Positions 1 through 64,000 of a stretch of 64,000 nucleotides of DNA are shown piece by piece. How positions within the stretch are numbered: position 1 is the first letter of the stretch; the number at the start of each line of letters is the position of its first letter. The notes under the pieces are model-generated. The model was not told the DNA's origin. It ran no database searches and saw only the letters and a list, made by a program, of their open reading frames with translations. The stretch is from Bacteroidota bacterium (GTDB lineage Bacteria; Bacteroidota; Bacteroidia; AKYH767-A; OLB10), in contig JADJMG010000007.1 of assembly GCA_016709725.1 (NCBI GenBank), forward strand, positions 222,258 to 286,257, written 5' to 3'. A program made the position numbers and the translations under genes.

Positions 1-375
1 GTACCAAGAGAGAAATAATCGAAATCCTTCGTTGGTTATTAAATGTGAAAAGAAAATATCGGTAAGAATTGTGACTATAGATAAAATGAGCGTGGTAATG
101 ATACTGATAAGCCAACCTGATCCTGCAACTTCACCAAACTGCTCATTTTCGGAAGAAGCAGCAAAACGAACTAATGAGGTATGAATGATTCCAGCTCGTA
201 ACAAGTCGGCAAAAATGTATGCAGTAAGAAACATGAACCATGCTCCCATATCATCTTTGGAAAGTAATCGTGCTACTAAAGCTAAACTTCCAAATCCAAG
301 AATTGCATTGCTAATATTGCCCGCTAAGGATAAGGTATGTTTATTTTTGATGAATTTTCCTATGATTTTCGACAC
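1..375 (-). CDS. Wzx-like polysaccharide flippase (MOP superfamily). N-terminal part only; the gene runs off the window start. Probable GTG start at 375.
   Basis: Reverse-strand translation reads VSKIIGKFIKNKHTLSLAGNISNAILGFGSLALVARLLSKDDMGAWFMFLT..., which is the conserved N-terminal signature of Wzx / polysaccharide biosynthesis proteins, and it is hydrophobic. It lies directly downstream of the Wzc-like gene. It is not in the ORF table because it is partial. Confidence 0.5.
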   Translation of the reverse strand, partial: MSKIIGKFIKNKHTLSLAGNISNAILGFGSLALVARLLSKDDMGAWFMFLTAYIFADLLRAGIIHTSLVRFAASSENEQFGEVAGSGWLISIITTLILSIVTILTDIFFSHLITNEGFRLFLSWY

Positions 376-403
376 GAGGCTACAGTTTTGTGATTGTAGT
401 TCT

Positions 404-2593
404 TTACGTTCTGCGGAAGTCAAATGTTACGACTCGTTTTGCAATCCTTCGTGCATTACTTCTTCTTTTTGGGATTTCGCCAATAATTGCCTCCATTCGA
501 TCTAATTCAACAAAATTCAAGATGATAACTGGCCTTTTATCCGTTAAACTTGTAAATAAATTCAATGCCCGTGAATCAGATTCAGACCAAACACGTTCTG
601 CCGATAATAAGAATAGATTAGAATGAACACCATTAAGCAGGGTATCTGGAACAGAGAATTTGCTCAGTTCTTCTAACTCGATAATGATAACGTGATAGTC
701 TGATTTTTTAATTCCTATTTTCAAAAACCAATCTGAAATGTTCTTTGCACTGTGAAAATTTTCATCCTGTGTGTAACGATGTCCTTTAACTTTGATGGGA
801 TTTTCAAAAGTTAGATCATTTGTGCTTAAATATAATATCGAGCTGTAGTATTCAGTAAATTTATTGACTATTTTTTTTCCAATGAATGTTTTCCCTTCTC
901 CTCTTTTTATACTGGAAAGTGTGATAATGATGGGTTCATTTTCTTGATTAAAAGCTTCCTTGTTTTGAACGATAAGGTTAGACCTGAAATGTGAAAGTAT
1001 AGATTGATTTAGGCCTTCAACAATGACCATTTTATCGATGGTATTATAATTCGGAAATGCGCTTAAGAATTTTAGCCCCGTGAATTTTTCAGCGCGACTC
1101 GTACTTTGAACCGTTTTTCCCAACAGCGATTTTGCTAAGATGATCGCTAATGTGAGAATAAACGTAGCAACAAAGGCCATAATTACCAAAAAAGTTCTCT
1201 TTGAGGGTTGCGGTTTTAGAGGAAGAAAAGGGAAATCAGTTATACTTAAGTTGTTTGACATTTCTAAACTTTGCTGACGCAATTTTGCCATGTTAAGTCC
1301 ATGTAACACACTTAAATATTCTTTCTCACTGATATCAACTTCTCGTTCGATACGTTTTAAATTTGATCCAATAGGAGCGAGCTCTTTATAGATACCATCA
1401 AAACTATCTAGGCGTTTCAAAATCACTTTTAGTTTTGCCTCATTCTCATCCACAGCAAGGTAATGGCTCAGCCATTCGTTTAACATGTTAGCTCGAGGAA
1501 GACCTTCTGGAGTGTTATTCCATTTGTACTGAACTTCGATTTCGTCTTTAATCGATTTCTTTAGTTTTTCTGAATCTGCGCGGTAATTACTTAATAATTC
1601 TCGATCTTCATTGTACAATTCAGCATTCGCAATTTTATAGGTCAATTCTGATAATTGTTCGCGCAGCTTGGAGAGTTTGGCATTTACTTCGAGAATGTTT
1701 TTCTTCATCTCAATTTTTTGCTCTACTTTCTTTAATGCCGCTAGTGATGATTCTAACAATTCTTCTTGTTTTTGACGATCAGCTGTGACGTTCTCCTTTG
1801 ATTCAGCTACAAACTTGGCTTGTTCATAATAGTTGATTATTTTGTTCTGTGAGCTATAATCTCTCAGCCGATCTTCAGACTGTCGCAATTGCAAAGCAGC
1901 AAGTCGGAGTTGTTCTTCAAAATAGTTCACCACGTTATTGGTTTCTCGTCCTTTGATGCCTTTGTAGCGAGATATAACAACATCGACAATGAACTGAAGT
2001 GTTTGTTGGCATACGGCAGGATCATTGCTTTTATAGGAGATCTCAATCATGTCACTGGATTGCTTTCTCATTGCACTCATGTTCGCAGAAATCTCATCTA
2101 AACTATAAATACTGCCTGGTGAAGAGAGCAGTTGAACAATCTCATTATTTTCTTTGGCTTTTTTGAAGCTTTCAATTTTAAAAAAGGTTAGATCCTCTGA
2201 TCCCTTAACGATTAACTGCAATCGCAATTTTTCTGGAATTGACTCGCGAATTTTATTGAAATTTTCTTCTGAAAGTTCTTTGTAGCTAGGCTTCTTTATG
2301 AGCAAATGTTTTGCTAATAGTCGCATGCCTACTTCTTCAATGGATTCCCTTGATTTGATAGTGGCCATTAAATTGTCAAATGCATTGTTGACAGCAAAAT
2401 AATCTACACGATCGTTTTCGTCCGAGGTAATTCCATATCCACTTGCAATTCCAGTGTAAACTTGTGTATTGGAAACATATTCCTTCTTGGTAATACGGGT
2501 TAGAAAAAACACGACACCCGCTGTAAGCAGCGGGAATAAAACTAGAAGTTTCCAGTTTCTAAATATAATCCGAATAAATTCAAGAAGGTTCAC
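404..2593 (-). CDS. Polysaccharide chain-length determinant / tyrosine-kinase-like protein (Wzc/GumC family)
   Basis: 729 aa. N-terminal TM segment plus Wzz-like domain, a long coiled-coil region, a second TM segment, and a C-terminal P-loop segment SSIKRGEGKTF that matches a BY-kinase Walker A motif. It sits between a flippase and a sugar transferase. Confidence 0.7.
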   Translation of the reverse strand: MNLLEFIRIIFRNWKLLVLFPLLTAGVVFFLTRITKKEYVSNTQVYTGIASGYGITSDENDRVDYFAVNNAFDNLMATIKSRESIEEVGMRLLAKHLLIKKPSYKELSEENFNKIRESIPEKLRLQLIVKGSEDLTFFKIESFKKAKENNEIVQLLSSPGSIYSLDEISANMSAMRKQSSDMIEISYKSNDPAVCQQTLQFIVDVVISRYKGIKGRETNNVVNYFEEQLRLAALQLRQSEDRLRDYSSQNKIINYYEQAKFVAESKENVTADRQKQEELLESSLAALKKVEQKIEMKKNILEVNAKLSKLREQLSELTYKIANAELYNEDRELLSNYRADSEKLKKSIKDEIEVQYKWNNTPEGLPRANMLNEWLSHYLAVDENEAKLKVILKRLDSFDGIYKELAPIGSNLKRIEREVDISEKEYLSVLHGLNMAKLRQQSLEMSNNLSITDFPFLPLKPQPSKRTFLVIMAFVATFILTLAIILAKSLLGKTVQSTSRAEKFTGLKFLSAFPNYNTIDKMVIVEGLNQSILSHFRSNLIVQNKEAFNQENEPIIITLSSIKRGEGKTFIGKKIVNKFTEYYSSILYLSTNDLTFENPIKVKGHRYTQDENFHSAKNISDWFLKIGIKKSDYHVIIIELEELSKFSVPDTLLNGVHSNLFLLSAERVWSESDSRALNLFTSLTDKRPVIILNFVELDRMEAIIGEIPKRRSNARRIAKRVVTFDFRRT

Positions 2594-2594
2594 T

Positions 2595-3404
2595 TTATCT
2601 AACTAAGGTATCTAATCGCTTTCCTAATAATTTTTCAAGTTGCTGATAATTGGTATAGAAATCTTTTTTAGAAATTTCATAATCTGTTTCAGCCCTGGTA
2701 GCTATCGCAGAAACAGATGAAAAATCAGCGATGGAGATGTCTCCCTGGGAGAATTGTTTATCTGCCATATCCAACAGTAATCGACTGGTTCCGCGCGAAG
2801 CACTTGCTATCATCATCATTCGATGTGATGTTAACATATTGTTATACTCATAAACGACCTGCCGGGATACATCCATTTTGATCTTTTCCCATGTTTGTCG
2901 TCTAACTTCTAATTCTTGCTTATATACATTGATTCGACTAGTTCTTCCAAAAAGTAGAAACAACGGAACATTAACATTGAGGGCTAATCTGAATCCAGTT
3001 TGAACGGTTGCCGATTGAATGGCTTCAGGTTCTTGATTGGTGTTGTAAAATGAATTTTGATTACCTAATGGCTGTGTGGAAGTTCCAAAAACACCGTTCT
3101 GCCATTCTCGTCGAGCAAATTTTATTTGTTGTGTTCCCGCTTCAATCAAGGCATCTTGCGCTTTCATAGTTGGACTATTTAACGCAGCTATGGTAATGAG
3201 ACTATCTAAGGATACTAATTGCTCTCTTAAATCTTTGGTAAGATCAATGGTTTTGATGGATAAACTATCTCCATCCGTTACTCTTAACTCTTGATTTATC
3301 ATACTTCCATTTTCTACAGACTGAGAATACGCAATCTGAGAAATTGACAAACCTAGAAGTAGGGTGAAGGCATACAAAGGGAATTTATACTTTCCGACTA
3401 ACAT
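2595..3404 (-). CDS. Hypothetical secreted / outer-membrane protein in the EPS locus
   Basis: 269 aa with an N-terminal signal peptide. Ends 2 bp from the Wzc start, so it is in the same operon. The C-terminal half has weak TolC-like character. I do not recognise a specific family. Confidence 0.35.
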   Translation of the reverse strand: MLVGKYKFPLYAFTLLLGLSISQIAYSQSVENGSMINQELRVTDGDSLSIKTIDLTKDLREQLVSLDSLITIAALNSPTMKAQDALIEAGTQQIKFARREWQNGVFGTSTQPLGNQNSFYNTNQEPEAIQSATVQTGFRLALNVNVPLFLLFGRTSRINVYKQELEVRRQTWEKIKMDVSRQVVYEYNNMLTSHRMMMIASASRGTSRLLLDMADKQFSQGDISIADFSSVSAIATRAETDYEISKKDFYTNYQQLEKLLGKRLDTLVR

Positions 3405-3406
3405 GG

Positions 3407-4030
3407 TTATACGTTTTCGCTTTGTAACATGGCTGGAAAAGTCTTCAAAATAATCTTTAGATCTAATAAGATGGAGTGATTAAGTGCATAATTATTATCA
3501 AGTGCAATTCTTTCTTCTTCTGACATGTCTTTTTTTCCACGCTTTGTCACTTGCCATAATCCAGTTAGACCTGCAGGTGCAAGAAAACGAAATGCTCTTA
3601 TATCGGTGGTTAGTAATTCAGCTTCATAAAGTGGAAGTGGACGATTGCCAACCAGTGACATATCACCCTTAAGAATATTTATCAACTGTGGTAATTCATC
3701 AATAGAGGAGTTACGCAAGAATTTTCCGATGCGAGAAATGCGCGGATCATTTTTTGCTTTAAAAAAGATTCCTTGTTTTTCAACATCTTGCAAGAAGAAA
3801 TAGAAGTTTTCACAGAATTGTTTATTATCCGAATACATGATAGGAGAACAAGCTTTACCAAGTCTTTCGCAGTCCGGACAACTGGTAGGAATTTCAATCC
3901 TTGGTCCCTCAGCATATAAATTAAGATGGTTCATATTTCCGATACTTTTATCAGCACCGGGGATCATAGTTCTAAATTTTAATAAATCGAAAATTCTGTA
4001 ATTGGAACCAACTCGTTTTGAACGATACAT
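3407..4030 (-). CDS. Sugar phosphotransferase (bacterial sugar transferase, WbaP/EpsB-like), C-terminal catalytic fragment. Separated from its N-terminal fragment by a 1-bp homopolymer frameshift.
   Basis: Contains KFRTM...DPRISRIGKFLRNSSIDELPQLINILKGDMSLVG, the Bac_transf signature. The 5' end overlaps the upstream fragment in another frame. Confidence 0.7.
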   Translation of the reverse strand: MYRSKRVGSNYRIFDLLKFRTMIPGADKSIGNMNHLNLYAEGPRIEIPTSCPDCERLGKACSPIMYSDNKQFCENFYFFLQDVEKQGIFFKAKNDPRISRIGKFLRNSSIDELPQLINILKGDMSLVGNRPLPLYEAELLTTDIRAFRFLAPAGLTGLWQVTKRGKKDMSEEERIALDNNYALNHSILLDLKIILKTFPAMLQSENV

Positions 4031-4533
4031 AATCGCCCCTTTGATTCAAGTCGAATGGCGATAGCTGTAAGTATAAGTATGGGTGATGCCATTAAAAGAA
4101 CAACCGATGAAAAGCTGATGTCAATTAATCTTTTTACAATTAAACTTTTTCTGCTATAGAGTGAAAGCAGGGAAAATCTTCCGTGCTTATTCGTAAACAA
4201 GTGAATAACTTGAAAAACAGTCGTCACAACTTTTTCGGTTGCCACCACATCTAAGTATCCAGCATTTAAGAAATAATTAAGGTTGGAACGATCTGGTTTA
4301 TCGGAGTAACCAATAATAATAGTTTTACGAAAAGATGGTTTTGCACGAATTATTTTCATCGTATCCCCAGCAAATTCATTAGGAGTGTAAACCGGTGTTA
4401 CAAGGATGTCGGGAATATGATCGTTGCACATAAAGTCAAAAGCAGTCTCTAGATCTGCGAAACTTTTTACTTGATGCTTTGGAAATGCTTCCTCTAACTT
4501 TTCTTGCGCAGCTACTTGCGGATGGATATACAC
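3979..4533 (-). CDS. Sugar phosphotransferase N-terminal fragment, consisting of a CheY-like/receiver-like domain followed by a TM anchor
   Basis: KRLIDISFSSVVLLMASPILILTAIAIRLESKG is the canonical membrane-anchor lead-in to the Bac_transf domain. Shifting frame at the C-run at 4035-4038 gives ESKG(A/P)IMYRSKRVG...KFRTM, continuous with ORF 3407-4030. The N-terminal ~100 aa look like a receiver domain. Confidence 0.6.
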   Translation of the reverse strand: MYIHPQVAAQEKLEEAFPKHQVKSFADLETAFDFMCNDHIPDILVTPVYTPNEFAGDTMKIIRAKPSFRKTIIIGYSDKPDRSNLNYFLNAGYLDVVATEKVVTTVFQVIHLFTNKHGRFSLLSLYSRKSLIVKRLIDISFSSVVLLMASPILILTAIAIRLESKGRLCIVQNELVPITEFSIY

Positions 4534-4559
4534 TACTTTAATACTCTCTTCACTGTATA

Positions 4560-4940
4560 TTAAGCTGCTTGTGACCTTCTAAATACAGACTGTATTCTTA
4601 CTAATAATTCTTCTGGATTAAAAGGCTTTTGAAGGTAATCATCAGCTCCAGCAGTAAACGATTTTATTCGATCTTCACTCTTCTGTTTGCAGGATAACAT
4701 AATGATGGGTACTGCTTGCATTCCGGTTTGTTTTCGTATGCTCTCAGTGAGTTCATAACCATTGATCATGGGCATATCTATATCGACCAAGATTAAGTCC
4801 GCAGTATTGCCTTCTTTGAACCAACTCATGGCTTCATAGCCATTATCTTTTGTAAAAACAGTGTAGTCGTCCGATAAAAAATTGTCAAGTAGCATTCTGA
4901 TACTTAATTCATCGTCAACTACCAGTATTCTCTTTTTCAT
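4560..4940 (-). CDS. Single-domain response regulator (CheY-like receiver)
   Basis: 126 aa. ILVVDDE at the N-terminus, the phospho-acceptor region DLILVDIDMP, and a conserved K in QKPF. Confidence 0.85.
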   Translation of the reverse strand: MKKRILVVDDELSIRMLLDNFLSDDYTVFTKDNGYEAMSWFKEGNTADLILVDIDMPMINGYELTESIRKQTGMQAVPIIMLSCKQKSEDRIKSFTAGADDYLQKPFNPEELLVRIQSVFRRSQAA

Positions 4941-5051
4941 GGGTCTAGTTTATGGAATGTTTATACGTAAGTTACTTACCAAAGGTTTTGATTTTGTAAA
5001 AAGTATCTGCCTTCATGAGTTCAATCAGCGTTTTTTCTACTTCCAATTTGA

Positions 5052-5921
5052 TCATTGGCCATTTTTTATGATTTCCAATTGCGCTAATTCATCCGAAGCA
5101 TGGTCCTCTATCCATTTCATCTCATTCTCTAAATGAGTATTCCCCGACATATTCATATTGGGAATTAGTTTGTGTGAAAATTTATTCACCGAAATCCAAT
5201 CTCCTTGTTGAATAGCATGATTTAACTCGTTTATGGTAGGGGGTACGGTGTCAATAATGGCTTGAAGCATCTTGACTATAAAACTGTCTTTTCCACGTGA
5301 AAAACTTTGCAATACATGGAGACTCGCGTGTTCAAATTGAATAATGGGATCGGTAGTTGGCGGTACATCTTGGTTAGGTATGGGAATTATTTCTTCATCA
5401 ATTTCATACTTGGTGCTACCAAGCTGTTGTGTGATTAATTTATAAAGTTTATTTGAACTATAAGGTTTGAAAATAACATCATTCATTCCATACTCTTTAA
5501 ATTTTATTTCATCTCCATTTTTTGCATTTGCAGTGATGGCAATTATGGGAATGTTTTGCTGGTGCTTAGGGAATTGATTTCTGATAATATGCGTCGCGTC
5601 AATTCCATCTAAAATTGGCATTTGAATATCCATCAAAATAAGATCAAACTCTTTCCTGTGATAGAGCTCAATGGCAATCTGTCCGTTGTCTGCAATGTCT
5701 AAACTAGCACCCCATTCAGTGATTAGCTCAGAGGCAAAAAGTTGATTTACTCGATTGTCCTCTGCCAAAAGAATTTTCACACCTTTTAATGTGCCTTCAT
5801 AACTATTTTCTGTGCTTGTAGAGGCTACAATTGAATCAGGATTTGACTTTTCAAAAAGTAATTCAAAGGAAAATGAACTTCCTTTTTCATACTTGCTTTC
5901 CAAATGAATAGTGCTATTCAT
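5052..5921 (-). CDS. Hybrid sensor histidine kinase, C-terminal fragment (end of HATPase domain, receiver domain, HPt domain)
   Basis: Starts at HLESKYEKGSSFSFEL, which is the end of a HATPase_c domain. It continues ILLAEDNRVNQ...DLILMDIQMP (receiver) and ends in an HPt-like tail. It is contiguous with ORF 5921-7480 after a 1-bp frameshift. Confidence 0.8.
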   Translation of the reverse strand: MNSTIHLESKYEKGSSFSFELLFEKSNPDSIVASTSTENSYEGTLKGVKILLAEDNRVNQLFASELITEWGASLDIADNGQIAIELYHRKEFDLILMDIQMPILDGIDATHIIRNQFPKHQQNIPIIAITANAKNGDEIKFKEYGMNDVIFKPYSSNKLYKLITQQLGSTKYEIDEEIIPIPNQDVPPTTDPIIQFEHASLHVLQSFSRGKDSFIVKMLQAIIDTVPPTINELNHAIQQGDWISVNKFSHKLIPNMNMSGNTHLENEMKWIEDHASDELAQLEIIKNGQ

Positions 5922-7480
5922 TAGGTAAGTAAGTCTTTCACGATTGTCAAACCAAGTCCAAGGCCACCATGCATACGACTTGATTCATCATTGGCTTGTG
6001 TAAAGGCTTCAAATATGTTTTGGAGTTTACTGGCTTGAATACCTATTCCAGTGTCAGAAACAGAGAAACGAATATGGCATTCCGTATTGGTTTCAGCAAT
6101 GAGGTCGGCCGAGAATACAACTTTTCCCGTTGGTGTAAATTTAATGGCATTGCTTATTAAATGCATTAACACTTGATTCAATTTGTTAACGTCACCAATC
6201 AAGCATGGATTAATTTCGTCATCAATAAAACTAATTAACTCAATTTTCTTGTGCTGCGCATTTGTCTTGAAAGTATAATTGAGATTATAAAACAAATTTG
6301 TTAAATCGAAAGGGGCGTTACGAAGTTTACTTCTTCCTTCTTTGAGTTTGCTAAAATCAAAAATATCATTAAATAATAGAAGCAAATTCTCAGTACTTTG
6401 CTTAATAGATTGTGCATATTTATACTGCTGATCATTCAGCGGTGATTTAAGTAAAAGCTTAGTGAGTCCAACGATTCCATTCATGGGCGTCTTAATTTCA
6501 TGACTCATGTTGGCAAGAAATAGTTCCTTAATTTGATTGGATTCTTCTGCTGATTGCTTGGCTTTCTTTAAGTCATTCTCAGCTATTAGTCGTTTGGTGA
6601 TATCTTGTGAGAAGGCAATAACATAATCGTCTTCTCCTTCTTCCGTAACCTTGTAGTTTTTAAAAAGCAAACTGAGTTGATGCCCCGACTTACTTTGTAC
6701 TTTTAGAATTCCTTCTTGGACTTGATTCGATTGTAAATTTGACAAATATTCCTTTTGAAATTGTTCTCGATATTCTATCGGCATAAAATCTGAAATTCGT
6801 TTTCCAATAAGATCATGTGATTCATACTCTAAGATTTCACATCCTGCTGGATTCATAGAAAGTATTGTGCCTGTCATATCGTGTGTACAGATAATGGCCT
6901 GACTATAATTGATTAAATCCCGATTCCTTTTTTCACTCTTAATTATTTCCTGCTCGTAAATTTTTCGGGTTGTTACATCATTGAAAAGGATTAAATAAGC
7001 CGTTTTCTTCGAGTTAGGATTGATCATGGGAGTAGCGGTTCCTTCTAACCAAATAGATTGTCCATTCTTGTTCAAGTATCTAATTTCACCTTGCCATGTT
7101 TTACCATTTAAGAGCGACCTTTTAGCCAGTTCAATCGTGGAATGTTGATCTTTTGAAAGTAAATCCCAAGTATAAAGGTTAGTGATCTCCTCCGATTTTA
7201 AATTGAGCAGTAATTCTAATTTTCGATTGATAGATACAATTTTTCCTGACTTGTCAAGGATAGCCGACAAACTCGATTCATTGATGGCATGTTTAATATT
7301 TGCATTTTCAACGCTTGATTCTTCCTTGAATAATTGAAAAATATTGTCAATGGTTTTATTCTTGATATCATCCTTGACATAGGATGCTGATATGGCCTCC
7401 AAAAAACTCCCCATTTCTGGATGTGTAGGTAGATGGTTGCCAAAATACTTAGCAAGTTGTCGTTGTAGTAAAGGATGCAT
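5921..7480 (-). CDS. Hybrid sensor histidine kinase, N-terminal fragment (PAS domains, HisKA, HATPase)
   Basis: Two PAS-like segments, H-box ANMSHEIKTPMNGIVGL, N/G boxes ISNAIKFT...DTGIGI...GGLGLGL. It ends ...TIVKDLLT* where homologs read VKRL..L.GGTIHLES. Adding one A to the run gaaaga gives VKRLTYLMNSTIHLES, continuous with the next ORF. Confidence 0.85.
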   Translation of the reverse strand: MHPLLQRQLAKYFGNHLPTHPEMGSFLEAISASYVKDDIKNKTIDNIFQLFKEESSVENANIKHAINESSLSAILDKSGKIVSINRKLELLLNLKSEEITNLYTWDLLSKDQHSTIELAKRSLLNGKTWQGEIRYLNKNGQSIWLEGTATPMINPNSKKTAYLILFNDVTTRKIYEQEIIKSEKRNRDLINYSQAIICTHDMTGTILSMNPAGCEILEYESHDLIGKRISDFMPIEYREQFQKEYLSNLQSNQVQEGILKVQSKSGHQLSLLFKNYKVTEEGEDDYVIAFSQDITKRLIAENDLKKAKQSAEESNQIKELFLANMSHEIKTPMNGIVGLTKLLLKSPLNDQQYKYAQSIKQSTENLLLLFNDIFDFSKLKEGRSKLRNAPFDLTNLFYNLNYTFKTNAQHKKIELISFIDDEINPCLIGDVNKLNQVLMHLISNAIKFTPTGKVVFSADLIAETNTECHIRFSVSDTGIGIQASKLQNIFEAFTQANDESSRMHGGLGLGLTIVKDLLT

Positions 7481-7636
7481 ATCGTATATTCTTACTTCTT
7501 CTACGATTTGACTCGAAAATTGTTACTCTAAAATGAATCAATAAATGATCTCAATCACCACCGAAATTTAAAACCAATTTAAATTTCTGTGTGACAATAA
7601 AATTTATATCTTATTGAAAATGAATAAGATGTATAT

Positions 7637-8449
7637 CTATAGAATCGCGTGTCTTATTTTAAGCAATTGTTGTAAAAGCGTTTCAACCTTATCCAATGCA
7701 ATCATATTTGCACCATCACTTAATGCTTCTGCAGGATTCGGGTGTGTCTCTAAGAAAATACCATCAGCGCCCGTAGCAATAGCAGCCTTTGCAATAGTAG
7801 CGATAAGCTCAGGACGACCTCCAGTAACACCTGAACTTTGATTAGGTTGCTGAACACTATGCGTAATGTCCATCACAACAGGGTATCCAAAATTCTTCAT
7901 TGTGGGAATTCCTCTGTAGTCAACAACTAAATCTGAATAACCTAAAGACGTTCCTCTTTCAGTAAGCATGATGTTACTATTTCCTGAATTAAAAATTTTC
8001 TCCACCGCAAATTTCATTGCTTCAGGAGAAGAAAATTGTCCTTTTTTAACATTTACAACTTTATGAGTTTTCGCAGCAGCAACCAACAAGTCTGTTTGTC
8101 GACATAAAAAGGCAGGAATTTGCAATATATCAACATACTCTGCTGCAATGGCTGCTTCATGACTTTCGTGAATGTCGGTAAGCAAGGGTAGATTTAACTC
8201 TTTTCCCACCTTGCTTAAAATTCCCAAAGCAAGTTCATCGCCCATACCGGTATAAGAATCGATACGTGTACGATTCGCTTTACGAAATGAAGCTTTGAAA
8301 ATAAAAGGGATGCCTAAACGATTAGTGATTTGCTGCAATTTGTGTGCTGTTTGATACGTAATTTCTTCACTTTCCACTACACAAGTACCAGCGATTAAGA
8401 AAAAACTTTTAGTATCGGTATTTTTTAGATGGGGGATATGTGGATACAT
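7637..8449 (-). CDS. kdsA: 3-deoxy-8-phosphooctulonate synthase (KDO8P synthase)
   Basis: 270 aa. IAGTCVVESEE, FKASFRKANRT, QIPAFLCRQTDL, TERGTSLGYSDLVVDYRG, DITHSVQQP: collinear with KdsA. Confidence 0.9.
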   Translation of the reverse strand: MYPHIPHLKNTDTKSFFLIAGTCVVESEEITYQTAHKLQQITNRLGIPFIFKASFRKANRTRIDSYTGMGDELALGILSKVGKELNLPLLTDIHESHEAAIAAEYVDILQIPAFLCRQTDLLVAAAKTHKVVNVKKGQFSSPEAMKFAVEKIFNSGNSNIMLTERGTSLGYSDLVVDYRGIPTMKNFGYPVVMDITHSVQQPNQSSGVTGGRPELIATIAKAAIATGADGIFLETHPNPAEALSDGANMIALDKVETLLQQLLKIRHAIL

Positions 8450-8561
8450 CTTTTTTTTGCAAAGATAAGAAAGGTTTTAGGAAGATGGCAGTTCTAAAAT
8501 ACGATGTTAATCAATCAAATCGATCGCTCTTAGCTATTGAATACGAGCTGTATGATGGATT

Positions 8562-9752
8562 CTATTCTACAAAAAGAACCAAACCCTTAAGATACTCTGC
8601 TTCGGGATGATAAATGCTAACAGGATGGTCGGCCGGTTGGGTTAGTTGATGCAAAATTTTGACTTCTCGTTGAGCTTGAATGGCCGATTGAAATATTATT
8701 TTTCGGAACAACTCTTTATCTACAGCTTGCGAGCAACTAAATGTAAACAATAATCCACCTGACTTAATATGCTTCAATCCTTCGGTATTTAAATTGCGAT
8801 AACCAATCATCGCATTACTTACTTGATTTAAATGCTTGGCAAATGCTGGTGGATCAAGTATGAGAATATCATATTGCATTTCTAATTGGCGCAAGTATGA
8901 CATAACGTCGGATGTACTCGATTGATGTTTGCCTTGAAATTGATTCAATGCTACGTTAAACTCCAGTCCTTCTATTGCTCGAGCAGAACTATCCACTGAA
9001 TGAACTTCAGTTGCACCTCCTTGCAAAGAAGCCAGTGAAAATCCTCCTGTATAAGCAAAGGTATTTAACACTGTTTTTCCCTTGGAATAGTGCTTAAGTA
9101 ATTGTCGATTATCACGCTGGTCTAAGAAGAATCCAGTCTTCTGACCATTTACAAAGTCAACAGAAAGCTTTATTCCATGTTCAAGAACGGTTTCATTGGC
9201 ATGATAGTTTTCTCTTTGTGCAAGAAAAATATTATCAGGTTTTTCATGCCCATGTTTGGCCATAGTTTCTGCACTTTTATCGTAAACAGCGTCAATGAAA
9301 GGCATCTCCTCTAAAATTAATTTAGCTAAAAAGGATTTAATCGATTGCATTCCTAAGCTATAACTTTGAAGCACCACAGTGTTTCCATACACATCAGCAA
9401 TAAGTCCGGGCATCCCATCTCCCTCACCATGAATTAGTCGAAAGGAATTAGTTTGAGTATTGGGAAAAGTTAAAACATGACGCAGCGACAAACATTTTTT
9501 AATCTTTTCTCTAAAGAATAGATCATCAACAACTTTTTCCTCGAAATCAAAACAACGAATACTGATCGTACCACGTTGAAAATGACCTGTGGCTAAATAT
9601 TCTCCTTTTGCTGAATGTACTTGAACCAAATCGCCATTATTTAGTTCTGCAGGTTCAACTGCAATGGCGCCACTGAAAACCCAAGGATGCTTTTGTAAGA
9701 GTGATCTTTCTTTGCCTTTCTTTAATTGGATAATAGGATAGGGGAGCGACAT
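8562..9752 (-). CDS. rlmI: 23S rRNA (cytosine1962-C5)-methyltransferase RlmI (PUA domain plus class I SAM methyltransferase)
   Basis: 396 aa, collinear with E. coli RlmI/YccW: KGKERSLLQKHPWVFSGAI, RLIHGEGDGMPGLIADVYG, TGFFLDQRDNR, LNTFAYTGGFS, ILDPP, FTFSCS, ADHPV. Confidence 0.85.
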   Translation of the reverse strand: MSLPYPIIQLKKGKERSLLQKHPWVFSGAIAVEPAELNNGDLVQVHSAKGEYLATGHFQRGTISIRCFDFEEKVVDDLFFREKIKKCLSLRHVLTFPNTQTNSFRLIHGEGDGMPGLIADVYGNTVVLQSYSLGMQSIKSFLAKLILEEMPFIDAVYDKSAETMAKHGHEKPDNIFLAQRENYHANETVLEHGIKLSVDFVNGQKTGFFLDQRDNRQLLKHYSKGKTVLNTFAYTGGFSLASLQGGATEVHSVDSSARAIEGLEFNVALNQFQGKHQSSTSDVMSYLRQLEMQYDILILDPPAFAKHLNQVSNAMIGYRNLNTEGLKHIKSGGLLFTFSCSQAVDKELFRKIIFQSAIQAQREVKILHQLTQPADHPVSIYHPEAEYLKGLVLFVE

Positions 9753-9777
9753 ACTTTACGGTTCGAACGAATCTTTT

Positions 9778-12120
9778 TTAGAAGGATACAACTTGAAATG
9801 TCTTACTAAACATATGCTTGCTTTCACTTTGAATTCGTGCAACAAATACACCATTTTGTCCCTTGTGGGGTGTCCAAATGAAAGGCTGGTTACTCTTGAT
9901 TTGAGTGTTCAAAATATTTTTTCCTTCTGCATTGAATATTTCTAAGGTGTAGAATTGACTTTCTATTCCTTCGGATTTAAAATTCACATTTCCAGTAGAT
10001 GGATTGGGCCAAATTTGCAAATCCATTTGGTTTGGGTTAGATGGATTAACCAACCCCGTCGTGAAATCTCGATAACCCATAACATATTCTCCTTTCTTGA
10101 GTGTATCAATAGTCATACTTCCAACTTTGTCGAATTTATTTCCAGTGGTTACCGTGTAACCGTTCACAACTTGCCAATCTTCCTTTACATTGCTTCGATA
10201 AAACAAAACTAAGCTGTCTTCGTTCCCTGTAATTAAATTATTGTCGAGATAACCTGCCGTTGCATTGGTAGACCCGTTGTAATTTAAAGTAACCTTGGCT
10301 AAAAATCCAGGTTTGAAAATTCCATCAAATTTCCAATAACGATAATCACTTAATCGAATGCCCGGATTAGTACTAGTGGTTTTAAATGGATCTGGTTTTA
10401 CCCAATGAAGTTCAGCTCGTACAGTGCTCGTATCTCCTCCAGTAGCAATTACATTTACATTGCTGTAGGTGTCAAGAAAGGAATTTGTTCCCGTGCTGAA
10501 GAGTTTTTTCTCGTAATCAGAAATAGCATCGCTCATATGATCGTTTCGATCAATTGAATACCAAGTAGGATTAAAGCTTAAGGTAATAGGAAATGAATTT
10601 GTGGTATTGTCCATTAATAAAATGAGTGTCGTGTCATTTACACCATCTGTAAAGTTTACTTCGACTTTCATTTCATAAATAGCAGAATTTCCTTTACTCT
10701 TCTGACGTGAATGCAAAATATATTGATGGGTTGCTAGGTTGACCACTTCTAATGAATCAATATCAAAATGCGGAAAGCCCGGTGTGAATACCCAATCATC
10801 AAAGAAACGATTCATGTTGATACCACTACTCGCTGTAAGTTCATCTCTCAAATGATAACTGTTGACGGAGGTATTGCCTCTGTTATTCATGAAATCTCTA
10901 CATCCTTCAAAGAAGAGTGAATCCTGCATGTAATAGCGCAACGTATGTGCTACATCAGCTCCCTTATTATATACAGTAGGCCCATACGTATGTGCATGCG
11001 GGATATTGATGAGAGGCAAGTATCCATTGTCGGTAATATGCGCAAACTGCAAAACTTTTCGATGGTTAGTTCGAAACCAAGTTCTATAAGCATCAGTCCC
11101 ATATAATTTTTCGGTGGTATAGGCTTCATTAAAACTTGCAAAACCTTCGTTAAGCCACATGTCTCCTTCCGATTCACACGTAGTCCAATTCCCCCACCAC
11201 ATATGCGCTAATTCATGTGCCCATAATGTTTCATAGCTGAGCGATCCATTGATGTAAGCAGTACCAATATGTATACTGGTTGCATGTTCCATAGCTCCAG
11301 AGTTAAAAGGAATCAAACAATATCCTACTTTTTGAAATGGATAAGGGCCATATGCTTGAATATAATGCGATAAAACCGAATCTAAGTTTTGAAATGTTGC
11401 ACTTACATTGTTTGAATCGTTAGGCATGCAAGCAATTTCTACTGGAATGTTTTGATAATTTCTACTCCACGTGTAATAGGGAGCAATAGCTACGCTTGCT
11501 AAATAAGTAGGAATAGGAGTTGTTAAATTCCAATTCCAAGTATTATTTCCATTGGCATGTAACGTGACACCCTGCAAAATCCCATTACAAAATGCTTTGT
11601 ATCCAGCAATAGTAGTGATGTGAAAAGTGTAGGTAGCTCGATCCGTAAACACATCGTTTGCAGGAAACCACGCCCTTCCAAATACATGCGGATCGCTGCC
11701 AAATCCTACTCCTAAGTTAAACGCATAATTAAGGTTGAAATAAAATCCACCCCATCCAGAAGGATCTCCCTGTGGAATGCCGTGATAATAAATGGTAACA
11801 ATTTCTGAAGTGATGTTGTCAACCGGATTTAGTAAAGTGATATCAAGTGTAGTATCGTTGTATGTATACGTAAGGGTGTTTGCGTTTTGATCAAGAATGG
11901 AATCAATGATCAATGATAAAAGTGATACCTCAAGCGTAGTTATACTTTGTATTGAATTAGATTTGAATTCCAATTGTGCATGTGCTTCTATACTTTTACT
12001 AGGAAAATTAATGGTGTCAAAACTGATATCATAATGAACCACATCGAGCAAGTTGGATTGAGCATAAGTTGGCAAACTAATTCCTAGAATCAGTAGTAGC
12101 GTGTAGAGTAGTTTTGTCAT
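9778..12120 (-). CDS. M1-family zinc aminopeptidase (aminopeptidase N-like) with a T9SS C-terminal sorting domain. An alternative upstream start exists at 12135.
   Basis: Signal peptide, the gluzincin motif HELAHMWWGNW...NEGFASF, and a C-terminal ~80 aa Por/T9SS CTD (LQIWPNPSTGNVNFK...). Confidence 0.8.
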   Translation of the reverse strand: MTKLLYTLLLILGISLPTYAQSNLLDVVHYDISFDTINFPSKSIEAHAQLEFKSNSIQSITTLEVSLLSLIIDSILDQNANTLTYTYNDTTLDITLLNPVDNITSEIVTIYYHGIPQGDPSGWGGFYFNLNYAFNLGVGFGSDPHVFGRAWFPANDVFTDRATYTFHITTIAGYKAFCNGILQGVTLHANGNNTWNWNLTTPIPTYLASVAIAPYYTWSRNYQNIPVEIACMPNDSNNVSATFQNLDSVLSHYIQAYGPYPFQKVGYCLIPFNSGAMEHATSIHIGTAYINGSLSYETLWAHELAHMWWGNWTTCESEGDMWLNEGFASFNEAYTTEKLYGTDAYRTWFRTNHRKVLQFAHITDNGYLPLINIPHAHTYGPTVYNKGADVAHTLRYYMQDSLFFEGCRDFMNNRGNTSVNSYHLRDELTASSGINMNRFFDDWVFTPGFPHFDIDSLEVVNLATHQYILHSRQKSKGNSAIYEMKVEVNFTDGVNDTTLILLMDNTTNSFPITLSFNPTWYSIDRNDHMSDAISDYEKKLFSTGTNSFLDTYSNVNVIATGGDTSTVRAELHWVKPDPFKTTSTNPGIRLSDYRYWKFDGIFKPGFLAKVTLNYNGSTNATAGYLDNNLITGNEDSLVLFYRSNVKEDWQVVNGYTVTTGNKFDKVGSMTIDTLKKGEYVMGYRDFTTGLVNPSNPNQMDLQIWPNPSTGNVNFKSEGIESQFYTLEIFNAEGKNILNTQIKSNQPFIWTPHKGQNGVFVARIQSESKHMFSKTFQVVSF

Positions 12121-12170
12121 CGTATTCGATGACACTAAATTAATAAAATTAAGGAAGAATCAAAGGTCGT

Positions 12171-14696
12171 TTATCTCGCTATATTTGCTTTCGCCTGAAA
12201 CACTTGATCCTCATCTCTCACAATTATAAAATAGTTTCCATCTGAATAATTTCGCATGTCCAATCCAGCCTGCATAAGGACGGAGATCTTTGTTTTAGAT
12301 GAATAAAGGAGTCGGCCAGTAAAGTCATAAATATTCAGCAAACAATCTTCCATACCAAGAACCTCCTTGGTGATGCGAATAAACCCTAGTCCAGGATTGG
12401 GTGCAATGGATAGTAATCCTTGACTAATTGGCGTACTTATCGTTCTTAATATAATCAGTGTGTCATTCAAAGTACATCCCCTTGAATCCGAAACAAAATA
12501 AGGTTGTGGACCTTCCGCAAGTTGATTAATTTGATTTCCTACGATGCCTGAATTAAGCCATTGAATGTAGTAGGGAGGTGTACCACCTTGTAATTGCAAA
12601 CTAGCAGATCCATTTTGTTCGGAATCAATTTCAGAATGTATAGTTGCATTCGCAATAATGGGAGCCGGACTGGAAATCGAATAGTTCTCTGTGTGAATAC
12701 AACCTTGATCTTGTTGAATCGTGCATTGATAGTTTCCGCCAGGCAGGTTGGTTAGATGTGGTCCTGTACTTTGATTCGACCACTGGTATTGTAAAATGGA
12801 TTGTGAATCTTTATAAATAATATTTCCAGACCAAAAGGATCCAACCTTTGAAGAAGTTAAAAAGGGACCTGTATTTCCTATTCGTGAATTTGAATGATGG
12901 TAAGTAATAAAGTGATTGTCATAAAATGAAGTTGAATCAAGTTGGTTAAAAATATCATCCATTGAATAAATAAAAATACTCCAAGTACCAGCATTACAAA
13001 TAAAAGGACTATTTAATGTTAGGTTACTAGTCAAAGAATTATTGGATTTGGCTATTGAATAGTTTCCGAGTAAGGTCCAAGATGAAGAATTATTTTCTTT
13101 TCCGATATAATCTCCCTGTTTAATGTAAACAGTAACGACACCACTTTGTTTTAAAAACAAATCCAATCCTTTTAGTAGAAGGTCTTTGTTTGACGAAAAA
13201 TGAATCATACTTCCATGTGCAGGATTTGCAAATGGAACTGCAGTCATACTATAATATTCGTTATTCGCTGGAGTAGCTTGAACTTTTATTTCTCCATCAT
13301 TTGAATTGTAACAGCGAGGTGAATGAACTAGAGCTGTGGTCACTTTTATGCTATCCGCTTCTGGGACGTTAAATGTTTTTGAGGCGGAACAGCCCAATGC
13401 ATCAGTAACAATAATTTCATTTTGTCCAGATGAAAATTGTTTTTGAAACCATTGTCCATCGGTCATATTATTATTGTAGGAATAGCCATATTCACTATTG
13501 ACCACATAGGAAATCATGCCCGCCATATTCATGACGCCAGTTATTCCAGATTGAAAAGGATGATTATTTAAGTCTCTACTGACTCCTTCATAGATGCTTA
13601 AAATGTGGTCATAGTTTAAGGTGTTTCCAATTATTGTGCTTGTGATCCCTTTAATTTCACCATCGTGATTATAAATATAAAGAGAATAATCGCCAGGAAT
13701 TAAAGTAGGTGGAAGTGCGAATGATATCTGTGTTTTTTCGTCTATCCCTGCTCCATATACAGGACTGGAGCTAATTAATTGCCATTTCGTTGAATCAAAT
13801 TCAGCACCCGCCATCGAACCTGATTTTAAATAAATGCTAATCGTTTGAAGTTGTGTAGTTGGAAGATGTATTGATAAATTGGTTAATGAAATTTTTGAAT
13901 TAGTTGACAGGTCAAACATGAATCCATTACTTTGAGTATTGGACCAAAGTGTAGTATAGAATGATTTCTTGAAAGGGAAAGGAGAACCTCCTTTCGCATA
14001 AAAGATGGCTTGCCCATTGTTGGCCGATTGGCAAGAGGGAGCATAGCTAACAACATCCACTTCGAGTGGAACTGGCTCACTGAGTATAGCTGATTCTGTA
14101 ACTACATTTCCGCCGGCATCACTTATGGTTAATGTATACACTCCAGCAGGAAGATTATTGATTTCATCCGTAGTATTCCCGTTCGACCAAAGAAATTGAT
14201 AAGGATTTACACCTCCGCTCGCCCGAGCTTTCATGTATCCTGTTGAAGTACCATGGCACTTTGCATTCACCACACGCCTTATTCCTGCATTAAAAGGCAA
14301 AATAGCATTAGATTCAGTGGATGTGATTTCTGATTTAATTTCTTTTCGAATTATTTCATTTGGTGTTTCAGATTGATTAAAATTTCCTTGTAATGAGGAT
14401 GTAAGGTATGTAGATTTCGTAGTATGGGTTGTTATCGAGACATCCGCTAAATCTATTAAAACTTGATTTTTCTTACATCTACTTTGAAATGACAAATTAC
14501 TTAAATCGGTAGATTTCTGTATTTGCTCGATGCTAATATCCTTACTAGAAAAATCAGAATTTGAAAAAGAAAATAGGTGTGTAAAAGACAAATCTCTGCA
14601 TTGACTTTTGGAGTCGACATACAATGACTGTGCATTTAGGGTGGTGCACAGGAATTGTGCAAGAATAATGAATCTAACTATTTGATAACTCCTCAT
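12171..14696 (-). CDS. Large secreted T9SS cargo protein with SprB-type repeats (adhesin-like)
   Basis: 841 aa. Signal peptide. Repeats of the type C.G.STG...GG..PY.F.WSNG...L.AG.Y.L...D..G (SprB repeat). C-terminal T9SS CTD (LLSIAPNPGLGFIRI...). Confidence 0.6.
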   Translation of the reverse strand: MRSYQIVRFIILAQFLCTTLNAQSLYVDSKSQCRDLSFTHLFSFSNSDFSSKDISIEQIQKSTDLSNLSFQSRCKKNQVLIDLADVSITTHTTKSTYLTSSLQGNFNQSETPNEIIRKEIKSEITSTESNAILPFNAGIRRVVNAKCHGTSTGYMKARASGGVNPYQFLWSNGNTTDEINNLPAGVYTLTISDAGGNVVTESAILSEPVPLEVDVVSYAPSCQSANNGQAIFYAKGGSPFPFKKSFYTTLWSNTQSNGFMFDLSTNSKISLTNLSIHLPTTQLQTISIYLKSGSMAGAEFDSTKWQLISSSPVYGAGIDEKTQISFALPPTLIPGDYSLYIYNHDGEIKGITSTIIGNTLNYDHILSIYEGVSRDLNNHPFQSGITGVMNMAGMISYVVNSEYGYSYNNNMTDGQWFQKQFSSGQNEIIVTDALGCSASKTFNVPEADSIKVTTALVHSPRCYNSNDGEIKVQATPANNEYYSMTAVPFANPAHGSMIHFSSNKDLLLKGLDLFLKQSGVVTVYIKQGDYIGKENNSSSWTLLGNYSIAKSNNSLTSNLTLNSPFICNAGTWSIFIYSMDDIFNQLDSTSFYDNHFITYHHSNSRIGNTGPFLTSSKVGSFWSGNIIYKDSQSILQYQWSNQSTGPHLTNLPGGNYQCTIQQDQGCIHTENYSISSPAPIIANATIHSEIDSEQNGSASLQLQGGTPPYYIQWLNSGIVGNQINQLAEGPQPYFVSDSRGCTLNDTLIILRTISTPISQGLLSIAPNPGLGFIRITKEVLGMEDCLLNIYDFTGRLLYSSKTKISVLMQAGLDMRNYSDGNYFIIVRDEDQVFQAKANIAR

Positions 14697-14848
14697 CGCG
14701 GTACTATTAATTTATCCTATTTTAACGGAGAGTTTACGCATCAGTTCAGCAAATAAAGGGGTATGTAAGATTTATTAGTGAATTGATGGGATTCAGTAAA
14801 AATCTAATTCATTAAAAGTAAAAACTTATTGAGTGAAAAAAAAATAAT

Positions 14849-16006
14849 TTACATCCAATTTGAAAACAAAAGGATGAGCAAAATGCCAGCAATATCCACA
14901 AAAAAACCAACTAAAACCATCTCTCTAACTTTAATATGCCCACTTGAATATACGATGGTATTGGGAGCCGTTGCGATGGGTAGCATGAAGCCAAGGGAAG
15001 CTGATAATGCTGCAGGTACCAATAGGAGTTTGGGATCAATGTCGGAAACCATTTGTAGCGAAATTAAAATGGGCATCATTAACTGAATACTGGCCACATT
15101 GGATGCAAACTCAGAAATGAGAGTCACAATCACACAAATAATCAAAATAGTTAGTAAAATTGGGACATCATTTACTGCATTTAGATGTTGAGCTAACCAA
15201 GTACTTAGTCCCGAAAGTTCAAATCCCTTCGCCAAAGCAAATCCACTTCCAAAGAGTAGTATAATCTCATAAGGAAGTTTTGAGGCTTCTTTCCAAGTAA
15301 GAAGTGCTCTTCCTTTTTCAGTTTGAGATGGAATTAAGAAGAGTAGTAAAGCCATGCTGATGGCAATGGTGCTATCTTGAATTTGAAGTGGGTGCGGGAA
15401 AAGATGAGTCCATCCCTGTAGATGAAAGCTACCAACTTCTAAATCGGCTCGTGTGAGCCAGAGAAGTGCTGTACTAAAGAATATAATCCCCACAATTTTC
15501 TCATCAATACTCCAATTTCCTAGTTTTAAAAATTCAGTTTTGAATCCACCTGTTTCAAATGATTTTAAATTAAGCTTTCGAACAAAGAAAAAACGGATCA
15601 ACCACCATGCGCATATTAATAGTGAGAATGCAAAAGGCAGAGCAAAAATCATCCATCCAGCAAAAGTAATGGGATCAGAACTAGCGTATTGCTCATTATA
15701 AGCTCTATAAAAAATCATATTAGTAGGAGTTCCAACCAAAGTTGCTAATCCACCAATGCTGGATGAATAGGCGAGGCCTATGAGTAAAGCAGAAGAGAGT
15801 TTTCGATGTGTTTCCGCTGAATCTATATGGTTTCTTAACTGATGGATAACGGCTAGTACAGCCGATAAAAGCATCATCACGGTGGCAGTATTAGAAATCC
15901 ACATGGAAATTAAAAATCCACTGAGCATAATACCAAATAATACGCGAGATGCATTATGCCCCGATAAGGATAAAATTCCAAGAGCTAGTCTTCGATGCAA
16001 CCCCAT
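14849..16006 (-). CDS. DASS/SLC13-family (divalent anion:Na+ symporter, ArsB/NhaD superfamily) transporter, C-terminal fragment
   Basis: 385 aa of polytopic membrane protein. Contiguous with ORF 15985-16323 if one C is added to the run at 16001-16004, giving AIEKW-GLHRRLALGIL. Confidence 0.65.
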   Translation of the reverse strand: MGLHRRLALGILSLSGHNASRVLFGIMLSGFLISMWISNTATVMMLLSAVLAVIHQLRNHIDSAETHRKLSSALLIGLAYSSSIGGLATLVGTPTNMIFYRAYNEQYASSDPITFAGWMIFALPFAFSLLICAWWLIRFFFVRKLNLKSFETGGFKTEFLKLGNWSIDEKIVGIIFFSTALLWLTRADLEVGSFHLQGWTHLFPHPLQIQDSTIAISMALLLFLIPSQTEKGRALLTWKEASKLPYEIILLFGSGFALAKGFELSGLSTWLAQHLNAVNDVPILLTILIICVIVTLISEFASNVASIQLMMPILISLQMVSDIDPKLLLVPAALSASLGFMLPIATAPNTIVYSSGHIKVREMVLVGFFVDIAGILLILLFSNWM

Positions 16007-16323
16007 TTTTCAATGGCGAACGCTAAAAGAAATCCTCCTATGAATAAAAACAAAATAGGATCCATGTATTGAGCTGACACTTCCTTGATGTCAACAATAC
16101 CACTTGAAGGAAGAAGAATAAAAGGAATAAAAGAAGAAACGGCAATGTGAACGGCTTCTGTCAACCACCATAATGCAACCCAACCGGTGATACCAATCAT
16201 CACCATCATTAGCGGTGATTTGGGGATCGGAGAGGGAAGCAAACAAAATAAAACAAAAAACAACGGACCCGCAATCACCGCCCAGCCCTTATTGGGAGAA
16301 GTAGTGATTTGCTCGTTGTGCAT
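15985..16323 (-). CDS. DASS/SLC13-family transporter, N-terminal fragment
   Basis: 112 aa, hydrophobic. Ends AIEKWGCIED* immediately before the MGLHRRLALGI start of the downstream fragment. Confidence 0.6.
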   Translation of the reverse strand: MHNEQITTSPNKGWAVIAGPLFFVLFCLLPSPIPKSPLMMVMIGITGWVALWWLTEAVHIAVSSFIPFILLPSSGIVDIKEVSAQYMDPILFLFIGGFLLAFAIEKWGCIED

Positions 16324-16359
16324 AATGATGTTTAGAGAGTAGCTTGAAAAAAATAGAAT

Positions 16360-16830
16360 TTAATCATTCAACTCATCTCGACGAAATTTATCGAGTAATT
16401 TGCAAAGTTGAGCAGCTTCTGTTGCAGTTAATCCTTTCGAAATTTGATCCATCGAAACCTCTTCAATCTTCATTTCCTCAACTAACTTCAATCCTTTTTT
16501 TGAAATAGTAATAATCGATTCGCGTCGGTCTTCCTTGGAGGGTACACGAGTTAAATATCCAGAAAGCCTTAAACGTTCAACCACCCGACTCGTGTCGCTC
16601 ATCTTATCGAGCATCCTCGACTTAATTTGACTTAAGTTTAAAGAGTTGGGATGTGAGCCATTTAAAATTCGAAGGACATTATATTGTTGACTACTGAGTC
16701 CATATTTCTTAAAAATTTTCGCGATTTGGTTTTGTAGCCAATTGGAAGTGTAAATCAGATTGACTTGAGCTTGGTGATTTACATTCCGAAATTTCTTTTG
16801 TTGTATCGCATCTTTAATGGTCGTAGGCAT
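16360..16830 (-). CDS. MarR-family transcriptional regulator
   Basis: 156 aa with a winged-HTH MarR signature (SQQYNVLRIL..., RESIITISKKG). It lies 37 bp upstream of the transporter gene. Confidence 0.85.
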   Translation of the reverse strand: MPTTIKDAIQQKKFRNVNHQAQVNLIYTSNWLQNQIAKIFKKYGLSSQQYNVLRILNGSHPNSLNLSQIKSRMLDKMSDTSRVVERLRLSGYLTRVPSKEDRRESIITISKKGLKLVEEMKIEEVSMDQISKGLTATEAAQLCKLLDKFRRDELND

Positions 16831-16853
16831 AATACGAAGTTAGTAAATATTGA

Positions 16854-16890
16854 ATAAAAAAAAGCCTTGGATTTTAATCCAAGGCTTTAC
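16854..16890 (-). terminator. Rho-independent terminator downstream of the yceI-like gene
   Basis: The minus strand reads aagccttggat-taaaa-tccaaggctt followed by a T-run. Confidence 0.7.
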
Positions 16891-16905
16891 GGAAATTAAT
16901 TGTTT

Positions 16906-17493
16906 TTACTTAGCCTGTGATAACTCAATATTTACAGTAATGTCAACTTCGTCACTAACAACCATTCCACCCGCTTCAGTAACCATGCTCCATTTCAAAT
17001 CATAATCCTTACGGTTAATCTTGCTTGTGGCTTTGAAACCAGCTTTCATGTTACCCCATGGATCTTTCATAAGACCATTGTTTTTTACGTCGAAAGTTAC
17101 TTTTTTAGTGATGTTACGAATCGTTAAATCTCCAATCAATTCATATTTATTTCCAGCCACTTTTTTGAAAGATGTGCTCTTAAATATGATTTTTGGATAC
17201 TTTGCAGCATTGAAAAACTCATCGCCCATTAGATGTTTGTCACGATCTGCGCTTTCGGTGTTGATGCTGTTTACATCAATAGCAAATTCAACCGTTCCAT
17301 TGTTAAAATCTGTACTTGGACTCTCTACTTTTCCGCTATAAGTTTTAAAATTTCCTTCTACTTCAGACACCATTAAATGGGTTACTGCGAATTTTACAGT
17401 AGTATGTGTAGGATCTACATTCCAAACAATGTTTTGTGCATTAACTCCTAGACCTAAGCTAGAGAGTAATAGGATAGCAAATATTTTTTTCAT
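16906..17493 (-). CDS. YceI-family periplasmic protein
   Basis: 195 aa. Signal peptide, the VDPTHTTVKFAVTHLMVSEVEGNF motif, and RKDYDLKW: typical YceI. Confidence 0.9.
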   Translation of the reverse strand: MKKIFAILLLSSLGLGVNAQNIVWNVDPTHTTVKFAVTHLMVSEVEGNFKTYSGKVESPSTDFNNGTVEFAIDVNSINTESADRDKHLMGDEFFNAAKYPKIIFKSTSFKKVAGNKYELIGDLTIRNITKKVTFDVKNNGLMKDPWGNMKAGFKATSKINRKDYDLKWSMVTEAGGMVVSDEVDITVNIELSQAK

Positions 17494-17659
17494 GATTCTA
17501 ATTTTTTTTCAAATATAGTGTATATACATTAGATGTTGTAACAACTATTACTAACATTTAATTAATATACTGAATATCAATATTATAATTTATATAATTT
17601 TACTTTAGAGAAGATTTTTCTTGAACAAGATTTGCTAATGACGAAAACGAAATTCCATT

Positions 17660-19252
17660 TTATCTTGAAATCGCCATATTTAAATCGAAGGCGCATTTAA
17701 AATGTCCTTCCGGACAAGCCTTATGACCGTGTAATCCACACGGTCGACAGGATAAATTCAATACTTCTACAATCTTTTTATCATCTGACAAAGGTCCAAA
17801 TCCAAAAGCAGGAACCGTACTGCAATAATAGGCAGTCACGGGAGCGTTCATCGCAGATGCAATATGCATCGGAGCTGAATCATTTACAAAATTTCGTTTG
17901 GCGTCTTTCATTAAAGCAGCGGTTTGTAAAAAGCTTAATTTACCCGCAAGGGTTTTTACATTTTCGTTTTTAGATAGTTCTTGAATGGCTAAACATTCGT
18001 TTTTATCAACAGGACCACCAAGCAAATAAATATTAGCTTCTTTATCTATATCGTGAAGCGAAGAAATTAATTGAATCCATTTCGCAGCGGGAACTTGCTT
18101 TGTAAACCAAACGGAAGTAGGTGCAATGCAATAGTAAGTTTTCCTTTTTAATTCCTGTACAGATGAATAATCGCTTGCAGAAGGATAAAGAATTGGTTTT
18201 ACGGATTCATTCGCGCCCAAAGATTTCATCAATCTTAAATTGCGTACTGTTTCATGAGTTTCAGTTTCACCCGCAATATCGTGCTCGATTTTCTGAGTAA
18301 ATAAAAATGAAAAAGGATTCTTCTTAAATCCAATTCTGTCTTTAGCACCACTTAATCCGGTAAGAATTCCAGTTGCCGCAAAACGTTGAATATTGATGAC
18401 AACGTCATATTTCTCTTTTCGAATTTGAAAGAGGAGAGTCCACAAGTTTTTTTGCTTATTTTTCTGTTTGTTCCAGATAAGAATACTACTTATTCCAATA
18501 AAATTTTGCAATAATCCTTCATTTCCTTTTCGTACCAATACATCCAACTGCGCATGCGGAAAACATCGATGCGCCTCCTGAATTAAGGGAGTCGCTAAAA
18601 TGACATCTCCAATAAAAGCAGTTTGAATGATTAATATTTTCACTGGCTTACAAGGAAGAAGGTGTCGCTCGTTAAAACGTTCAACAAATCGTATTAACAT
18701 TTGTCGCTGTTTCTTTGGACTGTTTATACCAATAAACTCTTGGTATAGTTCTTCATCCCGTAGTATTAAAATACTTTCTAATGAAGCCACAGAATACTCC
18801 ACGAATTCTCCCTCTTGTAAGTCAAGAATATGTGGAATAGTTTCTGTATTTTTTTCTGTGGAAACTGGAGCAGAAGCAGCTCTGCGGATGGGATAACTTT
18901 CTACAAAATAACACAGTTGTCCAACTACTGTTACTTTATGATCATAACCTTTTCGTTGGATGTATAGGGTTCCATCATCTACAAAAGCATAAACGCTATC
19001 ATAAGGTAAACTTTGTTTTACTTTGTTTTCATTGATGAAGAATAGGCTATCACCCCGAAACCATTTTTTTACATGCGATGTTTTTTCTCCGTTGATAAGA
19101 AGTTGTGTGGTTTGGATGGAAGGACTTTGCTCTTGCAATTCACTTAAATGCAAATAAACACCACTTGGAAATGAGTTTCTACTGTTTGTTGAAGTTTGGG
19201 AATAGAGTAGGGTAGGAAGAAAAAATGCTACTGCGAATACTATACTTTTCAT
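17660..19252 (-). CDS. GT9 glycosyltransferase (ADP-heptose:LPS heptosyltransferase-like) fused to a ~200-aa N-terminal domain that has a signal peptide. An alternative start exists at 19279.
   Basis: The C-terminal ~330 aa read KILIIQTAFIGDVILATPLIQ..., ...LLGGPVD... and ...CRPCGLHGHKACPEGHFKC, the GT9 signature. The N-terminal 200 aa start with MKSIVFAVAFFLPTLLYSQ and are a separate domain I do not recognise. There is a 7-bp gap to the anti-sigma gene. Confidence 0.7.
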   Translation of the reverse strand: MKSIVFAVAFFLPTLLYSQTSTNSRNSFPSGVYLHLSELQEQSPSIQTTQLLINGEKTSHVKKWFRGDSLFFINENKVKQSLPYDSVYAFVDDGTLYIQRKGYDHKVTVVGQLCYFVESYPIRRAASAPVSTEKNTETIPHILDLQEGEFVEYSVASLESILILRDEELYQEFIGINSPKKQRQMLIRFVERFNERHLLPCKPVKILIIQTAFIGDVILATPLIQEAHRCFPHAQLDVLVRKGNEGLLQNFIGISSILIWNKQKNKQKNLWTLLFQIRKEKYDVVINIQRFAATGILTGLSGAKDRIGFKKNPFSFLFTQKIEHDIAGETETHETVRNLRLMKSLGANESVKPILYPSASDYSSVQELKRKTYYCIAPTSVWFTKQVPAAKWIQLISSLHDIDKEANIYLLGGPVDKNECLAIQELSKNENVKTLAGKLSFLQTAALMKDAKRNFVNDSAPMHIASAMNAPVTAYYCSTVPAFGFGPLSDDKKIVEVLNLSCRPCGLHGHKACPEGHFKCAFDLNMAISR

Positions 19253-19285
19253 GGTGCAAAGGTAAACGCTTAAAAGCAAAAAGAA

Positions 19286-20428
19286 TTATAGACTTTTTAA
19301 CATTTCCATGGCTTGCTTTTCAAATTCTCCTTTAAAAGGGAGCACTTTCTCAAACGATTGCTTAGCAGCACTTTTATTGTCGAGTTTAAGATAACTGAGC
19401 CCCATATACCAACAAGCCGCTTCTCGATAAGTGGATTGATTTGTTTGTATATATTTTTCCAGCTTGCTCAATGCGAGATGTGGATTATCAATTAAAAAAT
19501 AACTCACTCCATTATAAAACAGGGCTTCGGGTTTGTTGGTACATTGCTCCAAATAGGCGATAGCAGCCGCGTACTTTTTATTTTTGTATTCTTTTATTCC
19601 TTTTTTATACAAATCATCTGTACTGAACTTATTGGAATCGTCACTTGCTCCTTCATCTTTTTGTCGAGCAGAAGAAGTCGTAACCTGTGCAGCTGACTTT
19701 TTTTGAACAACAGCTACTTCGCTAGTACTAGTTCCTGACTGTACATTTTCTGATGCAGCTAGGTCTGCTTCGGGAGCTTTAACTACTTCATTTTTGGATT
19801 TACTAGTTTCTGCATCACTTTCCTCTTTCGCTTCAGCTGCTGGAACTGCTGAAAAAATTTCTTCGTTTCCTTTTTGATTTGATTCAGGTGTTGATTCAGC
19901 CATGGCATCGTCTACCTGTACTTCTCTTTCTAAAACGGTTGGAGCTTGGTTTTTTGATAATGGTGCTATTTGCTCGTTGGGAACTTGCATTTCTTGATTC
20001 TCTTGCAAAGGTTCTGAGGAAATTTCAGATGGAGCAGGATACGCTACCGACTTTTCACTCATCAATTCCTGCGTATTATTTTTTGGAATCACCATCCATA
20101 ACGTAAATGTGCTAATAAAAATAAGTACAATGGCCGCTGCCATTCTCCATGGAAATAAAACTTTTACTTTTTCATCGTTATCTTCTTCCTCTTCGGAAGT
20201 CATGGAATCAATTTCTAAATTCAACTCTTCTTCAATGGCTAAAAGTGAATTCGGATTTTCCATCATTTGAATTCCTTCAAGCGCATCGGAACAAAATTCA
20301 CAGTCTAGTAAATGTTTTTCAATACGATGTTGCTCTTGAGTACTCAATATGCCCTGAGTATAATCCAGCATCTCCTGACTGCTTAGGCAGGGTGTATTTT
20401 GATGGTGGTTCGACATATTGTTATTCAT
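19286..20428 (-). CDS. Anti-sigma factor (zinc-finger type, single TM, acidic S/T/E-rich linker, C-terminal TPR-like domain)
   Basis: HLLDCEFCSDALEG is a putative zinc-finger anti-sigma motif. It has a TM helix near residue 100 and overlaps the ECF sigma gene by 8 bp. Confidence 0.7.
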   Translation of the reverse strand: MNNNMSNHHQNTPCLSSQEMLDYTQGILSTQEQHRIEKHLLDCEFCSDALEGIQMMENPNSLLAIEEELNLEIDSMTSEEEEDNDEKVKVLFPWRMAAAIVLIFISTFTLWMVIPKNNTQELMSEKSVAYPAPSEISSEPLQENQEMQVPNEQIAPLSKNQAPTVLEREVQVDDAMAESTPESNQKGNEEIFSAVPAAEAKEESDAETSKSKNEVVKAPEADLAASENVQSGTSTSEVAVVQKKSAAQVTTSSARQKDEGASDDSNKFSTDDLYKKGIKEYKNKKYAAAIAYLEQCTNKPEALFYNGVSYFLIDNPHLALSKLEKYIQTNQSTYREAACWYMGLSYLKLDNKSAAKQSFEKVLPFKGEFEKQAMEMLKSL

Positions 20429-20990
20429 TTTTAAGCATTAAAATTTTCAAATTCCTTTTACCATTTTGGATATAGCTTTTTACTTGGTTCAATGTAAATC
20501 CGGTGATGGTCGCTACTTCCTGATAACACTTTTGTTCTAAGTAAAAAAGTTGGATGCACTGTTGTTGATGGGGGTCAAGTTGCTTTAAGGCGGCTTCCAT
20601 ATGTTGCAATTTCAACTCCTCTTCCTGCTTTTCTTCTGCACTCGCGGCCCCATGATGCAATCCCACGTCAGTTTCCATAACATAGGAGTCCACTCGACTA
20701 ATTTCTTTCGGCTTGGTTCGTAATTGCATATAGCAGTGGTTCTTTACCACTGTATGCAACCATCCTTTGAAAAATTGGATTTCATGCTTTTTCAAATCCG
20801 TCAGCAGTTTTTCAAAGATCTGACTCACCGCATCTTTACTCGCATCTTCATCTTTCAAATATTTCATGCACACAGCATACACCATATGCGTGTACCGCTT
20901 AAAAAGGATGCCTACACCCTCATTCCCTTTACCTGACTTGTAAAGAGCAATTAATTCTTCGTCGCTATGTTGATGGAGAGATGGATTCAC
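20421..20990 (-). CDS. RNA polymerase ECF-type sigma-70 factor
   Basis: 189 aa. Region 2 (YKRYTHMVYAVCMKYL) and region 4 HTH (QQCIQLFYLEQKCYQEVATITGFTLNQVKSYIQNGKRNLK). Confidence 0.85.
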   Translation of the reverse strand: MNPSLHQHSDEELIALYKSGKGNEGVGILFKRYTHMVYAVCMKYLKDEDASKDAVSQIFEKLLTDLKKHEIQFFKGWLHTVVKNHCYMQLRTKPKEISRVDSYVMETDVGLHHGAASAEEKQEEELKLQHMEAALKQLDPHQQQCIQLFYLEQKCYQEVATITGFTLNQVKSYIQNGKRNLKILMLKNE

Positions 20991-21300
20991 CGATTCGAGG
21001 AATCAAAAGTAATAAAGGCGGATGAGTTATATTAATCTAGAATAAGCTTCGTGCTTCGCTCCAGTTTTTGTGTTAATCTTAAGTCACATAGTTTTGAAGC
21101 ATTTCCATTTGCTAAGATGGATTTAATCTAGGATATATTAAATGCAACTAATTGTAATTAAGGTATTTAATGATTTATAATGAAAGGTTTATTATTATAA
21201 TCTGATTCTGAAATTTTCAATACCTCATCTAATCTAATAAATCATATATTCGTATATTCATTCTTCTAGTTTTAATTCCTCAATTTAATAGCTCTTCTCT

Positions 21301-24300
21301 ATGAAAAAATTTCTACTCCTCTTAACATTATTTTCTTCTTTTTTCACAAATGTCGCAATTTCTCAAATCGATTTAATTCTTACCACTCCCGCAAATGTAG
21401 GTGCGTGTCAGATTAATTCCTATGTAGGACAATATCTAGGAACAGGGGTAGCCCAAGACTTGTCTATTGCTTCCACGATTATCAATAATGACACATTAAC
21501 TTGTGGTATTTCTAATGGAAGCTTGGTGATAGTAGATAGTATCAAAAATCAAAACGGAGCTACTATTACACCGAGTCAAACATTTACAGATTCAACAAAT
21601 GGCAGTTGGTCTGCAACGCTACCTATTGTTTTAATTTCAGACACAGTCTTTATTTATTATCACATCATAATTGATTGTTCGGTTATACCAACAGGTTCAT
21701 CGATTCCATCTCTGCAATTAGTTCAAACGTGGACGGATTCGTCAAACACTTTTGAAATAAATAGTTCAGGAAATACCGACACTTCCAATACCATTAAATA
21801 CCCCTTGCTTGTAAATCTATCTCCCCCAAGTTATACGATGGGATATAAAGATACGATTGAACTTGCCTTTATTTTTGCAAACTCAGGTACAGCAGATGCC
21901 AATATCAATATTTCCTTTACTCCTGATTTGACCCAGTATTGCGGAGCAATAGACAATATTGATTATTATTATAAAGTTGGAATTTTAGGCACACCAACAT
22001 CATTTATTCCAACTGATTCTTTTTCTGTATCTATCCCAATAAATGATTCTTTATTCATTATTCAAAAGGTGGTGAGTATTTCCTGTTTCGGAGGATTATG
22101 CGAACCAAACGCAGAGTTTAAGTGGCGTTGTCAACTAGACTCTATCTATGAATCTTCGTTTTGTGATTCTTGTTATGGCTCTAAGGAATTAAATTATTCC
22201 ATACAAAACGCTATTTCTCCTGTGCTTCATATTGACAGGCTTTTGCCTGTTTCTGATTACGAAGCCAATTTTGATACTTCTTGTGTGAATCAAGATACGT
22301 CACTGCTTCGAGAGTGGAAGTTTAAAATTTATGTTACAGGTGATGGATTACTAGATTCCGCTTTTGTTCATTTTCACAATAGTAACCCTACCGGTTTTAA
22401 TACACTAAGTCTCATTCCTTTTTCCTCCATTGAGATCGATACTTTTTTTAATTCAGGTGGATGTCATTTAGATACAGCATATTTTATTAACCCAAATGCT
22501 TTATGTAGTACAGCCATCACCGATCCGCTTGGTTTTCTAAATCTCACACCACACAATTTTGGAAAAAACGATTCCATTATTCTTAGTTTTAAAACATATC
22601 GTTGCGTAGAAGAAGTAGATACTTTATTTAATCTTCCAAAATATTTTAACACTTGGAAATTTGAAGGTTCTTTTTCCAGAAGTATTTGCCATGATAATAT
22701 TATTCCTACTTATAATCCTTCGTATGCAAAATATAATATTACCGACCACGTAGGAGCAAATGTTTTTCAGAATTTATATTTCGCTCCAACCATTACCGAC
22801 TTATCTGCTTCCAATGAAAAGGCTACACCCATTGATTCACTCTGGGGAGATTCAGCCCATTTTGAAATTGAACTAAAAGGTTACTTGTGGGAAACAATGG
22901 ACAATCAATTGTTCGGTTGTTATAAAGATTCTCTGAATGGTTGTATCCCCGAAGGGTATTTGCGTATTACCATAGACACAGAAACAGGACTTGCGCCTTC
23001 AATGTTGGATTCGATGGTGCAATTACGTTATCTTGATAGCTTAGGAAGCGAAGTGTTAATTTCTCCTGAGTATTATTACACCAACATTCCTGATGACTCT
23101 TGCAAAAAAGGCATAACGAATTTGTATTACAAACTCTCTTCACCTGGTGTTATTACAGCACTAAAAACTGGATTTTTTGATTTTACACTTAAATCCTGTT
23201 GCGGTGGACAAAATGGAGGTGTTCCTTATGCCGTTAAATTTTATTTCTTATTAGACCCGAGCGGAGATTGTTTAAATTTAACGTACCCGGTTTCGGAACA
23301 TGACACAATTCCCGTTTGTGATGGTGGAGATGGTTGTGCATGGCTTCCTCTTTCGAGTGTAGAAGATGATATAGTAGTACATTGCCCAGGCTGTGTTACC
23401 CCAGGCATTGTGGTGAGTAATTATTCTATTTACCGAAGCTCATTTGGATTACAAGATTCCGATAATGACGGAAAAGCGGACGACAGTTTAACTCAAATCG
23501 AAAAAGGCACAACTTGGTTCAATCAAAATAGATCAAAGCTAAAAACATCATATGCAGGAGTTGGGGATAAACTTGAAGATCGATTATCGGCTTATTTTGG
23601 AGCAGGAGACCCATTCGCAGACGGATATAATTATCCAATGATGGTTAGCCAAAATGCAGATCTCAACTATTTGCAACTCTCAAGAAAAATCCCACTTGGA
23701 AATTCCCTGATGGATATTACTGTTGATACCATCGTAATTTACATTGATACGCCTGACAACACCCAAACCGAACTTTGTATTGAATGCGTGGAGTATGGAA
23801 TCAGTCCTACCCAATTTTCAACTCAAAGGAAGCTCATCATTTCGGGTGCTTCCGTCAATAATTATTTATATACCGTAGGTGACTATTATCTTTTTACGTT
23901 CTCGTCTTGGGACTCGGCAGGCAGTTGGATCGGTAACTTACATAACTCAACATTTACCACCGATTCGAGTATAAACCACCCTTTACATGGTTTTTTTGAA
24001 AATCAACGCTATCGGATAAGGATAAACTACAGCATTTGTGGTAACTTTATGATGGCAAACAATGACATTAAAACTGAGGTAGAAGACGTGAGAAAGGAAT
24101 CCGAAATAAAAAATACAATGTGGCTTTCGGGTAGTCCAAAGCCTGCGAACCCTTTTGACTCTTCCTTTTTTGCACAACCTGCCAGTGATACCTTACTGCA
24201 TCTAGAAGGTTGGTCTTTTCCGCCTGATACTATTGGATCGGAAGTAGATTCTCTTTTTGCCGACGAGTATTTATTTATCTGTGAAGATTTTGGAGGCAAA

Positions 24301-27300
24301 CTTTATTTCTTTTCGCACGATGGACGAAATAATTCATCTGTAGGAGATCAACAACTTGATTGTATTAAGTCTATTCATATTTCATCGGAGTCCAGAGTGG
24401 GAGGTGGTTTATTAAAAGTGTATCCGTACGAATACCGACCTGCTACATTTCAAGCCAGTGAATACAGGGTTATTGTTCCACCCAATTATTACATTAGTTC
24501 TTCTTATGTAAGTAATACGATTAACCTCAACGATTCAATGACGAGCGATATTATTTATTTTTCGGTTATTGATACTACGGGAACAGTTAGTATATATGAC
24601 TCTTTATTTTCATGTATGCCCTGCCTTACCGATTCATCCATTACCGACACCAACCTTCTTTATTTTGGAAGCAGTTATACAAGCCGTGCAATCTATTTAG
24701 AACTTAAGCCTTTCAACTGCATTGATAGTCTTTTGATTAAAGAAACGGATTCCATTGTTAAAATTATTTTCACTACCAACCGCAATACTTGTATTGATAT
24801 CAGCAGTTGTGCTCAAGCCTTAAGCGATACAGTATGGACTCTTCCTTATGAAGATGTAAATTTTACAATCAATCCAAACGATACCATTTCTTATATTAAA
24901 AATGTAACAGGTCTTGAAAATAAAATTTGTTTTCCTTTTTCGCTCTCTAATCCTTCTATAACAGGAAGCACTTATGCTCCTAATTATTTTCTGTATATGC
25001 CTTCTTTAAACGATGTTCCCTTTCTTTCAGGATGGACATTGCTCAATACAACGACAGGAATTCTCGTGCCAATGGTGGATTCTGTGTTTCAAATAGACAG
25101 TGTGCTAGAGGCAAATGAACCTTCTGGAAATTACGAGCTTTGTGCAAATTTCATTTCTTGTCCCAATAATGATTCTAATGAACTCAAACTTCAATTTGGT
25201 TGGCACTGTGATGGGTATCCATCTAAATCAGATAGTGATACTGTATGTGGTTCAACTTTTATAACTTTAAATATTATAACAGACTCGACAAGAGTAAATG
25301 AATTGGGAAAGATTTTAGTTCCCCGTGATATCATTACTTATTCATTGTGCGCTCCCTTCACTTATAAAAAATGTTTTAAGTCCGTTGATCGGGGAGCGGT
25401 TTCTCCAATTTCCTTTTTGATAGAAACGCCTGATGCTTGGCTCAATTTTGTTTCTTTTTATGTGAGTCGTGACTCTTGCCCCAATAATTCTATTCCCGTT
25501 TTATTACAACCAGATTCAATAGGATCTAATACTTTTTCCATTCCTGATTCTGCGCTTACTTTACTTGGCTATCAAGATTCACTTTTACATTTTCAAGATT
25601 GTTTATGTGGCGCGATTACTTTCCAATCGGAATGCGATACTGCAGGAGGCTACCTACCCAATATCCAACTTAGCGGAGAGAGTTATTGTGGCGATACAAT
25701 TAGCATTCAAGTACTTACTTTATATGAAGCGGTTTGGGATAGTACAAGTGCATGCCATGACTGTTTTACACTAAAGAAAACCGCAAGCTCATCTACTATT
25801 TCGGAATATGACACTATGAGTTTTAATATTATTATTTGTTCAACAAATACAGGTCAAGATACAGTTACCCTAACTGAAACTTTGCCCGCAAATTTCGTCT
25901 TAACGAGTGCAATTCCTTCTTTTGTAATTATGGATTCTATAAGTTGTGATACTATTGTTGTAGAAGGTTACTTTACTCAACCAGGAATTTGTTTAACTAA
26001 TACGAATATTGTCCAAATAAATTATTCTAACTTCGATAGTTTAAATCAAAATACATTTATAGAAGATAGTTTATTGGCATCAGCATGCATTGATGTAAGT
26101 ATCGCTTGCGTTGATCCTAACACAATTTCCATAAAAGATGGCAGTTACTCCCATAATTATTCTTCTACTTATAGCAATACTTCTTTTTATATCAAAGGAC
26201 TGTTTACTATTGATTCGAATTTAACTCTAAATAATTGTACTGTATTTATGGCCGCTGGGGCCCAAATTATTATTGTAAGCAATGTAATGTTTAGTTTGGA
26301 TAGCAATACAAATATAATAGGATGCGACACCATGTGGCAAGGCATACTCATGGAGCCTGGAGCTGGAATAGAAGTCTTCAATGGAAGTAAAATTAATGAT
26401 GCAAATAGAGCCATTCAAATTGATGATGAATGTGAATTGTATTTAACCAATGCACAATTTTACGATAACATTGTAGGCGTATATTCGGAATCGAGAAATG
26501 GTGATTCATATAGATTTCAAGCCTTCTCTGTTACAGGAACAACTTTTGATTTTAATGGTAGCTTACGCCCAGATTACGTGGGACAGCCCATTCATGGTTC
26601 AATTCCAAATGCAGGCATCAATTTAACAGATGTTTCTATAGAAGGTATTGAAATTGGAAAATATGGTGCGGGTATGAATAGTTTTCAAAATATGAATTTT
26701 GGAGTGAAGGGTTTAAGATGTGATATCAATATTTTGAATAGTCAATTTTCCAATATTGTTGCTCCCGATGATAGCATTTATAAAATAGTAGGGACAGCTA
26801 TTTACATGGAAGGAGACTTACAACAAAGTATTCCTAGTAATTTACGAGTATTGCCTGTTGGAAGTGGAGTAAATACAATTTCAAATTGCGAACGAGGAGT
26901 CTTTGCATCCTATAGCGATATGGTGGTTTCAAATTGTAAAATTATGGATGTGAATACTGGTGTGGAATGTACGCAAAATCATTATTTAAGGAGTGCTTTA
27001 GTTACCGAGTGCACAATCAACGCGAGAAAATATGGGATTTCATACTATGGCAATACAGGTGCAAAAAATGTGATTGCGACTTTTAATTCGATTTCCATTA
27101 ACGGTTCCGATATAGGCATTGGAATTTCAGTTATTGAACCAAGTATCGGTCTTAATACTATTTATGACTTTTCATACAATTATCCAATTACAATGACAAA
27201 TGCTCATGCGGGAATTTATCTAAGTAAGATTTATAAACCGAAAGTTTCATGCAATAAAATTACATTGAAACAAGGATTTGGAAATGCTAAATTAAATGCA

Positions 27301-28785
27301 GGGATAATAGTGAACGACTGTCTTGGCGCCCAATTAAATAATAATATTGCAAAGGGCTATTCAGAATTCTATACAAAAAATATTGGCGTATTATGCAATG
27401 CAAGTACAAATACAAGTTTATACTGTAATTTAGTGGACAGTAGCGGATATGGTTTTTACTTTGGCGGAATTTGTCCTGGTACACAACTCAAAGGTAATTC
27501 CATGATACATCATTATCAAGGATTGCACTTAAATAGCGCAGCGGTTATTGGCTTGCAAACTCATAACGGAAACAAATGGTATAATCCTGATACTTCAAAG
27601 TATGATGCTGTGAATTTTAATTGGAAACAACAATCACAACTTTTGTTTTCACTTCTTACTATCAATCCAAGTCTTCCACAAATTTATCAACCCAAAATTC
27701 CGTTAGATAGTACAATATTCCCTTTTGTGTACAATTCAGATTGGATGAAACTAGATTCTGGTTTTACTTATAATTGCCCCAATGTTAATACTTGCATTGC
27801 CATTGCCACTAGCTTTGAACCAAATGATGTTTGGCTATTACAAATGATTGCTTTGGATAGTGCATTGACTGTTGACTATATTGAAGAATCTCAAGCGATA
27901 GCACAAAATTATTTGTACGATCGACTAATGATTGATTCAACACTTCGTTATAGTAATATCTCCTTCCAAACTTTTTTAGCAAATCAAACTTCGCTAGGGA
28001 ATTTATACCAAGCAAATTTGAGACTCAGTCATTGTAGAACTAGTGATGATTCTTCGGCAGTATTGCTTTTAACGCTTGATAGTATGATCAGCATCTATAA
28101 AGATTCACTGAGCTATTATCTTGATCAGGACATCCTATTAGCTGGGGTTTTAGAAAATATTAATATTCAATTGAATTTTTTAAAAGCGGAATATGTTTCT
28201 TTGATTCAAGCAATGCGAAACAGAGAAAATGAAATCTTACTTGAAGCAGGTTTTTATAACAGTCAAGTATATTCAACTGAGCTCCCATTTCTAAATCAAA
28301 CTTTTATTAATAATATGGATATACTTTACCAAAATTATGGTTTAGATAGTATTGTTCAACACAAAGAGAGTATACTATTCATCGCACATCAATGTCCTTA
28401 TCAAGGCGGGAATGCTGTTTATTCAGCCAGATTCTACTCTTTTCTTTTTAATGACAGTATTGAATATGATGATATGGATATCTGTTTACAGCAAGGTATT
28501 TATAGAATTGGTCACGATGAATCAATTATTGAAAAGACCATTAATCTTGAATTACATCCTAATCCAGCAAATGAATATGTTGAAATTAAAGTAGTAGGGT
28601 TGAAGCCATCTAAAATAAACATAAGTATATATGATTTAGAAGGTAGAATATTAAGTACCTATTCAAATGTAAATTCAGAAGGATTTAAATTGGATGTTTC
28701 TCATTTTAAAAATGGAATATATTTAGTTTGCGTTGACGGAAATGAAAAAGTTCAATTTAAAGGAAAATTAGCTGTTGTTCGGTAA
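21301..28785 (+). CDS. Giant (2494 aa) cysteine-rich secreted protein with right-handed parallel beta-helix repeats and a T9SS C-terminal sorting domain
   Basis: Signal peptide MKKFLLLLTLFSSFFTNVAISQ. A ~400-aa region of PbH1-like repeats (NNCTVFMAAGAQIII..., NCKIMDVNTGVEC...). C-terminal Por CTD (LELHPNPANEYVEIKV...). It is transcribed divergently from the ECF sigma operon. Confidence 0.75.
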   Translation: MKKFLLLLTLFSSFFTNVAISQIDLILTTPANVGACQINSYVGQYLGTGVAQDLSIASTIINNDTLTCGISNGSLVIVDSIKNQNGATITPSQTFTDSTNGSWSATLPIVLISDTVFIYYHIIIDCSVIPTGSSIPSLQLVQTWTDSSNTFEINSSGNTDTSNTIKYPLLVNLSPPSYTMGYKDTIELAFIFANSGTADANINISFTPDLTQYCGAIDNIDYYYKVGILGTPTSFIPTDSFSVSIPINDSLFIIQKVVSISCFGGLCEPNAEFKWRCQLDSIYESSFCDSCYGSKELNYSIQNAISPVLHIDRLLPVSDYEANFDTSCVNQDTSLLREWKFKIYVTGDGLLDSAFVHFHNSNPTGFNTLSLIPFSSIEIDTFFNSGGCHLDTAYFINPNALCSTAITDPLGFLNLTPHNFGKNDSIILSFKTYRCVEEVDTLFNLPKYFNTWKFEGSFSRSICHDNIIPTYNPSYAKYNITDHVGANVFQNLYFAPTITDLSASNEKATPIDSLWGDSAHFEIELKGYLWETMDNQLFGCYKDSLNGCIPEGYLRITIDTETGLAPSMLDSMVQLRYLDSLGSEVLISPEYYYTNIPDDSCKKGITNLYYKLSSPGVITALKTGFFDFTLKSCCGGQNGGVPYAVKFYFLLDPSGDCLNLTYPVSEHDTIPVCDGGDGCAWLPLSSVEDDIVVHCPGCVTPGIVVSNYSIYRSSFGLQDSDNDGKADDSLTQIEKGTTWFNQNRSKLKTSYAGVGDKLEDRLSAYFGAGDPFADGYNYPMMVSQNADLNYLQLSRKIPLGNSLMDITVDTIVIYIDTPDNTQTELCIECVEYGISPTQFSTQRKLIISGASVNNYLYTVGDYYLFTFSSWDSAGSWIGNLHNSTFTTDSSINHPLHGFFENQRYRIRINYSICGNFMMANNDIKTEVEDVRKESEIKNTMWLSGSPKPANPFDSSFFAQPASDTLLHLEGWSFPPDTIGSEVDSLFADEYLFICEDFGGKLYFFSHDGRNNSSVGDQQLDCIKSIHISSESRVGGGLLKVYPYEYRPATFQASEYRVIVPPNYYISSSYVSNTINLNDSMTSDIIYFSVIDTTGTVSIYDSLFSCMPCLTDSSITDTNLLYFGSSYTSRAIYLELKPFNCIDSLLIKETDSIVKIIFTTNRNTCIDISSCAQALSDTVWTLPYEDVNFTINPNDTISYIKNVTGLENKICFPFSLSNPSITGSTYAPNYFLYMPSLNDVPFLSGWTLLNTTTGILVPMVDSVFQIDSVLEANEPSGNYELCANFISCPNNDSNELKLQFGWHCDGYPSKSDSDTVCGSTFITLNIITDSTRVNELGKILVPRDIITYSLCAPFTYKKCFKSVDRGAVSPISFLIETPDAWLNFVSFYVSRDSCPNNSIPVLLQPDSIGSNTFSIPDSALTLLGYQDSLLHFQDCLCGAITFQSECDTAGGYLPNIQLSGESYCGDTISIQVLTLYEAVWDSTSACHDCFTLKKTASSSTISEYDTMSFNIIICSTNTGQDTVTLTETLPANFVLTSAIPSFVIMDSISCDTIVVEGYFTQPGICLTNTNIVQINYSNFDSLNQNTFIEDSLLASACIDVSIACVDPNTISIKDGSYSHNYSSTYSNTSFYIKGLFTIDSNLTLNNCTVFMAAGAQIIIVSNVMFSLDSNTNIIGCDTMWQGILMEPGAGIEVFNGSKINDANRAIQIDDECELYLTNAQFYDNIVGVYSESRNGDSYRFQAFSVTGTTFDFNGSLRPDYVGQPIHGSIPNAGINLTDVSIEGIEIGKYGAGMNSFQNMNFGVKGLRCDINILNSQFSNIVAPDDSIYKIVGTAIYMEGDLQQSIPSNLRVLPVGSGVNTISNCERGVFASYSDMVVSNCKIMDVNTGVECTQNHYLRSALVTECTINARKYGISYYGNTGAKNVIATFNSISINGSDIGIGISVIEPSIGLNTIYDFSYNYPITMTNAHAGIYLSKIYKPKVSCNKITLKQGFGNAKLNAGIIVNDCLGAQLNNNIAKGYSEFYTKNIGVLCNASTNTSLYCNLVDSSGYGFYFGGICPGTQLKGNSMIHHYQGLHLNSAAVIGLQTHNGNKWYNPDTSKYDAVNFNWKQQSQLLFSLLTINPSLPQIYQPKIPLDSTIFPFVYNSDWMKLDSGFTYNCPNVNTCIAIATSFEPNDVWLLQMIALDSALTVDYIEESQAIAQNYLYDRLMIDSTLRYSNISFQTFLANQTSLGNLYQANLRLSHCRTSDDSSAVLLLTLDSMISIYKDSLSYYLDQDILLAGVLENINIQLNFLKAEYVSLIQAMRNRENEILLEAGFYNSQVYSTELPFLNQTFINNMDILYQNYGLDSIVQHKESILFIAHQCPYQGGNAVYSARFYSFLFNDSIEYDDMDICLQQGIYRIGHDESIIEKTINLELHPNPANEYVEIKVVGLKPSKINISIYDLEGRILSTYSNVNSEGFKLDVSHFKNGIYLVCVDGNEKVQFKGKLAVVR

Positions 28786-28786
28786 T

Positions 28787-28999
28787 ATGAAAAAAGCAAC
28801 AATATTATTTCTTTTTTTAAATTGCGGACTTGCCTTTTCGCAAGGACAAAACAATCAGTGGTTGATTGGTTATGGGAATTGGGCGAATAAAGGACGCATC
28901 ATATATTCGGATACAAGTTATTCGTTTATAGTAGAACAACGCTTAATGAAATTTGAAGGAACAGAGGCGACAATTTCCGATGCACAAGGCAATTTTTAA
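28787..28999 (+). CDS. T9SS cargo protein, N-terminal fragment (signal peptide). Fused to ORF 28999-30282 by a 1-bp T-run frameshift. ORF table start is 28775.
   Basis: MKKATILFLFLNCGLAFSQ signal peptide. Adding one T to the run at 28994-28998 reads ...DAQGNF-LMSSNGVWIANAN..., continuous with the next ORF. Confidence 0.55.
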   Translation: MKKATILFLFLNCGLAFSQGQNNQWLIGYGNWANKGRIIYSDTSYSFIVEQRLMKFEGTEATISDAQGNF

Positions 29000-30282
29000 T
29001 GAGCAGTAATGGAGTATGGATTGCAAATGCCAATAATGATACCATGCAAAATGGAACAGGTTTGAATCCAGGGACATTTGTAAACCAATGGCCGAGTGCT
29101 TTGCCTTTGCCAAATGCAAATGTATTTTTGCCATTTCCTGGGGACACAACAAAATATGTATTAATACACCATTCGGCTGAATTTAATGGTCAATATGAGT
29201 CGACGTATGAATTATTGTACAGTGTAGTTGACATAACTTTTGATAATGGACTGGGTGCAGTTGTTTCAAAAAATAATTTGCTTTTATCTGATACATTAAA
29301 CTTTGGTATTGGAGCTTGTAAACATGCCAATGGTAGAGATTGGTGGATTGTTGTTCAAAAAGATTTAACAGATGAAATACTTGTAATGCTGTTGACTCCT
29401 GACAGTATATTCGACTATGGAAGCCAGCATCTAGGTGTAGTCCCTTCGTGGGGCAATGTGACTCCACTTACCTTTTCGCCAGATGGAACAAAGTTTGGTT
29501 ACATCTCCTATAGCCAAAACAGTATTGATAGTTGTTTTACTTTTATTGCTGATTTTGATCGCTGCACAGGGCTTTTCTCAAATACAAGAGTTTTTAATTT
29601 TTATCCATCGAGTTATTTATGGGGATTTGCATTTTCACCTAACTCCAAATTAGCTTATGCCAATACAACTGGCAGAATTTTTCAATTGAATATTGATAGT
29701 ATGTCAATTGATACGGTTGCCCTCTACGATGGATTTATTTCTGGTGCTCCACCCAATTGTTGTCAAACATCATTTATGTTTGAATACTTAGCTGCGAATG
29801 GTAAAATCTATATAACAAGTGGAAGCTCTGTACAACATATTCATGAGATAAATTATCCGGATAGCGCAGGACTTGCCTGTGATGTACAACAACATGCTAT
29901 AAGTTTAGGAGTATGGAGTTTTAGAGCAGTACCTAATCATCCTAACTACAATTTAGGTCCTGTTGTAGGTAGTTTGTGCGATACGCTAAGTGTGGGTATC
30001 GAAGAACAGCAATATGATTTTCATTTTGGGATTTCTCCAAATCCTACCGAGTCAGGCAATGTGAAAATCGTTTACCTTTTACCACAGAATAAAAGCGGTG
30101 ATTTAAGCGTGTATTCGATCACTGGACAACTCGTATACAAACAACATCTACCTCCGTGGTCTAGTTTACAGCTATTGGATTTATCCGATATATCAGGAGG
30201 TATTTATACCTGTGTACTGTCAAGCGAAACATATAGAACAGCAAAAAAATTAGTAGTAATAGGTGGGAGTGGAGCAAAGTAG
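28999..30282 (+). CDS. T9SS cargo protein, main fragment (hypothetical secreted protein with Por CTD)
   Basis: 427 aa with a C-terminal CTD (ISPNPTESGNVKIVYLLPQN...GIYTCVLSSETYRTAKKLVVI). It has no signal peptide of its own, which is consistent with being the downstream part of the frameshifted gene. Confidence 0.6.
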   Translation: MSSNGVWIANANNDTMQNGTGLNPGTFVNQWPSALPLPNANVFLPFPGDTTKYVLIHHSAEFNGQYESTYELLYSVVDITFDNGLGAVVSKNNLLLSDTLNFGIGACKHANGRDWWIVVQKDLTDEILVMLLTPDSIFDYGSQHLGVVPSWGNVTPLTFSPDGTKFGYISYSQNSIDSCFTFIADFDRCTGLFSNTRVFNFYPSSYLWGFAFSPNSKLAYANTTGRIFQLNIDSMSIDTVALYDGFISGAPPNCCQTSFMFEYLAANGKIYITSGSSVQHIHEINYPDSAGLACDVQQHAISLGVWSFRAVPNHPNYNLGPVVGSLCDTLSVGIEEQQYDFHFGISPNPTESGNVKIVYLLPQNKSGDLSVYSITGQLVYKQHLPPWSSLQLLDLSDISGGIYTCVLSSETYRTAKKLVVIGGSGAK

Positions 30283-30606
30283 TGAATATAAATAAACGTT
30301 GAGGTAATTTAATCCTAAAAGCTGGTAAGGAATAAAAGAAATTTGAGTATCAGAGCAAAATTCCATTTTATTTCCATGTTTAAAAGAGTAATTTTTGGGC
30401 AAATACTCTTTTGGTAGCATGAGTATTTGTGAAGGTAAATAATACCAATTAAGTAATTTCCCAAAAAGTGGTATAAACAAATATTTAATTATTGACCATT
30501 TATTAGAAAAATTAGGTTAAGTAAAAACATATTTTCTGAACAATGCTCATCTTCGCTGAAACAGTTTCTATATTTACAACGTAAAATTTAATAAGAATTA
30601 TACCAT

Positions 30607-39492: not shown

Positions 39493-41301
39493 ATGCTATT
39501 CGAGAGAGAATTACGGAAGGCCGTTAAGAATGCGTTAGTGCAATTGTATAAGGTGGAAATTACTTCCGACGAAATATCAATTCAACCAACTCGTAAAGAT
39601 TTTGAAGGAGATTTGACTGTTGTCGTTTTTAATCTCAGCAAACTGGCAGGTAAAAACCCAGAAACGCTCGGAAATGAATTGGGAGTATGGCTAGTAGGAA
39701 ACGAAAGGGAGGTTGAATCTTTTAACGTGGTAAAGGGTTTTTTAAATATCATCATTCAGAAGGAAGCATGGATGCGCATTTTTTCTGATGCATGTTTGGA
39801 TGCCGATTACTGGGTAAGTAAACCCGATCCGATGATGGCCAATCACCCCGTATTGGTAGAGTATAGCTCACCCAATACGAATAAACCATTGCATCTTGGA
39901 CATGTTCGTAATAATTTGTTGGGCTATAGTGTAGCAAATTTGTTGCAAGCGAGTGGTAACAAAGTGCAGAAAGTAAACTTAATTAACGACCGTGGAATTC
40001 ACATTTGTAAGTCGATGCTTGCCTGGATAAAGCAAGGAAATGGCGAAACACCGGAGAGTACCGGAATGAAGGGCGATCACTTAGTCGGCAAATATTATGT
40101 TGCTTTTGATTCTCTTTATAAAGCCGAAATTGAGTCGTTAGTGAAAAGCGGTTTAACAGAAGAGGAGGCTAAGAAAAAAGCACCCGTTATTTTGGAGGCA
40201 CAAGAAATGCTTCGGAAGTGGGAAGCCGGCGATGAGGAAACGGTAGCGCTGTGGAAGAAGATGAATGCATGGGTGTATGATGGATTCGACAAAAGCTATA
40301 AAATGCTCGGTGTCGATTTTGATAAATTCTATTATGAGTCGGAGATGTATTTGTTGGGAAAGGAAATTGTTCAACTTGGATTAGATCGTAACATTTTTTA
40401 TAAAAAGGAAGATGGATCGGTGTGGGTGGATTTAACAGAAGATGGACTCGATCATAAATTGTTGTTACGTAGCGATGGTACCAGTGTCTACATCACCCAA
40501 GATTTAGGAACTGCTAAAAAGAGATTTGATGATCAAAAATTTTCACGTTTGATTTATGTTGTCGGCAATGAACAAGATTATCATTTCAAAGTATTGAAAT
40601 TGATTTTGAAAAAAATGTCATTCGATTGGGCCGACAGTTTATATCATCTTTCATATAATATGGTCGATCTTCCTTCGGGAAAGATGAAGTCGAGAGAAGG
40701 GACTGTAGTGGATGCCGATGAATTGATGGAAAGTATGATTCATGAAGCAACCCGCATCACAAAGGAGTTGGGTAAGGTCGATGATTTTACAGAGCAAGAA
40801 GCGAATGAGTTGTATGAGATGATTGGCATGGGAGCCTTGAAATATTTTATTCTGAAAGTAGATCCCGAAAAGCGAATGTTATTCAATCCGGAAGAGTCCA
40901 TCGATTTCAATGGAAATACGGGACCTTTCATTCAATACACCTATGCGCGAATACGCTCTGTGATTCGGAAAGCAAATAAAACGGAATCTATAAGATTAGA
41001 AGAATCGTATTCATCTGCTGATTATATAGCCATGAATGAGAAGGAAAAAGAACTAGTAAAGCAAATGCTAAAATTCCCATTTGTATTAGGTGAAGCAGCT
41101 GAAAGATATAGTCCAGCAGTGATGGCGAATTATGTTTACGACTTGGCTAAAACCTTTAATCAGTTTTATCACGAATTTCCGATTGTAGATGAGTCTGCTA
41201 TTCCGACTTCAAAATTCCGGCTGCAGCTTTGTGATCAAACATCCAAAACCATTAAAAGAACAATGTCAATATTGGGTATTGGCGTCCCCGATAGAATGTA
41301 A
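39493..41301 (+). CDS. argS: Arginine--tRNA ligase
   Basis: 602 aa. Class I HIGH motif PNTNKPLHLGHVRNN, a DALR anticodon-binding C-terminal domain, and the terminal Met typical of ArgS. Confidence 0.95.
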   Translation: MLFERELRKAVKNALVQLYKVEITSDEISIQPTRKDFEGDLTVVVFNLSKLAGKNPETLGNELGVWLVGNEREVESFNVVKGFLNIIIQKEAWMRIFSDACLDADYWVSKPDPMMANHPVLVEYSSPNTNKPLHLGHVRNNLLGYSVANLLQASGNKVQKVNLINDRGIHICKSMLAWIKQGNGETPESTGMKGDHLVGKYYVAFDSLYKAEIESLVKSGLTEEEAKKKAPVILEAQEMLRKWEAGDEETVALWKKMNAWVYDGFDKSYKMLGVDFDKFYYESEMYLLGKEIVQLGLDRNIFYKKEDGSVWVDLTEDGLDHKLLLRSDGTSVYITQDLGTAKKRFDDQKFSRLIYVVGNEQDYHFKVLKLILKKMSFDWADSLYHLSYNMVDLPSGKMKSREGTVVDADELMESMIHEATRITKELGKVDDFTEQEANELYEMIGMGALKYFILKVDPEKRMLFNPEESIDFNGNTGPFIQYTYARIRSVIRKANKTESIRLEESYSSADYIAMNEKEKELVKQMLKFPFVLGEAAERYSPAVMANYVYDLAKTFNQFYHEFPIVDESAIPTSKFRLQLCDQTSKTIKRTMSILGIGVPDRM

Positions 41302-41304
41302 TGT

Positions 41305-41703
41305 ATGAGAAATAAAATTAGAATTGGTGTAATCGTAGGAGTTGTCGTGGCGGTAAATGCCTTGTTGATTTGTAATGTATCAGGAGTAATTTCAACCCAT
41401 AAGGAAGAAGTAAAATTGCCAAAGCTTGCCTTGACAACAGGTGATTTAGTTTTTCGTAATGGACATGGACTTATCAGTAGAATGTTTCAAAATTGCTCCT
41501 TAAAGGAAAAAAAATATGGACATACTGGCATTGTGATGATCAAGGATAATATTCCTTTTGTAGCACACGTGCAACAAGATCGTCCAGGTCCAGCTCGGAT
41601 TGTAGAGCAGTTGAGTCAATTCTGGAATAAATCGATTTGCAATGAAGGAGCGGTTTATCGTTTAGACTTAAATACCTCTCAAAAGAAAATTTTGCATCAT
41701 TGA
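41305..41703 (+). CDS. YiiX-like permuted papain-fold protein, N-terminal fragment. Separated from ORF 41700-41927 by a 1-bp A/T-run indel.
   Basis: It has a signal/TM N-terminus. Inserting one A near 41681-41690 gives ...TSQKKNFASLIQLNLKK..., continuous with the next ORF, which carries the ...HSHVYCSEWI... Cys motif. Confidence 0.45.
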   Translation: MRNKIRIGVIVGVVVAVNALLICNVSGVISTHKEEVKLPKLALTTGDLVFRNGHGLISRMFQNCSLKEKKYGHTGIVMIKDNIPFVAHVQQDRPGPARIVEQLSQFWNKSICNEGAVYRLDLNTSQKKILHH

Positions 41704-41927
41704 TCCAACTAAATCTTAAAAAGAATTTATTGTTTGATGCAAAATTTGATATGGACGAACACAGTCATGTTTATTGCAGCGAATGGATTCGTGATTTAGT
41801 CGTTGAATCCACAGGCGACTCTAGCTATTTTCCAATTTCCAGCGCTGGAGATTTCAAATACATTGCCCCTGATAATTTATATTTAAATGAACATGCTCAA
41901 TTGATTTATAACTATAACAAAGAATGA
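41700..41927 (+). CDS. YiiX-like protein, C-terminal fragment
   Basis: 75 aa from a TTG start. The frame is open upstream back to 41646. Contains HVYCSEW. Confidence 0.4.
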   Translation: MIQLNLKKNLLFDAKFDMDEHSHVYCSEWIRDLVVESTGDSSYFPISSAGDFKYIAPDNLYLNEHAQLIYNYNKE

Positions 41928-42325
41928 AACACGTCCTTTATTTTCTTTCGATCCTCTTCTTTTTAACCCTAACCTCTTGTAAAAAAGATCAAGGACCAAT
42001 TCCTGTTGCAGAACAGTTTTTAGAGGCTATTCAGGAGCATGATTACGATAAAGCGGCTGAGTTTGGAACCAAAGAAACCAATAAATTATTAAAACAATTT
42101 AAGAAGATTGAAGAACTGAATGGGAGTGAGGCAACTGAAAAGTTAAATAAAATCACCATTCTTTCTGAAGATATTCAAGGTAAGAAAGCCATGGTTTATT
42201 TTAAGGAAGAAGGCAATGAAAATGAACAGAAAATTACACTTGAAAAAGTGGATATGGATGGAGAGAAAGTTTGGAAGGTTGCTATGAAGAAAGAAGAAAT
42301 AAACGTGATCGGCGATCAAGAATAG
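41924..42325 (+). CDS. Hypothetical lipoprotein (DUF4878-like)
   Basis: 133 aa. Lipoprotein signal LTLTSCKK. Overlaps the upstream gene by 4 bp. Confidence 0.5.
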   Translation: MKHVLYFLSILFFLTLTSCKKDQGPIPVAEQFLEAIQEHDYDKAAEFGTKETNKLLKQFKKIEELNGSEATEKLNKITILSEDIQGKKAMVYFKEEGNENEQKITLEKVDMDGEKVWKVAMKKEEINVIGDQE

Positions 42326-42372
42326 TCAATTACCCATTATTAAGTTTCTGATTTTTTTGTACCTTTAGCGTT

Positions 42373-42864
42373 ATGTTAATTTCATTCGATACCCTCCCTA
42401 AAAATGCAAGAATCTGGATTTTCCCAAGTTCTCGATTATTAAGCGCTTCCGAAGTTCTAAAGATAGAAGAGCATTGTTCGGCATTTTTACAGTCGTGGAC
42501 AGCCCATAAAATGGATTTAGATGCTGCCTTCAAAATAATTGATCATGCCTTTTTAGTCATAAGTGTTGATGAGAAAAATACGGGGGCTAGTGGTTGTTCA
42601 CTCGATAAATTGCATCAGTTTGTAAAGGAATTAGGAGCGGAGTTATCATTGAGTTTTCTAGAAAGACTTAACGTTACTTTTTTACAAGAGAATGGTGAAA
42701 CCCGAATTTTGCCTTTGAAAGAAATAGAACAGAAAATTCAACATGCAGAAATCAATGCCAGTACAAAAGTGTATGACATTACGTTGTTGAGTGTAGAAGA
42801 ACTATCTTCTAAATTCAAAGTGCCCTTGAGCACCACTTGGTTGAATAGATATTTAATGAATTAA
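42373..42864 (+). CDS. Hypothetical protein
   Basis: 163-aa ORF with protein-like composition. I do not recognise a family. Confidence 0.4.
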   Translation: MLISFDTLPKNARIWIFPSSRLLSASEVLKIEEHCSAFLQSWTAHKMDLDAAFKIIDHAFLVISVDEKNTGASGCSLDKLHQFVKELGAELSLSFLERLNVTFLQENGETRILPLKEIEQKIQHAEINASTKVYDITLLSVEELSSKFKVPLSTTWLNRYLMN

Positions 42865-43006
42865 AGATGTACCCTTTCTCCAAAATATATGAAATTCCAT
42901 GGGTCAAAATGGGAATCAAGCTTTTGATATTGGGGTTATTGTTTTATGGGATATGGAAGGGTTTTCAAGCGTATTTGGCTTGGCATTTTGAGCAGCCGAT
43001 ACATTA

Positions 43007-43160
43007 ATTAAGAATTCAGAATTCAGAATTCAGAATTGGTTTAGATTAGTAGATTAAAACAATCATTTCGCTTCGAAACACATTAAAAAATTCTGATCTT
43101 ACTTACAGCAAAATGGTGCAGAATTCAGAATTGGTTTAGATTAGTAGATCAATATAAATA
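43007..43160. repeat. Low-complexity repeat region: (GAATTCA)x4 microsatellite plus two copies of a ~31-bp unit cagaattcagaattggtttagattagtagat spaced ~108 bp apart
   Basis: Direct inspection. Lies in the convergent intergenic region between 42864 and 43354. Confidence 0.7.
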
Positions 43161-43353
43161 TTCTACTTCGAAACAAGAAAAAAAATTAAACCTCTCTGCA
43201 GTTCATAATTCTGCATTCTTGATTTTGATCCCGATTACTATCGTGAATTTATCTCCCGCGTAGACGCCATAGATTTTTCAAAATGGCAAAAATGTTTTCA
43301 TTGGGTGCTATTCTAATTCTTATCGCGAAGCCTCGCGACTGAATTCTTAATTC

Positions 43354-44076
43354 TTAATTGGATTTCTTCCTCACTCTCATATTCAACAATTCAACGAGTA
43401 GAGAGAATGCCATTGCGAAATAAACATATCCCTTGGGTACTTCAATATGAAAGGCTTCTACCGTTAACATAAATCCAATCATCAAAAGGAAAGAAAGTGC
43501 CAACATTTTAATGGTTGGATGATTATTTACAAAATCCGAAACGGATTTCGCAGCAGCCATCATCACCAACATGGATATTATCACGGCAATAATCATAATA
43601 CTTACATGATCTACTAATCCTACTGCAGTAAGAATTGAATCAAATGAGAAAATAATATCTAATCCAATAATTTGAAGAATGGCAGAATTCATTGTTAGTT
43701 TTTTTAGACTTTCCTTTGTATGATGTTCTTCATCACTAACTTTTCCATGAATTTCGGTAGTGCTTTTTGCCATAAGAAATAACCCACCAATGAGTAATAC
43801 AATATCTCGACCGCTAAATCCTTGGTCCATGATGGTAAAGAATGGTTCTTTTAATCCTACAATCCAGGAAATACTGAAGAGTAATAAAATTCGAATTCCT
43901 AATGCTAAAATAAGTCCAACTCGTCTGGCTTTTTCTTGTTGATTTTTAGGTAGTTTTCCTGCCAAAATAGAAATGAAAATGATATTGTCAATTCCTAATA
44001 CGATTTCCATAACAATCAGGGTAAAAAGTCCAATAAGGCCGTCAACACTAAAGATAAGAGATAATTCTTCTTGCAT
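43354..44076 (-). CDS. TerC-family integral membrane protein
   Basis: 240 aa, about 7 TM segments. LGIDNIIFISILAGKLP and the duplicated TerC core. Confidence 0.85.
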   Translation of the reverse strand: MQEELSLIFSVDGLIGLFTLIVMEIVLGIDNIIFISILAGKLPKNQQEKARRVGLILALGIRILLLFSISWIVGLKEPFFTIMDQGFSGRDIVLLIGGLFLMAKSTTEIHGKVSDEEHHTKESLKKLTMNSAILQIIGLDIIFSFDSILTAVGLVDHVSIMIIAVIISMLVMMAAAKSVSDFVNNHPTIKMLALSFLLMIGFMLTVEAFHIEVPKGYVYFAMAFSLLVELLNMRVRKKSN

Positions 44077-44190
44077 GATACAATTTTAGAGAGTTCAAAG
44101 ATAGATATTTCCCTTTAGGAGTCCATTAATTGACGTTTAGAATTGATCGAAAAGCCTTTTGATAGTTTGAAATTGGGGATTTGCCGTTAA

Positions 44191-44730
44191 TGAAAGCAAG
44201 CTTTCAACACTGCATAAATTTACGGAGTGGCCCAGATTGGCTCCGCCGATCTGGAGAGGGGGGTGATCTAATCAAAACAAAAAGAGGAATTGCATTCCTT
44301 TTTTTCAATGTATGACCGCTTATGAAAGCAAGCTTTCAACACTGCATAAATTTACGGAGTGGCCCAGATTGGCTCCGCCGATCTGGAGAGGGGGGTGATC
44401 TAATCAAAACAAAAAGAGGAATTACATTCCTTTTTTTCAATGTATGACCGCTTATGAAAGCAAGCTTTCAACACTGCATAAATTTGCGGGGGCCGTTGGC
44501 TCCGCCGTCTGGAGGGGTATCTAATCAAACAAAAAGAGAATTGCTTCCTTTTTCATTATGACCGCTTATGAAAGCAAGCTTTGAACACTGCATAAATTTA
44601 CGGAGTGGCCCAGATTGGCTCCGCCGATCTGGAGAGGGGGGTTATCTAATCAAAACAAAAAGAGGAATTACATTCCTTTTTTTCAATGTATGACCGCTTA
44701 TGAAAGCAAGCTTTCAACAAAGTATAAATT
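44191..44730. repeat. Tandem array of ~4.5 units of a ~113-132-bp repeat, in the downstream flank of tRNA-Pro
   Basis: Units begin at 44191, 44323, 44455 and 44568, with a partial unit at 44701. Units 1, 2 and 4 are more than 95% identical; unit 3 is shorter and degenerate. Each unit has the hairpin ccagat-tggctccgcc-gatctgg and the terminator-like hairpin aggaattgcattcct flanked by A- and T-runs. On the minus strand each unit carries CCAATCTGGGCCACTCCG, which resembles the tRNA-Pro 3' end CAAATCTGGCCACCCCG. Confidence 0.85.
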
Positions 44731-44760
44731 GAAAAAAGGATCGGCAAGCCGATCCCTTTT
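44731..44760 (-). terminator. Bidirectional Rho-independent terminator immediately downstream of tRNA-Pro
   Basis: aaaaaaggatcggcaagccgatccctttttg. Confidence 0.65.
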
Positions 44761-44773
44761 TGTTTTGTATTAG

Positions 44774-44847
44774 TCGGGGTGGCCAGATTTGAACTGACGA
44801 CCTCCAGCACCCCATGCTGGCGCGATACCGGGCTACGCTACACCCCG
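44774..44847 (-). tRNA. tRNA-Pro (anticodon GGG)
   Basis: The reverse complement folds as a cloverleaf: acceptor CGGGGTG/CACCCCG, anticodon stem CCAGC/GCTGG with loop ATGGGGT, T-arm GTCAG-TTCAAAT-CTGGC, discriminator A. Confidence 0.85.
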
Positions 44848-45001
44848 AAAAACGATGGTGCAAAAATACATAACTTAAGGATTTGGGACAAATTTTTAAA
44901 ATTCGCTTCAGACTGAAAATAAAACATTTTAGATGATGAAACGTTGTTGTTCATCAGCGAATTCCCATGATCCCATCTAAACTGCTTACTTTTGCATCCT
45001 T

Positions 45002-46951
45002 ATGAAATATTATCTCCTCTTAGCCATTGGGCTATTTCTATTTTCCGCTTCTGTTTCTGCCCAGGAAAACCAAAAAAAAGTCACCGTTTCAGGATATATT
45101 AAGGATTCCACTTCAGGTGAAGCACTCATTGGTGCAGCAATTTATATCAAAGAACTGCAAAAAGGGACTAACGCTAATGCTTATGGCTTTTTTTCATTGA
45201 CACTGAATCCCGGAAAGTATACTTTTATTGTTAATTATATTGGATATAGGGAGCAAGTGTTGGAAGTCGAATTATCTGCTGATAAAAAATTGGATGTTGA
45301 TCTTTTGCCCAATGGAATTGAGAAGAAAGAGGTGGTGATCGTTGCCGAAAGAAAGGATAAGAATGTTCAAAGTACCGATATGGGTAGAGTGGAGCTCGAA
45401 GTGGATAAAATTAAAAGTTTACCCGCCTTGCTCGGTGAAGTAGACATCTTAAAAACACTTCAACTTCTTCCGGGCGTTCAAAATGCAGGCGAAGGTAACT
45501 CAGGTTTCTATGTACGCGGAGGTGGCCCCGATCAGAATTTGATTTTGTTGGATGAAGGTGTTGTTTATAATGCATCTCATCTTTTTGGATTTTTCTCGGT
45601 GTTTAATCCTGATGCTGTAAAAAATGTTACGCTAATTAAAGGTGGAATGCCAGCTCAATACGGGGGACGTCTAGCTTCAGTAGTCGATATTTCAATGAAG
45701 GATGGAAACCAAAAGAAGTTCAAAGCCTCAGGTGGTTTAGGTTATATCGCTTCTCGATTAACGTTGGAAGGACCCATTGTAAAGGATAAAAGTTCGTTTA
45801 TGATTAGTGGTAGAAGAACGTTTATCGATTTATTTTTGCGTGAGCCTTTTATTAAATCTGATTCCAGAATTGCAGGAAACTCGTATTATTTTTATGATCT
45901 GAATGCTAAAATAAATTACACCTTATCACCGAAGGATCGTCTCTTCTTAAGTGGATATTTTGGTCGAGATGTGTTTAATTTCAAAAGCTCCGATACTGGT
46001 TTTAAAGTAAGAATCCCTTGGGGAAATGCAACTACATCATTGCGTTGGAATCATCTTTTCAATGATCAATTGTTTATGAATACATCGCTTATTTTTAACG
46101 ATTATAAATTTGAATTTGGTGCGTCACAGCAGGAATTTGATTTTAAAATATTTTCTGGAATTCGTGATTATAATGCTAAGATTGATCTAAATTGGTTTCC
46201 GAATATTTTACATAATGTTAAGTTCGGAGGAAATTATATTTATCATCGTTTCACACCTACCAATGCTTATGCTCGATCTGGCGATGTCGTTTTTGATTTG
46301 GGAAAAGTTACTCGATTCTACGCACACGATGCCTCTTTTTATGTGAATGATGAATGGGATGTCACTGAAAAATTCAGAGTGAATGCTGGCGTGCGGGTTT
46401 CGTATTTTGCACATATTGGACCTTTTTCGCGCTACGTGGAAGATCCTTCTTTCCCAGGTAAATTTTTAGATACAATTGATTATGCTCAAGGAAAAAAAGT
46501 GGCGGATTATCTGAATGCAGAACCACGATTTAGCATGCGCTATGAGTTGAATAAATCTTCCTCTGTAAAAGCATCCTTCACACAAAATTATCAGTATATC
46601 CACATCGCTTCTTTTGGTTCGGTGAGTTTGCCTACTGATGTTTGGGTGCCCAGTACCGATAAAGTAAAACCTCAGTTTGGTACTCAATATTCGTTAGGGT
46701 ATTTTAAAAATCTAAAGGATAATATGTACGAAACTTCGGTGGAAGTGTACTACAAGGAAATGAAGAATCAGATCGATTACGAAGAAGGTGCTACACCCGA
46801 TGGAGATGTACGAAATAATCCGGATAATAATTTTGTGTTCGGTAAGGGTTGGAGTTATGGAGCCGAATTTTTTGTGAAAAAGTCGATGGGGAAATTGAAT
46901 GGTTGGATTGGATATACTTTATCTTACACAAAAGAAAATTCCCCGACTTAA
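45002..46951 (+). CDS. TonB-dependent receptor (CarboxypepD_reg-like N-terminal domain, plug, beta-barrel), fragment 1 of 3
   Basis: Signal peptide. VSGYIKDSTSGEALIGAAIYI is the CarbopepD_reg domain. Plug motifs follow. The fragment ends inside the barrel at ...GYTLSYTKENSPT*. Adding one A to the run at ~46930 restores ...TKRKFPDLNQGRTF.... Confidence 0.8.
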   Translation: MKYYLLLAIGLFLFSASVSAQENQKKVTVSGYIKDSTSGEALIGAAIYIKELQKGTNANAYGFFSLTLNPGKYTFIVNYIGYREQVLEVELSADKKLDVDLLPNGIEKKEVVIVAERKDKNVQSTDMGRVELEVDKIKSLPALLGEVDILKTLQLLPGVQNAGEGNSGFYVRGGGPDQNLILLDEGVVYNASHLFGFFSVFNPDAVKNVTLIKGGMPAQYGGRLASVVDISMKDGNQKKFKASGGLGYIASRLTLEGPIVKDKSSFMISGRRTFIDLFLREPFIKSDSRIAGNSYYFYDLNAKINYTLSPKDRLFLSGYFGRDVFNFKSSDTGFKVRIPWGNATTSLRWNHLFNDQLFMNTSLIFNDYKFEFGASQQEFDFKIFSGIRDYNAKIDLNWFPNILHNVKFGGNYIYHRFTPTNAYARSGDVVFDLGKVTRFYAHDASFYVNDEWDVTEKFRVNAGVRVSYFAHIGPFSRYVEDPSFPGKFLDTIDYAQGKKVADYLNAEPRFSMRYELNKSSSVKASFTQNYQYIHIASFGSVSLPTDVWVPSTDKVKPQFGTQYSLGYFKNLKDNMYETSVEVYYKEMKNQIDYEEGATPDGDVRNNPDNNFVFGKGWSYGAEFFVKKSMGKLNGWIGYTLSYTKENSPT

Positions 46952-47046
46952 ACCAAGGACGAACATTTTCTGCTAAATACGATCGACGTCATGATGCATC
47001 ATTGGTAGTGGTGTATGATCACAGTAAAAATGGACATTCGGCTTAA
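46849..47046 (+). CDS. TonB-dependent receptor, fragment 2 of 3 (the ORF-table start is artifactual; the true frame enters at ~46935)
   Basis: Contains KFPDLNQGRTFSAKYDRRHDASLVVVYDHSK, a barrel strand region. A second A-run indel at 47026-47030 restores ...HSKKWTFGLTWVYATGDA.... Confidence 0.55.
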   Translation: MELWSRIFCEKVDGEIEWLDWIYFILHKRKFPDLNQGRTFSAKYDRRHDASLVVVYDHSKNGHSA

Positions 47047-47051
47047 CTTGG

Positions 47052-47432
47052 GTGTATGCTACCGGTGATGCCTTAACGTTGCCTGCCGAAAGGTATTTCA
47101 TGTCGGCCGGACCACCAGTCAACATCGATCAAAATGGACAGGTAGGTGTAAATAATAATTTTTACATCTTAAGTGGATTCGATAAACGAAATGATTACAG
47201 GCAGAAAGCATTTCATCGTTTGGATATTTCTGCAACTTTGCGCAGCCAAAAACAAAGAAATTACGAGACAGAATGGGTGTTTGCCGTATATAATTTCTAC
47301 GGTCGACAAAATCCATACTTCATCTATTTCGATGTGCAAGGAAATAGTCAAGATGGAAATCAAAAAGTACAAGCAAAACAAGTATCACTGTTCAGTGTGA
47401 TTCCATCCGTTACTTACAATTTTAAATTTTAA
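47052..47432 (+). CDS. TonB-dependent receptor, fragment 3 of 3 (C-terminal barrel strands)
   Basis: Ends ...VTYNFKF with the terminal aromatic Phe typical of OM beta-barrels. Confidence 0.7.
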   Translation: MYATGDALTLPAERYFMSAGPPVNIDQNGQVGVNNNFYILSGFDKRNDYRQKAFHRLDISATLRSQKQRNYETEWVFAVYNFYGRQNPYFIYFDVQGNSQDGNQKVQAKQVSLFSVIPSVTYNFKF

Positions 47433-47434
47433 AG

Positions 47435-48328
47435 ATGAAAAAATATTTTATTTTAATAATCGCAAGCCTCGCTATGATCAGTTCATGCGAGAAAAATATT
47501 GATTTAGATTTACCACCCATCGACCAAAAAGTAGTGGTAGAAGGTTATGTAGAAAATGGCTTGCCTCCCTATGTAATTCTCAGTAAAACTGAACCCTATT
47601 TTGATCCCATCGGACAAAATACTATTAATAATTTACCGGTTCGTGGTGCATTGGTTTACATCAGCAATGGAATAGATACAGTTCAATTAACAGAGTTAGA
47701 TACTTCCATTAATGGAGTTTCTTTAGGTGGCTTTTATGTAGCACTCGACTCTATAACTTTTCTTCCAAGCATGATTGGAACGCCGGGTACGACATATTCC
47801 TTAAATATAATTACAGCAGCCGGCGAACAATTAAGTTCAATAGCTAAATTACCTATGCCAATTCCTCTGGACAGTACGTGGTTTAAGGTACAAGAAGATT
47901 TGGATAGTCTTGGATGGGCATGGGCAAAGTTATCTGATCCAGATACCTTAGGTAATGCATACCGATGGTTTGCTAAGCGATTAAACAAAGATGATTTTTT
48001 CATTGCTCCGATCGGATCTGTTTTTGAAGATCGATTTATCAATGGAAGATCGTTTAACTTTCCCTATAACCGTGGAACCATTCAGAATTCCGAAGCAGAG
48101 GAAGATAATAATGAAGAAGCCGATTATTATAAAAAGGGTGATACCATCGTTGTAAAATTCTGTACCATCGATTTTGCAACGTATGAATTTTGGAGAGATG
48201 CCGAGAATCAAGTTTCAAGTAATGGAAGTCCTTTTGCAGTTCCTTCGAATGTAAAATCAAACATATCAGGTGGAAGGGGATTGTTTGCAACATACACGGC
48301 GAGTTTCGATACCATTATCGCTAATTAA
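47435..48328 (+). CDS. DUF4249-like lipoprotein (the usual partner of CarboxypepD_reg-type TonB-dependent receptors in Bacteroidetes)
   Basis: 297 aa. Lipoprotein signal IASLAMISSCE. Starts 3 bp after the receptor stop. Confidence 0.55.
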   Translation: MKKYFILIIASLAMISSCEKNIDLDLPPIDQKVVVEGYVENGLPPYVILSKTEPYFDPIGQNTINNLPVRGALVYISNGIDTVQLTELDTSINGVSLGGFYVALDSITFLPSMIGTPGTTYSLNIITAAGEQLSSIAKLPMPIPLDSTWFKVQEDLDSLGWAWAKLSDPDTLGNAYRWFAKRLNKDDFFIAPIGSVFEDRFINGRSFNFPYNRGTIQNSEAEEDNNEEADYYKKGDTIVVKFCTIDFATYEFWRDAENQVSSNGSPFAVPSNVKSNISGGRGLFATYTASFDTIIAN

Positions 48329-48498
48329 TTAAAATAGCTTCCTTTTTTATTGAAGTCGAAGTCCTATTTCTATAGATGGGTGGAGTGTGGTTTCTAGAAT
48401 TTAATCAAGTTATGTGAATCAAGTCTCAATTAATTAATTGAAAGTGATGGACTTGCATTTTGTAGCCTGTATAACTTCTATTAATATATTTCCTAGTT

Positions 48499-50115
48499 TT
48501 GAAATCTCTATCTGAGCACTTACAAAAATCAAAAAACCTCACCCTAATTATTATGTTTAAAAAAGCAATAAGTTACGTGCTCATTGTTTCGATTATTATC
48601 ATGTCGAACGGTTGTGCCACTATTTTAAATGGTAAATACCAGAAAGTTGATGTCTATACGGGCTCGAGTGAATCCACTGTTTATGTTAATGATGCAAAAC
48701 AAGGAACTGGAACTGCAGTAAGATCCAAAATGAGAAGGGATTTCCAGCCAAAGCAAGTGAAAGTGGAAAGGCCAGGATACAAACCCGTTTATGCAGTGCA
48801 TCGTCAAAGCAAAAAATCATGGTTGTACATCATGTCATGGATTCCATTTGTTGTTGTTTATTTCATGCCTCCATTGTTAGACCGAGGACCTAAGGCATTT
48901 AATTACAATAAATCGATGAGTCTGCAAGTAGATCGTAAAGTGAATAGTAAAGATTCTACGCAGAAGTACATGGTATTGAAGAATGTGAAGTTTGATGTTA
49001 AAAAGGAAGACTTTACTATGGAGAAAATAGATTACAAGCGCTTCAAGAAAGGAAAAAACAGTAAAAAAGGCGATCAGGAGAAATACGACGAGGATATTGC
49101 GGTAGATAATTCCATCTTTTCAAATGCGCTCAACGCTGCCTTGTATGATGCAGGATATATTGATACATCAGGAGTGATACTGAAAAGTAAAATGAATAAT
49201 ACCTATGTGAATGCTCGAGTTAGCAAAATGAATTTCACGCAGGTGGTATCTTATAAAGGATTATATAATCGTAGTTTAATTTGCTCGGCAACCATTGATT
49301 GGGAGTTTTTAGATAAATATGATCAGGTAAAATTTAAGAAAACAAGTACTGCTAAATCGGGTGAATTTTGCACCTATACATCTACTACTAAATCTTACGA
49401 TGAGCAGTTGAATGTTATTCAATCGGCAGTGCAGGATGCGATCTCCAATTCATTTTATGATGTGTTAGCGGATTCAAAAGCAAAGGAATTTTTAAAATCT
49501 TCAGATGTAAACCCTACCGTTGCATTGGAAACGTTGAATATTTCTAGAGGAAAACTAGTTACTGATATGAAAAGTGGAGTAGAAGCCACCACCGTTATTT
49601 TAACCAACAAAGGACATGGAAGTGGATGTGTTGTGAGTACAGGTGGATACATTGTCACTAGTTTTCATGTGGTAGCCGGAGTAGATAGTACGCTCAAAGT
49701 TGCATTTAAAGATGGGGATACCGCAGTAGCAGTAATCGTACGTTCCAGTGAATTGGCTGATTTAGCACTTTTGAAAGTGAAAAAAACTTGTAAGTATGCA
49801 TTTAACGTTACCTTGACCCCTGACTTTGAAGTTGCGGATGAAGTTTTTGCCATTGGAACACCTGCCTCTGTTGAATTAGGACAAACCGTAAGCAAAGGAA
49901 TTATTTCAGCTACACGAAAAGAAGTTGGAGGAGTAGAATTAATTCAAACCGATGTATCTGTAAATCCAGGAAATAGCGGGGGATCGTTGCTGAAAAGAGA
50001 TGGCACTTTCATTGGTGTAGTAAATGCAAAAATTTCAGGAAAAGGATTGGAAGGGCTTGGATTCTGCACACCGGCTGCACAAATTATAAAAGAATTGAAA
50101 ATAAATTTCAAATAG
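48499..50115 (+). CDS. Lipoprotein with a C-terminal trypsin-like (S1/DegP-type) serine protease domain and a ~340-aa N-terminal domain I do not recognise
   Basis: SFHVV (His), ADLALLKV (Asp) and GNSGGSL (Ser) form the catalytic triad context. There is an N-terminal lipobox near IIIMSNGC. Confidence 0.65.
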   Translation: MKSLSEHLQKSKNLTLIIMFKKAISYVLIVSIIIMSNGCATILNGKYQKVDVYTGSSESTVYVNDAKQGTGTAVRSKMRRDFQPKQVKVERPGYKPVYAVHRQSKKSWLYIMSWIPFVVVYFMPPLLDRGPKAFNYNKSMSLQVDRKVNSKDSTQKYMVLKNVKFDVKKEDFTMEKIDYKRFKKGKNSKKGDQEKYDEDIAVDNSIFSNALNAALYDAGYIDTSGVILKSKMNNTYVNARVSKMNFTQVVSYKGLYNRSLICSATIDWEFLDKYDQVKFKKTSTAKSGEFCTYTSTTKSYDEQLNVIQSAVQDAISNSFYDVLADSKAKEFLKSSDVNPTVALETLNISRGKLVTDMKSGVEATTVILTNKGHGSGCVVSTGGYIVTSFHVVAGVDSTLKVAFKDGDTAVAVIVRSSELADLALLKVKKTCKYAFNVTLTPDFEVADEVFAIGTPASVELGQTVSKGIISATRKEVGGVELIQTDVSVNPGNSGGSLLKRDGTFIGVVNAKISGKGLEGLGFCTPAAQIIKELKINFK

Positions 50116-50138
50116 ATACTACTTAAAATTAAGAATGG

Positions 50139-50167
50139 AAACGCAGATCTTATGGTCTGCGTTTTTT
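50139..50167 (+). terminator. Rho-independent terminator
   Basis: aaacgcagatc-ttatg-gtctgcgtttttt. Confidence 0.7.
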
Positions 50168-50415
50168 ATGCATTATTCTTTAGTCATTTTTTACTTTTTT
50201 GAGGTAAAATTAATTTTATAGCTGCTTTACAAATCATCATTTAACACAAAGAGCACAAAGATTAGCACGGAGAACACAGGTGAAATTTAAACACCAATTA
50301 TTTTGTGTCCTCCGTGTTAAATGGTTGTCCCTAATCAGAAAATGATACTAACCTTGATTGAATTGTTCAGTAAAAAATAAACTAGAATTTAAAATGAATT
50401 TTATATACTTGTAAA

Positions 50416-50739
50416 GTGAAACGCATTCAAAATATCATTGATCAAGGCGAAGGCGACATGCTCGATTTCAAGAAGGAAATCAGCAATGCACATCGTATTG
50501 CAAAAACGATGGTCTCCTTTGCAAATCATCATGGCGGCACTTTGTTGGTTGGCGTACGCGACGATGGGAGCATCAGTGGAGTGAAGGCCGAGGAAGAAAA
50601 ATACATGCTAGAGAAAGCGGCAACCACCTTATGTCATCCAAGCATCGATCTCCACATCAACGAATGGAATTTGAAGGGAAAAATCGTGTTGGAAGTTCTC
50701 GTTCCGGAAGGAAAAGACAAACCCTTTTTATGCCATTGA
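50416..50739 (+). CDS. AlbA_2 (Schlafen-like, divergent AAA) domain protein, N-terminal fragment. A 1-bp T-run frameshift separates it from ORF 50759-51040.
   Basis: LDFKKEI...AKTMVSFANHHGGTLLVGVRDDGSISGV is the AlbA_2 signature. Removing one T from the run at 50725-50729 reads ...KDKPFYAIDEEGKKWVYVRQLD..., continuous with the next ORF. Confidence 0.6.
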   Translation: MKRIQNIIDQGEGDMLDFKKEISNAHRIAKTMVSFANHHGGTLLVGVRDDGSISGVKAEEEKYMLEKAATTLCHPSIDLHINEWNLKGKIVLEVLVPEGKDKPFLCH

Positions 50740-50758
50740 TGAGGAAGGAAAAAAATGG

Positions 50759-51040
50759 GTGTATGTTCGGCAACTCGATCAAAGTTTGTTAGCGAGTAAA
50801 GTTGTGGTGGAAGTATTAAAACGTAAAAATTCATCGGTTCACACCGTCGTTGAATTTACCAGTAAGGAAAAAGCTTTGCTGGATTACCTAAAGGAAAATC
50901 CCCGCATCACATTAAAAGAATATTGCAAGCTCGTCAATATTTCACGATGGCGAGCACAACGAATAGTTGTCAATTTAATTTCAGTAGGAGTGATTCGCGT
51001 TTTTGATATTGAAAAGCCAGAGTATTATACGCTGGGGTAG
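50759..51040 (+). CDS. AlbA_2 protein, C-terminal fragment with a winged-HTH (putative transcriptional regulator, RecG-C-terminal-like). GTG pseudo-start.
   Basis: LLDYLKENPRITLKEYCKLVNISRWRAQRIVVNLISVGVI is an HTH. Confidence 0.55.
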   Translation: MYVRQLDQSLLASKVVVEVLKRKNSSVHTVVEFTSKEKALLDYLKENPRITLKEYCKLVNISRWRAQRIVVNLISVGVIRVFDIEKPEYYTLG

Positions 51041-51353
51041 ATGCCGCTTGATTATAAGTTTTCCAGAATAAATAATTATGCTTCGGATAATGTTTAGGCT
51101 ACTAGCTTCTAGCTGCTTGCCGCTAGGAGATTTCGTGATAAATTATTCATCTTATTTATAATTATCTATTTTAACACTAGTGGCACTAAGTTCACTCGAG
51201 TACACTTAAGAGCAATCGATTTCTTTAGTGTTCTTTTGTGAGGGTGAAAAATATGCTTCATGATGAATGTAGTTTTTTATTCGAAGAAACACTGATTAAA
51301 ATCATAGAAAAAGTTTTAACAATTTTTCATTTTTACCAATCAAATAATTTAAT

Positions 51354-51682
51354 ATGAACCCAAACACTACTCTTTATTGGAACAAAGTTTTGAAATTGCA
51401 CCGAGAGGGATATCCTGTTGAAACCATTCAAAATATTTTGAAAAATGAAGGTCTGGATGAAGTATTATTGACTGAATCGCTTTGCAAATTGAAATTGATC
51501 CTTTACAAAAGCGCAAAAGTAGAGCCGTGATTATTATGATTACGGGTGCTTTTATAATGCTATTCGGATTTATTATCACGGTAGTTTTGTTTCATTACAA
51601 TCATAACTTCGATTTGTTTTTGTATGGCTTCACTGTGATTGGCTTGCTCGTGTTGAGCTATGGAGTGTATGAGATGCTATGA
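51354..51682 (+). CDS. Small two-TM membrane protein. Probably a single gene interrupted by a 1-bp T-run indel at ~51481; the ORF table lists only 51482-51682.
   Basis: An unlisted 58-codon ORF MNPNTTLYWNKVLKLHREGYPVETIQNILKNEGLDEVLLTESL... runs into the listed ORF QIEIDPLQKRKSRAVIIMITGAF... once one T is added. Confidence 0.35.
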
Positions 51683-51922
51683 GAAGTTAGATTTTAAAAG
51701 TGTCTGGTTTTATTAATTTGACAAAAATTATTAAAATAAATTCTTTAAAGAGGAGAAAAGAGAACGCTGATGACACGGATTAAAATGATAAATCTGGATT
51801 GCTATAACAATTGTATTCATTTTCGTCAACAAGAAGTTATAATGTTGTTGTGAATTCAACTTAAACTAGGAAAAATCTGCGAAAATCCGTTCAATCTGTG
51901 TCATCCGCGTTCCAATTTAGAT

Positions 51923-53188
51923 CTATTCTACCACCAATTTACTTCTCCCTACAAAACCATCTGCAAAAGCCTCTATAACATAAACACCAGCAGCTAATTT
52001 GCGTACATCAATGGTTTTTGTACCCGATTCGATTTGCACCAACTCACCCAACAATGAATAAATTTTTGTGGTGATGTTGGAAGTATTGATATGCTGAGGA
52101 AAATCTAAGTTGAAATAGTCGTTAGTTGGATTCGGTGAAACTTTTATTTTTATTATTTGCAGATCATCATGCGAAATTAATCCCGTCAATATTTTATTGA
52201 CAACAATATATCCACTATCACCCACTGCAAATACGGTTGAGTCATTGTACGAGGAGATATCGTTTATTTGTTGATCGACCGCATCGAAGTTCCAAGTGAT
52301 GATATCACCCGGACTCCTAAAAATTAATCCTGTTTGTGATCCTTGTGAAACACCACCCGAAAAGATTTCTCCATTTCCTGATTGATGTAAGGTTAAAAAA
52401 TCAGGATAGAAAAAAGTAGCAGAGTTGCCATCATAGTTCCATGATAATCCGCCATCAGTAGAAATATAGATTCCAAAGCCAGCACCACTTATTGCCTTAT
52501 ATCCTGCATAGGCCAATGTATCATTAATCATTAACACCGATGTAATGGGATGCATGGTTGGATTTGATGGAATGCTATCCCAGTTAAGTCCACCATCAGT
52601 TGTTCGAAAAATGAGACCGCTCGAACTGGCGGCTAAGCCCAATTGCGAATCATAAAAATGAATATCTACGATCATATTTTGAGAATCCCATGTCGAACTA
52701 TTCATGGTAGCCGGACTCCATGTCCCTGCTGTTAATTTCGAAATTAATTCTCCTTGAAAACAACCCGATCCACCGATGAAACCATTATCTTGATCGAAGA
52801 AAAAGAGTCCCTGATTAAAACAATTATTTCCAGCCAAGGCATTCGCTGTCCAGTTCAATCCGCCATCCATAGTTTTGTAACTAGTCGAGTATGGACCAAT
52901 CGTTACGTAGCCGATGGAGTCGGTCAGGAATTGCAGATTTAAAACATCCGCATTCCAACTCAAGAAATTTATTCCCGATGGATTCAGTGGATTCCAGGTC
53001 AGACCACCATCCGTCGTTTTTAAAAGTAAACTGTCATCGCCGCCAATGTATCCTACTGATGGGGAAGGAAAATGAATTGTATTTAAGTTTTCAGTGGTGC
53101 CACTCGTAACCTGATACCAGTTTTGAGAATGAGTGTGGAGTGCGAGAAAGAGGAATGAGATGGTAATTAAAAGTTGAATTTTTTTCAT
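51923..53188 (-). CDS. BNR/Asp-box (Ycf48/sortilin-like) repeat protein with a T9SS C-terminal domain
   Basis: Signal peptide MKKIQLLITISFLFLALHTHSQ. Repeated T(T)DGGLTW / DGGLNW Asp-box motifs. C-terminal CTD (KVSPNPTNDYFNLDF...). Confidence 0.6.
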   Translation of the reverse strand: MKKIQLLITISFLFLALHTHSQNWYQVTSGTTENLNTIHFPSPSVGYIGGDDSLLLKTTDGGLTWNPLNPSGINFLSWNADVLNLQFLTDSIGYVTIGPYSTSYKTMDGGLNWTANALAGNNCFNQGLFFFDQDNGFIGGSGCFQGELISKLTAGTWSPATMNSSTWDSQNMIVDIHFYDSQLGLAASSSGLIFRTTDGGLNWDSIPSNPTMHPITSVLMINDTLAYAGYKAISGAGFGIYISTDGGLSWNYDGNSATFFYPDFLTLHQSGNGEIFSGGVSQGSQTGLIFRSPGDIITWNFDAVDQQINDISSYNDSTVFAVGDSGYIVVNKILTGLISHDDLQIIKIKVSPNPTNDYFNLDFPQHINTSNITTKIYSLLGELVQIESGTKTIDVRKLAAGVYVIEAFADGFVGRSKLVVE

Positions 53189-53253
53189 GATCTTAGAATT
53201 TGATGTAACAAAAATAGACCATCTATCAAGAAGCAACCATGTACAATTCCGAC

Positions 53254-54045
53254 TTAATCATGTATATTCTTGAATTCGCTGGGCGAAAATCCAGTCTGTG
53301 TCTTGAAGAACTTACTAAAATGGGCCGGATCGGTAAAATTGAGTTCGTAACCCACTTCTTTTGCAGATACACCCGTATTCAATAATCGCTTTGCTTCTAA
53401 AATAATATGTCGGTTTATAACTGCACTTACGGTCTCTCCACATTTTTGCATCACTTCATCGTTTAAGTACTTTTCGGTAACGTTGAGTATAGCTGCATAA
53501 TCTTTCACCTTTTTCAGAGATTTGTATTCGTTATGCATGAGCCTTCTAAACGCCGAATAAAGCCCTGTGTGCTTTCCTCGCCCTTCCGTTGATGTTGAGC
53601 CTCGTAAACGCAGACAATAGAGCAGGAGTAAGGTTAATTGATTCAATACGATTTGATTTTTCAGCGGACTTTTGGAATTCTCTTCCTTCCAAGCCTGAGT
53701 GCTGATGTATTTCAACTCTTCTCCGAAAGCCGCATCAAAATGATAACAAGGCGAAAATTCGTTTACATCGAAGCAAGTATGATCAAATAATAATTGCTCA
53801 ATGCGTTTGTCTTGATCGAAATGCAATAAGTCGAAAAGGAATACAAAGCCTGTCGAATTTAATTGGCGTTTTACTTTATGAACTTGTCCGGGAGTGACAA
53901 TATGAATGGAATTTGTTTCGATGGGAAACTCCACAAAATCGACAATATGGGTTCCTCCGCCTTTTAAAAACACGAAGCACTCGTAATAATGATGACGATG
54001 CGGCTCCGTAGCGTCGTTCTTGAGCAAGGTATCCAGCTCAATCAT
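53254..54045 (-). CDS. AraC-family transcriptional regulator
   Basis: 263 aa. The C-terminal dual HTH (...FTDPAHFSKFFKTQTGFSPSEF) is the AraC signature. There is an N-terminal cupin-like sensor domain. Confidence 0.85.
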   Translation of the reverse strand: MIELDTLLKNDATEPHRHHYYECFVFLKGGGTHIVDFVEFPIETNSIHIVTPGQVHKVKRQLNSTGFVFLFDLLHFDQDKRIEQLLFDHTCFDVNEFSPCYHFDAAFGEELKYISTQAWKEENSKSPLKNQIVLNQLTLLLLYCLRLRGSTSTEGRGKHTGLYSAFRRLMHNEYKSLKKVKDYAAILNVTEKYLNDEVMQKCGETVSAVINRHIILEAKRLLNTGVSAKEVGYELNFTDPAHFSKFFKTQTGFSPSEFKNIHD

Positions 54046-54297
54046 CTTGATCTCCTTTTTTCGTGTTCTTCGAGGTCGTGGATGGGAATCATTAGAAGAT
54101 GTTGGATTTTAGTCGCGAGGCTTCGCGATTAGATTTTAGATTGATTTTAGTCACGAGGAGATTTATTGGACTGCTTAGAACATAGACATCGCTCCCGCTA
54201 ATTGATTTTACAAGAATACAATTATAGAAACACAAATTTAGTATTATTGGTTGATGATTGATTGTATTAATGAAAAAATTATCTGCTATATATATAC

Positions 54298-54342
54298 CAA
54301 TTTAGAACACGGATGACGCGGATTAATTGGATAAATGCTGAT
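54298..54342. promoter_or_regulatory. Second copy of the GGAT-iterated ~44-bp motif, in the upstream region of the AraC gene
   Basis: tttagaacacGGATgacgcGGATtaattGGATaaatgcTGATt. Compare 32793-32836. Confidence 0.4.
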
Positions 54343-54437
54343 TGACTACTCCAAAATAAATATTATAGTAGAATAGAAAAATGAGGAATTCAAATGCAGA
54401 ATAATTAGTTGAGAAAATAGCGAAGTAAGGCTAAATT

Positions 54438-55487
54438 TTATTCTTTTATAAATTTACCAATTCTTGTCATTTCAGACGTTCTTACCTCTAAAGTATACCA
54501 ACCACGACGTAGTAATCCTACATCAATGTTTCTATAATCAAGAGTAGAAGGACTTGCTATTTCTTTGTACCAAACAATTTGTCCAAGCACATTTCGAATA
54601 GAGACATTTGCATTTCCTGCGAATTTTTCGTTCCACTTAAAAGATAAGTTGGATTCACATGGATTAGGAAATAAGGTAAGTCTATTATCGAAATTATTTT
54701 CAGAAAGACTACTGATTAGTGGATTTGAATAATAATACTTATTGGTCCTTATTCCTAGTTCATTCTCGATTTTAAAAATATAACCATTTGTATTTAGTTG
54801 AAACCAAGTATAAGCGGTATCTGTCCAAGCATAAAATGTGAACATTGCTGAATCGGTCATGTGACGAGTTGATTTTATTCTCAAACAATTTGGATAAATC
54901 ATGTTAGGCATAATTAAAGTACCAAATCCATCGGCTTCTACAATTCGTCTACCATGAACTGCATGACCACCGCCACCCGAAAAATCAAAATGTGAACCTA
55001 TTAAAGTATCCGTAAAATAATCATTCAAAGCAAATGGAAATGTATACATTCTGTCGGTATCCGTATAATGGTAAAGGCCTGTTTCATAGATTGGGTTATA
55101 AGCCCAACTTCCAACTAAGTGGATGTTTGATGTATCATCAATAAAATAACTATACATTTCATCATAATAAGAAAAGTATCCGACCGGCTCATAATAACAT
55201 AAATTCGAAATATTGTAATTTGTATTTTGAGCATTAAAAAAAACAGTCGTATCGGGTGGTATGATGTGTAAAGTATCTTGAACTGCTGCCTGCACGACAT
55301 TCGAAAAATCCCAAACAACATTATTGCCGGTGATACTTGCAGTATCTTGGCGAACAGAATCGAGAAACATAAAAGGATAAGAATTCCCTATACTAAAGAA
55401 ATTATTTCTAGTTATGGTAGTTTGACCCAATAAAAGAAAGGATTGTAAGACTAAAGTTGTTGTTAAGAGTATAAGATTTTTTTTCAT
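54438..55487 (-). CDS. Hypothetical secreted protein with a T9SS C-terminal domain
   Basis: 349 aa. Signal peptide. CTD (LTLFPNPCESNLSFKW...GWYTLEVRTSEMTRIGKFIKE). Confidence 0.55.
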   Translation of the reverse strand: MKKNLILLTTTLVLQSFLLLGQTTITRNNFFSIGNSYPFMFLDSVRQDTASITGNNVVWDFSNVVQAAVQDTLHIIPPDTTVFFNAQNTNYNISNLCYYEPVGYFSYYDEMYSYFIDDTSNIHLVGSWAYNPIYETGLYHYTDTDRMYTFPFALNDYFTDTLIGSHFDFSGGGGHAVHGRRIVEADGFGTLIMPNMIYPNCLRIKSTRHMTDSAMFTFYAWTDTAYTWFQLNTNGYIFKIENELGIRTNKYYYSNPLISSLSENNFDNRLTLFPNPCESNLSFKWNEKFAGNANVSIRNVLGQIVWYKEIASPSTLDYRNIDVGLLRRGWYTLEVRTSEMTRIGKFIKE

Positions 55488-55797
55488 AAAATGGAATTTA
55501 GAGTATAGAAGCTAATCAGTTTTTAATATGGAGCAAATTATTTAATAATCAGATTTCTGTTAAAATTCTTACCTAAAGGTATTAAATTCTTGCATATTAA
55601 TTCAGTTATTTATCAGTCTATTGTAAAATTATTGATAGGGTCTACTTTCTCTTAGATGATGAAAATTAGTCAGTGGTGGTACTCAAAAATCTCTCTAAAA
55701 TTGCTTTTAATGAAATTTTATTGTTTTTAAGTGCTGAATTTGGTCTCTAGATGTAACCCATCTTACAACCTCCCGTATAATTTTTTACAAAACCACC

Positions 55798-57219
55798 GTG
55801 AACCGACTCATTTCAATATTTTCCAGAAACCATATATTGGATGCCATCCCGTATGAGGATGTCGTCGATAAACAACGATTTGTACTTTTTAGAATATTTT
55901 CAATTTCAGGTACCTTGGTATGTTTGGCGGCTGCTTTAAAAATGCTGGCAACGATTCCAAATCCAGGGTTATTGCCATGGATCATCCTTTCCTTGGCAGC
56001 CATCATGGTGACAAATTACTTTTTCATTGCCTCCATTAATCGATTAATTCTTTCCTACAAAATTCTCTTGGGGTCATCGTTTGCATTACTCCATTTTGTG
56101 GCATACTCATGCGGTGGTATTCGAACCGGCGGACTCTTATTCCACGGTGTCATCATTCTTTATGCATATTTGATGCTCGGTAACAAGGGAGGTAGGGCAT
56201 TCACACTCTTGTTTGTTGCCAATGCCATTTACTTTTATTTAATTTCAAGTTTTACCGACTTAACATCCTTTGCCATGTTTAAGGAAGATGTAGAGCTCAT
56301 CAACCAAGATTTCATTGTGAATGCACTCTTTTCGTTTTATTTAATCGCAAGTCAGGGAAGTTATTTGCAAAGCGGAAAAAATATTTTAATTCAACGTCTC
56401 GAAAAATCAAAGCGAGAATTAGAAAACAAAAACAAAGAACTTACCACCTCCAACAAACTCTTGCAAACGTATACGAATAGCTTAGAGAAATCGAATAAAG
56501 AATTAATCAAGTTCGCCTCCGTTGCTTCGCATGATTTAAAAGCACCATTAAGGGCCATTGGTACCTTAACCGACTTTTTGGAGATGGATTTAGAGGAGGT
56601 AATGAATGAAGAATCAAAGAAAAACCTCGCCACCATTAAAAACAGGGTGAAACGCATGGAGTTATTGCTAGATGCCTTGCTCAACTACTCAAAGGTAGAT
56701 CGTAGACCCACCACACAAAGTGTTATTAATACTGGGAAACTCTTGGATCAGGTGATACAAAATCAAACCACCAAGAAAAATCACAAAATAAAGATTACAA
56801 GCAATATGCCCACCATGGTAGGGGATGAGTATGTGTTGAAATCGGTGTTGGAAGTTTTACTAGAAAATGCCATTAAATTTAACAATAATCCACAACCCGA
56901 AATAGAAATCTCCTGTACAGAAACTAAGAACCATTGGGAATTTAAAGTAACTGACAATGGCATTGGCATCGAAGAAAAGTATCACGAAAAAATATTTATC
57001 ATTTTCCAAACCATCGATGCCCGCGACACCTTTGAAAGCACCGGAGCAGGCTTAGCCGTCGCCAAAAAAATGATTGAAAAAGTAGGTGGACAAATGCATG
57101 TTTCTTCTGCACTCCATCAGGGAGCTACTTTTACTTTTTCATTGGCGAAGCGGGAGATGGAGACTTTAACGACCAACTTAAAGGAACGCAAGTTGGAAAA
57201 AGAGACAGTTCATATTTAA
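55798..57219 (+). CDS. Membrane sensor histidine kinase (multi-TM N-terminus, coiled coil, HisKA, HATPase_c). GTG start.
   Basis: H-box ASVASHDLKAPLRAI, N-box LLENAIKFNN, G-boxes DNGIGI and GAGLAV. No response regulator is adjacent. Confidence 0.85.
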   Translation: MNRLISIFSRNHILDAIPYEDVVDKQRFVLFRIFSISGTLVCLAAALKMLATIPNPGLLPWIILSLAAIMVTNYFFIASINRLILSYKILLGSSFALLHFVAYSCGGIRTGGLLFHGVIILYAYLMLGNKGGRAFTLLFVANAIYFYLISSFTDLTSFAMFKEDVELINQDFIVNALFSFYLIASQGSYLQSGKNILIQRLEKSKRELENKNKELTTSNKLLQTYTNSLEKSNKELIKFASVASHDLKAPLRAIGTLTDFLEMDLEEVMNEESKKNLATIKNRVKRMELLLDALLNYSKVDRRPTTQSVINTGKLLDQVIQNQTTKKNHKIKITSNMPTMVGDEYVLKSVLEVLLENAIKFNNNPQPEIEISCTETKNHWEFKVTDNGIGIEEKYHEKIFIIFQTIDARDTFESTGAGLAVAKKMIEKVGGQMHVSSALHQGATFTFSLAKREMETLTTNLKERKLEKETVHI

Positions 57220-57315
57220 GAGAACATTTCTTCTTTTTAATAAAGGTAAAGTTTGTGTATTTCCTTTGTAGCAAGAATGCTTTAATAATTTAGGCGTTTG
57301 CTAAATGCGAATCAA

Positions 57316-57672
57316 TCACAAAAGGTGTACTTCCCAAAAGGAAGTTGGATTCAGACTCCTCATTGCTCGAACTCTCATTTGTACAACATCTCCGTTCTTC
57401 TTTCTATGCTTCAAATTCCCAAAAAATGATCTTTCTGTGCTATGTATTTCCAAGTCTTCTATAATATCGGATAAATCCTCATTATGCCACAAATCAGTAA
57501 TACTTAAACCGATTAATTCATTGTTGTCGTAAAGGCAAAAATCTACTGCTTCTTGATTGGCATCTATGATTTTTAAACTTTTCTCATCGAAAATCCACGA
57601 AGGATAATTACGATTATGCAGTGAAAAAGCCATTAATTTAGTGTAGGAAAGGGTTTCAGGATTTTTTATCAT
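57316..57672 (-). CDS. Small PAS-domain protein
   Basis: 118 aa with a PAS-like fold signature (IIDANQEAVDFCLYDNNELIGLSITDL...NGDVVQMRVRA). Confidence 0.5.
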   Translation of the reverse strand: MIKNPETLSYTKLMAFSLHNRNYPSWIFDEKSLKIIDANQEAVDFCLYDNNELIGLSITDLWHNEDLSDIIEDLEIHSTERSFFGNLKHRKKNGDVVQMRVRAMRSLNPTSFWEVHLL

Positions 57673-57932
57673 AAAAATTAATTTCTTTTAAGGTACGACT
57701 TTCTGAATAGAATGAAGTTAAAGCAGCAAATTAGTGACTTTCACCTCTTCATTTCACTAGGTGCAAATTTACTTTTACGATGGAGAAGCGGTTGATATTG
57801 AGGATGGGTGATGGAGAAAATTCGAGAATTCTCTTTAAGGATGTAACATCATATTTAATGCCGAAATAAATGTAATATTGGTAATAGGTACCTACCAAAT
57901 GACTCCAATATAATTTTTAAATGACATTAAAT

Positions 57933-58807
57933 CTAAAAGTTGGGTTTAATTATTATTTTTTTAGAATATTTCTTTGATTCATTTTCCAAAGTAACAAAAT
58001 AGATTCCTGCTCGAAGATGAGTATCTATTTGATAAACGTCATTGCCCGTTGACTTTTGAATATAAACTATTTCTCCAAGTGTATTGGTTATTTTTAAGAT
58101 GGAATTCTATTTGAAGAATAATCTTTAACTGAGAAAGAGCCAGACGTAATACTTGGATACACTTCAAATCCACTGTCTCTAACAAGGGTTGAAATACCAG
58201 TTGAATAATCAAGGTAAATATCATCAATATAAAGTTGTGTACCAGGGGTAGGGTTATTGTTGGAGCTACTAACAAAACCGATCAGGATGGTATCAGGAAT
58301 CACACTTGAAGTGTAAGTTATAGGAACTTCCGCTAATGTATAGGTAGATGCATCGCTTGTTATTGCTATTGTTCCGATTCCAATGAAATTGAAACTACCT
58401 GTCCATTTACTAAGACCTATAAAAGCCAAAGCAGTATCACTTCCAGAATTTGAAAATTTATACCAAAATTTTAATTTATCAGGACGAGATGAAAAGGGCC
58501 AGCCTCTAAAATAATTAGTAGAACCCAAGGTGAAATCTCCGTAATTCAATTGCCCCTCAAAATTGGTCGTGCTTGGACCTGCTTGTGTTTGAAGCAAAGC
58601 TGCATACTGCCCTGAATGCGCATCGCTAGTTTGCATTGTGGTTGCGGCACCAATGAAAATTATTTGATCAAAAGTATAAAAGGAATCTGGTACTTGTATA
58701 CTTCCCATCGTTTGCCAATTTTCTAACCCCGAATTATTTATTTGTTGGGCAAATACCACTTGCATTTGAAATAGCATATAAATACTAATGAAGATGACAT
58801 ATTTCAT
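57933..58807 (-). CDS. Secreted T9SS cargo protein. ORF 58094-58807 plus a downstream CTD in another frame, separated by a 1-bp A-run indel near 58105.
   Basis: Signal peptide MKYVIFISIYMLFQMQVVFAQ. The listed ORF ends ...SFSVKDYSSNRIPS*. Frame +2 continues NSILKITNTLGEIVYIQKSTGNDVYQIDTHLRAGIYFVTLENESKKYSKKIIIKPNF*, a canonical Por CTD. Reading agaaatt for agaatt joins the two. Confidence 0.6.
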
Positions 58808-58995
58808 TTGAGCTAATGTTAGAAGATAAATATAATAATTAATAAGAATCTACTGAATTTTAAAGCTACAATATGATTTAATATTCTGTTTAAATCATGA
58901 TCTATATACTTCTGCTAAGATAATTGAAATATAATAAAGAACTTCATTTTGAGAGAAAAACAACCAATTTTTTTTTCTTAGTTCATTAAAATTTG

Positions 58996-59635
58996 ACCCA
59001 TCTCGCTGAGTCCGCGACTTTATTCTGGACTCCGTTGCCGAATGGAAAAGGCAAAGCGAATGCTACGCATTTTTTTGATTTTTTGAAATCTGCCTTTGGC
59101 AGAGCAGGAGAATAGGAGAATAGGAGTCCCGATAGCTATCGGGAGGGAGAGTGGGAGAAGGAAGATCAGTAAAATGGGCTGGGTGCTAGAATTTATGAGT
59201 TTCAAATGGACTAAATAAGATTTCCTAAAAATCAAAAGGCCTTCTTACAGGGCTTTAGCTTTGCATTGATTATTGATCCCGCCGGGAGTATCAAGTCTAG
59301 ACATGTTGAAGTCAACATGACTAGACTTTTTGGACCCATTTGCCTGAGTCCGCCACGTTGTTCTGGACTCCAAAGCCATCGTGAAAATAGAAAGCACTGC
59401 AGCTAAAGCTGCGAATTTAGTTTTTTGTCATCTGCTTTCATGCAAGCATGAGCAGATTTCCTGGGAATGTCTCGCCGCAAGCGTCGAGACGGACCCATCT
59501 CGCTCCGAATGGAAAAAGCAAAGCGAATGCTCCGCATTTTTTTGATTTTTTGAAATCTGCCAGCAAGCGAGCTTGCGCAGATTTCCTAAAAATCAAAAAG
59601 GCCCTCGTAGAGGGCCTTCGCTTTGCATTTACTAG
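58996..59635. repeat. Complex repeat region downstream of tRNA-Lys, containing partial duplicates of the tRNA 3' end and its flank, plus local direct repeats
   Basis: 59221-59292 (tttcctaaaaatcaaaaggcc...gatcccgccggga) duplicates 59575-59647 (tttcctaaaaatcaaaaaggccc...gatcccgctggga), which is the 3' end of tRNA-Lys plus its terminator. gacccatctcgct...cgaatggaaaa(a/g)gcaaagcgaatgct(a/c)cgcatttttttgattttttgaaatctgcc occurs at 58996 and at 59493; the first copy carries an extra 29-bp hairpin (gagtcc...ggactc), which is also present at 59346. The 18-bp palindrome TCCCGATAGCTATCGGGA is at 59127-59144. Confidence 0.8.
59590..59617 (-). terminator. Rho-independent terminator of tRNA-Lys
   Basis: ggccctctacgagggcc followed by tttttgattttt on the minus strand. 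Confidence 0.65.
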
Positions 59636-59708
59636 TGATCCCGCTGGGACTCGAACCCAGGGCCCATACATTAAAAGTGTATTGCTCTACCAACTGAGCT
59701 ACGGAATC
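59636..59708 (-). tRNA. tRNA-Lys (anticodon UUU)
   Basis: Reverse complement GATTCCGTAGCTCAGTTGGTAGAGCAATACACTTTTAATGTATGGGCCCTGGGTTCGAGTCCCAGCGGGATCA. Acceptor GATTCCG/CGGGATC, anticodon loop CTTTTAA. Confidence 0.9.
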
Positions 59709-59880
59709 GTTCCTAATTAAAATAGAATCATCTTAATCGGGGTTCAAAAATAGTCTTTCTCGTTTCATACAGACAAGGAAACAAGAAGTTTTTTTTAAAC
59801 ACATGTTAAATAATTGTTGTTTAACGACTTTGGTACTAATTCCAACTACTATTTCTTTATAACCTAAAGTGTTTAAGGTA

Positions 59881-61047
59881 TTATTCAACAACCGGACATC
59901 GTTCAAAGGGTAAACTGCGGTCAAATTGGTAACGGTAAGTTTGTAAGGTCCTCCAAAGTTGAGTATCAAGGTTTTCAGCAACTTTAATCATCTTGGGATT
60001 GAAATCTCCTATCCAGGTGATTACGAAATCTTTATAGTTGCCTCGCTGGTTAATGGAGATCTCACCTTCTACCACCAAGGCCGCCTCAACACCTTTTCCA
60101 TGCCACTCACGAACAACCCCAAATACCGCACCCACTAATCGAGTCGTAGTTCGACGCCACTTGTGATACAAGAATTTTATTTTGCCAATCGCATTCAAAT
60201 TGCCATTCACATGCTTGAAAATTTGGTTCAATTCCGGAATGCATAAAAACAATCCAATAGGAGCACCATCGTAGTAGGCAAAGATGATGGCATTGGGATC
60301 CATCACGGGCTTCATGGCCTTAAAAATTTTCTGTGAACCCGAGGTCGTCATGGGCTTGAAATGGGAATGTCCGCCCCAGGCTGCATTGTAAACGGTTTTG
60401 AAGTTTTCGGCTACCTCATCAATGTTCAGCCCGCGAATATTGGAAACGCTGAATTTGGGATCGGCTTTTAAGGTGTTGTATTTGCGATAGAAAATAGCTT
60501 GCGGTTTCACTTGTAAACTCCGCCAGTAAATATGCTGATTGAAGTAAACATCAAATCCATAGTTCATGAATAATTCTTGATAATAAGGCGGATTGTAGTT
60601 CATGGGGTAGATGCCCGGCTCATCCCAGTTGGTCACTTGGCAGCCCCAAAACTGACTGCGGTCGCCAAAGTTGATGGGGCCGTCCATCGCTTCCATGCCC
60701 TGTTTCTCGAGCCATTCTTTACCTGCATCAAAAAGAAAATTAGCCGCAGTTTGATCATGGATACATTCGAAAAATCCCAAACCGCCCGTCTTGAATTTGG
60801 TGGTGTCTACATCTTTCCGGTTGATGACGGCGGCTAAGCGTCCAATTTTTTCGCCTTTATCGTCCAATAAAATCCAGCGGATCGCCGTAGCTCCTTCTTT
60901 GTACAACTTGTTTTTTTGAGGATCAAAAACCTTTTCAATGTCCTGAATTAAATGAGGCACCCAATGCGGATCATTTTTGTAAATAGAGTAGGGCAAAAGA
61001 TGAAATTGATGAATAAGTTCTTTCCCCTCGACTACCTGTAAGCGCAT
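59881..61047 (-). CDS. Hypothetical protein (conserved-looking; possibly a double acyl-CoA N-acyltransferase-like fold)
   Basis: 388-aa ORF with globular composition. I do not recognise a family with confidence. Confidence 0.4.
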   Translation of the reverse strand: MRLQVVEGKELIHQFHLLPYSIYKNDPHWVPHLIQDIEKVFDPQKNKLYKEGATAIRWILLDDKGEKIGRLAAVINRKDVDTTKFKTGGLGFFECIHDQTAANFLFDAGKEWLEKQGMEAMDGPINFGDRSQFWGCQVTNWDEPGIYPMNYNPPYYQELFMNYGFDVYFNQHIYWRSLQVKPQAIFYRKYNTLKADPKFSVSNIRGLNIDEVAENFKTVYNAAWGGHSHFKPMTTSGSQKIFKAMKPVMDPNAIIFAYYDGAPIGLFLCIPELNQIFKHVNGNLNAIGKIKFLYHKWRRTTTRLVGAVFGVVREWHGKGVEAALVVEGEISINQRGNYKDFVITWIGDFNPKMIKVAENLDTQLWRTLQTYRYQFDRSLPFERCPVVE

Positions 61048-61236
61048 ACTTAATGTTTTTTTGCAAAGCTACCTAAATTAGTCTTTAGACTAATTTAGGT
61101 AATCCAGTAGGATAATCTTTTTTAAGATTTTTCCTACTGGATACCGATTTTCCTTTTTTACAATTTTTAATCCCTTCTAAGATGGATGTTAAGAACAAAA
61201 TGGCCCAATCATTAATCCTTTTTTTAGTTTTGCAAT

Positions 61237-61770
61237 ATGCAATCAAAAGTAGTCATCATCACAGGCGGTGGATCTGGCATCGGTAAAGCATGCGCTGCCA
61301 CCTTCTTAGCGCGCGGTTATCGTGTGGTGATCAGCGGTCGACGTATGGAGAAGTTGTTGGATGTAGTGAGTGAGTTTAAGAGTTCGTCGGAGCATTTGTT
61401 GGCGGTGCAGGCTGATGTGAGTGTAGAAGAAGATGCAAAACGTATTATTGATGCCACCTTCGCTAAGTTTGGGCGCATCGATGTGCTCATAAATAATGCT
61501 GGAATTTCTATGCGCGCTCTTTTCGAGGAGATGGATTTATCCGTATTAAAAAGATTGATGGATACTAATTTTTGGGGCGATGTGTATTGCACAAAGTATG
61601 CCTTGCCGCATTTATTGGAATCGAAAGGTAGTGTCGTGGGCATTTCATCCATCGCCGGAAAGAAAGGATTGCCCGGTCGAACAGGTTATTCAGCATCGAA
61701 GTTTGCATTAGAAGGATTTCTGGAAACACTTCGCATCGAAAATCTGAAAAAAGTGAAGAAAATAAAATGA
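61237..61770 (+). CDS. SDR-family oxidoreductase, N-terminal ~170 aa. The gene appears disrupted by a ~100-nt internal deletion plus a frameshift.
   Basis: TGGGSGIG is the Rossmann motif TGxxxGIG. NNAG and YSASK (the catalytic YxxxK) are present. It ends LRIENLKKVKKIK*, where classical SDRs continue with the ...PG.V.T... motif. Confidence 0.75.
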   Translation: MQSKVVIITGGGSGIGKACAATFLARGYRVVISGRRMEKLLDVVSEFKSSSEHLLAVQADVSVEEDAKRIIDATFAKFGRIDVLINNAGISMRALFEEMDLSVLKRLMDTNFWGDVYCTKYALPHLLESKGSVVGISSIAGKKGLPGRTGYSASKFALEGFLETLRIENLKKVKKIK

Positions 61771-61946
61771 TGTCCTCGCAAACCGTTGCCAACGAAATTG
61801 CAGAAGCGGTAAAGCATCGTAAACGCGATTTGGTGTTGACTTTTAATGGTCGATTGACCGTATGGCTGAATAAATTCTTTCCCGCCTTCATGGATAAACA
61901 AGTGTATAAGCACATGGCCAAAGAGCCAGGCTCTCCATTCAAATAA
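61767..61946 (+). CDS. SDR C-terminal segment. 59 aa, below the ORF-table size cutoff, in a different frame.
   Basis: MMSSQTVANEIAEAVKHRKRDLVLTFNGRLTVWLNKFFPAFMDKQVYKHMAKEPGSPFK resembles the C-terminal tail of YdfG-like SDRs. Only ~5 codons separate it from YSASK...LRIENLKK, whereas ~35-40 residues including the PG motif are expected. Confidence 0.5.
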   Translation: MMSSQTVANEIAEAVKHRKRDLVLTFNGRLTVWLNKFFPAFMDKQVYKHMAKEPGSPFK

Positions 61947-61973
61947 AATAAATAATAAAAAAAATAAAAAAGT

Positions 61974-62510
61974 ATGAATATGAAAAATTGGCTTTTATTG
62001 ATGGGCTTCTGTGTGGTGGTAGCCTGCACACGCCCACAAGTAGGATTGCAAGAGAAAATTTCGAAAGCAGAAACGGCACTCGATTTAGATTCAATACCAG
62101 TACCTAACAAAGAGAAAGCATCTGAGCTCATCCAAATGTATTTAGACTATGCCGATAATTACAAAGACGATACCTTATCGCCTTCGTATTTATTTAAAGC
62201 AGGCGAAATGAGTATTGCTGATGGAAAATTCGATCAATCGATTGAATTGTTCGGTCGCGTTCAACGTTATCCAAATTCCAACAAAGCAGGATCAGCTTTA
62301 TTCATGCAAGGCTTCGTAGCCGAAAATCATAAACAAGATATGGAGCAAGCCAAAGGATTTTATCAAAAATTCTTAGAGAAATATCCCGATCATGTATTGG
62401 CAAACGACTGCCGCATGTTGTTACAACAACTTAGTTTGAGTCCAGAAGCATTGATCAAGATGTTCGAAATGCAAAATGGAATGACAGTAAGTGATTCACT
62501 CCCTCAGTAA
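61974..62510 (+). CDS. Hypothetical lipoprotein with TPR-like helical repeats
   Basis: 178 aa. Lipobox MGFCVVVACT. Confidence 0.5.
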   Translation: MNMKNWLLLMGFCVVVACTRPQVGLQEKISKAETALDLDSIPVPNKEKASELIQMYLDYADNYKDDTLSPSYLFKAGEMSIADGKFDQSIELFGRVQRYPNSNKAGSALFMQGFVAENHKQDMEQAKGFYQKFLEKYPDHVLANDCRMLLQQLSLSPEALIKMFEMQNGMTVSDSLPQ

Positions 62511-62522
62511 AACATAGAGTGC

Positions 62523-63551
62523 ATGTCGGAAAAGAAATTAAATAAGAAGGAAAAATTTGCTGCGACAGCTAAAGCAAAGGAAAGCCATGTTTCCGCTCTA
62601 CCTTTAAAAAATGATTTTCCGAAATGGTGGGCGTGGCTGCCTGCACTTCTCGGTTTCATTGTGTATGCTAACACTTTGAATTTTGGATTTGTGTTAGATG
62701 ATTATGCTGCTATCCTCGAAAACACAAGCACTAAAAAAGGAATGGCTGCCCTTGGTGAAATTTTTAGCACCAGTTATCGCTATGGATATATTCTTTTAGC
62801 CGATGAGTTATATCGTCCTTTACCGAAAGCCATCTTCGCCATTTTCTGGGATTTGTTTCCAAACAATGCAACCCCTGGACACCTACTTAACGTACTCCTT
62901 TTTGCTTTCACCTGTTATTTTATTTTTCGTCTGATTTGTAAATGGTTTCCTCAGCAACAAAAATTAGCGTTACTCACATCCTTAATTTTTGCCGTTCATC
63001 CCATCCACACCGAAGTAGTGGCAAACATCAAAAGCTTAGATGAAATTTTATCCTTTCTCCTCTGCCTCCTGAGCCTCGATCAATATCTAACCTACAAAGA
63101 GAAGGGTAACATGTCTTCTATCTTTTTAGCCATGATTCTATTTTTCGCTGCGTTTCTCTGCAAAGAAAGCACCATAACATTCCTTCCCATATTTCCATTG
63201 TTTGTTTATTTCCGTTCGTCAACAAATCCATTTACCAACATTCGCATGTCCATCGTTGGTATGCAATGGATGCTAATTCCCACCATCATTTTCTTCCTGA
63301 TCCGACATAAAGTATTAAACAATTCCGATATGTTTTCGGCGGCACCACCCTCGGTAGCCGATAATGCTTTAATGTATGCCAAGGATTCGCTCACCCAATT
63401 ATCAGGAGCAGTAGCGATGTTGGGATTCTATTTATATAAATTGATAGTACCCCTAAATTTAAGTTTTGATTTATCTTATCCCGAAGTCACTCCGGCAGGA
63501 ATCAGCGATTGGAAATTTATTTTATCAGCGGTAGTTTTACTTTTCTATTAG
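62523..63551 (+). CDS. TMTC/DUF1736-like polytopic membrane protein (GT-C-like N-terminal domain), fragment 1. It continues after a 1-bp T-run indel.
   Basis: Multiple TM helices. It ends ...VVLLFY*. Adding one T at ~63548 gives ...LLFYLGWAIKGMKNR..., continuous with frame +2. Confidence 0.6.
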   Translation: MSEKKLNKKEKFAATAKAKESHVSALPLKNDFPKWWAWLPALLGFIVYANTLNFGFVLDDYAAILENTSTKKGMAALGEIFSTSYRYGYILLADELYRPLPKAIFAIFWDLFPNNATPGHLLNVLLFAFTCYFIFRLICKWFPQQQKLALLTSLIFAVHPIHTEVVANIKSLDEILSFLLCLLSLDQYLTYKEKGNMSSIFLAMILFFAAFLCKESTITFLPIFPLFVYFRSSTNPFTNIRMSIVGMQWMLIPTIIFFLIRHKVLNNSDMFSAAPPSVADNALMYAKDSLTQLSGAVAMLGFYLYKLIVPLNLSFDLSYPEVTPAGISDWKFILSAVVLLFY

Positions 63552-64000
63552 GATGGGCGATTAAAGGAATGAAAAATCGAAGCTCCTATAGTTTGGCTTT
63601 ATTCTTTTTCTTTATCACGGTAGCTGTTTCTTCCAATATCTTCATGCGCATTGGTACTCATTACGGTGAGCGTTTGATGTATGTGCCTTCTTTTAGTATT
63701 GTATTATTAATTTCCATATTGATCATTCATTTCCTCGAGAAGAAAGAATCATCTACAAAAAGTTTCACCATGCCAACGATGGTTGTCGCAGGTGTTATCG
63801 TTATTCTCTTTTCTGGACTCACCATAGCTCGCAATCCTGTTTGGGAAAGCAATGAGACCTTATACAACAGTGGATTGATCTCAGCACCTAATTCCGCGAG
63901 AGTGCATTATTACGTAGGTCTGTACAAAGTAAAAACCGATTATCTCGAAACACTTCCTGAAAAGGATCGAGATGCTGCTTTCAACGACGGCGTGGTCCAT
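63549..64000 (+). CDS. TMTC/DUF1736-like membrane protein, fragment 2. The ORF is open to the window end.
   Basis: The frame stays open to the end: GWAIKGMKNRSSYSLALFFFFITVAVSSNIFMRIGTHYGERLMYVPSF...ARNPVWESNETLYNSGLISAPNSARVHYYVGL. The TM segments are followed by the start of a TPR region. Confidence 0.5.

Follow-up and report, generated by a model that had tools for sequence, protein, structure and literature searches.

On the minus strand of the window—the whole stretch of 64,000 nt that was analysed—lie, in this order, genes for a hybrid histidine kinase, a response regulator made up of a receiver (REC) domain only, an initiating phosphoglycosyl transferase (PGT), an OEP/TolC-family protein, a Wzz/GNVR co-polymerase and the N-terminal part of a Wzx flippase (Table 1). 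These genes are tightly packed, with gaps of 31, 17, 2 and 1 nt from the kinase onward and then a 20-nt overlap between the co-polymerase and Wzx genes. Genes for Wzy and glycosyltransferases lie past the start of the window; on the conspecific contig L001, the full Wzx gene is followed by genes for a Wzy_C protein, two GT2 enzymes and one GT4 enzyme. An earlier note on this DNA had described a polysaccharide locus co-oriented with its own phosphorelay, and both the tight same-strand packing and the Pfam domains bear this out, with a locus of the Wzx/Wzy type. The gene order and strand given in that note were also right, but two of its labels were not: the supposed small secreted protein belongs to the OEP/TolC family, and the BY-kinase label for the co-polymerase has to be dropped. 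A search of the 156-nt gap upstream of the kinase gene gave no exact match to the Bacteroidetes -7 motif, TAnnTTTG. We take the region to be, probably, the leading, regulatory section of an exopolysaccharide operon of the Wzx/Wzy-dependent type in this uncultured Bacteroidota bacterium—a reading that forms part of the explanation developed below and is to be judged together with it.

Table 1. Genes and protein features at the 5' end of the window, listed from upstream to downstream along the minus strand.
Feature	Position	Strand	Basis
Hybrid histidine kinase, cytoplasmic: PAS, PAS, HisKA, HATPase_c, REC, putative divergent HPt	4972..7480	-	Pfam; HPt by profile
Single-domain response regulator, 126 aa, REC only	4560..4940	-	Pfam Response_reg 4.9e-29
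Initiating small monotopic PGT (predicted)	3407..4542	-	Bac_transf 1.8e-57 on repaired protein
N-terminal pseudo-receiver, PGT residues 1 to ~118	4189..4542	-	hhalign, REC HMM, AF2/Foldseek
Predicted re-entrant membrane helix of PGT, ~residues 139-166	4045..4128	-	AF2 and conserved Ser-Pro
Four-cysteine cluster of PGT (C222, C225, C232, C244)	3812..3880	-	Alignment
Half-size OEP/TolC-family outer-membrane protein, 269 aa	2595..3404	-	Pfam OEP 5.4e-21
Polysaccharide co-polymerase, 729 aa	404..2593	-	Pfam Wzz 25.5 bits (exactly the cut-off), GNVR 0.0022
Wzx flippase N-terminus, running off the window start	1..423	-	Pfam Polysacc_synt 1.3e-7

The OEP/TolC-family protein contains one OEP repeat behind a signal-like N-terminal segment, matches the NCBIfam TolC model at 4.1e-9 (under its cut-off), and is conserved, with its gene following that of the PGT, in a good number of related loci. 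In the co-polymerase, the Wzz score falls exactly on the Pfam cut-off and the GNVR match is weak (18.3 bits against a cut-off of 27.7), while the C-terminal 177 aa gave no Pfam match and no related sequence in the PDB. A Wzc-type BY-kinase reading of this protein was rejected: of the Walker A, A' and B motifs expected of such a kinase the protein has only a GEGKT motif, the tail RRSNARRIAKRVVTFDFRRT has no tyrosine where a cluster would be expected, and no kinase-domain match was obtained. The Wzx protein, cut off here by the window start, has 468 aa in conspecifics.

The hybrid kinase and the interrupted reading frames

In conspecifics the kinase is a protein of 836 aa, encoded by an intact gene on contigs L001-L005. 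The window carries it as two ORFs (7480..5921 and 5921..5052), with 1-nt deletions near position 5924, inside HATPase_c, and near position 5067, inside the HPt region. On the repaired protein, Pfam recognised HisKA together with its H-box (1.5e-18), HATPase_c (2.1e-24) and Response_reg (6e-23), in agreement with the PAS, HisKA, HATPase and REC domains proposed earlier, the PAS domain being present twice. The HPt domain, likewise proposed, is a putative and divergent one: the kinase C-terminus alone reached E 0.22 against Pfam Hpt (12 bits, with a cut-off of 24.6), and a PDB search with it gave no HPt match. However, the C-termini of syntenic kinases matched Pfam Hpt in six of six cases at E≤1 (best, 1.4e-10), and the profile built from them matched the HPt structures 3MYF (6.9e-9), RcsD (1SR2, 7.5e-6) and BarA (3IQT, 1.8e-4), with an invariant HPt histidine among these C-termini—the HPt call thus stands on the profile of syntenic kinases and not on Pfam applied to the single protein.

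The PGT gene is interrupted as well. Near position 4039 a G5 run has shrunk to G4, and this 1-nt deletion leaves two ORFs, 4533..3979 and 4030..3407. At the site of the conspecific ATG start the window reads ATT (4542..4540), and the next codon that could serve as a start is the GTG at 4533. The conspecific PGT has 378 aa, and not one of the homologues of that length (63-94% identity) is broken. These frameshifts had escaped the earlier note: the kinase gene is broken at two sites, and the ORF 3979-4533, whose N-terminus the note proposed to align, is only a fragment of the transferase gene. The PGT has been deposited as fragments in this genome, a label corrected here.

We consider assembly error, and not biology, the most likely origin of the breaks in the kinase and PGT genes, because deletions of this sort, for the most part in homopolymers, also disrupt other genes throughout the window. 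About 12 window-specific indels were found in the ~45 kb compared, nearly all of them 1-nt deletions; they break a symporter gene, fuse two genes (GT9), and truncate an AraC-like gene and the gene of a T9SS protein. Moreover, independent conspecific assemblies with 98.9-99.6% identity, five or six in number, carry the kinase and PGT genes without breaks, and a conspecific metagenome contig, L012, has assembly-private indels of its own. Real lesions, which would make the strain a non-producer with both genes inactivated or let it vary in phase by slippage at the G5 and A7 runs, would explain why three frameshifts and an ATG-to-ATT substitution cluster in this pair, with four indels in 3.6 kb against ~0.2 per kb elsewhere. 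The start-codon change, a substitution and not an indel, is probably real, since synonymous changes outnumber non-synonymous ones by 25 to 13 among the private substitutions, so that these look real. Even so, the GTG three codons downstream can stand in for the lost ATG, and neither gene shows an excess of non-synonymous change (3 synonymous against 1 in the kinase, 3 against 2 in the PGT), the private substitutions being too few for a call on relaxed selection. Phase variation at the two runs was judged unlikely: their length is short for contingency loci, the other assemblies show no polymorphism there, and the same kind of 1-nt deletion hits genes as unrelated as those of the symporter, the GT9 fusion, the AraC-like protein and the T9SS protein. 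On this evidence we regard real lesions as improbable and read both genes in their repaired form.

The transferase and its N-terminal domain

Judged from its sequence, the PGT is of the small PglC-like monotopic class, predicted to commit undecaprenyl phosphate to the polymer by sugar transfer. The repaired protein scored 194 bits against Bac_transf (PF02397; cut-off 27), covering positions 1-178 of the 179-position profile, and Foldseek matched the catalytic part of the AF2 model to PglC (E 8e-15, target TM 0.86). The protein shares with PglC of Campylobacter (PDB 8E37, 8G1N) the catalytic fold, the Ser-Pro re-entrant helix and the Asp-Glu pair: in an alignment of 60 family members, S153 in the helix motif MASPIL is at least 90% conserved and P154 is invariant, and in the catalytic motif SIDELPQ E283 is invariant and D282 nearly so. 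The PGT differs from PglC in adding a receiver-like N-domain of ~120 aa and an extra segment in which four cysteines are invariant (60 of 60 members aligned). This segment of ~60 aa, a size estimated from a Pfam match in which the domain takes up 237 residues against 179 profile positions, lies between KFRTM and DPRIS of the catalytic domain. The 378 aa include neither a four-helix bundle nor a DUF of the WbaP kind, and every score against the NCBIfam equivalog models (WcaJ, WbaP, EpsZ and others) was under its cut-off. In the AF2 model, a helix extends over residues 102-166, with pLDDT below 50 at 121-129, in the linker between the last helix of the receiver fold and the re-entrant helix.

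The N-domain itself is, by profile comparison and structure modelling, a conserved and well-folded receiver homologue. Pfam Response_reg gave no match to it even at E≤10, in this protein as in P0007, so that profile and fold methods were needed. Aligned by hhalign with the family of adjacent regulators, the close subfamily of N-domains reached 97.7% (E 1.9e-12) from beta1 to beta5; a REC HMM made from the adjacent regulators matched the N-domain family at E 2e-26 at best and at 0.0025 for this species, and in PGT family members of 43-48% identity the Pfam model PF00072 does match. The AF2 model (pLDDT 81.5 overall, ~90 across most of the N-domain) has five strands alternating with helices, as in the flavodoxin-like fold of receivers, and was matched by Foldseek to the receivers of PhoB, DivK, Spo0F and PhoP, with target TM values of 0.65-0.78 and an rmsd of ~3.3 Å; the matches also include the pseudo-receiver FrzS of M. 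xanthus (PDB 2I6F). However, the five key positions read His, Pro, Pro, Ser and a residue other than Lys: the acidic pair after beta1 is His-Pro, the phospho-acceptor at the end of beta3 is the Pro of DILVTPVY, and at the Lys position, after beta5, different aligners place Thr, Val or a gap. Across 111 N-domains of the family, the canonical set of five is never complete, and Asp and Lys never occur together; at the acceptor position we counted Glu in 48, Asp in 28 and Pro in 9, with other residues in the remainder. Going by these residues, the N-domain is catalytically dead and cannot serve as a phospho-acceptor, because all phosphorylation residues are lost. Of the CheY-like domain of ~100 aa that the earlier note had placed before the membrane anchor, homology and fold therefore hold, but a Pfam match and the acidic pocket do not, and its suggested check for the acceptor Asp and the Lys turned up Pro and no Lys. 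The note had added that a domain without the pocket would be just a diverged linker; the pocket is indeed absent, the outcome that the note itself had named as refuting direct control by the phosphorelay through this domain, yet what remains is a conserved, folded pseudo-receiver.

The regulator–transferase pair and models of control

The free regulator retains what the N-domain has lost. Pfam Response_reg spans its residues 5-116 (101 bits), the active site is complete (D9, D10, D53, S83, K105), and the protein sequence is identical across the conspecific contigs compared. As the earlier note had seen, it is a stand-alone regulator with no DNA-binding output domain, and the database label 'transcription factor' is corrected here. 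Against the NCBIfam EpsW equivalog (NF041866) it scored 81 bits (E 5.6e-23), below the cut-off of 200, which leaves it outside the equivalog; on sequence it would be EpsW-like in its working at most.

For a comparison with relatives, 50 Bacteroidota loci were collected with PGT similarity as the sole criterion. In 46 of them the gene immediately upstream of the PGT encodes a REC-only protein, as against 0 of 30 non-Bacteroidota loci, and the N-domain is present in 42 of the 50. The regulator gene accompanies the PGT in all 42 loci with the N-domain and in 4 of the 8 without it (Fisher p = 3e-4, for loci that are not phylogenetically independent); the two genes often overlap, the remaining neighbours vary, and the regulators adjoining a PGT have the canonical five residues in 38 of 46 cases. 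The pattern is seen in soil, aquatic and gut Bacteroidota—Flavobacterium, Dyadobacter, Pedobacter, Chitinophaga, Hymenobacter, Prevotella and Bacteroides—and literature searches on a regulator-PGT module of this phylum found nothing specific. The kinase gene is a neighbour in only ~7 of 50 loci, which means that the module does not come with a set input kinase. The four loci in which the regulator is paired with a short PGT devoid of the N-domain imply that the regulator may touch the catalytic domain, and that the N-domain may do something else.

In Myxococcus xanthus, EpsW works post-translationally: in its phosphorylated form it binds the PGT EpsZ and activates it (Schwabe et al. 2025, mBio, PMC12802240). 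The explanation that we favour as a whole, at a probability of roughly 0.55, is that the free regulator, once phosphorylated, controls the PGT post-translationally. The soluble two-PAS hybrid kinase would run a His-Asp-His phosphorelay that uses the kinase's REC and its putative, divergent HPt domain and ends on the 126-aa single-domain regulator, which in its phosphorylated form would act on the product of the next gene, the small monotopic PGT. As the N-domain is not phosphorylatable, the signal probably arrives through binding of the free regulator to the PGT—a direct contact that we infer by analogy with EpsW-EpsZ. The N-domain would most likely dock the free regulator in a receiver:pseudo-receiver heterodimer on the alpha4-beta5-alpha5 face, and the signal may pass from there through the long helix into the membrane re-entrant helix, where the regulator docks and which way the effect runs being points that we infer ourselves. 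More tentatively, the same working may extend to a Bacteroidota-wide two-receiver switch, in which the phosphorylated free regulator would heterodimerise with the unphosphorylatable fused receiver and alter the small PGT via the helix; we hold this to be possible, though short of probable. Control at the initiating enzyme is plausible on sequence and by analogy, because the REC-only/PGT pair is conserved and Myxococcus offers a precedent for regulator-to-PGT action. The preference of the earlier note for protein-protein over transcriptional control is consistent with this and with the missing output domain, but its route, through the fused domain as a receiver, is not.

Two other readings have to be weighed against control by the free regulator. 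That the fused N-domain is itself a working receiver, phosphorylated by the kinase or its HPt and switching the PGT directly, as proposed earlier for the CheY-like domain, could draw on its true receiver homology and fold, on the kinase, putative HPt and regulator encoded alongside, and on the roughly one quarter of the family that keep the acceptor Asp, Glu being commonest at that position. It is contradicted by the Pro acceptor, the His-Pro pair and the missing Lys here, by the full set being found in 0 of 111 members and by the blank Pfam search, and we regard it as extremely improbable. Mere co-expression deserves more weight: the regulator would act elsewhere—as a phosphate sink, or on a different partner, for instance the co-polymerase or Wzx/Wzy—and the pseudo-receiver would be a constitutive structural or self-association module that takes in no signal. 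Single-domain regulators can serve as phosphate sinks in branched relays, regulators also stand beside the four short PGTs, and regulator-PGT binding is drawn from analogy. However, the adjacency holds over many genera while the other neighbours change, the N-domain is never found without the regulator (42 of 42), and activation of a PGT by direct action of a regulator has been shown by experiment in another system (PMC12802240), so that this reading appears rather unlikely and action of the phosphorylated regulator on the PGT remains our preferred one.

Known systems and significance

The system closest in principle, EpsW-EpsZ, differs in both of its parts. EpsZ is a large monoPGT with four transmembrane helices and a DUF, for which stabilisation of the dimer is thought to be the mechanism, whereas the enzyme here is small and PglC-like with a fused pseudo-receiver; the input to EpsW comes from DifE, a CheA-type kinase, whereas here a PAS hybrid kinase with a putative HPt is encoded and the regulator gene is directly adjacent to that of the PGT. 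Small monoPGTs can carry receiver domains and are reported to work as monomers (PMC12802240), so the dimer stabilisation proposed for EpsZ need not transfer to them. Receiver-domain fusions of small monoPGTs were noted in the similarity-network survey of O'Toole, Imperiali and Allen 2021, as cited in PMC12802240, and to the extent conveyed by that citation they share the present architecture of a REC-like domain, a re-entrant helix and Bac_transf; there they apparently figure as regulatory domains, whereas here the site is incomplete in 111 of 111 members and a canonical free regulator is paired with the enzyme.

In the Rcs/colanic acid system (RcsC, RcsD, RcsB; WcaJ), a hybrid kinase and HPt relay controls a Wzx/Wzy polysaccharide, as is proposed here, and the HPt profile matches RcsD (1SR2); Rcs acts on transcription via the DNA-binding RcsB, whereas the terminal regulator here has no DNA-binding domain. 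With FrzS, the N-domain of KaiA and plant PRR/TOC1, the PGT N-domain has in common a receiver fold without a working acceptor, given over in those proteins to protein-protein contacts. To our knowledge, no member of this group is joined to a membrane enzyme that initiates glycan synthesis, nor does any come with a canonical regulator gene dedicated to it.

Bacteria have to ration a scarce lipid carrier among competing glycan pathways, and the first direct regulator-to-PGT mechanism dates from 2025, for a large PGT in myxobacteria. A canonical free regulator beside a small PGT with a dead receiver may be a second and testable variant of this principle. If true, it would constitute a widespread regulatory module for small monoPGTs, with a mechanism distinct from the dimer stabilisation proposed for EpsZ, in a phylum whose control of biofilm and capsule matters for wastewater, plant and gut ecology.

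Organization of the polysaccharide operon and its regulator–PGT gene pair

The minus-strand order read earlier from the sequence, i.e., kinase, regulator, transferase, small secreted protein, co-polymerase and Wzx flippase, was recovered as a tightly packed series at 1-7480, with gaps of 31, 17, 2 and 1 nt from kinase to Wzx, followed by a 20-nt overlap. Since conspecific contigs have a Wzy_C polymerase gene after Wzx, and then two GT2 genes and one GT4 gene, a Wzx/Wzy-dependent polysaccharide operon starts with this series; on its upstream side are kdsA and unrelated genes.

Features of the window and window-specific indels
Feature	Position	Strand	Remark
Hybrid histidine kinase	7480..4972	minus	after frameshift repair
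Kinase ORFs as found	7480..5921 and 5921..5052	minus	
Receiver-only regulator	4940..4560	minus	126 aa
Bac_transf sugar-phosphate transferase	4542..3407	minus	after repair
Transferase ORFs as found	4533..3979 and 4030..3407	minus	overlapping
Four-Cys segment of transferase	3812..3880	minus	
OEP/TolC-family protein	3404..2595	minus	269 aa
Wzz/GNVR co-polymerase	2593..404	minus	729 aa
C-terminal domain of co-polymerase	404..940	minus	
Wzx flippase	423..1	minus	N-terminus only; runs off the window
Na/sulfate symporter	14849..16323		491 aa; split by deletion at 16004
Artificial fusion ORF	17660..19279	minus	539 aa
Large ORF	21301..28785	plus	2494 aa
Missing base	~4039		transferase; G5 to G4
Missing base	~5067		near kinase C-terminus; A7 to A6
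Missing base	~5924		inside HATPase_c of kinase; not a homopolymer
Missing base	~7591		intergenic
Deletion	~18655		2 nt
Deletion	54061		shortens AraC-like gene
Deletion	58107		shortens T9SS protein
Other deletions	16863, 28997, 51510		
Insertions	50729, 59599		

Two labels of the earlier note had to be revised. The supposed small secreted protein is a half-size, one-repeat member of the OEP/TolC family (OEP Pfam match, 5.4e-21), and the position of its gene between those of the phosphoglycosyl transferase (PGT) and the co-polymerase is kept in many Bacteroidota loci. In L001, one of the conspecific contigs, the next 10 kb downstream contain no called Wza-type (Poly_export) gene; the half-size protein may give the polymer another way out through the outer membrane. 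The co-polymerase, with marginal matches to both Wzz and GNVR, had been called a BY-kinase—a label that is not supported, as its C-terminal domain shows neither recognizable similarity to kinases nor a tyrosine cluster or tail. This cytoplasmic domain of ~180 aa, which carries a GEGKT P-loop-like motif and yielded neither a Pfam match nor a related PDB match, may represent a degenerate or novel partner domain.

The regulator consists of a receiver (REC) domain only, with no DNA-binding or other output domain, as had been noted before; public records nevertheless label it 'response regulator transcription factor' or 'OmpR family'. It scored 81 bits against the model of EpsW (NF041866), a single-domain regulator of Myxococcus xanthus, the cut-off being 200, and was rejected as an EpsW orthologue. 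A complete predicted His-Asp-His-Asp component set was shown to be present, with clear HisKA, kinase REC and free regulator domains and an HPt domain supported at the profile level.

To place this arrangement among its relatives, one genome per species was scanned with the family alignment, yielding 80 loci that were chosen by PGT similarity only and annotated using the window's own proteins as queries. A REC-only gene (about 120-135 aa) was found directly upstream of the PGT gene in 46 of 50 Bacteroidota loci, including 42 of 42 in which the PGT carries an N-terminal receiver-like domain (N-domain) and 4 of 8 with a short PGT devoid of it, and in 0 of 30 loci from other phyla, which encode large WbaP-like PGTs. 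The association between N-domain and regulator presence (Fisher p = 3e-4) is descriptive only, the loci not being phylogenetically independent. The regulator and PGT genes were shown to form a conserved pair, whose cultured carriers include Flavobacterium sp. NRK F7, Rufibacter hautae, Dyadobacter flavalbus and Chitinophaga cymbidii. The genera represented comprise Dyadobacter, Flavobacterium, Sediminibacterium, Hymenobacter, Spirosoma, Rufibacter, Chitinophaga, Pedobacter, Mucilaginibacter, Algoriphagus, Prevotella and Bacteroides. The two genes of the pair overlap or are less than 50 nt apart in most loci; many loci continue downstream with OEP, co-polymerase, Wzx and Wzy genes, and a kinase adjoins the pair in only ~7.

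A receiver-like domain on a small monotopic PGT

Residues 1-133 of the transferase gave no Pfam match, even at E<=10. The CheY-like domain proposed for this region was nevertheless confirmed, as four lines of evidence point to receiver ancestry. PF00072 is detected in full-length relatives at 43-48% identity (e.g., the homologue P0049, at 1.5e-13). A receiver HMM derived from the free regulators of 46 adjacent genes matched N-domains across the family; in the close subfamily most E values lay between 2e-26 and 1e-5 or better, and the window species gave 0.0025. Profile-profile comparison of close-subfamily N-domains with the adjacent regulators returned a probability of 97.7% (E 1.9e-12) over 100 columns, spanning beta1 to beta5. 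Finally, in an AF2 model of the transferase (mean pLDDT 81.5), for which 60 sequences were aligned, the N-domain comprises five beta-alpha units at a pLDDT of ~90 and matches the receivers of PhoB, DivK, Spo0F, PhoP and FrzS at a target TM of ~0.7.

The phosphorylation site, in turn, is lost. The acidic pair D9 and D10 of the regulator corresponds to His-Pro in the N-domain and the phospho-acceptor D53 to Pro; S83 is kept as Ser, K105 aligns with Thr, with Val or with a gap according to the aligner used, and six residues are deleted ahead of beta5. Of the 111 N-domains compared, 48 have Glu at the acceptor position, 28 have Asp and 9 have Pro, the remainder carrying other residues; neither the full five-residue receiver set nor Asp and Lys together were found in any (0/111 each). 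Among the adjacent free regulators, 38 of 46 have the complete canonical set. Judged by its residues, the N-domain is a pseudo-receiver that cannot be a phospho-acceptor. The lack of the acidic-pocket residues, set beforehand as the refuting observation, argues against the idea that phosphorylation of the fused domain gates the enzyme directly.

The repaired transferase covers the whole Bac_transf profile (Pfam, 194 bits), and its homologues at 63-94% identity all measure 378 aa. The C-terminal two thirds of the model share the fold of PglC, a small monotopic PGT (Foldseek E 8e-15, target TM 0.86). Within the 60-sequence alignment, the Ser of the re-entrant helix Ser-Pro is present in at least 90% of sequences and the Pro is invariant, as are the Glu of the Asp-Glu pair, whose Asp is nearly so, and the NRP residues of the NRPLP motif. 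An extra segment of the catalytic domain holds four Cys, a CxxC pair followed by two single residues, invariant in 60/60 aligned family members, which may constitute a metal site; we know of no description of such a segment in PglC-type enzymes.

Frameshifts and strain variation

Both the kinase and the transferase are broken into two ORFs in the window. We compared six regulator-bearing conspecific contigs (L001-L006; 98.9-99.6% nucleotide identity), all with the same cluster. The transferase is intact at 378 aa in each of them, and the kinase at 836 aa in L001-L005, being called at 797 aa in L006. Four sites have one base fewer in the window than in every one of these contigs that covers the site. 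The transferase start codon is ATT in the window versus ATG in relatives, and a GTG three codons downstream could serve as a substitute. The regulator protein is unchanged on many metagenome/MAG contigs. A sister-species MAG (JADKIC010000027.1, 9569..11103) has a truncated regulator and a transferase broken into two ORFs.

Widening the comparison to ~45 kb revealed ~12 window-specific indels of 1-2 nt, supported by all relatives—nearly all of them 1-nt deletions, mostly in homopolymers. One 2-nt deletion joins a 204-aa gene to a 327-aa GT9 (Glyco_transf_9) gene, separate in relatives, and the resulting 539-aa ORF is, on this comparison, an artificial fusion. The indels most probably reflect errors of assembly, of the type that long reads leave. 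This error pattern and the accession series of MBK7682800.1 (a Bacteroidetes MAG protein identical to the 207-aa transferase fragment) suggest a long-read origin. A genuine inactivation of the kinase and transferase in the source strain is unlikely and keeps a small share of the probability because of the clustering of four lesions in two genes with linked functions. Window-private substitutions look like real strain variation, since they are mostly synonymous (25 versus 13 non-synonymous).

Elsewhere, two conspecific contigs (L010 and L012) cease to match the window at ~59,647 and carry instead, at their positions 1..8025, a gene cluster with the look of a Wadjet/Mks-type island, made up of MksE/JetB, DUF3375, an SbcC-like ATPase and a 1280-aa helicase; another (L011) tracks the window up to ~61,750. 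The window from ~59,650 on is a strain-variable spot. The counterpart of the 2494-aa ORF carries a Por_Secre_tail (T9SS) signal in relatives and is split into 2277 aa and 227 aa in one of them (L007).

Proposed control at the enzyme

In M. xanthus, phosphorylated EpsW activates the PGT EpsZ post-translationally and is found in its proximity in vivo (PMC12802240). By analogy with this free single-domain regulator, the phosphorylated regulator of the window would act directly on the PGT. The pseudo-receiver N-domain would be its docking partner, via a receiver-receiver contact, and a long helix, which in the model joins the final helix of the receiver to the re-entrant membrane helix, would carry the effect to the enzyme. 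According to the same authors, small monotopic PGTs can carry receiver domains and are reported as monomers (PMC12802240); for the latter reason, the dimerization model of EpsZ need not apply to the window transferase, itself a small monotopic PGT. The monomeric state also speaks against docking on the N-domain, as do the four loci that pair the regulator with a short PGT. Of the earlier proposal that the phosphorelay gates the enzyme, control at the enzyme level thus remains plausible, and a route through phosphorylation of the fused domain does not.

Both halves of this arrangement are already known in outline: receiver-PGT fusions have been listed, and a 2025 study showed activation of a PGT by a free regulator. 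Three points appear to be new, per the searchable literature: that the fused receiver is universally dead, that the N-domain is always accompanied by a canonical free regulator from the gene immediately upstream, and that the pair is widespread in Bacteroidota, on the small rather than the large monotopic PGT.

Follow-up and report, generated by a model that had tools for sequence, protein, structure and literature searches.

Many genes in the window analysed here, the whole stretch of 64,000 nucleotides, appear to be broken, which raises the question of whether the organism carries damaged genes or whether the damage arose during sequencing and assembly. An initial annotation had listed 11 one-base breaks and a disrupted SDR gene; all of these are present in the sequence, and the genes concerned are intact in contigs ~99% identical to the window. 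The reference set comprised 40 stretches of such contigs (~540 kb in all) from JGI PacBio metaFlye assemblies (PMC10949500), Illumina scaffolds from ENA, Logan contigs and two NCBI MAGs, representing three platforms or pipelines. Against this set, 25 indels were private to the window (Table 1), so that the real number of events is about twice that first listed: 23 change a single base (19 deletions, 4 insertions), one removes 2 bp and fuses two genes, and one takes 97 nt out of the SDR gene. Sixteen of these events affect 14 coding loci and nine are intergenic; a single copy of a tandem repeat lacking 18 scattered bases is counted separately. The coding events at 5062-5067, 18656, 32989-32990 and 54056-54061 had been missed, and two others had been misplaced: the kinase break, assigned to a 'gaaaga' near 5921, lies at 5924/5, and that in the small protein, assigned to about 51481, is a change from A5 to A4 at 51507-51510.

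Table 1. Private indels of the window and the deletion-rich repeat copy, compared with ~99%-identical relatives
Feature	Position	Strand	Window versus relatives	Consequence or context
Bac_transf sugar transferase	4036-4039	-	C4 vs C5 in 8/10; other two read CCCCTTTT, equal in length to the C5 form (all 10 exceed the window by one base)	378-aa gene (3407-4533) split into 184- and 207-aa ORFs
Hybrid sensor kinase, C-terminus	5062-5067	-	T6 vs T7 in 10/10	C-terminus truncated and altered; true stop near 4972
Hybrid sensor kinase	5924/5	-	One base missing, AGTGT (relatives) to AGGT (window), no homopolymer; context TTAGTGTAAG (relatives), TTAGGTAAG (window)	836-aa PAS-HisKA-HATPase_c-Response_reg kinase divided into 519 and 289 aa
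DASS/Na_sulph_symp transporter	16001-16004	-	C4 vs C5 in 6/6	491-aa gene (14849-16323) split
Gene fusion	18650-18662	-	2-bp deletion at 18656 in purine tract; AAGGGAAAGAGGG (relatives), AAGGAAGAAGG (window)	204-aa gene and 327-aa Glyco_transf_9 (GT9) gene merged into artificial 539-aa ORF 17660-19279
Por_Secre_tail (T9SS cargo) protein	28993-28997	+	T5 vs T6 in 11/11	498-aa protein broken into 74 and 427 aa
Acyltransferase, C-terminus	32989-32990	-	CC vs CCC in 7/7	C-terminus of 181-aa protein replaced; window ORF 194 aa
YiiX/Peptidase_C92 protein	41681-41684	+	A4 vs A5 in 7/7	207-aa gene (41305-41927) split
TonB-dependent receptor, first break	46930-46933	+	A4 vs A5 in 5/5	810-aa gene (45002-47432) with two breaks
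TonB-dependent receptor, second break	47026-47030	+	A5 vs A6 in 5/5	
AlbA_2 + wHTH protein	50725-50729	+	T5 vs T4 in 11/11 (window insertion)	207-aa gene (50416-51040) split
Small 109-aa protein (~51354-51682)	51507-51510	+	A4 vs A5 in 11/11	
AraC-type regulator, N-terminus	54056-54061	-	T6 vs T7 in 9/9	N-terminus of 279-aa protein cut; window ORF 263 aa
Por_Secre_tail protein, 291 aa (~57933-58807)	58107	-	C vs CC in 9/9	C-terminal tail lost; run only 2 bases
SDR gene, 268 aa (61237-61946)	junction 61752/3	+	Single 97-nt deletion	
PMT_2 + TPR (TMTC-like) gene, 671 aa, start 62523	63541-63544	+	T4 vs T5 in L034 and L036; 5 bases in 9 sister-species contigs	
Intergenic	7591		G vs GG in 9/9	
Intergenic	16856-16863		A8 vs A9 in 8/8	
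Intergenic, arginase / acyltransferase_3	37586-37664		Two events: at 37590, one base missing after T5 run; at 37657-37664, T8 vs TTTCTTT	37590 outside runs, within terminator-like hairpin
Intergenic	39181-39184		T4 vs T3 in 5/6 covering relatives (window insertion); L021 keeps T4 but is one A short in the neighbouring A-run; the window exceeds all 6 by one base	
Intergenic, upstream of argS	39441-39450		T10 vs T11 in 8/8	
Intergenic	44893-44897		T5 vs T6 in all covering relatives (6-7)	
Intergenic	51747-51749		A3 vs A4 in 9/10	
Intergenic, just downstream of tRNA-Lys	59595-59599		A5 vs A4 in 5/5 (window insertion)	
132-bp tandem repeat, third copy	44485-44558		18 scattered bases missing	Array 44190-44730

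Over the first 59.6 kb, which hold 23 of the events, every assembly covering the site (5-11 per site) differed from the window, with 9/10 differing at 51749, and among the independent assemblies compared none covering a coding site carried the window's short allele there. As proposed at the outset, run lengths were compared at orthologous positions; the relatives differ from the window, and their genes are intact. Thus the sugar transferase, kinase, DASS transporter, T9SS cargo protein, YiiX-like protein, TonB-dependent receptor, AlbA_2 protein, small protein, second T9SS protein, SDR and TMTC-like protein are each encoded by a single ORF in ~99%-identical contigs, at the full lengths given in Table 1. 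Pfam models are cut collinearly over the adjacent ORFs of the window (Bac_transf 1-39 and 36-178; Na_sulph_symp 5-103 and 103-464). In the kinase HATPase_c ends at 83/111 and Response_reg is found on the next ORF, and the matches to the TonB barrel (350/436) and AlbA_2 (97/118) likewise end early. The shortened 519-aa kinase product has no entry among recorded proteins. When 24 events were undone, that is all except the 97-nt SDR deletion, the affected genes lying wholly inside the window regained the lengths of their relatives, with exact agreement for ORFs of 836, 491, 327, 181, 207, 810, 207, 109, 279 and 291 aa; the 378-, 204- and 498-aa genes are also recovered, their listed lengths of 375, 213 and 502 aa reflecting another choice of first start codon by the ORF finder. 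The ORF that follows the YiiX gene (41924-42325) is a genuine separate gene of 133 aa. Programmed ribosomal frameshifting was considered and rejected, as the relatives encode each protein in one continuous frame.

The distribution of the one-base events was far from random with respect to homopolymers: 17/23 fell in runs of at least 4 bases, which hold 10% of the bases (p = 8e-13), and 6/23 in runs of at most 3 bases, two of these in no run. The earlier statement that all breaks lie in homopolymers therefore held for 9 of the 11 listed (runs of at least 4 bases) and failed for those at 5924 and 58107. The rate per run length, another check proposed at the outset, climbed steeply in the window, the number of events per run being 0.0001, 0.0002, 0.0007, 0.003, 0.018, 0.026 and 0.08 for runs of 1 to 7 bases, then 0/11 (8 bases), 1/3 (9) and 1/1 (11). 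Natural slippage mutations likewise scale with run length. Deletions predominated, and the 2-bp event is likewise a deletion, as are all 18 changes in the repeat copy. The indels were nearly blind to coding status, as 14 one-base events fell in coding sequence, slightly below the expectation of 17.7 +/- 1.9, and the 7.5-kb gene at 21301-28785 had none against ~2.0 expected (P ~0.14). Among the intergenic runs, a few of the length differences may represent true polymorphism. As a control, private indels were sought in the relatives, and 36 of the 40 stretches had none. The PacBio contig L035 has two other genes split by five homopolymer insertions of its own; all of its errors are insertions, and they are the same class of artefact as the window's indels, at different sites.

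The window is a distinct genotype, ~1% divergent and with 184 private SNPs, and so private real mutations are possible in principle. The indels could then have arisen after the split from an intact population, in a mismatch-repair-deficient hypermutator sub-lineage or through very recent gene decay, and this strain of an activated-sludge Bacteroidota population would have had about one-third of its accessory genes inactivated very recently by run-length mutations. Loss of mismatch repair favours 1-bp indels in homopolymers; moreover, no affected gene is obviously essential, argS, purC, kdsA and a giant 2494-aa gene are unaffected, and the slight under-representation of coding events and the distinct genotype would also suit this account. 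However, the substitutions do not. Of the private SNPs, 161/184 lie in coding frames, where 114 are synonymous and 47 non-synonymous (71% synonymous) and 118/161 (73%) fall at codon position 3, and this synonymous excess indicates that selection has acted on the unbroken frames. Real indels would leave about one-third of the genes across 64 kb inactive, yet within the 'broken' genes the SNPs are 3:1 synonymous (42 versus 14) on both sides of the breaks. Transitions account for 110/184 private SNPs (60%), whereas loss of mismatch repair should give a spectrum dominated by transitions; this, with the codon-position bias, speaks against the mutator lineage that had been raised as an alternative. 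Nor do 18 scattered deletions in ~75 bases (44485-44558), or those at 5924 and 37590, which lie outside any run, resemble a mutator signature. The window itself contains no mutS, mutL or mutH (or equivalent). The closest relatives give the most direct comparison. L017 (GCA_017995915.1), a contig from a short-read (Illumina) MAG, agrees with the window at every position of a 10,523-base stretch around 28997, the T-run at 28993-28997 excepted, and L011 (99.989% identity over 8,974 bases) differs only in this same run; real mutation would need to have produced an indel, and not a single substitution, across the 10.5 kb shared with L017. We therefore regard real indels, whose short alleles appear in none of the other assemblies compared, as very improbable.

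Phase variation had also been put forward; slipped-strand mispairing in the runs would then toggle surface, transport and regulatory genes. Several of the affected genes are indeed surface or envelope genes (T9SS cargo, TonB-dependent receptor, sugar transferase and TMTC-like glycosyltransferase), but the runs involved in coding regions measure just 1-7 bases and are scattered along the genes, some within the last 20-30 codons. Comparable events also occur between genes, and the cytoplasmic YiiX, SDR, AlbA_2, AraC and acyltransferase proteins are affected as well. In addition, every other assembly covering the coding sites, from many samples, has the in-frame length alone, so there is no ON/OFF polymorphism of tract length at these sites. 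The chance that these are contingency loci is close to negligible.

The tandem repeat bears on the type of data from which the window was built. The window resolves 4.2 copies of the 132-bp unit, whereas short-read scaffolds show Ns or a collapsed array, indicating that the window derives from long reads. Measured against the same copy in the PacBio contigs L019, L027 and L028, the third copy lacks 18 scattered bases over 44485-44558, a local patch of poor consensus. The platforms originally named were 454, Ion Torrent or nanopore; an error-prone long-read platform agrees with the data, but the two flow-space methods are disfavoured, as their short reads fit poorly with at least 64 kb of contiguous sequence and a resolved 4 x 132-bp repeat. 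Homopolymer indels are common to all these platforms, low-coverage PacBio consensus included, and L035 shows that a PacBio metaFlye contig from this very population can carry private homopolymer errors. A consensus collapsed from several strains could be a further source, since strains co-exist within one sample (L034, L035 and L036 share the source JGI 3300056626). Nevertheless, the deletion bias, the deletions outside homopolymers and the deletion-riddled patch suit a nanopore-type process better, the PacBio errors of L035 being insertions throughout, and we consider an artefact of one of these other platforms or processes unlikely.

At 61752 and 63541-63544, the two events nearest the end of the window, coverage came from 1-2 close contigs together with 8-9 from a sister species of 83% identity. 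The segment missing from the SDR gene is present in L034, L036, partly in L121 and in 8 contigs of the sister species, and no direct repeat beyond 1 nt flanks the junction. This gene had been described as carrying a deletion of ~100 nt plus a frameshift; the deletion is confirmed, at 97 nt, but as 97 = 3x32+1 no separate frameshift is needed. The deletion is atypical for a homopolymer error, and it may reflect a real loss in this strain or a mistake in assembly. Insertion of one T leaves the TMTC-like gene open as far as the window end. The only natural length variant inside a gene, a 108-nt variant in this same TMTC gene, is in frame.

Taken together, the private nature of the indels, their dependence on run length, the deletion bias, the near-blindness to coding status and the purifying selection on SNPs support the original suggestion of a sequencing or consensus artefact. 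We estimate a probability of about 0.93 that the broken genes of the window are an assembly artefact of an error-prone long-read consensus. Most likely, the window would be an incompletely polished nanopore-type metagenome or MAG consensus of an uncultured Bacteroidota bacterium, with relatives assembled from activated-sludge and other metagenomes. The comparisons show that the consensus caller lost, and occasionally gained, single bases, mostly in homopolymer runs, and that it also lost 2 bases in a purine tract and 18 in one tandem-repeat copy. A base dropped inside a gene gives an apparent frameshift, and hence 14 coding loci seem split, truncated or, in one case, fused, while the organism itself probably carries intact genes. 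On this interpretation, the breaks would reflect neither gene decay, phase variation nor a mutator lineage, and the split ORFs of the window should be read as single genes, as first advised; the intact relatives bear this out, except that the event at 18656 fuses two genes instead.

At the contingency loci known from Neisseria, Haemophilus, Campylobacter and Bacteroides, phase variation arises through slipped-strand mispairing in homopolymeric tracts; there, surface or restriction-modification genes carry a long tract, typically of at least 7 bases, in their promoter or in the 5' part of the coding sequence. The window resembles these in having frameshifts in mononucleotide runs of surface-related genes, but its tracts are short (4-7 bases) and not confined to 5' ends or promoters, their length is not polymorphic in the population, and cytoplasmic genes and intergenic runs are affected equally. 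A high density of frameshifted genes recalls the pseudogenes of mutator or recently host-restricted lineages; unlike those, the same genes show purifying selection on substitutions and are intact in near-identical relatives, and neither IS expansion nor pseudogenes with multiple lesions were seen within the window.

For Oxford Nanopore consensus sequences, homopolymer indels that cause frameshifted gene calls are documented, and in nanopore (R9-type) assemblies and MAGs the fragmented gene calls are detected with an IDEEL-type length-ratio test (Sereika et al. 2022, PMC9262707). The window departs from typical errors of this kind in its 6/23 events in short runs or in none, and in the 97-nt deletion, perhaps a real strain difference; the platform is only probably nanopore-type. 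In other respects the likeness is close: the one-base indels concentrate in runs at a rate that rises with run length, deletions predominate, genes are split into adjacent ORFs collinear with full-length homologues, and the indels are gone in accurate-read assemblies of the same organism.

The window has a G+C content of 36% and a Bacteroidota-like gene content, and many of its neighbouring same-strand ORFs abut or overlap. A Pfam scan of the ORF pieces revealed single domain models divided collinearly between adjacent ORFs: Bac_transf was divided into residues 1-39 and 36-178 and Na_sulph_symp into 5-103 and 103-464, HATPase_c stopped at 83 of 111 with the receiver domain on the next ORF, the TonB barrel stopped at 350 of 436, and AlbA_2 stopped at 97 of 118 and was followed by a wHTH ORF. 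The breaks are therefore genuine features of the sequence as given.

Relatives for comparison, 40 contig stretches (L001-L040), were found by exact-product look-ups of intact neighbour genes. Their identity to the window is 98.5-99.99%, and jointly they span 1-63212, plus 63264-64000 at lower identity, the sole gap being an unrelated 52-nt segment. They came from JGI metagenomes (3300056626, 3300056624, 3300056999, 3300056599 and 3300056788; the first three are documented as PacBio Sequel IIe data from pilot plants for nutrient removal, with metaFlye and racon used in assembly; PMC10949500), ENA 'METAG' scaffolds from at least 10 samples, Logan contigs from several SRA runs, and the NCBI MAGs GCA_017995915.1 and GCA_017989055.1, with N gaps in the scaffolds. 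In all relatives each affected gene is one ORF (Bac_transf, 378 aa; hybrid kinase, 836 aa; DASS transporter, 491 aa; Por_Secre_tail proteins, 498 and 291 aa; Peptidase_C92/YiiX, 207 aa; TonB-dependent receptor, 810 aa; AlbA_2, 207 aa; small protein, 109 aa; SDR, 268 aa; PMT_2+TPR or 'TMTC-like', 671 aa). Exact-product look-ups of the ORFs at 32919-33503, 53254-54045, 59881-61047 and 61974-62510 gave no match, two of these four being themselves indel-bearing, and the truncated 519-aa kinase fragment gave no record, so that no other carrier of the deletion allele is on record. Two pattern scans of a metagenome contig collection (the TonB receptor double site and the 28997 T-run, either run length being accepted) gave no matches, although the TonB pattern, when verified locally, matched L027, L028, L029 and L031; the species is therefore not in that collection. 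A search of genome contigs with ArgS gave a best identity of 61% among the matches listed.

Every indel distinguishing the window from all covering relatives was collected by walking through the alignments. Such private events comprised 23 of one base (19 deletions and four insertions in the window) and two that were larger; nine events were intergenic. All 11 one-base breaks reported in the initial annotation were in this list, but its tally was an under-count, as four further coding events were found, and its placing of each break in a homopolymer run held for nine (runs of 4-6 bases, by their length in relatives) but not for those at 58107 and 5924/5. When all events except the SDR deletion were reverted (24 in total), the ORFs became exactly as long as in the relatives (those of 378, 204 and 498 aa list as 375, 213 and 502 aa from another start codon). 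For the sites at 61752 and 63544 the support comes from two close contigs and 8-9 sister-species contigs, with one partial contig in addition at the SDR site.

Features and selected private indels in the window (sequence changes as relatives > window)
Position	Strand	Feature or change	Consequence or context
5062-5067		T7>T6	kinase lacks its last ~27 codons; missed by the initial annotation
5924/5		AGTGT>AGGT	outside any run; in the initial annotation
18656		2-bp deletion	204-aa gene and 327-aa Glyco_transf_9 gene fused into 539-aa ORF (17660-19279); missed by the initial annotation
19898-19966		private substitution tract	third-codon-position spacing
21301-28785		Por_Secre_tail gene, 2494 aa	
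31853-31983		private substitution tract	third-codon-position spacing
32989-32990		CCC>CC	acyltransferase C-terminus replaced; missed by the initial annotation
41328-41652		private substitution tract	third-codon-position spacing
43354-44076	minus	TerC-family gene	flanks tandem repeat
44190-44730		tandem repeat	132-bp unit, 4.2 copies
44773-44847		tRNA-Pro(GGG)	flanks tandem repeat
54056-54061		T7>T6	AraC N-terminus lost; missed by the initial annotation
58107		CC>C	in the initial annotation
59635-59708	minus	tRNA-Lys(TTT)	strain-variable junction
61752/3		97-nt deletion	SDR gene
about 63213-63264		unrelated 52-nt segment	within TMTC-like gene
63544		one T to be added	TMTC-like frame then open to window end

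We consider it very likely (probability about 0.93) that the breaks are an assembly artefact, and seven independent lines were counted toward this reading. At no site was the window allele found in another assembly, and in a reverse control no private indel was present in 36 of the 40 stretches from relatives (~540 kb for all 40), compared with 25 in the 64 kb of the window. Event frequency also grew with run length: it was 1e-4 per run where a base stands singly, 2-8% in runs of 5-7, one-third in runs of 9 and 1/1 in the run of 11, and 17 of 23 events lay in runs of at least four bases, which hold 10% of bases (p = 8e-13). Around 28997 the window and L017 are identical over 10,523 bases save for the T-run, which is also the sole difference from L011 (99.989% identity across 8,974 bases); divergence does not leave 10 kb with an indel but without a substitution. 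A mismatch-repair mutator or a decaying lineage would likewise yield indels in runs, but is hard to reconcile with that stretch. Nor does a mutator or decay agree with the deletion bias (19:4), the deletions outside runs and the deletion patch in a repeat copy, which typify a poor long-read consensus rather than slippage mutation, or with the one-third of genes that would be affected; transitions make up just 60% of private SNPs, against a mutator.

Coding status had little bearing on where the events fell, as 14 of the 23 were genic compared with 17.7 +/- 1.9 expected if it were irrelevant, whereas indels that vary between one relative and another occur essentially in intergenic runs only; the sole natural length difference within a gene is in frame (TMTC-like, 52 versus 160 nt, 108 nt apart). 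The window carries 184 private substitutions, many clustered with 3-base spacing as in recombination tracts. Coding regions hold 161 (114 synonymous and 47 non-synonymous; 73% at codon position 3); the 'broken' genes have 42 synonymous and 14 non-synonymous changes, which lie on either side of the breaks. Selection thus acts on unbroken frames, which again argues against a mutator or decay, and both were rejected. Phase variation, in which the breaks would be switchable, was rejected because the tracts are short and lie at any position within genes, cytoplasmic genes are affected too, and no length polymorphism was seen across many samples. Programmed frameshifting was ruled out by the continuous frames in relatives. 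The run lengths of near-identical contigs at orthologous positions, a comparison proposed in the initial annotation, restore intact ORFs, and its advice to read the split ORFs as single genes is upheld by the private alleles, length dependence, blindness to coding status and selection on unbroken frames.

Some of the events could be true strain alleles, namely part of the intergenic run-length differences and the SDR deletion. The latter had been described as a deletion of ~100 nt plus a frameshift; the deletion stands, at 97 nt, but it shifts the frame on its own and no extra frameshift is present. L034 and L036 keep the segment, L121 (the partial contig noted above) keeps part of it, and it is also present in eight contigs from a sister species that is 83% identical.

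Other differences between strains were also seen. The tabulated substitution tracts resemble segments that recombination brought in from a more divergent strain, not the outcome of point mutation. In place of the 52-nt segment, 11 of 11 other contigs, the sister species included, have 160 nt with two copies of the palindrome CTGGACTTCAGTCCRG, and 3' of it the gene is only 87-96% identical to close relatives, suggesting from the sequence that the window carries a recombinant allele. Homology of L033 and L035 (1-8026) to the window stops at 59647, within tRNA-Lys; they carry instead what resembles a Wadjet-like defence island, made up of DUF3375 (JetA-like), MksE/JetB, an SbcC-like ATPase and a 1280-aa helicase; it is missing from the window, L034 and L036. 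In the ENA scaffold L011 (9007-9690 / 2160-8993) gene calling divides the 2494-aa gene into 2277 + 227 aa; the alignment to the window is interrupted at 21971-21974, a possible sign of a junction between strains or of a chimeric scaffold.

The window and the PacBio contigs resolve all copies of the tandem repeat, whereas short-read scaffolds show Ns or collapsed copies, pointing to a long-read origin of the window. In the window, 18 bases scattered across about 75 nt are missing from the third copy, which three PacBio contigs have intact. Each unit has three predicted hairpins on the plus strand, the last of which is terminator-like, with U7 after the stem (z = -2.6), and four copies are conserved in the relatives' PacBio contigs; an Rfam search with the repeat returned no family. 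The array may consist of tandem small RNA genes.

The significance is practical only, and nothing needs a biological explanation. Gene calls are corrupted at ~1 indel per 2.6 kb in the window, and presumably throughout the source assembly, so that about one-third of genes look split, truncated or fused; pseudogene counts, pangenome comparisons and claims of 'novel small ORFs' from it would be misleading. Fourteen coding loci should be taken as intact, with split ORFs merged and the 539-aa ORF taken as two genes. Besides splits, errors of this kind also create fusions and altered termini, which are easily overlooked.

The same error class was seen at other sites in another assembly, a positive control: in L035 (JGI 3300056626 Ga0558126_01794, aligned to 54585-56625), assembled by metaFlye from PacBio data, five private insertions of one base in homopolymers split two genes, one for a histidine kinase (460 aa into 204 + 267) and one for a Por_Secre_tail protein (349 aa into 134 + 144 + 58). 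Elsewhere, the window included, both genes are intact. L039 (JGI 3300056788) has six private indels, and further public assemblies of this population therefore bear this kind of error. As to platform, the initial annotation had named 454, Ion Torrent or nanopore; the first two are unlikely because the window is contiguous and resolves the repeat, low-coverage PacBio or a strain-collapsed consensus is possible, and a nanopore-type source fits best. Nanopore consensus is known to keep homopolymer indels that lead to frameshifted gene calls (PMC9262707).

Follow-up and report, generated by a model that had tools for sequence, protein, structure and literature searches.

The window, i.e. the whole 64,000-nt stretch of Bacteroidota DNA that was analysed, carries a tRNA-Pro(GGG) gene on the minus strand at 44773..44847 (ARAGORN; Rfam tRNA, 57.9 bits). 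A Bacteroidota-type promoter of the form TTTG...TAnnTTTG belongs to this gene (44861..44892, minus strand) and is the sole match of the pattern search in the locus. The true 3' flank of tRNA-Pro, termed arm A (44720..44772, minus strand; terminator scan and hairpin census), comprises the trailer, an intrinsic terminator and the stem partner of the last core hairpin described below. The terminator, GGATCGGCAAGCCGATCC at 44738-44755, has a CUUG loop on the tRNA strand. The downstream neighbour terC (43354..44076, minus strand; Pfam TerC, E=1.9e-47) lies outside the repeat element attached to tRNA-Pro and served as synteny anchor.

Between the two genes, a single tandem array spans 44190..44730, without assigned strand (TRF: period 132, 4.2 copies, score 900). 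Unit alignment resolves it into four units (44190-44321, 44322-44453, 44454-44567 and 44568-44699) and a fifth, incomplete one (44700-44730), which passes into the genuine 3' flank of tRNA-Pro. The 20-mer that opens the units starts at 44190, 44322, 44454, 44568 and 44700, giving five matches where 0.03 are expected. TRF and these starts place the array beside tRNA-Pro within 1 nt of where the preliminary description had put it, and its account of the units holds as well: units 1, 2 and 4, described as more than 95% identical, share a pairwise identity of 97.7-99.2%, and unit 3, described as shorter and decayed, measures 114 nt and differs from the others mainly by 18 nt lost in small deletions. 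The high identity suggests that a single unit was recently duplicated in tandem and that the copies do not stem from independent integrations.

The invariant start of the units, overlooked in the preliminary description, is a widely conserved core hairpin, here termed M. It lies on the minus strand at 44319..44341 (plus-strand sequence CTTATGAAAGCAAGCTTTCAACA; covariance model, exact-match counts), with further copies at 44187-44209, 44451-44473, 44565-44587 (this one with one mismatch) and 44697-44719. On the minus strand it reads UGUUGAAAG-CUUG-CUUUCAUAAG and forms a 6-bp stem with a G(CUUG)C tetraloop. The covariance model R1 scores the M copies of the window at 34-43 bits, on the minus strand only. 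Apart from one weak match of 18.4 bits downstream of tRNA-Lys, the element is found at this single locus in the 64 kb.

A copy of the tRNA-Pro 3' end, AATCTGGGCCACTCCG, was located by local alignment at 44223..44238, 44355-44370 and 44601-44616 (minus strand); it extends from A58 of the T-loop to the acceptor end, the copied segment thus running from the T-loop through the discriminator. The copy in unit 3 is decayed. Likeness of this segment to the tRNA 3' end had been noted by hand, and a proper alignment finds it better than chance: p~0.01 against the window's own tRNA-Pro (local alignment) and p<0.0005 against the tRNA-Pro 3' end of the closest relatives, AATCTGGCCACTCCG, with 15/15 matches plus one inserted G. 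All tRNA-fragment copies in the window carry this extra G, as well as a T where the window's tRNA has a C. Since both are shared by every fragment, the units descend from one ancestral copy and not from repeated insertions. The derived T (CACTCCG) is also present in the tRNA itself of M-bearing relatives.

The junction hairpin, c2 (CCAGATTGGCTCCGCCGATCTGG; 44232..44254, 44364-44386 and 44610-44632, minus strand), occurs in three exact copies versus none expected. Its fold mimics a T-arm, combining the 3' strand of the tRNA T-stem with an inverted copy of it and an inner GC-GGA-GC mini-hairpin. Homologous junction hairpins are found at 13 other loci and are target-specific, each holding a T-stem mimic of its own target tRNA. 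Next to c2 lies a G-rich motif, AGAGGGGGGTGATC (44255..44268, 44387-44400 and 44633-44646; unstranded, C-rich on the tRNA strand), which by inspection also accompanies related elements at other tRNAs, e.g. as TGGGGGTGAC and TATGGGGGTGAC. The remainder of the unit, arm A' (44268..44321, 44400-44453 and 44646-44699; unstranded), aligns as an inverted pseudo-copy of the tRNA-Pro trailer, terminator and stem, with an alignment score of 42 against the tRNA-strand flank and a null maximum of 28. The A/T-flanked hairpin AGGAATTGCATTCCT (44285-44299) is part of this arm; the derivation of its region from the inverted trailer and terminator had likewise been overlooked.

Exact copies of M are found in hundreds of public contigs overall: the 20-mer is present in 74 genome contigs, where roughly one is expected, and the 18-mer in at least 120 metagenome contigs. 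Some Bacteroidota 16S genes (L126 and others) have a V1 hairpin identical to the core stem-loop GUUGAAAGCUUGCUUUCAA. Helix 6 (V1) of 16S rRNA has the same G(CUUG)C cap, the classic stable tetraloop of that helix, whereas its flanks and context are unrelated to those of M. The likeness probably reflects selection for one very stable hairpin cap and not homology.

In Bacteroidota, 57 unique cases place the core 40-62 nt (median 53) beyond the 3' end of a tRNA that is encoded on the other strand, and nine isotypes are represented among these tRNAs. The core sits between two convergent terminators. At 14 of the 44 loci with enough sequence, a second copy of the terminal 16-mer of the own tRNA was found 160-244 nt away, so that the order is intact tRNA, insert and direct repeat of the last ~16 nt of that tRNA. 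Bacteroidota copies combine a target-derived repeat of ~16-19 nt with an inverted T-stem copy. The repeat sequence tracks whichever tRNA is targeted, while the arms of the element stay homologous, with an identity of 0.75-0.82 between tRNA-His and tRNA-Pro elements. One MAG carries near-identical arms at tRNA-Ser(TGA) and tRNA-Ser(CGA), with a third copy cut at a contig end. Elements of the family are palindromic, ORF-free and ~130-190 bp in size. Further tandem arrays are found at L067 (165 bp), L051 (112), L176 (138, five cores), L144 and L170.

Across 91 sequences aligned without gaps, the helix formed by the flanks of the core shows 73% pairing. Its covariation amounts to 0.444 compared with 0.150 after shuffling (0/500 shuffles reach 0.444) and to at most 0.194 when the helix is slid. 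The tRNA-sense strand is the better folder in 68/73 and 95/105 instances, and the mismatch classes are unequal, with G.T outnumbering A.C (87 vs 28, p=3e-8) and G.A outnumbering C.T (123 vs 23). The commonest loop of both arm hairpins is a TTC triloop (16 and 11 cases), which is GAA on the tRNA strand and not mirrored. Covarying flanking stems together with the strong strand asymmetry suggest that the tRNA-sense strand folds as a single-stranded nucleic acid. As an inverted duplication by itself gives apparent covariation, it is the strand asymmetry alone that argues for a single-strand function.

Relatives of the locus were found through near-identical TerC homologues; an exact protein look-up of the window's TerC matched nothing. 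In relatives with 80-83% TerC identity the tRNA-Pro-terC synteny is kept, neither core nor array is present, and an unrelated flank begins directly after the tRNA. Closer relatives have 1-3 units, these copy numbers coming mostly from short-read assemblies, which collapse repeats (the L075 array contains an N gap). In relative L081, two direct flank copies, each with terminator and core, surround an inverted copy. In L033 and L050, a different, older terminator follows a displaced tRNA fragment, and there is no second core. A HepT/MNT toxin-antitoxin module lies directly against a core remnant in one relative, at the site expected for tRNA-Pro.

In Clostridia, the core lies at the centre of a MITE with target duplications of 8-9 bp, and it also occurs in rRNA spacers. 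Core-bearing copies from Lachnospiraceae have clear 14-bp TIRs (GTAACAGTTCAGCC) together with 8-9-bp TSDs; among the fetched loci, no autonomous IS with the same ends was found, only ~150-bp TIR pairs. Because this insertion signature differs, the core may be a module rather than the marker of one mechanism. Terminal inverted repeats of the kind expected of a MITE are present as arm A', as the paired and covarying stems of the 91 elements and as the Lachnospiraceae TIRs. A replication-strand bias was considered and dropped: local GC skew split 17 vs 15 in Clostridia, a mixed picture, and 19 vs 5 in Bacteroidota, only a mild bias.

With Rfam 15 at the gathering threshold, tRNAs were the only matches in the window and in 18 related loci, no family being matched by the unit; a permissive scan of the array and of L072 gave sub-threshold chance matches only. 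A blastn search with unit, core and junction hairpin found nothing in phages and plasmids, and neither the exact core nor the exact junction hairpin occurs in 2.9 M viral contigs. No recurrent linked recombinase or integrase emerged when the ORFs around ~190 loci were clustered all against all; the recurrent ORF families were housekeeping, response-regulator and ABC only. A literature search with the core in both orientations and both alphabets matched unrelated primers only, and keywords gave no description; no match to the motif was seen in a study of palindromic candidate RNAs in microbiomes (PMC8040213). Several likenesses seen by eye were dropped, as none fitted fully: the dif/Xer arm, parS, cre, the Rex operator, the integron GTTRRRY core, the 11-nt tetraloop receptor, the rrn boxB/boxA position and an anti-Shine-Dalgarno complementarity of the G-rich motif.

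The region is read here, with a probability of roughly 0.6, as a tandemly amplified, miniature, non-autonomous and non-coding palindromic element living at tRNA 3' ends, of a kind that seems undescribed. On the tRNA strand, the element comprises the trailer and the intrinsic terminator of the tRNA, a stem and the 22-nt core hairpin (UGAAAG-CUUG-CUUUCA plus a small purine-rich internal loop); then come the inverted pseudo-copy of stem, terminator and trailer, the C-rich motif and the T-arm-like junction hairpin. Beyond the element, the final ~16-17 nt of the target tRNA are repeated directly, from A58 of the T-loop to the 3' end. This architecture is present at nine isotypes with the fixed 40-62-nt spacing, a target-derived repeat and covarying, asymmetric stems, and there are element-free syntenic relatives. 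An enzyme supplied in trans may insert the element at the T-loop/3' end of a tRNA gene, and duplication of the tRNA 3' end on insertion would keep the gene intact. The element may act or move as a folded single strand, either RNA or ssDNA, with tRNA-sense polarity. In the window, one inserted unit would have lost its internal terminator copy and then reached four copies by unequal recombination or slippage. That the element is mobile is suggested solely by comparative patterns; no enzyme, excised form or circular form was seen, which speaks against mobility. A target duplication of ~17 bp exceeds what is usual for transposons, and a simple staggered-cut model leaves the inverted, target-specific T-stem copy at the junction unexplained. 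For the host, the consequence is probably no more than some extra hairpins and weak terminators in the interval from tRNA-Pro to terC.

A wider proposal, for which we see rather low odds, is that all core-bearing elements form an undescribed cross-phylum class of structured mobile elements with a tRNA-sense single-stranded intermediate, recognition of the T-loop/T-stem and a ~17-nt duplication. The intermediate might be a tRNA read-through RNA copied to DNA, or ssDNA handled by a hairpin-recognising enzyme. The universally conserved T-loop/T-stem of tRNA genes could be recognised by pairing with a guide-like segment of the junction hairpin. The breakpoint at A58 of the T-loop could be the ruler of the enzyme or the place where a folded or modified tRNA causes a stop, and the tRNA 3' end would be regenerated through the ~17-nt duplication.

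Some of the same observations would also fit an origin on the spot, with no mobile element involved, in which two template switches at quasi-palindromes (the T-arm and the core) produced a tandem inversion duplication that was remodelled by deletions and then amplified. The expected layout, namely arm A, a T-arm-centred turn, inverted arm A', a core-centred turn and again arm A, is direct-inverted-direct and fits the observed architecture, and L081 shows just such an arrangement. T-arm DNA is a near-palindrome, and the tRNA fragment and T-stem mimic always match the adjacent tRNA, as local copying predicts. This origin is nonetheless unlikely: it leaves unexplained the arrival of the core and a wholly new flank, as there are relatives with neither, and it does not account for homologous arms at different isotypes in different genomes, nor for the same core in a Lachnospiraceae MITE with target-site duplications. 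The fragment in L033 and L050 leads to the different, older terminator with no second core, and the inverted arm is no recent copy, its terminator stem differing in sequence with the pairing kept. That the units are attR/attL scars of repeated integration and loss of large integrase-encoding elements, as the preliminary description had proposed, is very unlikely. Part of that proposal stands: the tRNA-Pro 3'-end copies are genuine and begin in the T-loop, the direct repeat beside an intact tRNA that is expected of att sites is present in the window and at 14 further loci, the tRNA of M-bearing relatives shares the derived T of the fragments, and partial tRNA genes are well known to arise when mobile elements integrate at tRNA genes (PMC9897764). 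The large-element part does not, as the units are only 132 bp long, nearly identical and free of integrase, cargo, island remnants and ORFs, and neither the neighbourhoods of the ~190 loci nor the phage, plasmid and viral sequences offer a candidate integrative element. Moreover, the units are not decayed scars but whole palindromic elements, all belonging to one conserved family, and the elements carry the 3' end of whichever tRNA adjoins, which a fixed attP would not.

The preliminary description had also raised tandem sRNA genes on the plus strand, each with its own promoter and terminator. In this case each unit would be an sRNA gene, or the array would give rise to structured cellular RNAs, with the repeats serving gene dosage. 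The folding of the unit on the plus strand does beat shuffled sequences (z=-2.6), the stems covary with RNA-typical G.U and G.A asymmetry, the loops belong to the stable classes CUUG and GNA, and an A/U-flanked hairpin is present in every unit, as is a palindromic TAAATTTA box that looks like a -7 element on both strands. However, TTTG-N17-23-TAnnTTTG has no match inside the units, the promoter of tRNA-Pro being the only one at the locus, and a sigma-70-type scan found none for the units either. The TTTC said to lie ~19 bp upstream of the box is actually 9 nt away, where 19-21 nt are needed, and the box belongs to the stem enclosing the core. The supposedly strong terminator hairpin AGGAATTGCATTCCT has two G-C pairs and failed the standard scan, in which only the tRNA-Pro terminator was detected; A/U pairing extends the unit hairpin in the fold. 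Family-wide, structural selection around the core is on the tRNA-sense strand, opposite to the plus strand, the core of Bacteroidota is enclosed by the convergent terminators, the proposed sRNA body (junction hairpin and G-rich motif) is target-specific and variable among loci, and Rfam offers no match. An sRNA role is accordingly quite improbable. The chance that each unit encodes a 41-aa peptide (MKASFQHCINLR...) is negligible: the core starts with ATG and the frame, read from the sequence, is open to a TGA near the unit end in units 1-4, the deleted unit 3 included, but conservation is at the nucleotide level and ends after the core, with no amino-acid conservation beyond MKASFQ and wholly different downstream codons between loci. 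A ribosome-binding context is lacking, and the ORF crosses two hairpins and the terminator-like stem. By their sequence, the units look like repeat DNA and do not look like small-RNA or other regulatory RNA genes.

If the reading as a tRNA-3'-end element is true, many Bacteroidota tRNA genes are trailed by a small selfish or domesticated element that replaces their trailer and terminator while the gene stays unbroken. Its partial-tRNA repeats would confuse tRNA annotation, it would disrupt short-read assemblies (many matches lie at contig ends), and it would seed tandem arrays and rearrangements. A 20-nt core common to Bacteroidota and Clostridia is a very strongly conserved motif without explanation, and the target-specific junction hairpin, together with the unusually long target duplication, indicates a chemistry of insertion that does not obviously follow any textbook scheme. 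For the window itself, the practical message is modest.

Several known systems resemble the element in part. CIME-type elements are non-autonomous and att-flanked and undergo tandem accretion at tRNA genes. Their arrays and those of tycheposons share with the present locus an intact tRNA, inserted DNA, a direct repeat of the tRNA 3' end, tandem stacking and no recombinase in cis. In contrast, the present element is only ~130-190 bp long, palindromic and ORF-free, its repeat comes from the target and differs from tRNA to tRNA, with the arms remaining homologous, and no partner integrase or attP-bearing element was found for it. For tycheposons, which have tRNA-remnant arrays beside them, see bioRxiv 10.1101/2020.12.28.424599.

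Hairpin MITEs such as Correia, ERIC, RUP and BOX are likewise short, non-coding and multi-copy, with long inverted arms and intergenic locations near terminators. The Bacteroidota element differs in targeting the tRNA T-loop/3' end, in its ~17-nt duplication and target-specific junction hairpin, and in that its centre and not its ends is conserved, with no parent IS among the fetched loci. REP/BIME/REPIN sequences, which RAYT (HUH) transposases mobilise, are extragenic palindromes after genes that form alternating-orientation clusters and amplify in tandem; their hairpins are strand-asymmetric, consistent with single-stranded DNA action. The present units are much longer and strictly tied to tRNA 3' ends, and by inspection the GTAG/CGTC head is absent from core and arms. 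Tandem inversion duplications at quasi-palindromes have been described in Salmonella and share the direct-inverted-direct order, short-hairpin junctions and later remodelling by deletion. They are sporadic and locus-specific, whereas here the same core and arms occur at many tRNAs in many genomes. Finally, palindromic elements derived from IS200/IS605 (PATE) would be expected to show strand-specific folded ends, a target recognised through pairing with the element, no duplication of the target and a Y1 HUH transposase. The element at tRNA 3' ends shows the strand asymmetry and a target-matching segment in its junction hairpin, but it is accompanied by a direct repeat.

A single tandem array was detected by TRF at 44190-44730 (period 132, 4.2 copies, 89% matches), in agreement with the ~130-bp array that the preliminary description had placed beside tRNA-Pro. 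It adjoins tRNA-Pro(GGG) (44773-44847, minus strand), and its neighbours are terC (43354-44076, minus strand) and a TonB-dependent receptor gene (from 45002, region 45002-47432, plus strand). The unit-opening 20-mer ATGAAAGCAAGCTTTCAACA starts at 44190, 44322, 44454, 44568 (one mismatch) and 44700, i.e. five matches in the window vs. 0.03 expected. Units 1, 2 and 4 share 97.7-99.2% pairwise identity, within the >95% estimated earlier, and unit 3, described as shorter and decayed, is indeed only 114 nt long, the difference being mostly 18 nt lost in small deletions. In the receptor region, the window shows 3-5 single-base gaps per ~3.8 kb relative to 99%-identical relatives, which suggests frameshift or assembly indels; gaps of this type may also lie behind some of the deletions in unit 3. 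The receptor ORF has 649 aa in the window, followed by more short ORFs, and 810 aa in these relatives. Between a 163-aa ORF and terC, two 7-bp tandem repeats are found (AATTCAG x4.6 at 43006-43037 and AATTCTT x2.6 at 43342-43359).

Read on the minus (tRNA) strand, the parts of a unit have the following order. AATCTGGGCCACTCCG, which duplicates the tRNA-Pro 3' end from T-loop position 58 onward, precedes a short segment of stem and the core hairpin UGUUGAAAG-CUUG-CUUUCAUAAG. Next is a stretch in which the stem, terminator and trailer of the tRNA itself recur as an inverted pseudo-copy (alignment score 42 vs. a null maximum of 28). A C-rich motif follows, and then a junction hairpin (44232-44254 and repeats) whose inverted T-stem copy pairs with the tRNA fragment of the next unit. 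The tRNA-Pro 3' end is AATCTGGCCACTCCGA in all close relatives, and the unit fragment matches it at 15/15 positions plus one inserted G (p<0.0005), so that the tRNA-3'-end-like segment proposed for each unit is confirmed. Against the window's own tRNA-Pro one position differs, where this tRNA has C. A core covariance model recovers all five window cores at 34-43 bits, on the minus strand only, and gives a weak match downstream of tRNA-Lys (59546-59593, 18.4 bits, E=0.14). Downstream of tRNA-Lys (59635-59708), 3' of its terminator, the region 59420-59600 (minus strand) holds several G(CUUG)C-capped hairpins with the common arm GGAAATCTGC, e.g. GAAATCTGCGCAAGCTCGCTTGCTGGCAGATTTC. These hairpins may represent the element family, in diverged form, beside another tRNA.

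Among the species-representative genomes, 74 contigs contain the exact core 20-mer, with about one expected by chance, and a metagenome scan with the core 18-mer gave at least 120 contigs among the matches listed. The occurrences split into two contexts, Bacteroidota (many families) and Clostridia. In Bacteroidota, the core lies just past the 3' end of an opposite-strand tRNA gene (Ser, Pro, Arg, His, Gln, Val, Ala, Met or Lys), at a distance of 40-62 nt (median 53; 57 unique cases), with a terminator between tRNA and core; beyond the core, this flank recurs as an inverted pseudo-copy. Comparable arrays are seen in other lineages, where the period is 112-171 bp and the number of cores reaches five. 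One clostridial setting is a Lachnospiraceae MITE (L012, L047, L114, L151, L213 and other loci), where the core is exactly central in a ~150-bp element with 14-bp TIRs (GTAACAGTTCAGCC) and 8-9-bp target duplications. This MITE is often located directly 5' of genes, e.g. at the glutamyl-tRNA synthetase start in L047. The other setting is hairpins of rRNA-operon spacers and leaders. The Lacrimispora rRNA operons (L016 600-1000, L032, L045) have the order 16S-5S-tRNA-tRNA-23S and carry core hairpins both within the 16S-5S spacer and, immediately 5' of a boxA-like TGTACCTTGAAAACC, in leaders. The core 18-mer also matches the V1 (helix 6) hairpin GGGGCAGCGGGTTGAAAGCTTGCTTTCAATGCCGGCG of some Bacteroidota 16S rRNA genes (L126, L130, L152, L155, L158, L166, L201, L212); in tRNA-sense orientation, the core thus has the same sequence as a hairpin that occurs naturally in rRNA. 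The Rfam search of the unit suggested previously was run, and no family covers core or element. The core is absent from the phage, plasmid and viral collections searched. Literature searches by sequence and by keyword found no description of the element, a failure that is no proof that none exists.

Of the tRNA-linked loci, 44 extend far enough for a comparison beyond the element, and 14 of these hold the terminal 16-mer of their neighbouring tRNA a second time, at 160-244 nt from the gene; the tRNAs concerned are Ser, His, Pro, Met, Arg and Gln. In two of the loci (L033 and L050), another, older terminator comes after the displaced tRNA fragment, and the simplest reading is that ~150 bp were inserted between T-loop and original 3' end, with duplication of the 3' end. 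In every case the junction hairpin includes, besides an inner GC-GNA-GC mini-hairpin, a mimic of the T-stem that corresponds to the local tRNA. Homology of the arms extends from one target to another, with an identity of 0.81-0.82 for tRNA-His against tRNA-Pro copies, and one MAG carries near-identical arms beside two different tRNA-Ser genes. The repeat is therefore target-derived and not a fixed attP. A second conserved cap occurs in junction and arm hairpins (L072, L051, L011, L063, L002, L060, L005, and numerous left arms among L104-L199); the core-plus strand reads TCGCTTCGCTC and the tRNA strand GA-GC-GAA-GC-GA. This cap contains GCGAAGC, a DNA mini-hairpin of unusual stability.

Syntenic tRNA-Pro-terC loci were obtained through TerC homologues, which provided the copy-number comparison proposed earlier. 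The homologues also assign the organism to an uncultured lineage of Bacteroidia. Relatives with 94-99% TerC identity (L075-L085) have one to three units, counts that are unreliable given short-read assemblies and an N gap within the L075 array. At 80-83% identity (L086-L089), synteny is retained without core or array, and an unrelated flank starts at the first base past the tRNA. In the L081 locus (95%), a complete terminator still separates core and tRNA fragment; this terminator is lost from the window's units. The acceptor 3' strand is CACCCCG (G4-C69) in the window tRNA-Pro, as in the element-free L086-L089. It carries the derived T (CACTCCG, G4.U69) in all element-bearing close relatives, the base found in every tRNA fragment of the window array. 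In L090 (780-1103) and L091 (607-930), with 90% TerC identity, tRNA-Pro is absent and a core remnant, TTGAAAGCAAGTTTTCAACA, lies beside terC, abutting a HepT/MNT toxin-antitoxin module where the tRNA would be; this indicates that a rearrangement had its breakpoint at the core.

In an ungapped alignment of 91 non-redundant elements, the flanking helix reaches 73% pairing, with 10/10 pairs varying on both sides. Its covariation is 0.444 vs. 0.150 when shuffled (0/500 as high) and at most 0.194 with partners slid. An inverted duplication could mimic this covariation but could not be the source of strand asymmetry. Predicted folding is better on the tRNA-sense strand in 68/73 and 95/105 instances, G.T exceed A.C pairs (87 vs. 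28, p=3e-8), and G.A exceed C.T (123 vs. 23). On the core-plus strand, TTC (GAA on the tRNA strand) is the most frequent triloop of either arm hairpin, so that the loops are not mirror images. The asymmetry in folding, G.T/G.A excess and triloops argues that selection acts on one single strand, RNA or ssDNA, and has shaped the element. In clostridial rRNA operons, the favoured core strand is antisense to rRNA, a placement for which the only account offered is that transcripts may tolerate the weaker-folding orientation.

Beyond the observed anatomy, family, tRNA linkage, target-derived repeat, element-free relatives and strand-specific structure, the best explanation of the array, with a probability of about 0.6, is that a non-autonomous element directed at tRNA 3' ends has undergone tandem amplification in the window. 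A trans-acting enzyme would insert the element at the tRNA 3' end, possibly through a single-stranded intermediate, and unequal recombination would amplify the unit. A purely local direct-inverted-direct duplication agrees with the unit layout but explains neither the arrival of the new flank nor the homologous arms at other tRNAs, and is considered unlikely.

Slightly less likely still is that the units would be sRNA genes, as the preliminary description had considered, since they are without promoter and the strand favoured is not the one that such genes would need. The Bacteroidota promoter pattern posited for each unit matches solely upstream of tRNA-Pro itself, and TTTC is only 9 nt from TAAATTTA instead of ~19 bp. 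The supposedly strong terminator hairpin has two G-C pairs; no unit passes the terminator scan, and the tRNA-Pro terminator (44738-44755, minus strand) is the only one found at the locus. It is improbable that the units are scars of large islands, and no recurrent recombinase gene was found near element loci. A small ORF in each unit has a negligible probability.

Compared with known systems, the element works like att-flanked non-autonomous elements and MITEs, and its clusters resemble those of the BIME type. It differs from island remnants, with no integrase or attP partner found, and from REPs, as it is without a tagged head. Unusual features are its targeting of the tRNA T-loop/3' end, the gene-preserving ~17-nt duplication, the junction hairpin matching the target tRNA, and a central core conserved in two phyla.
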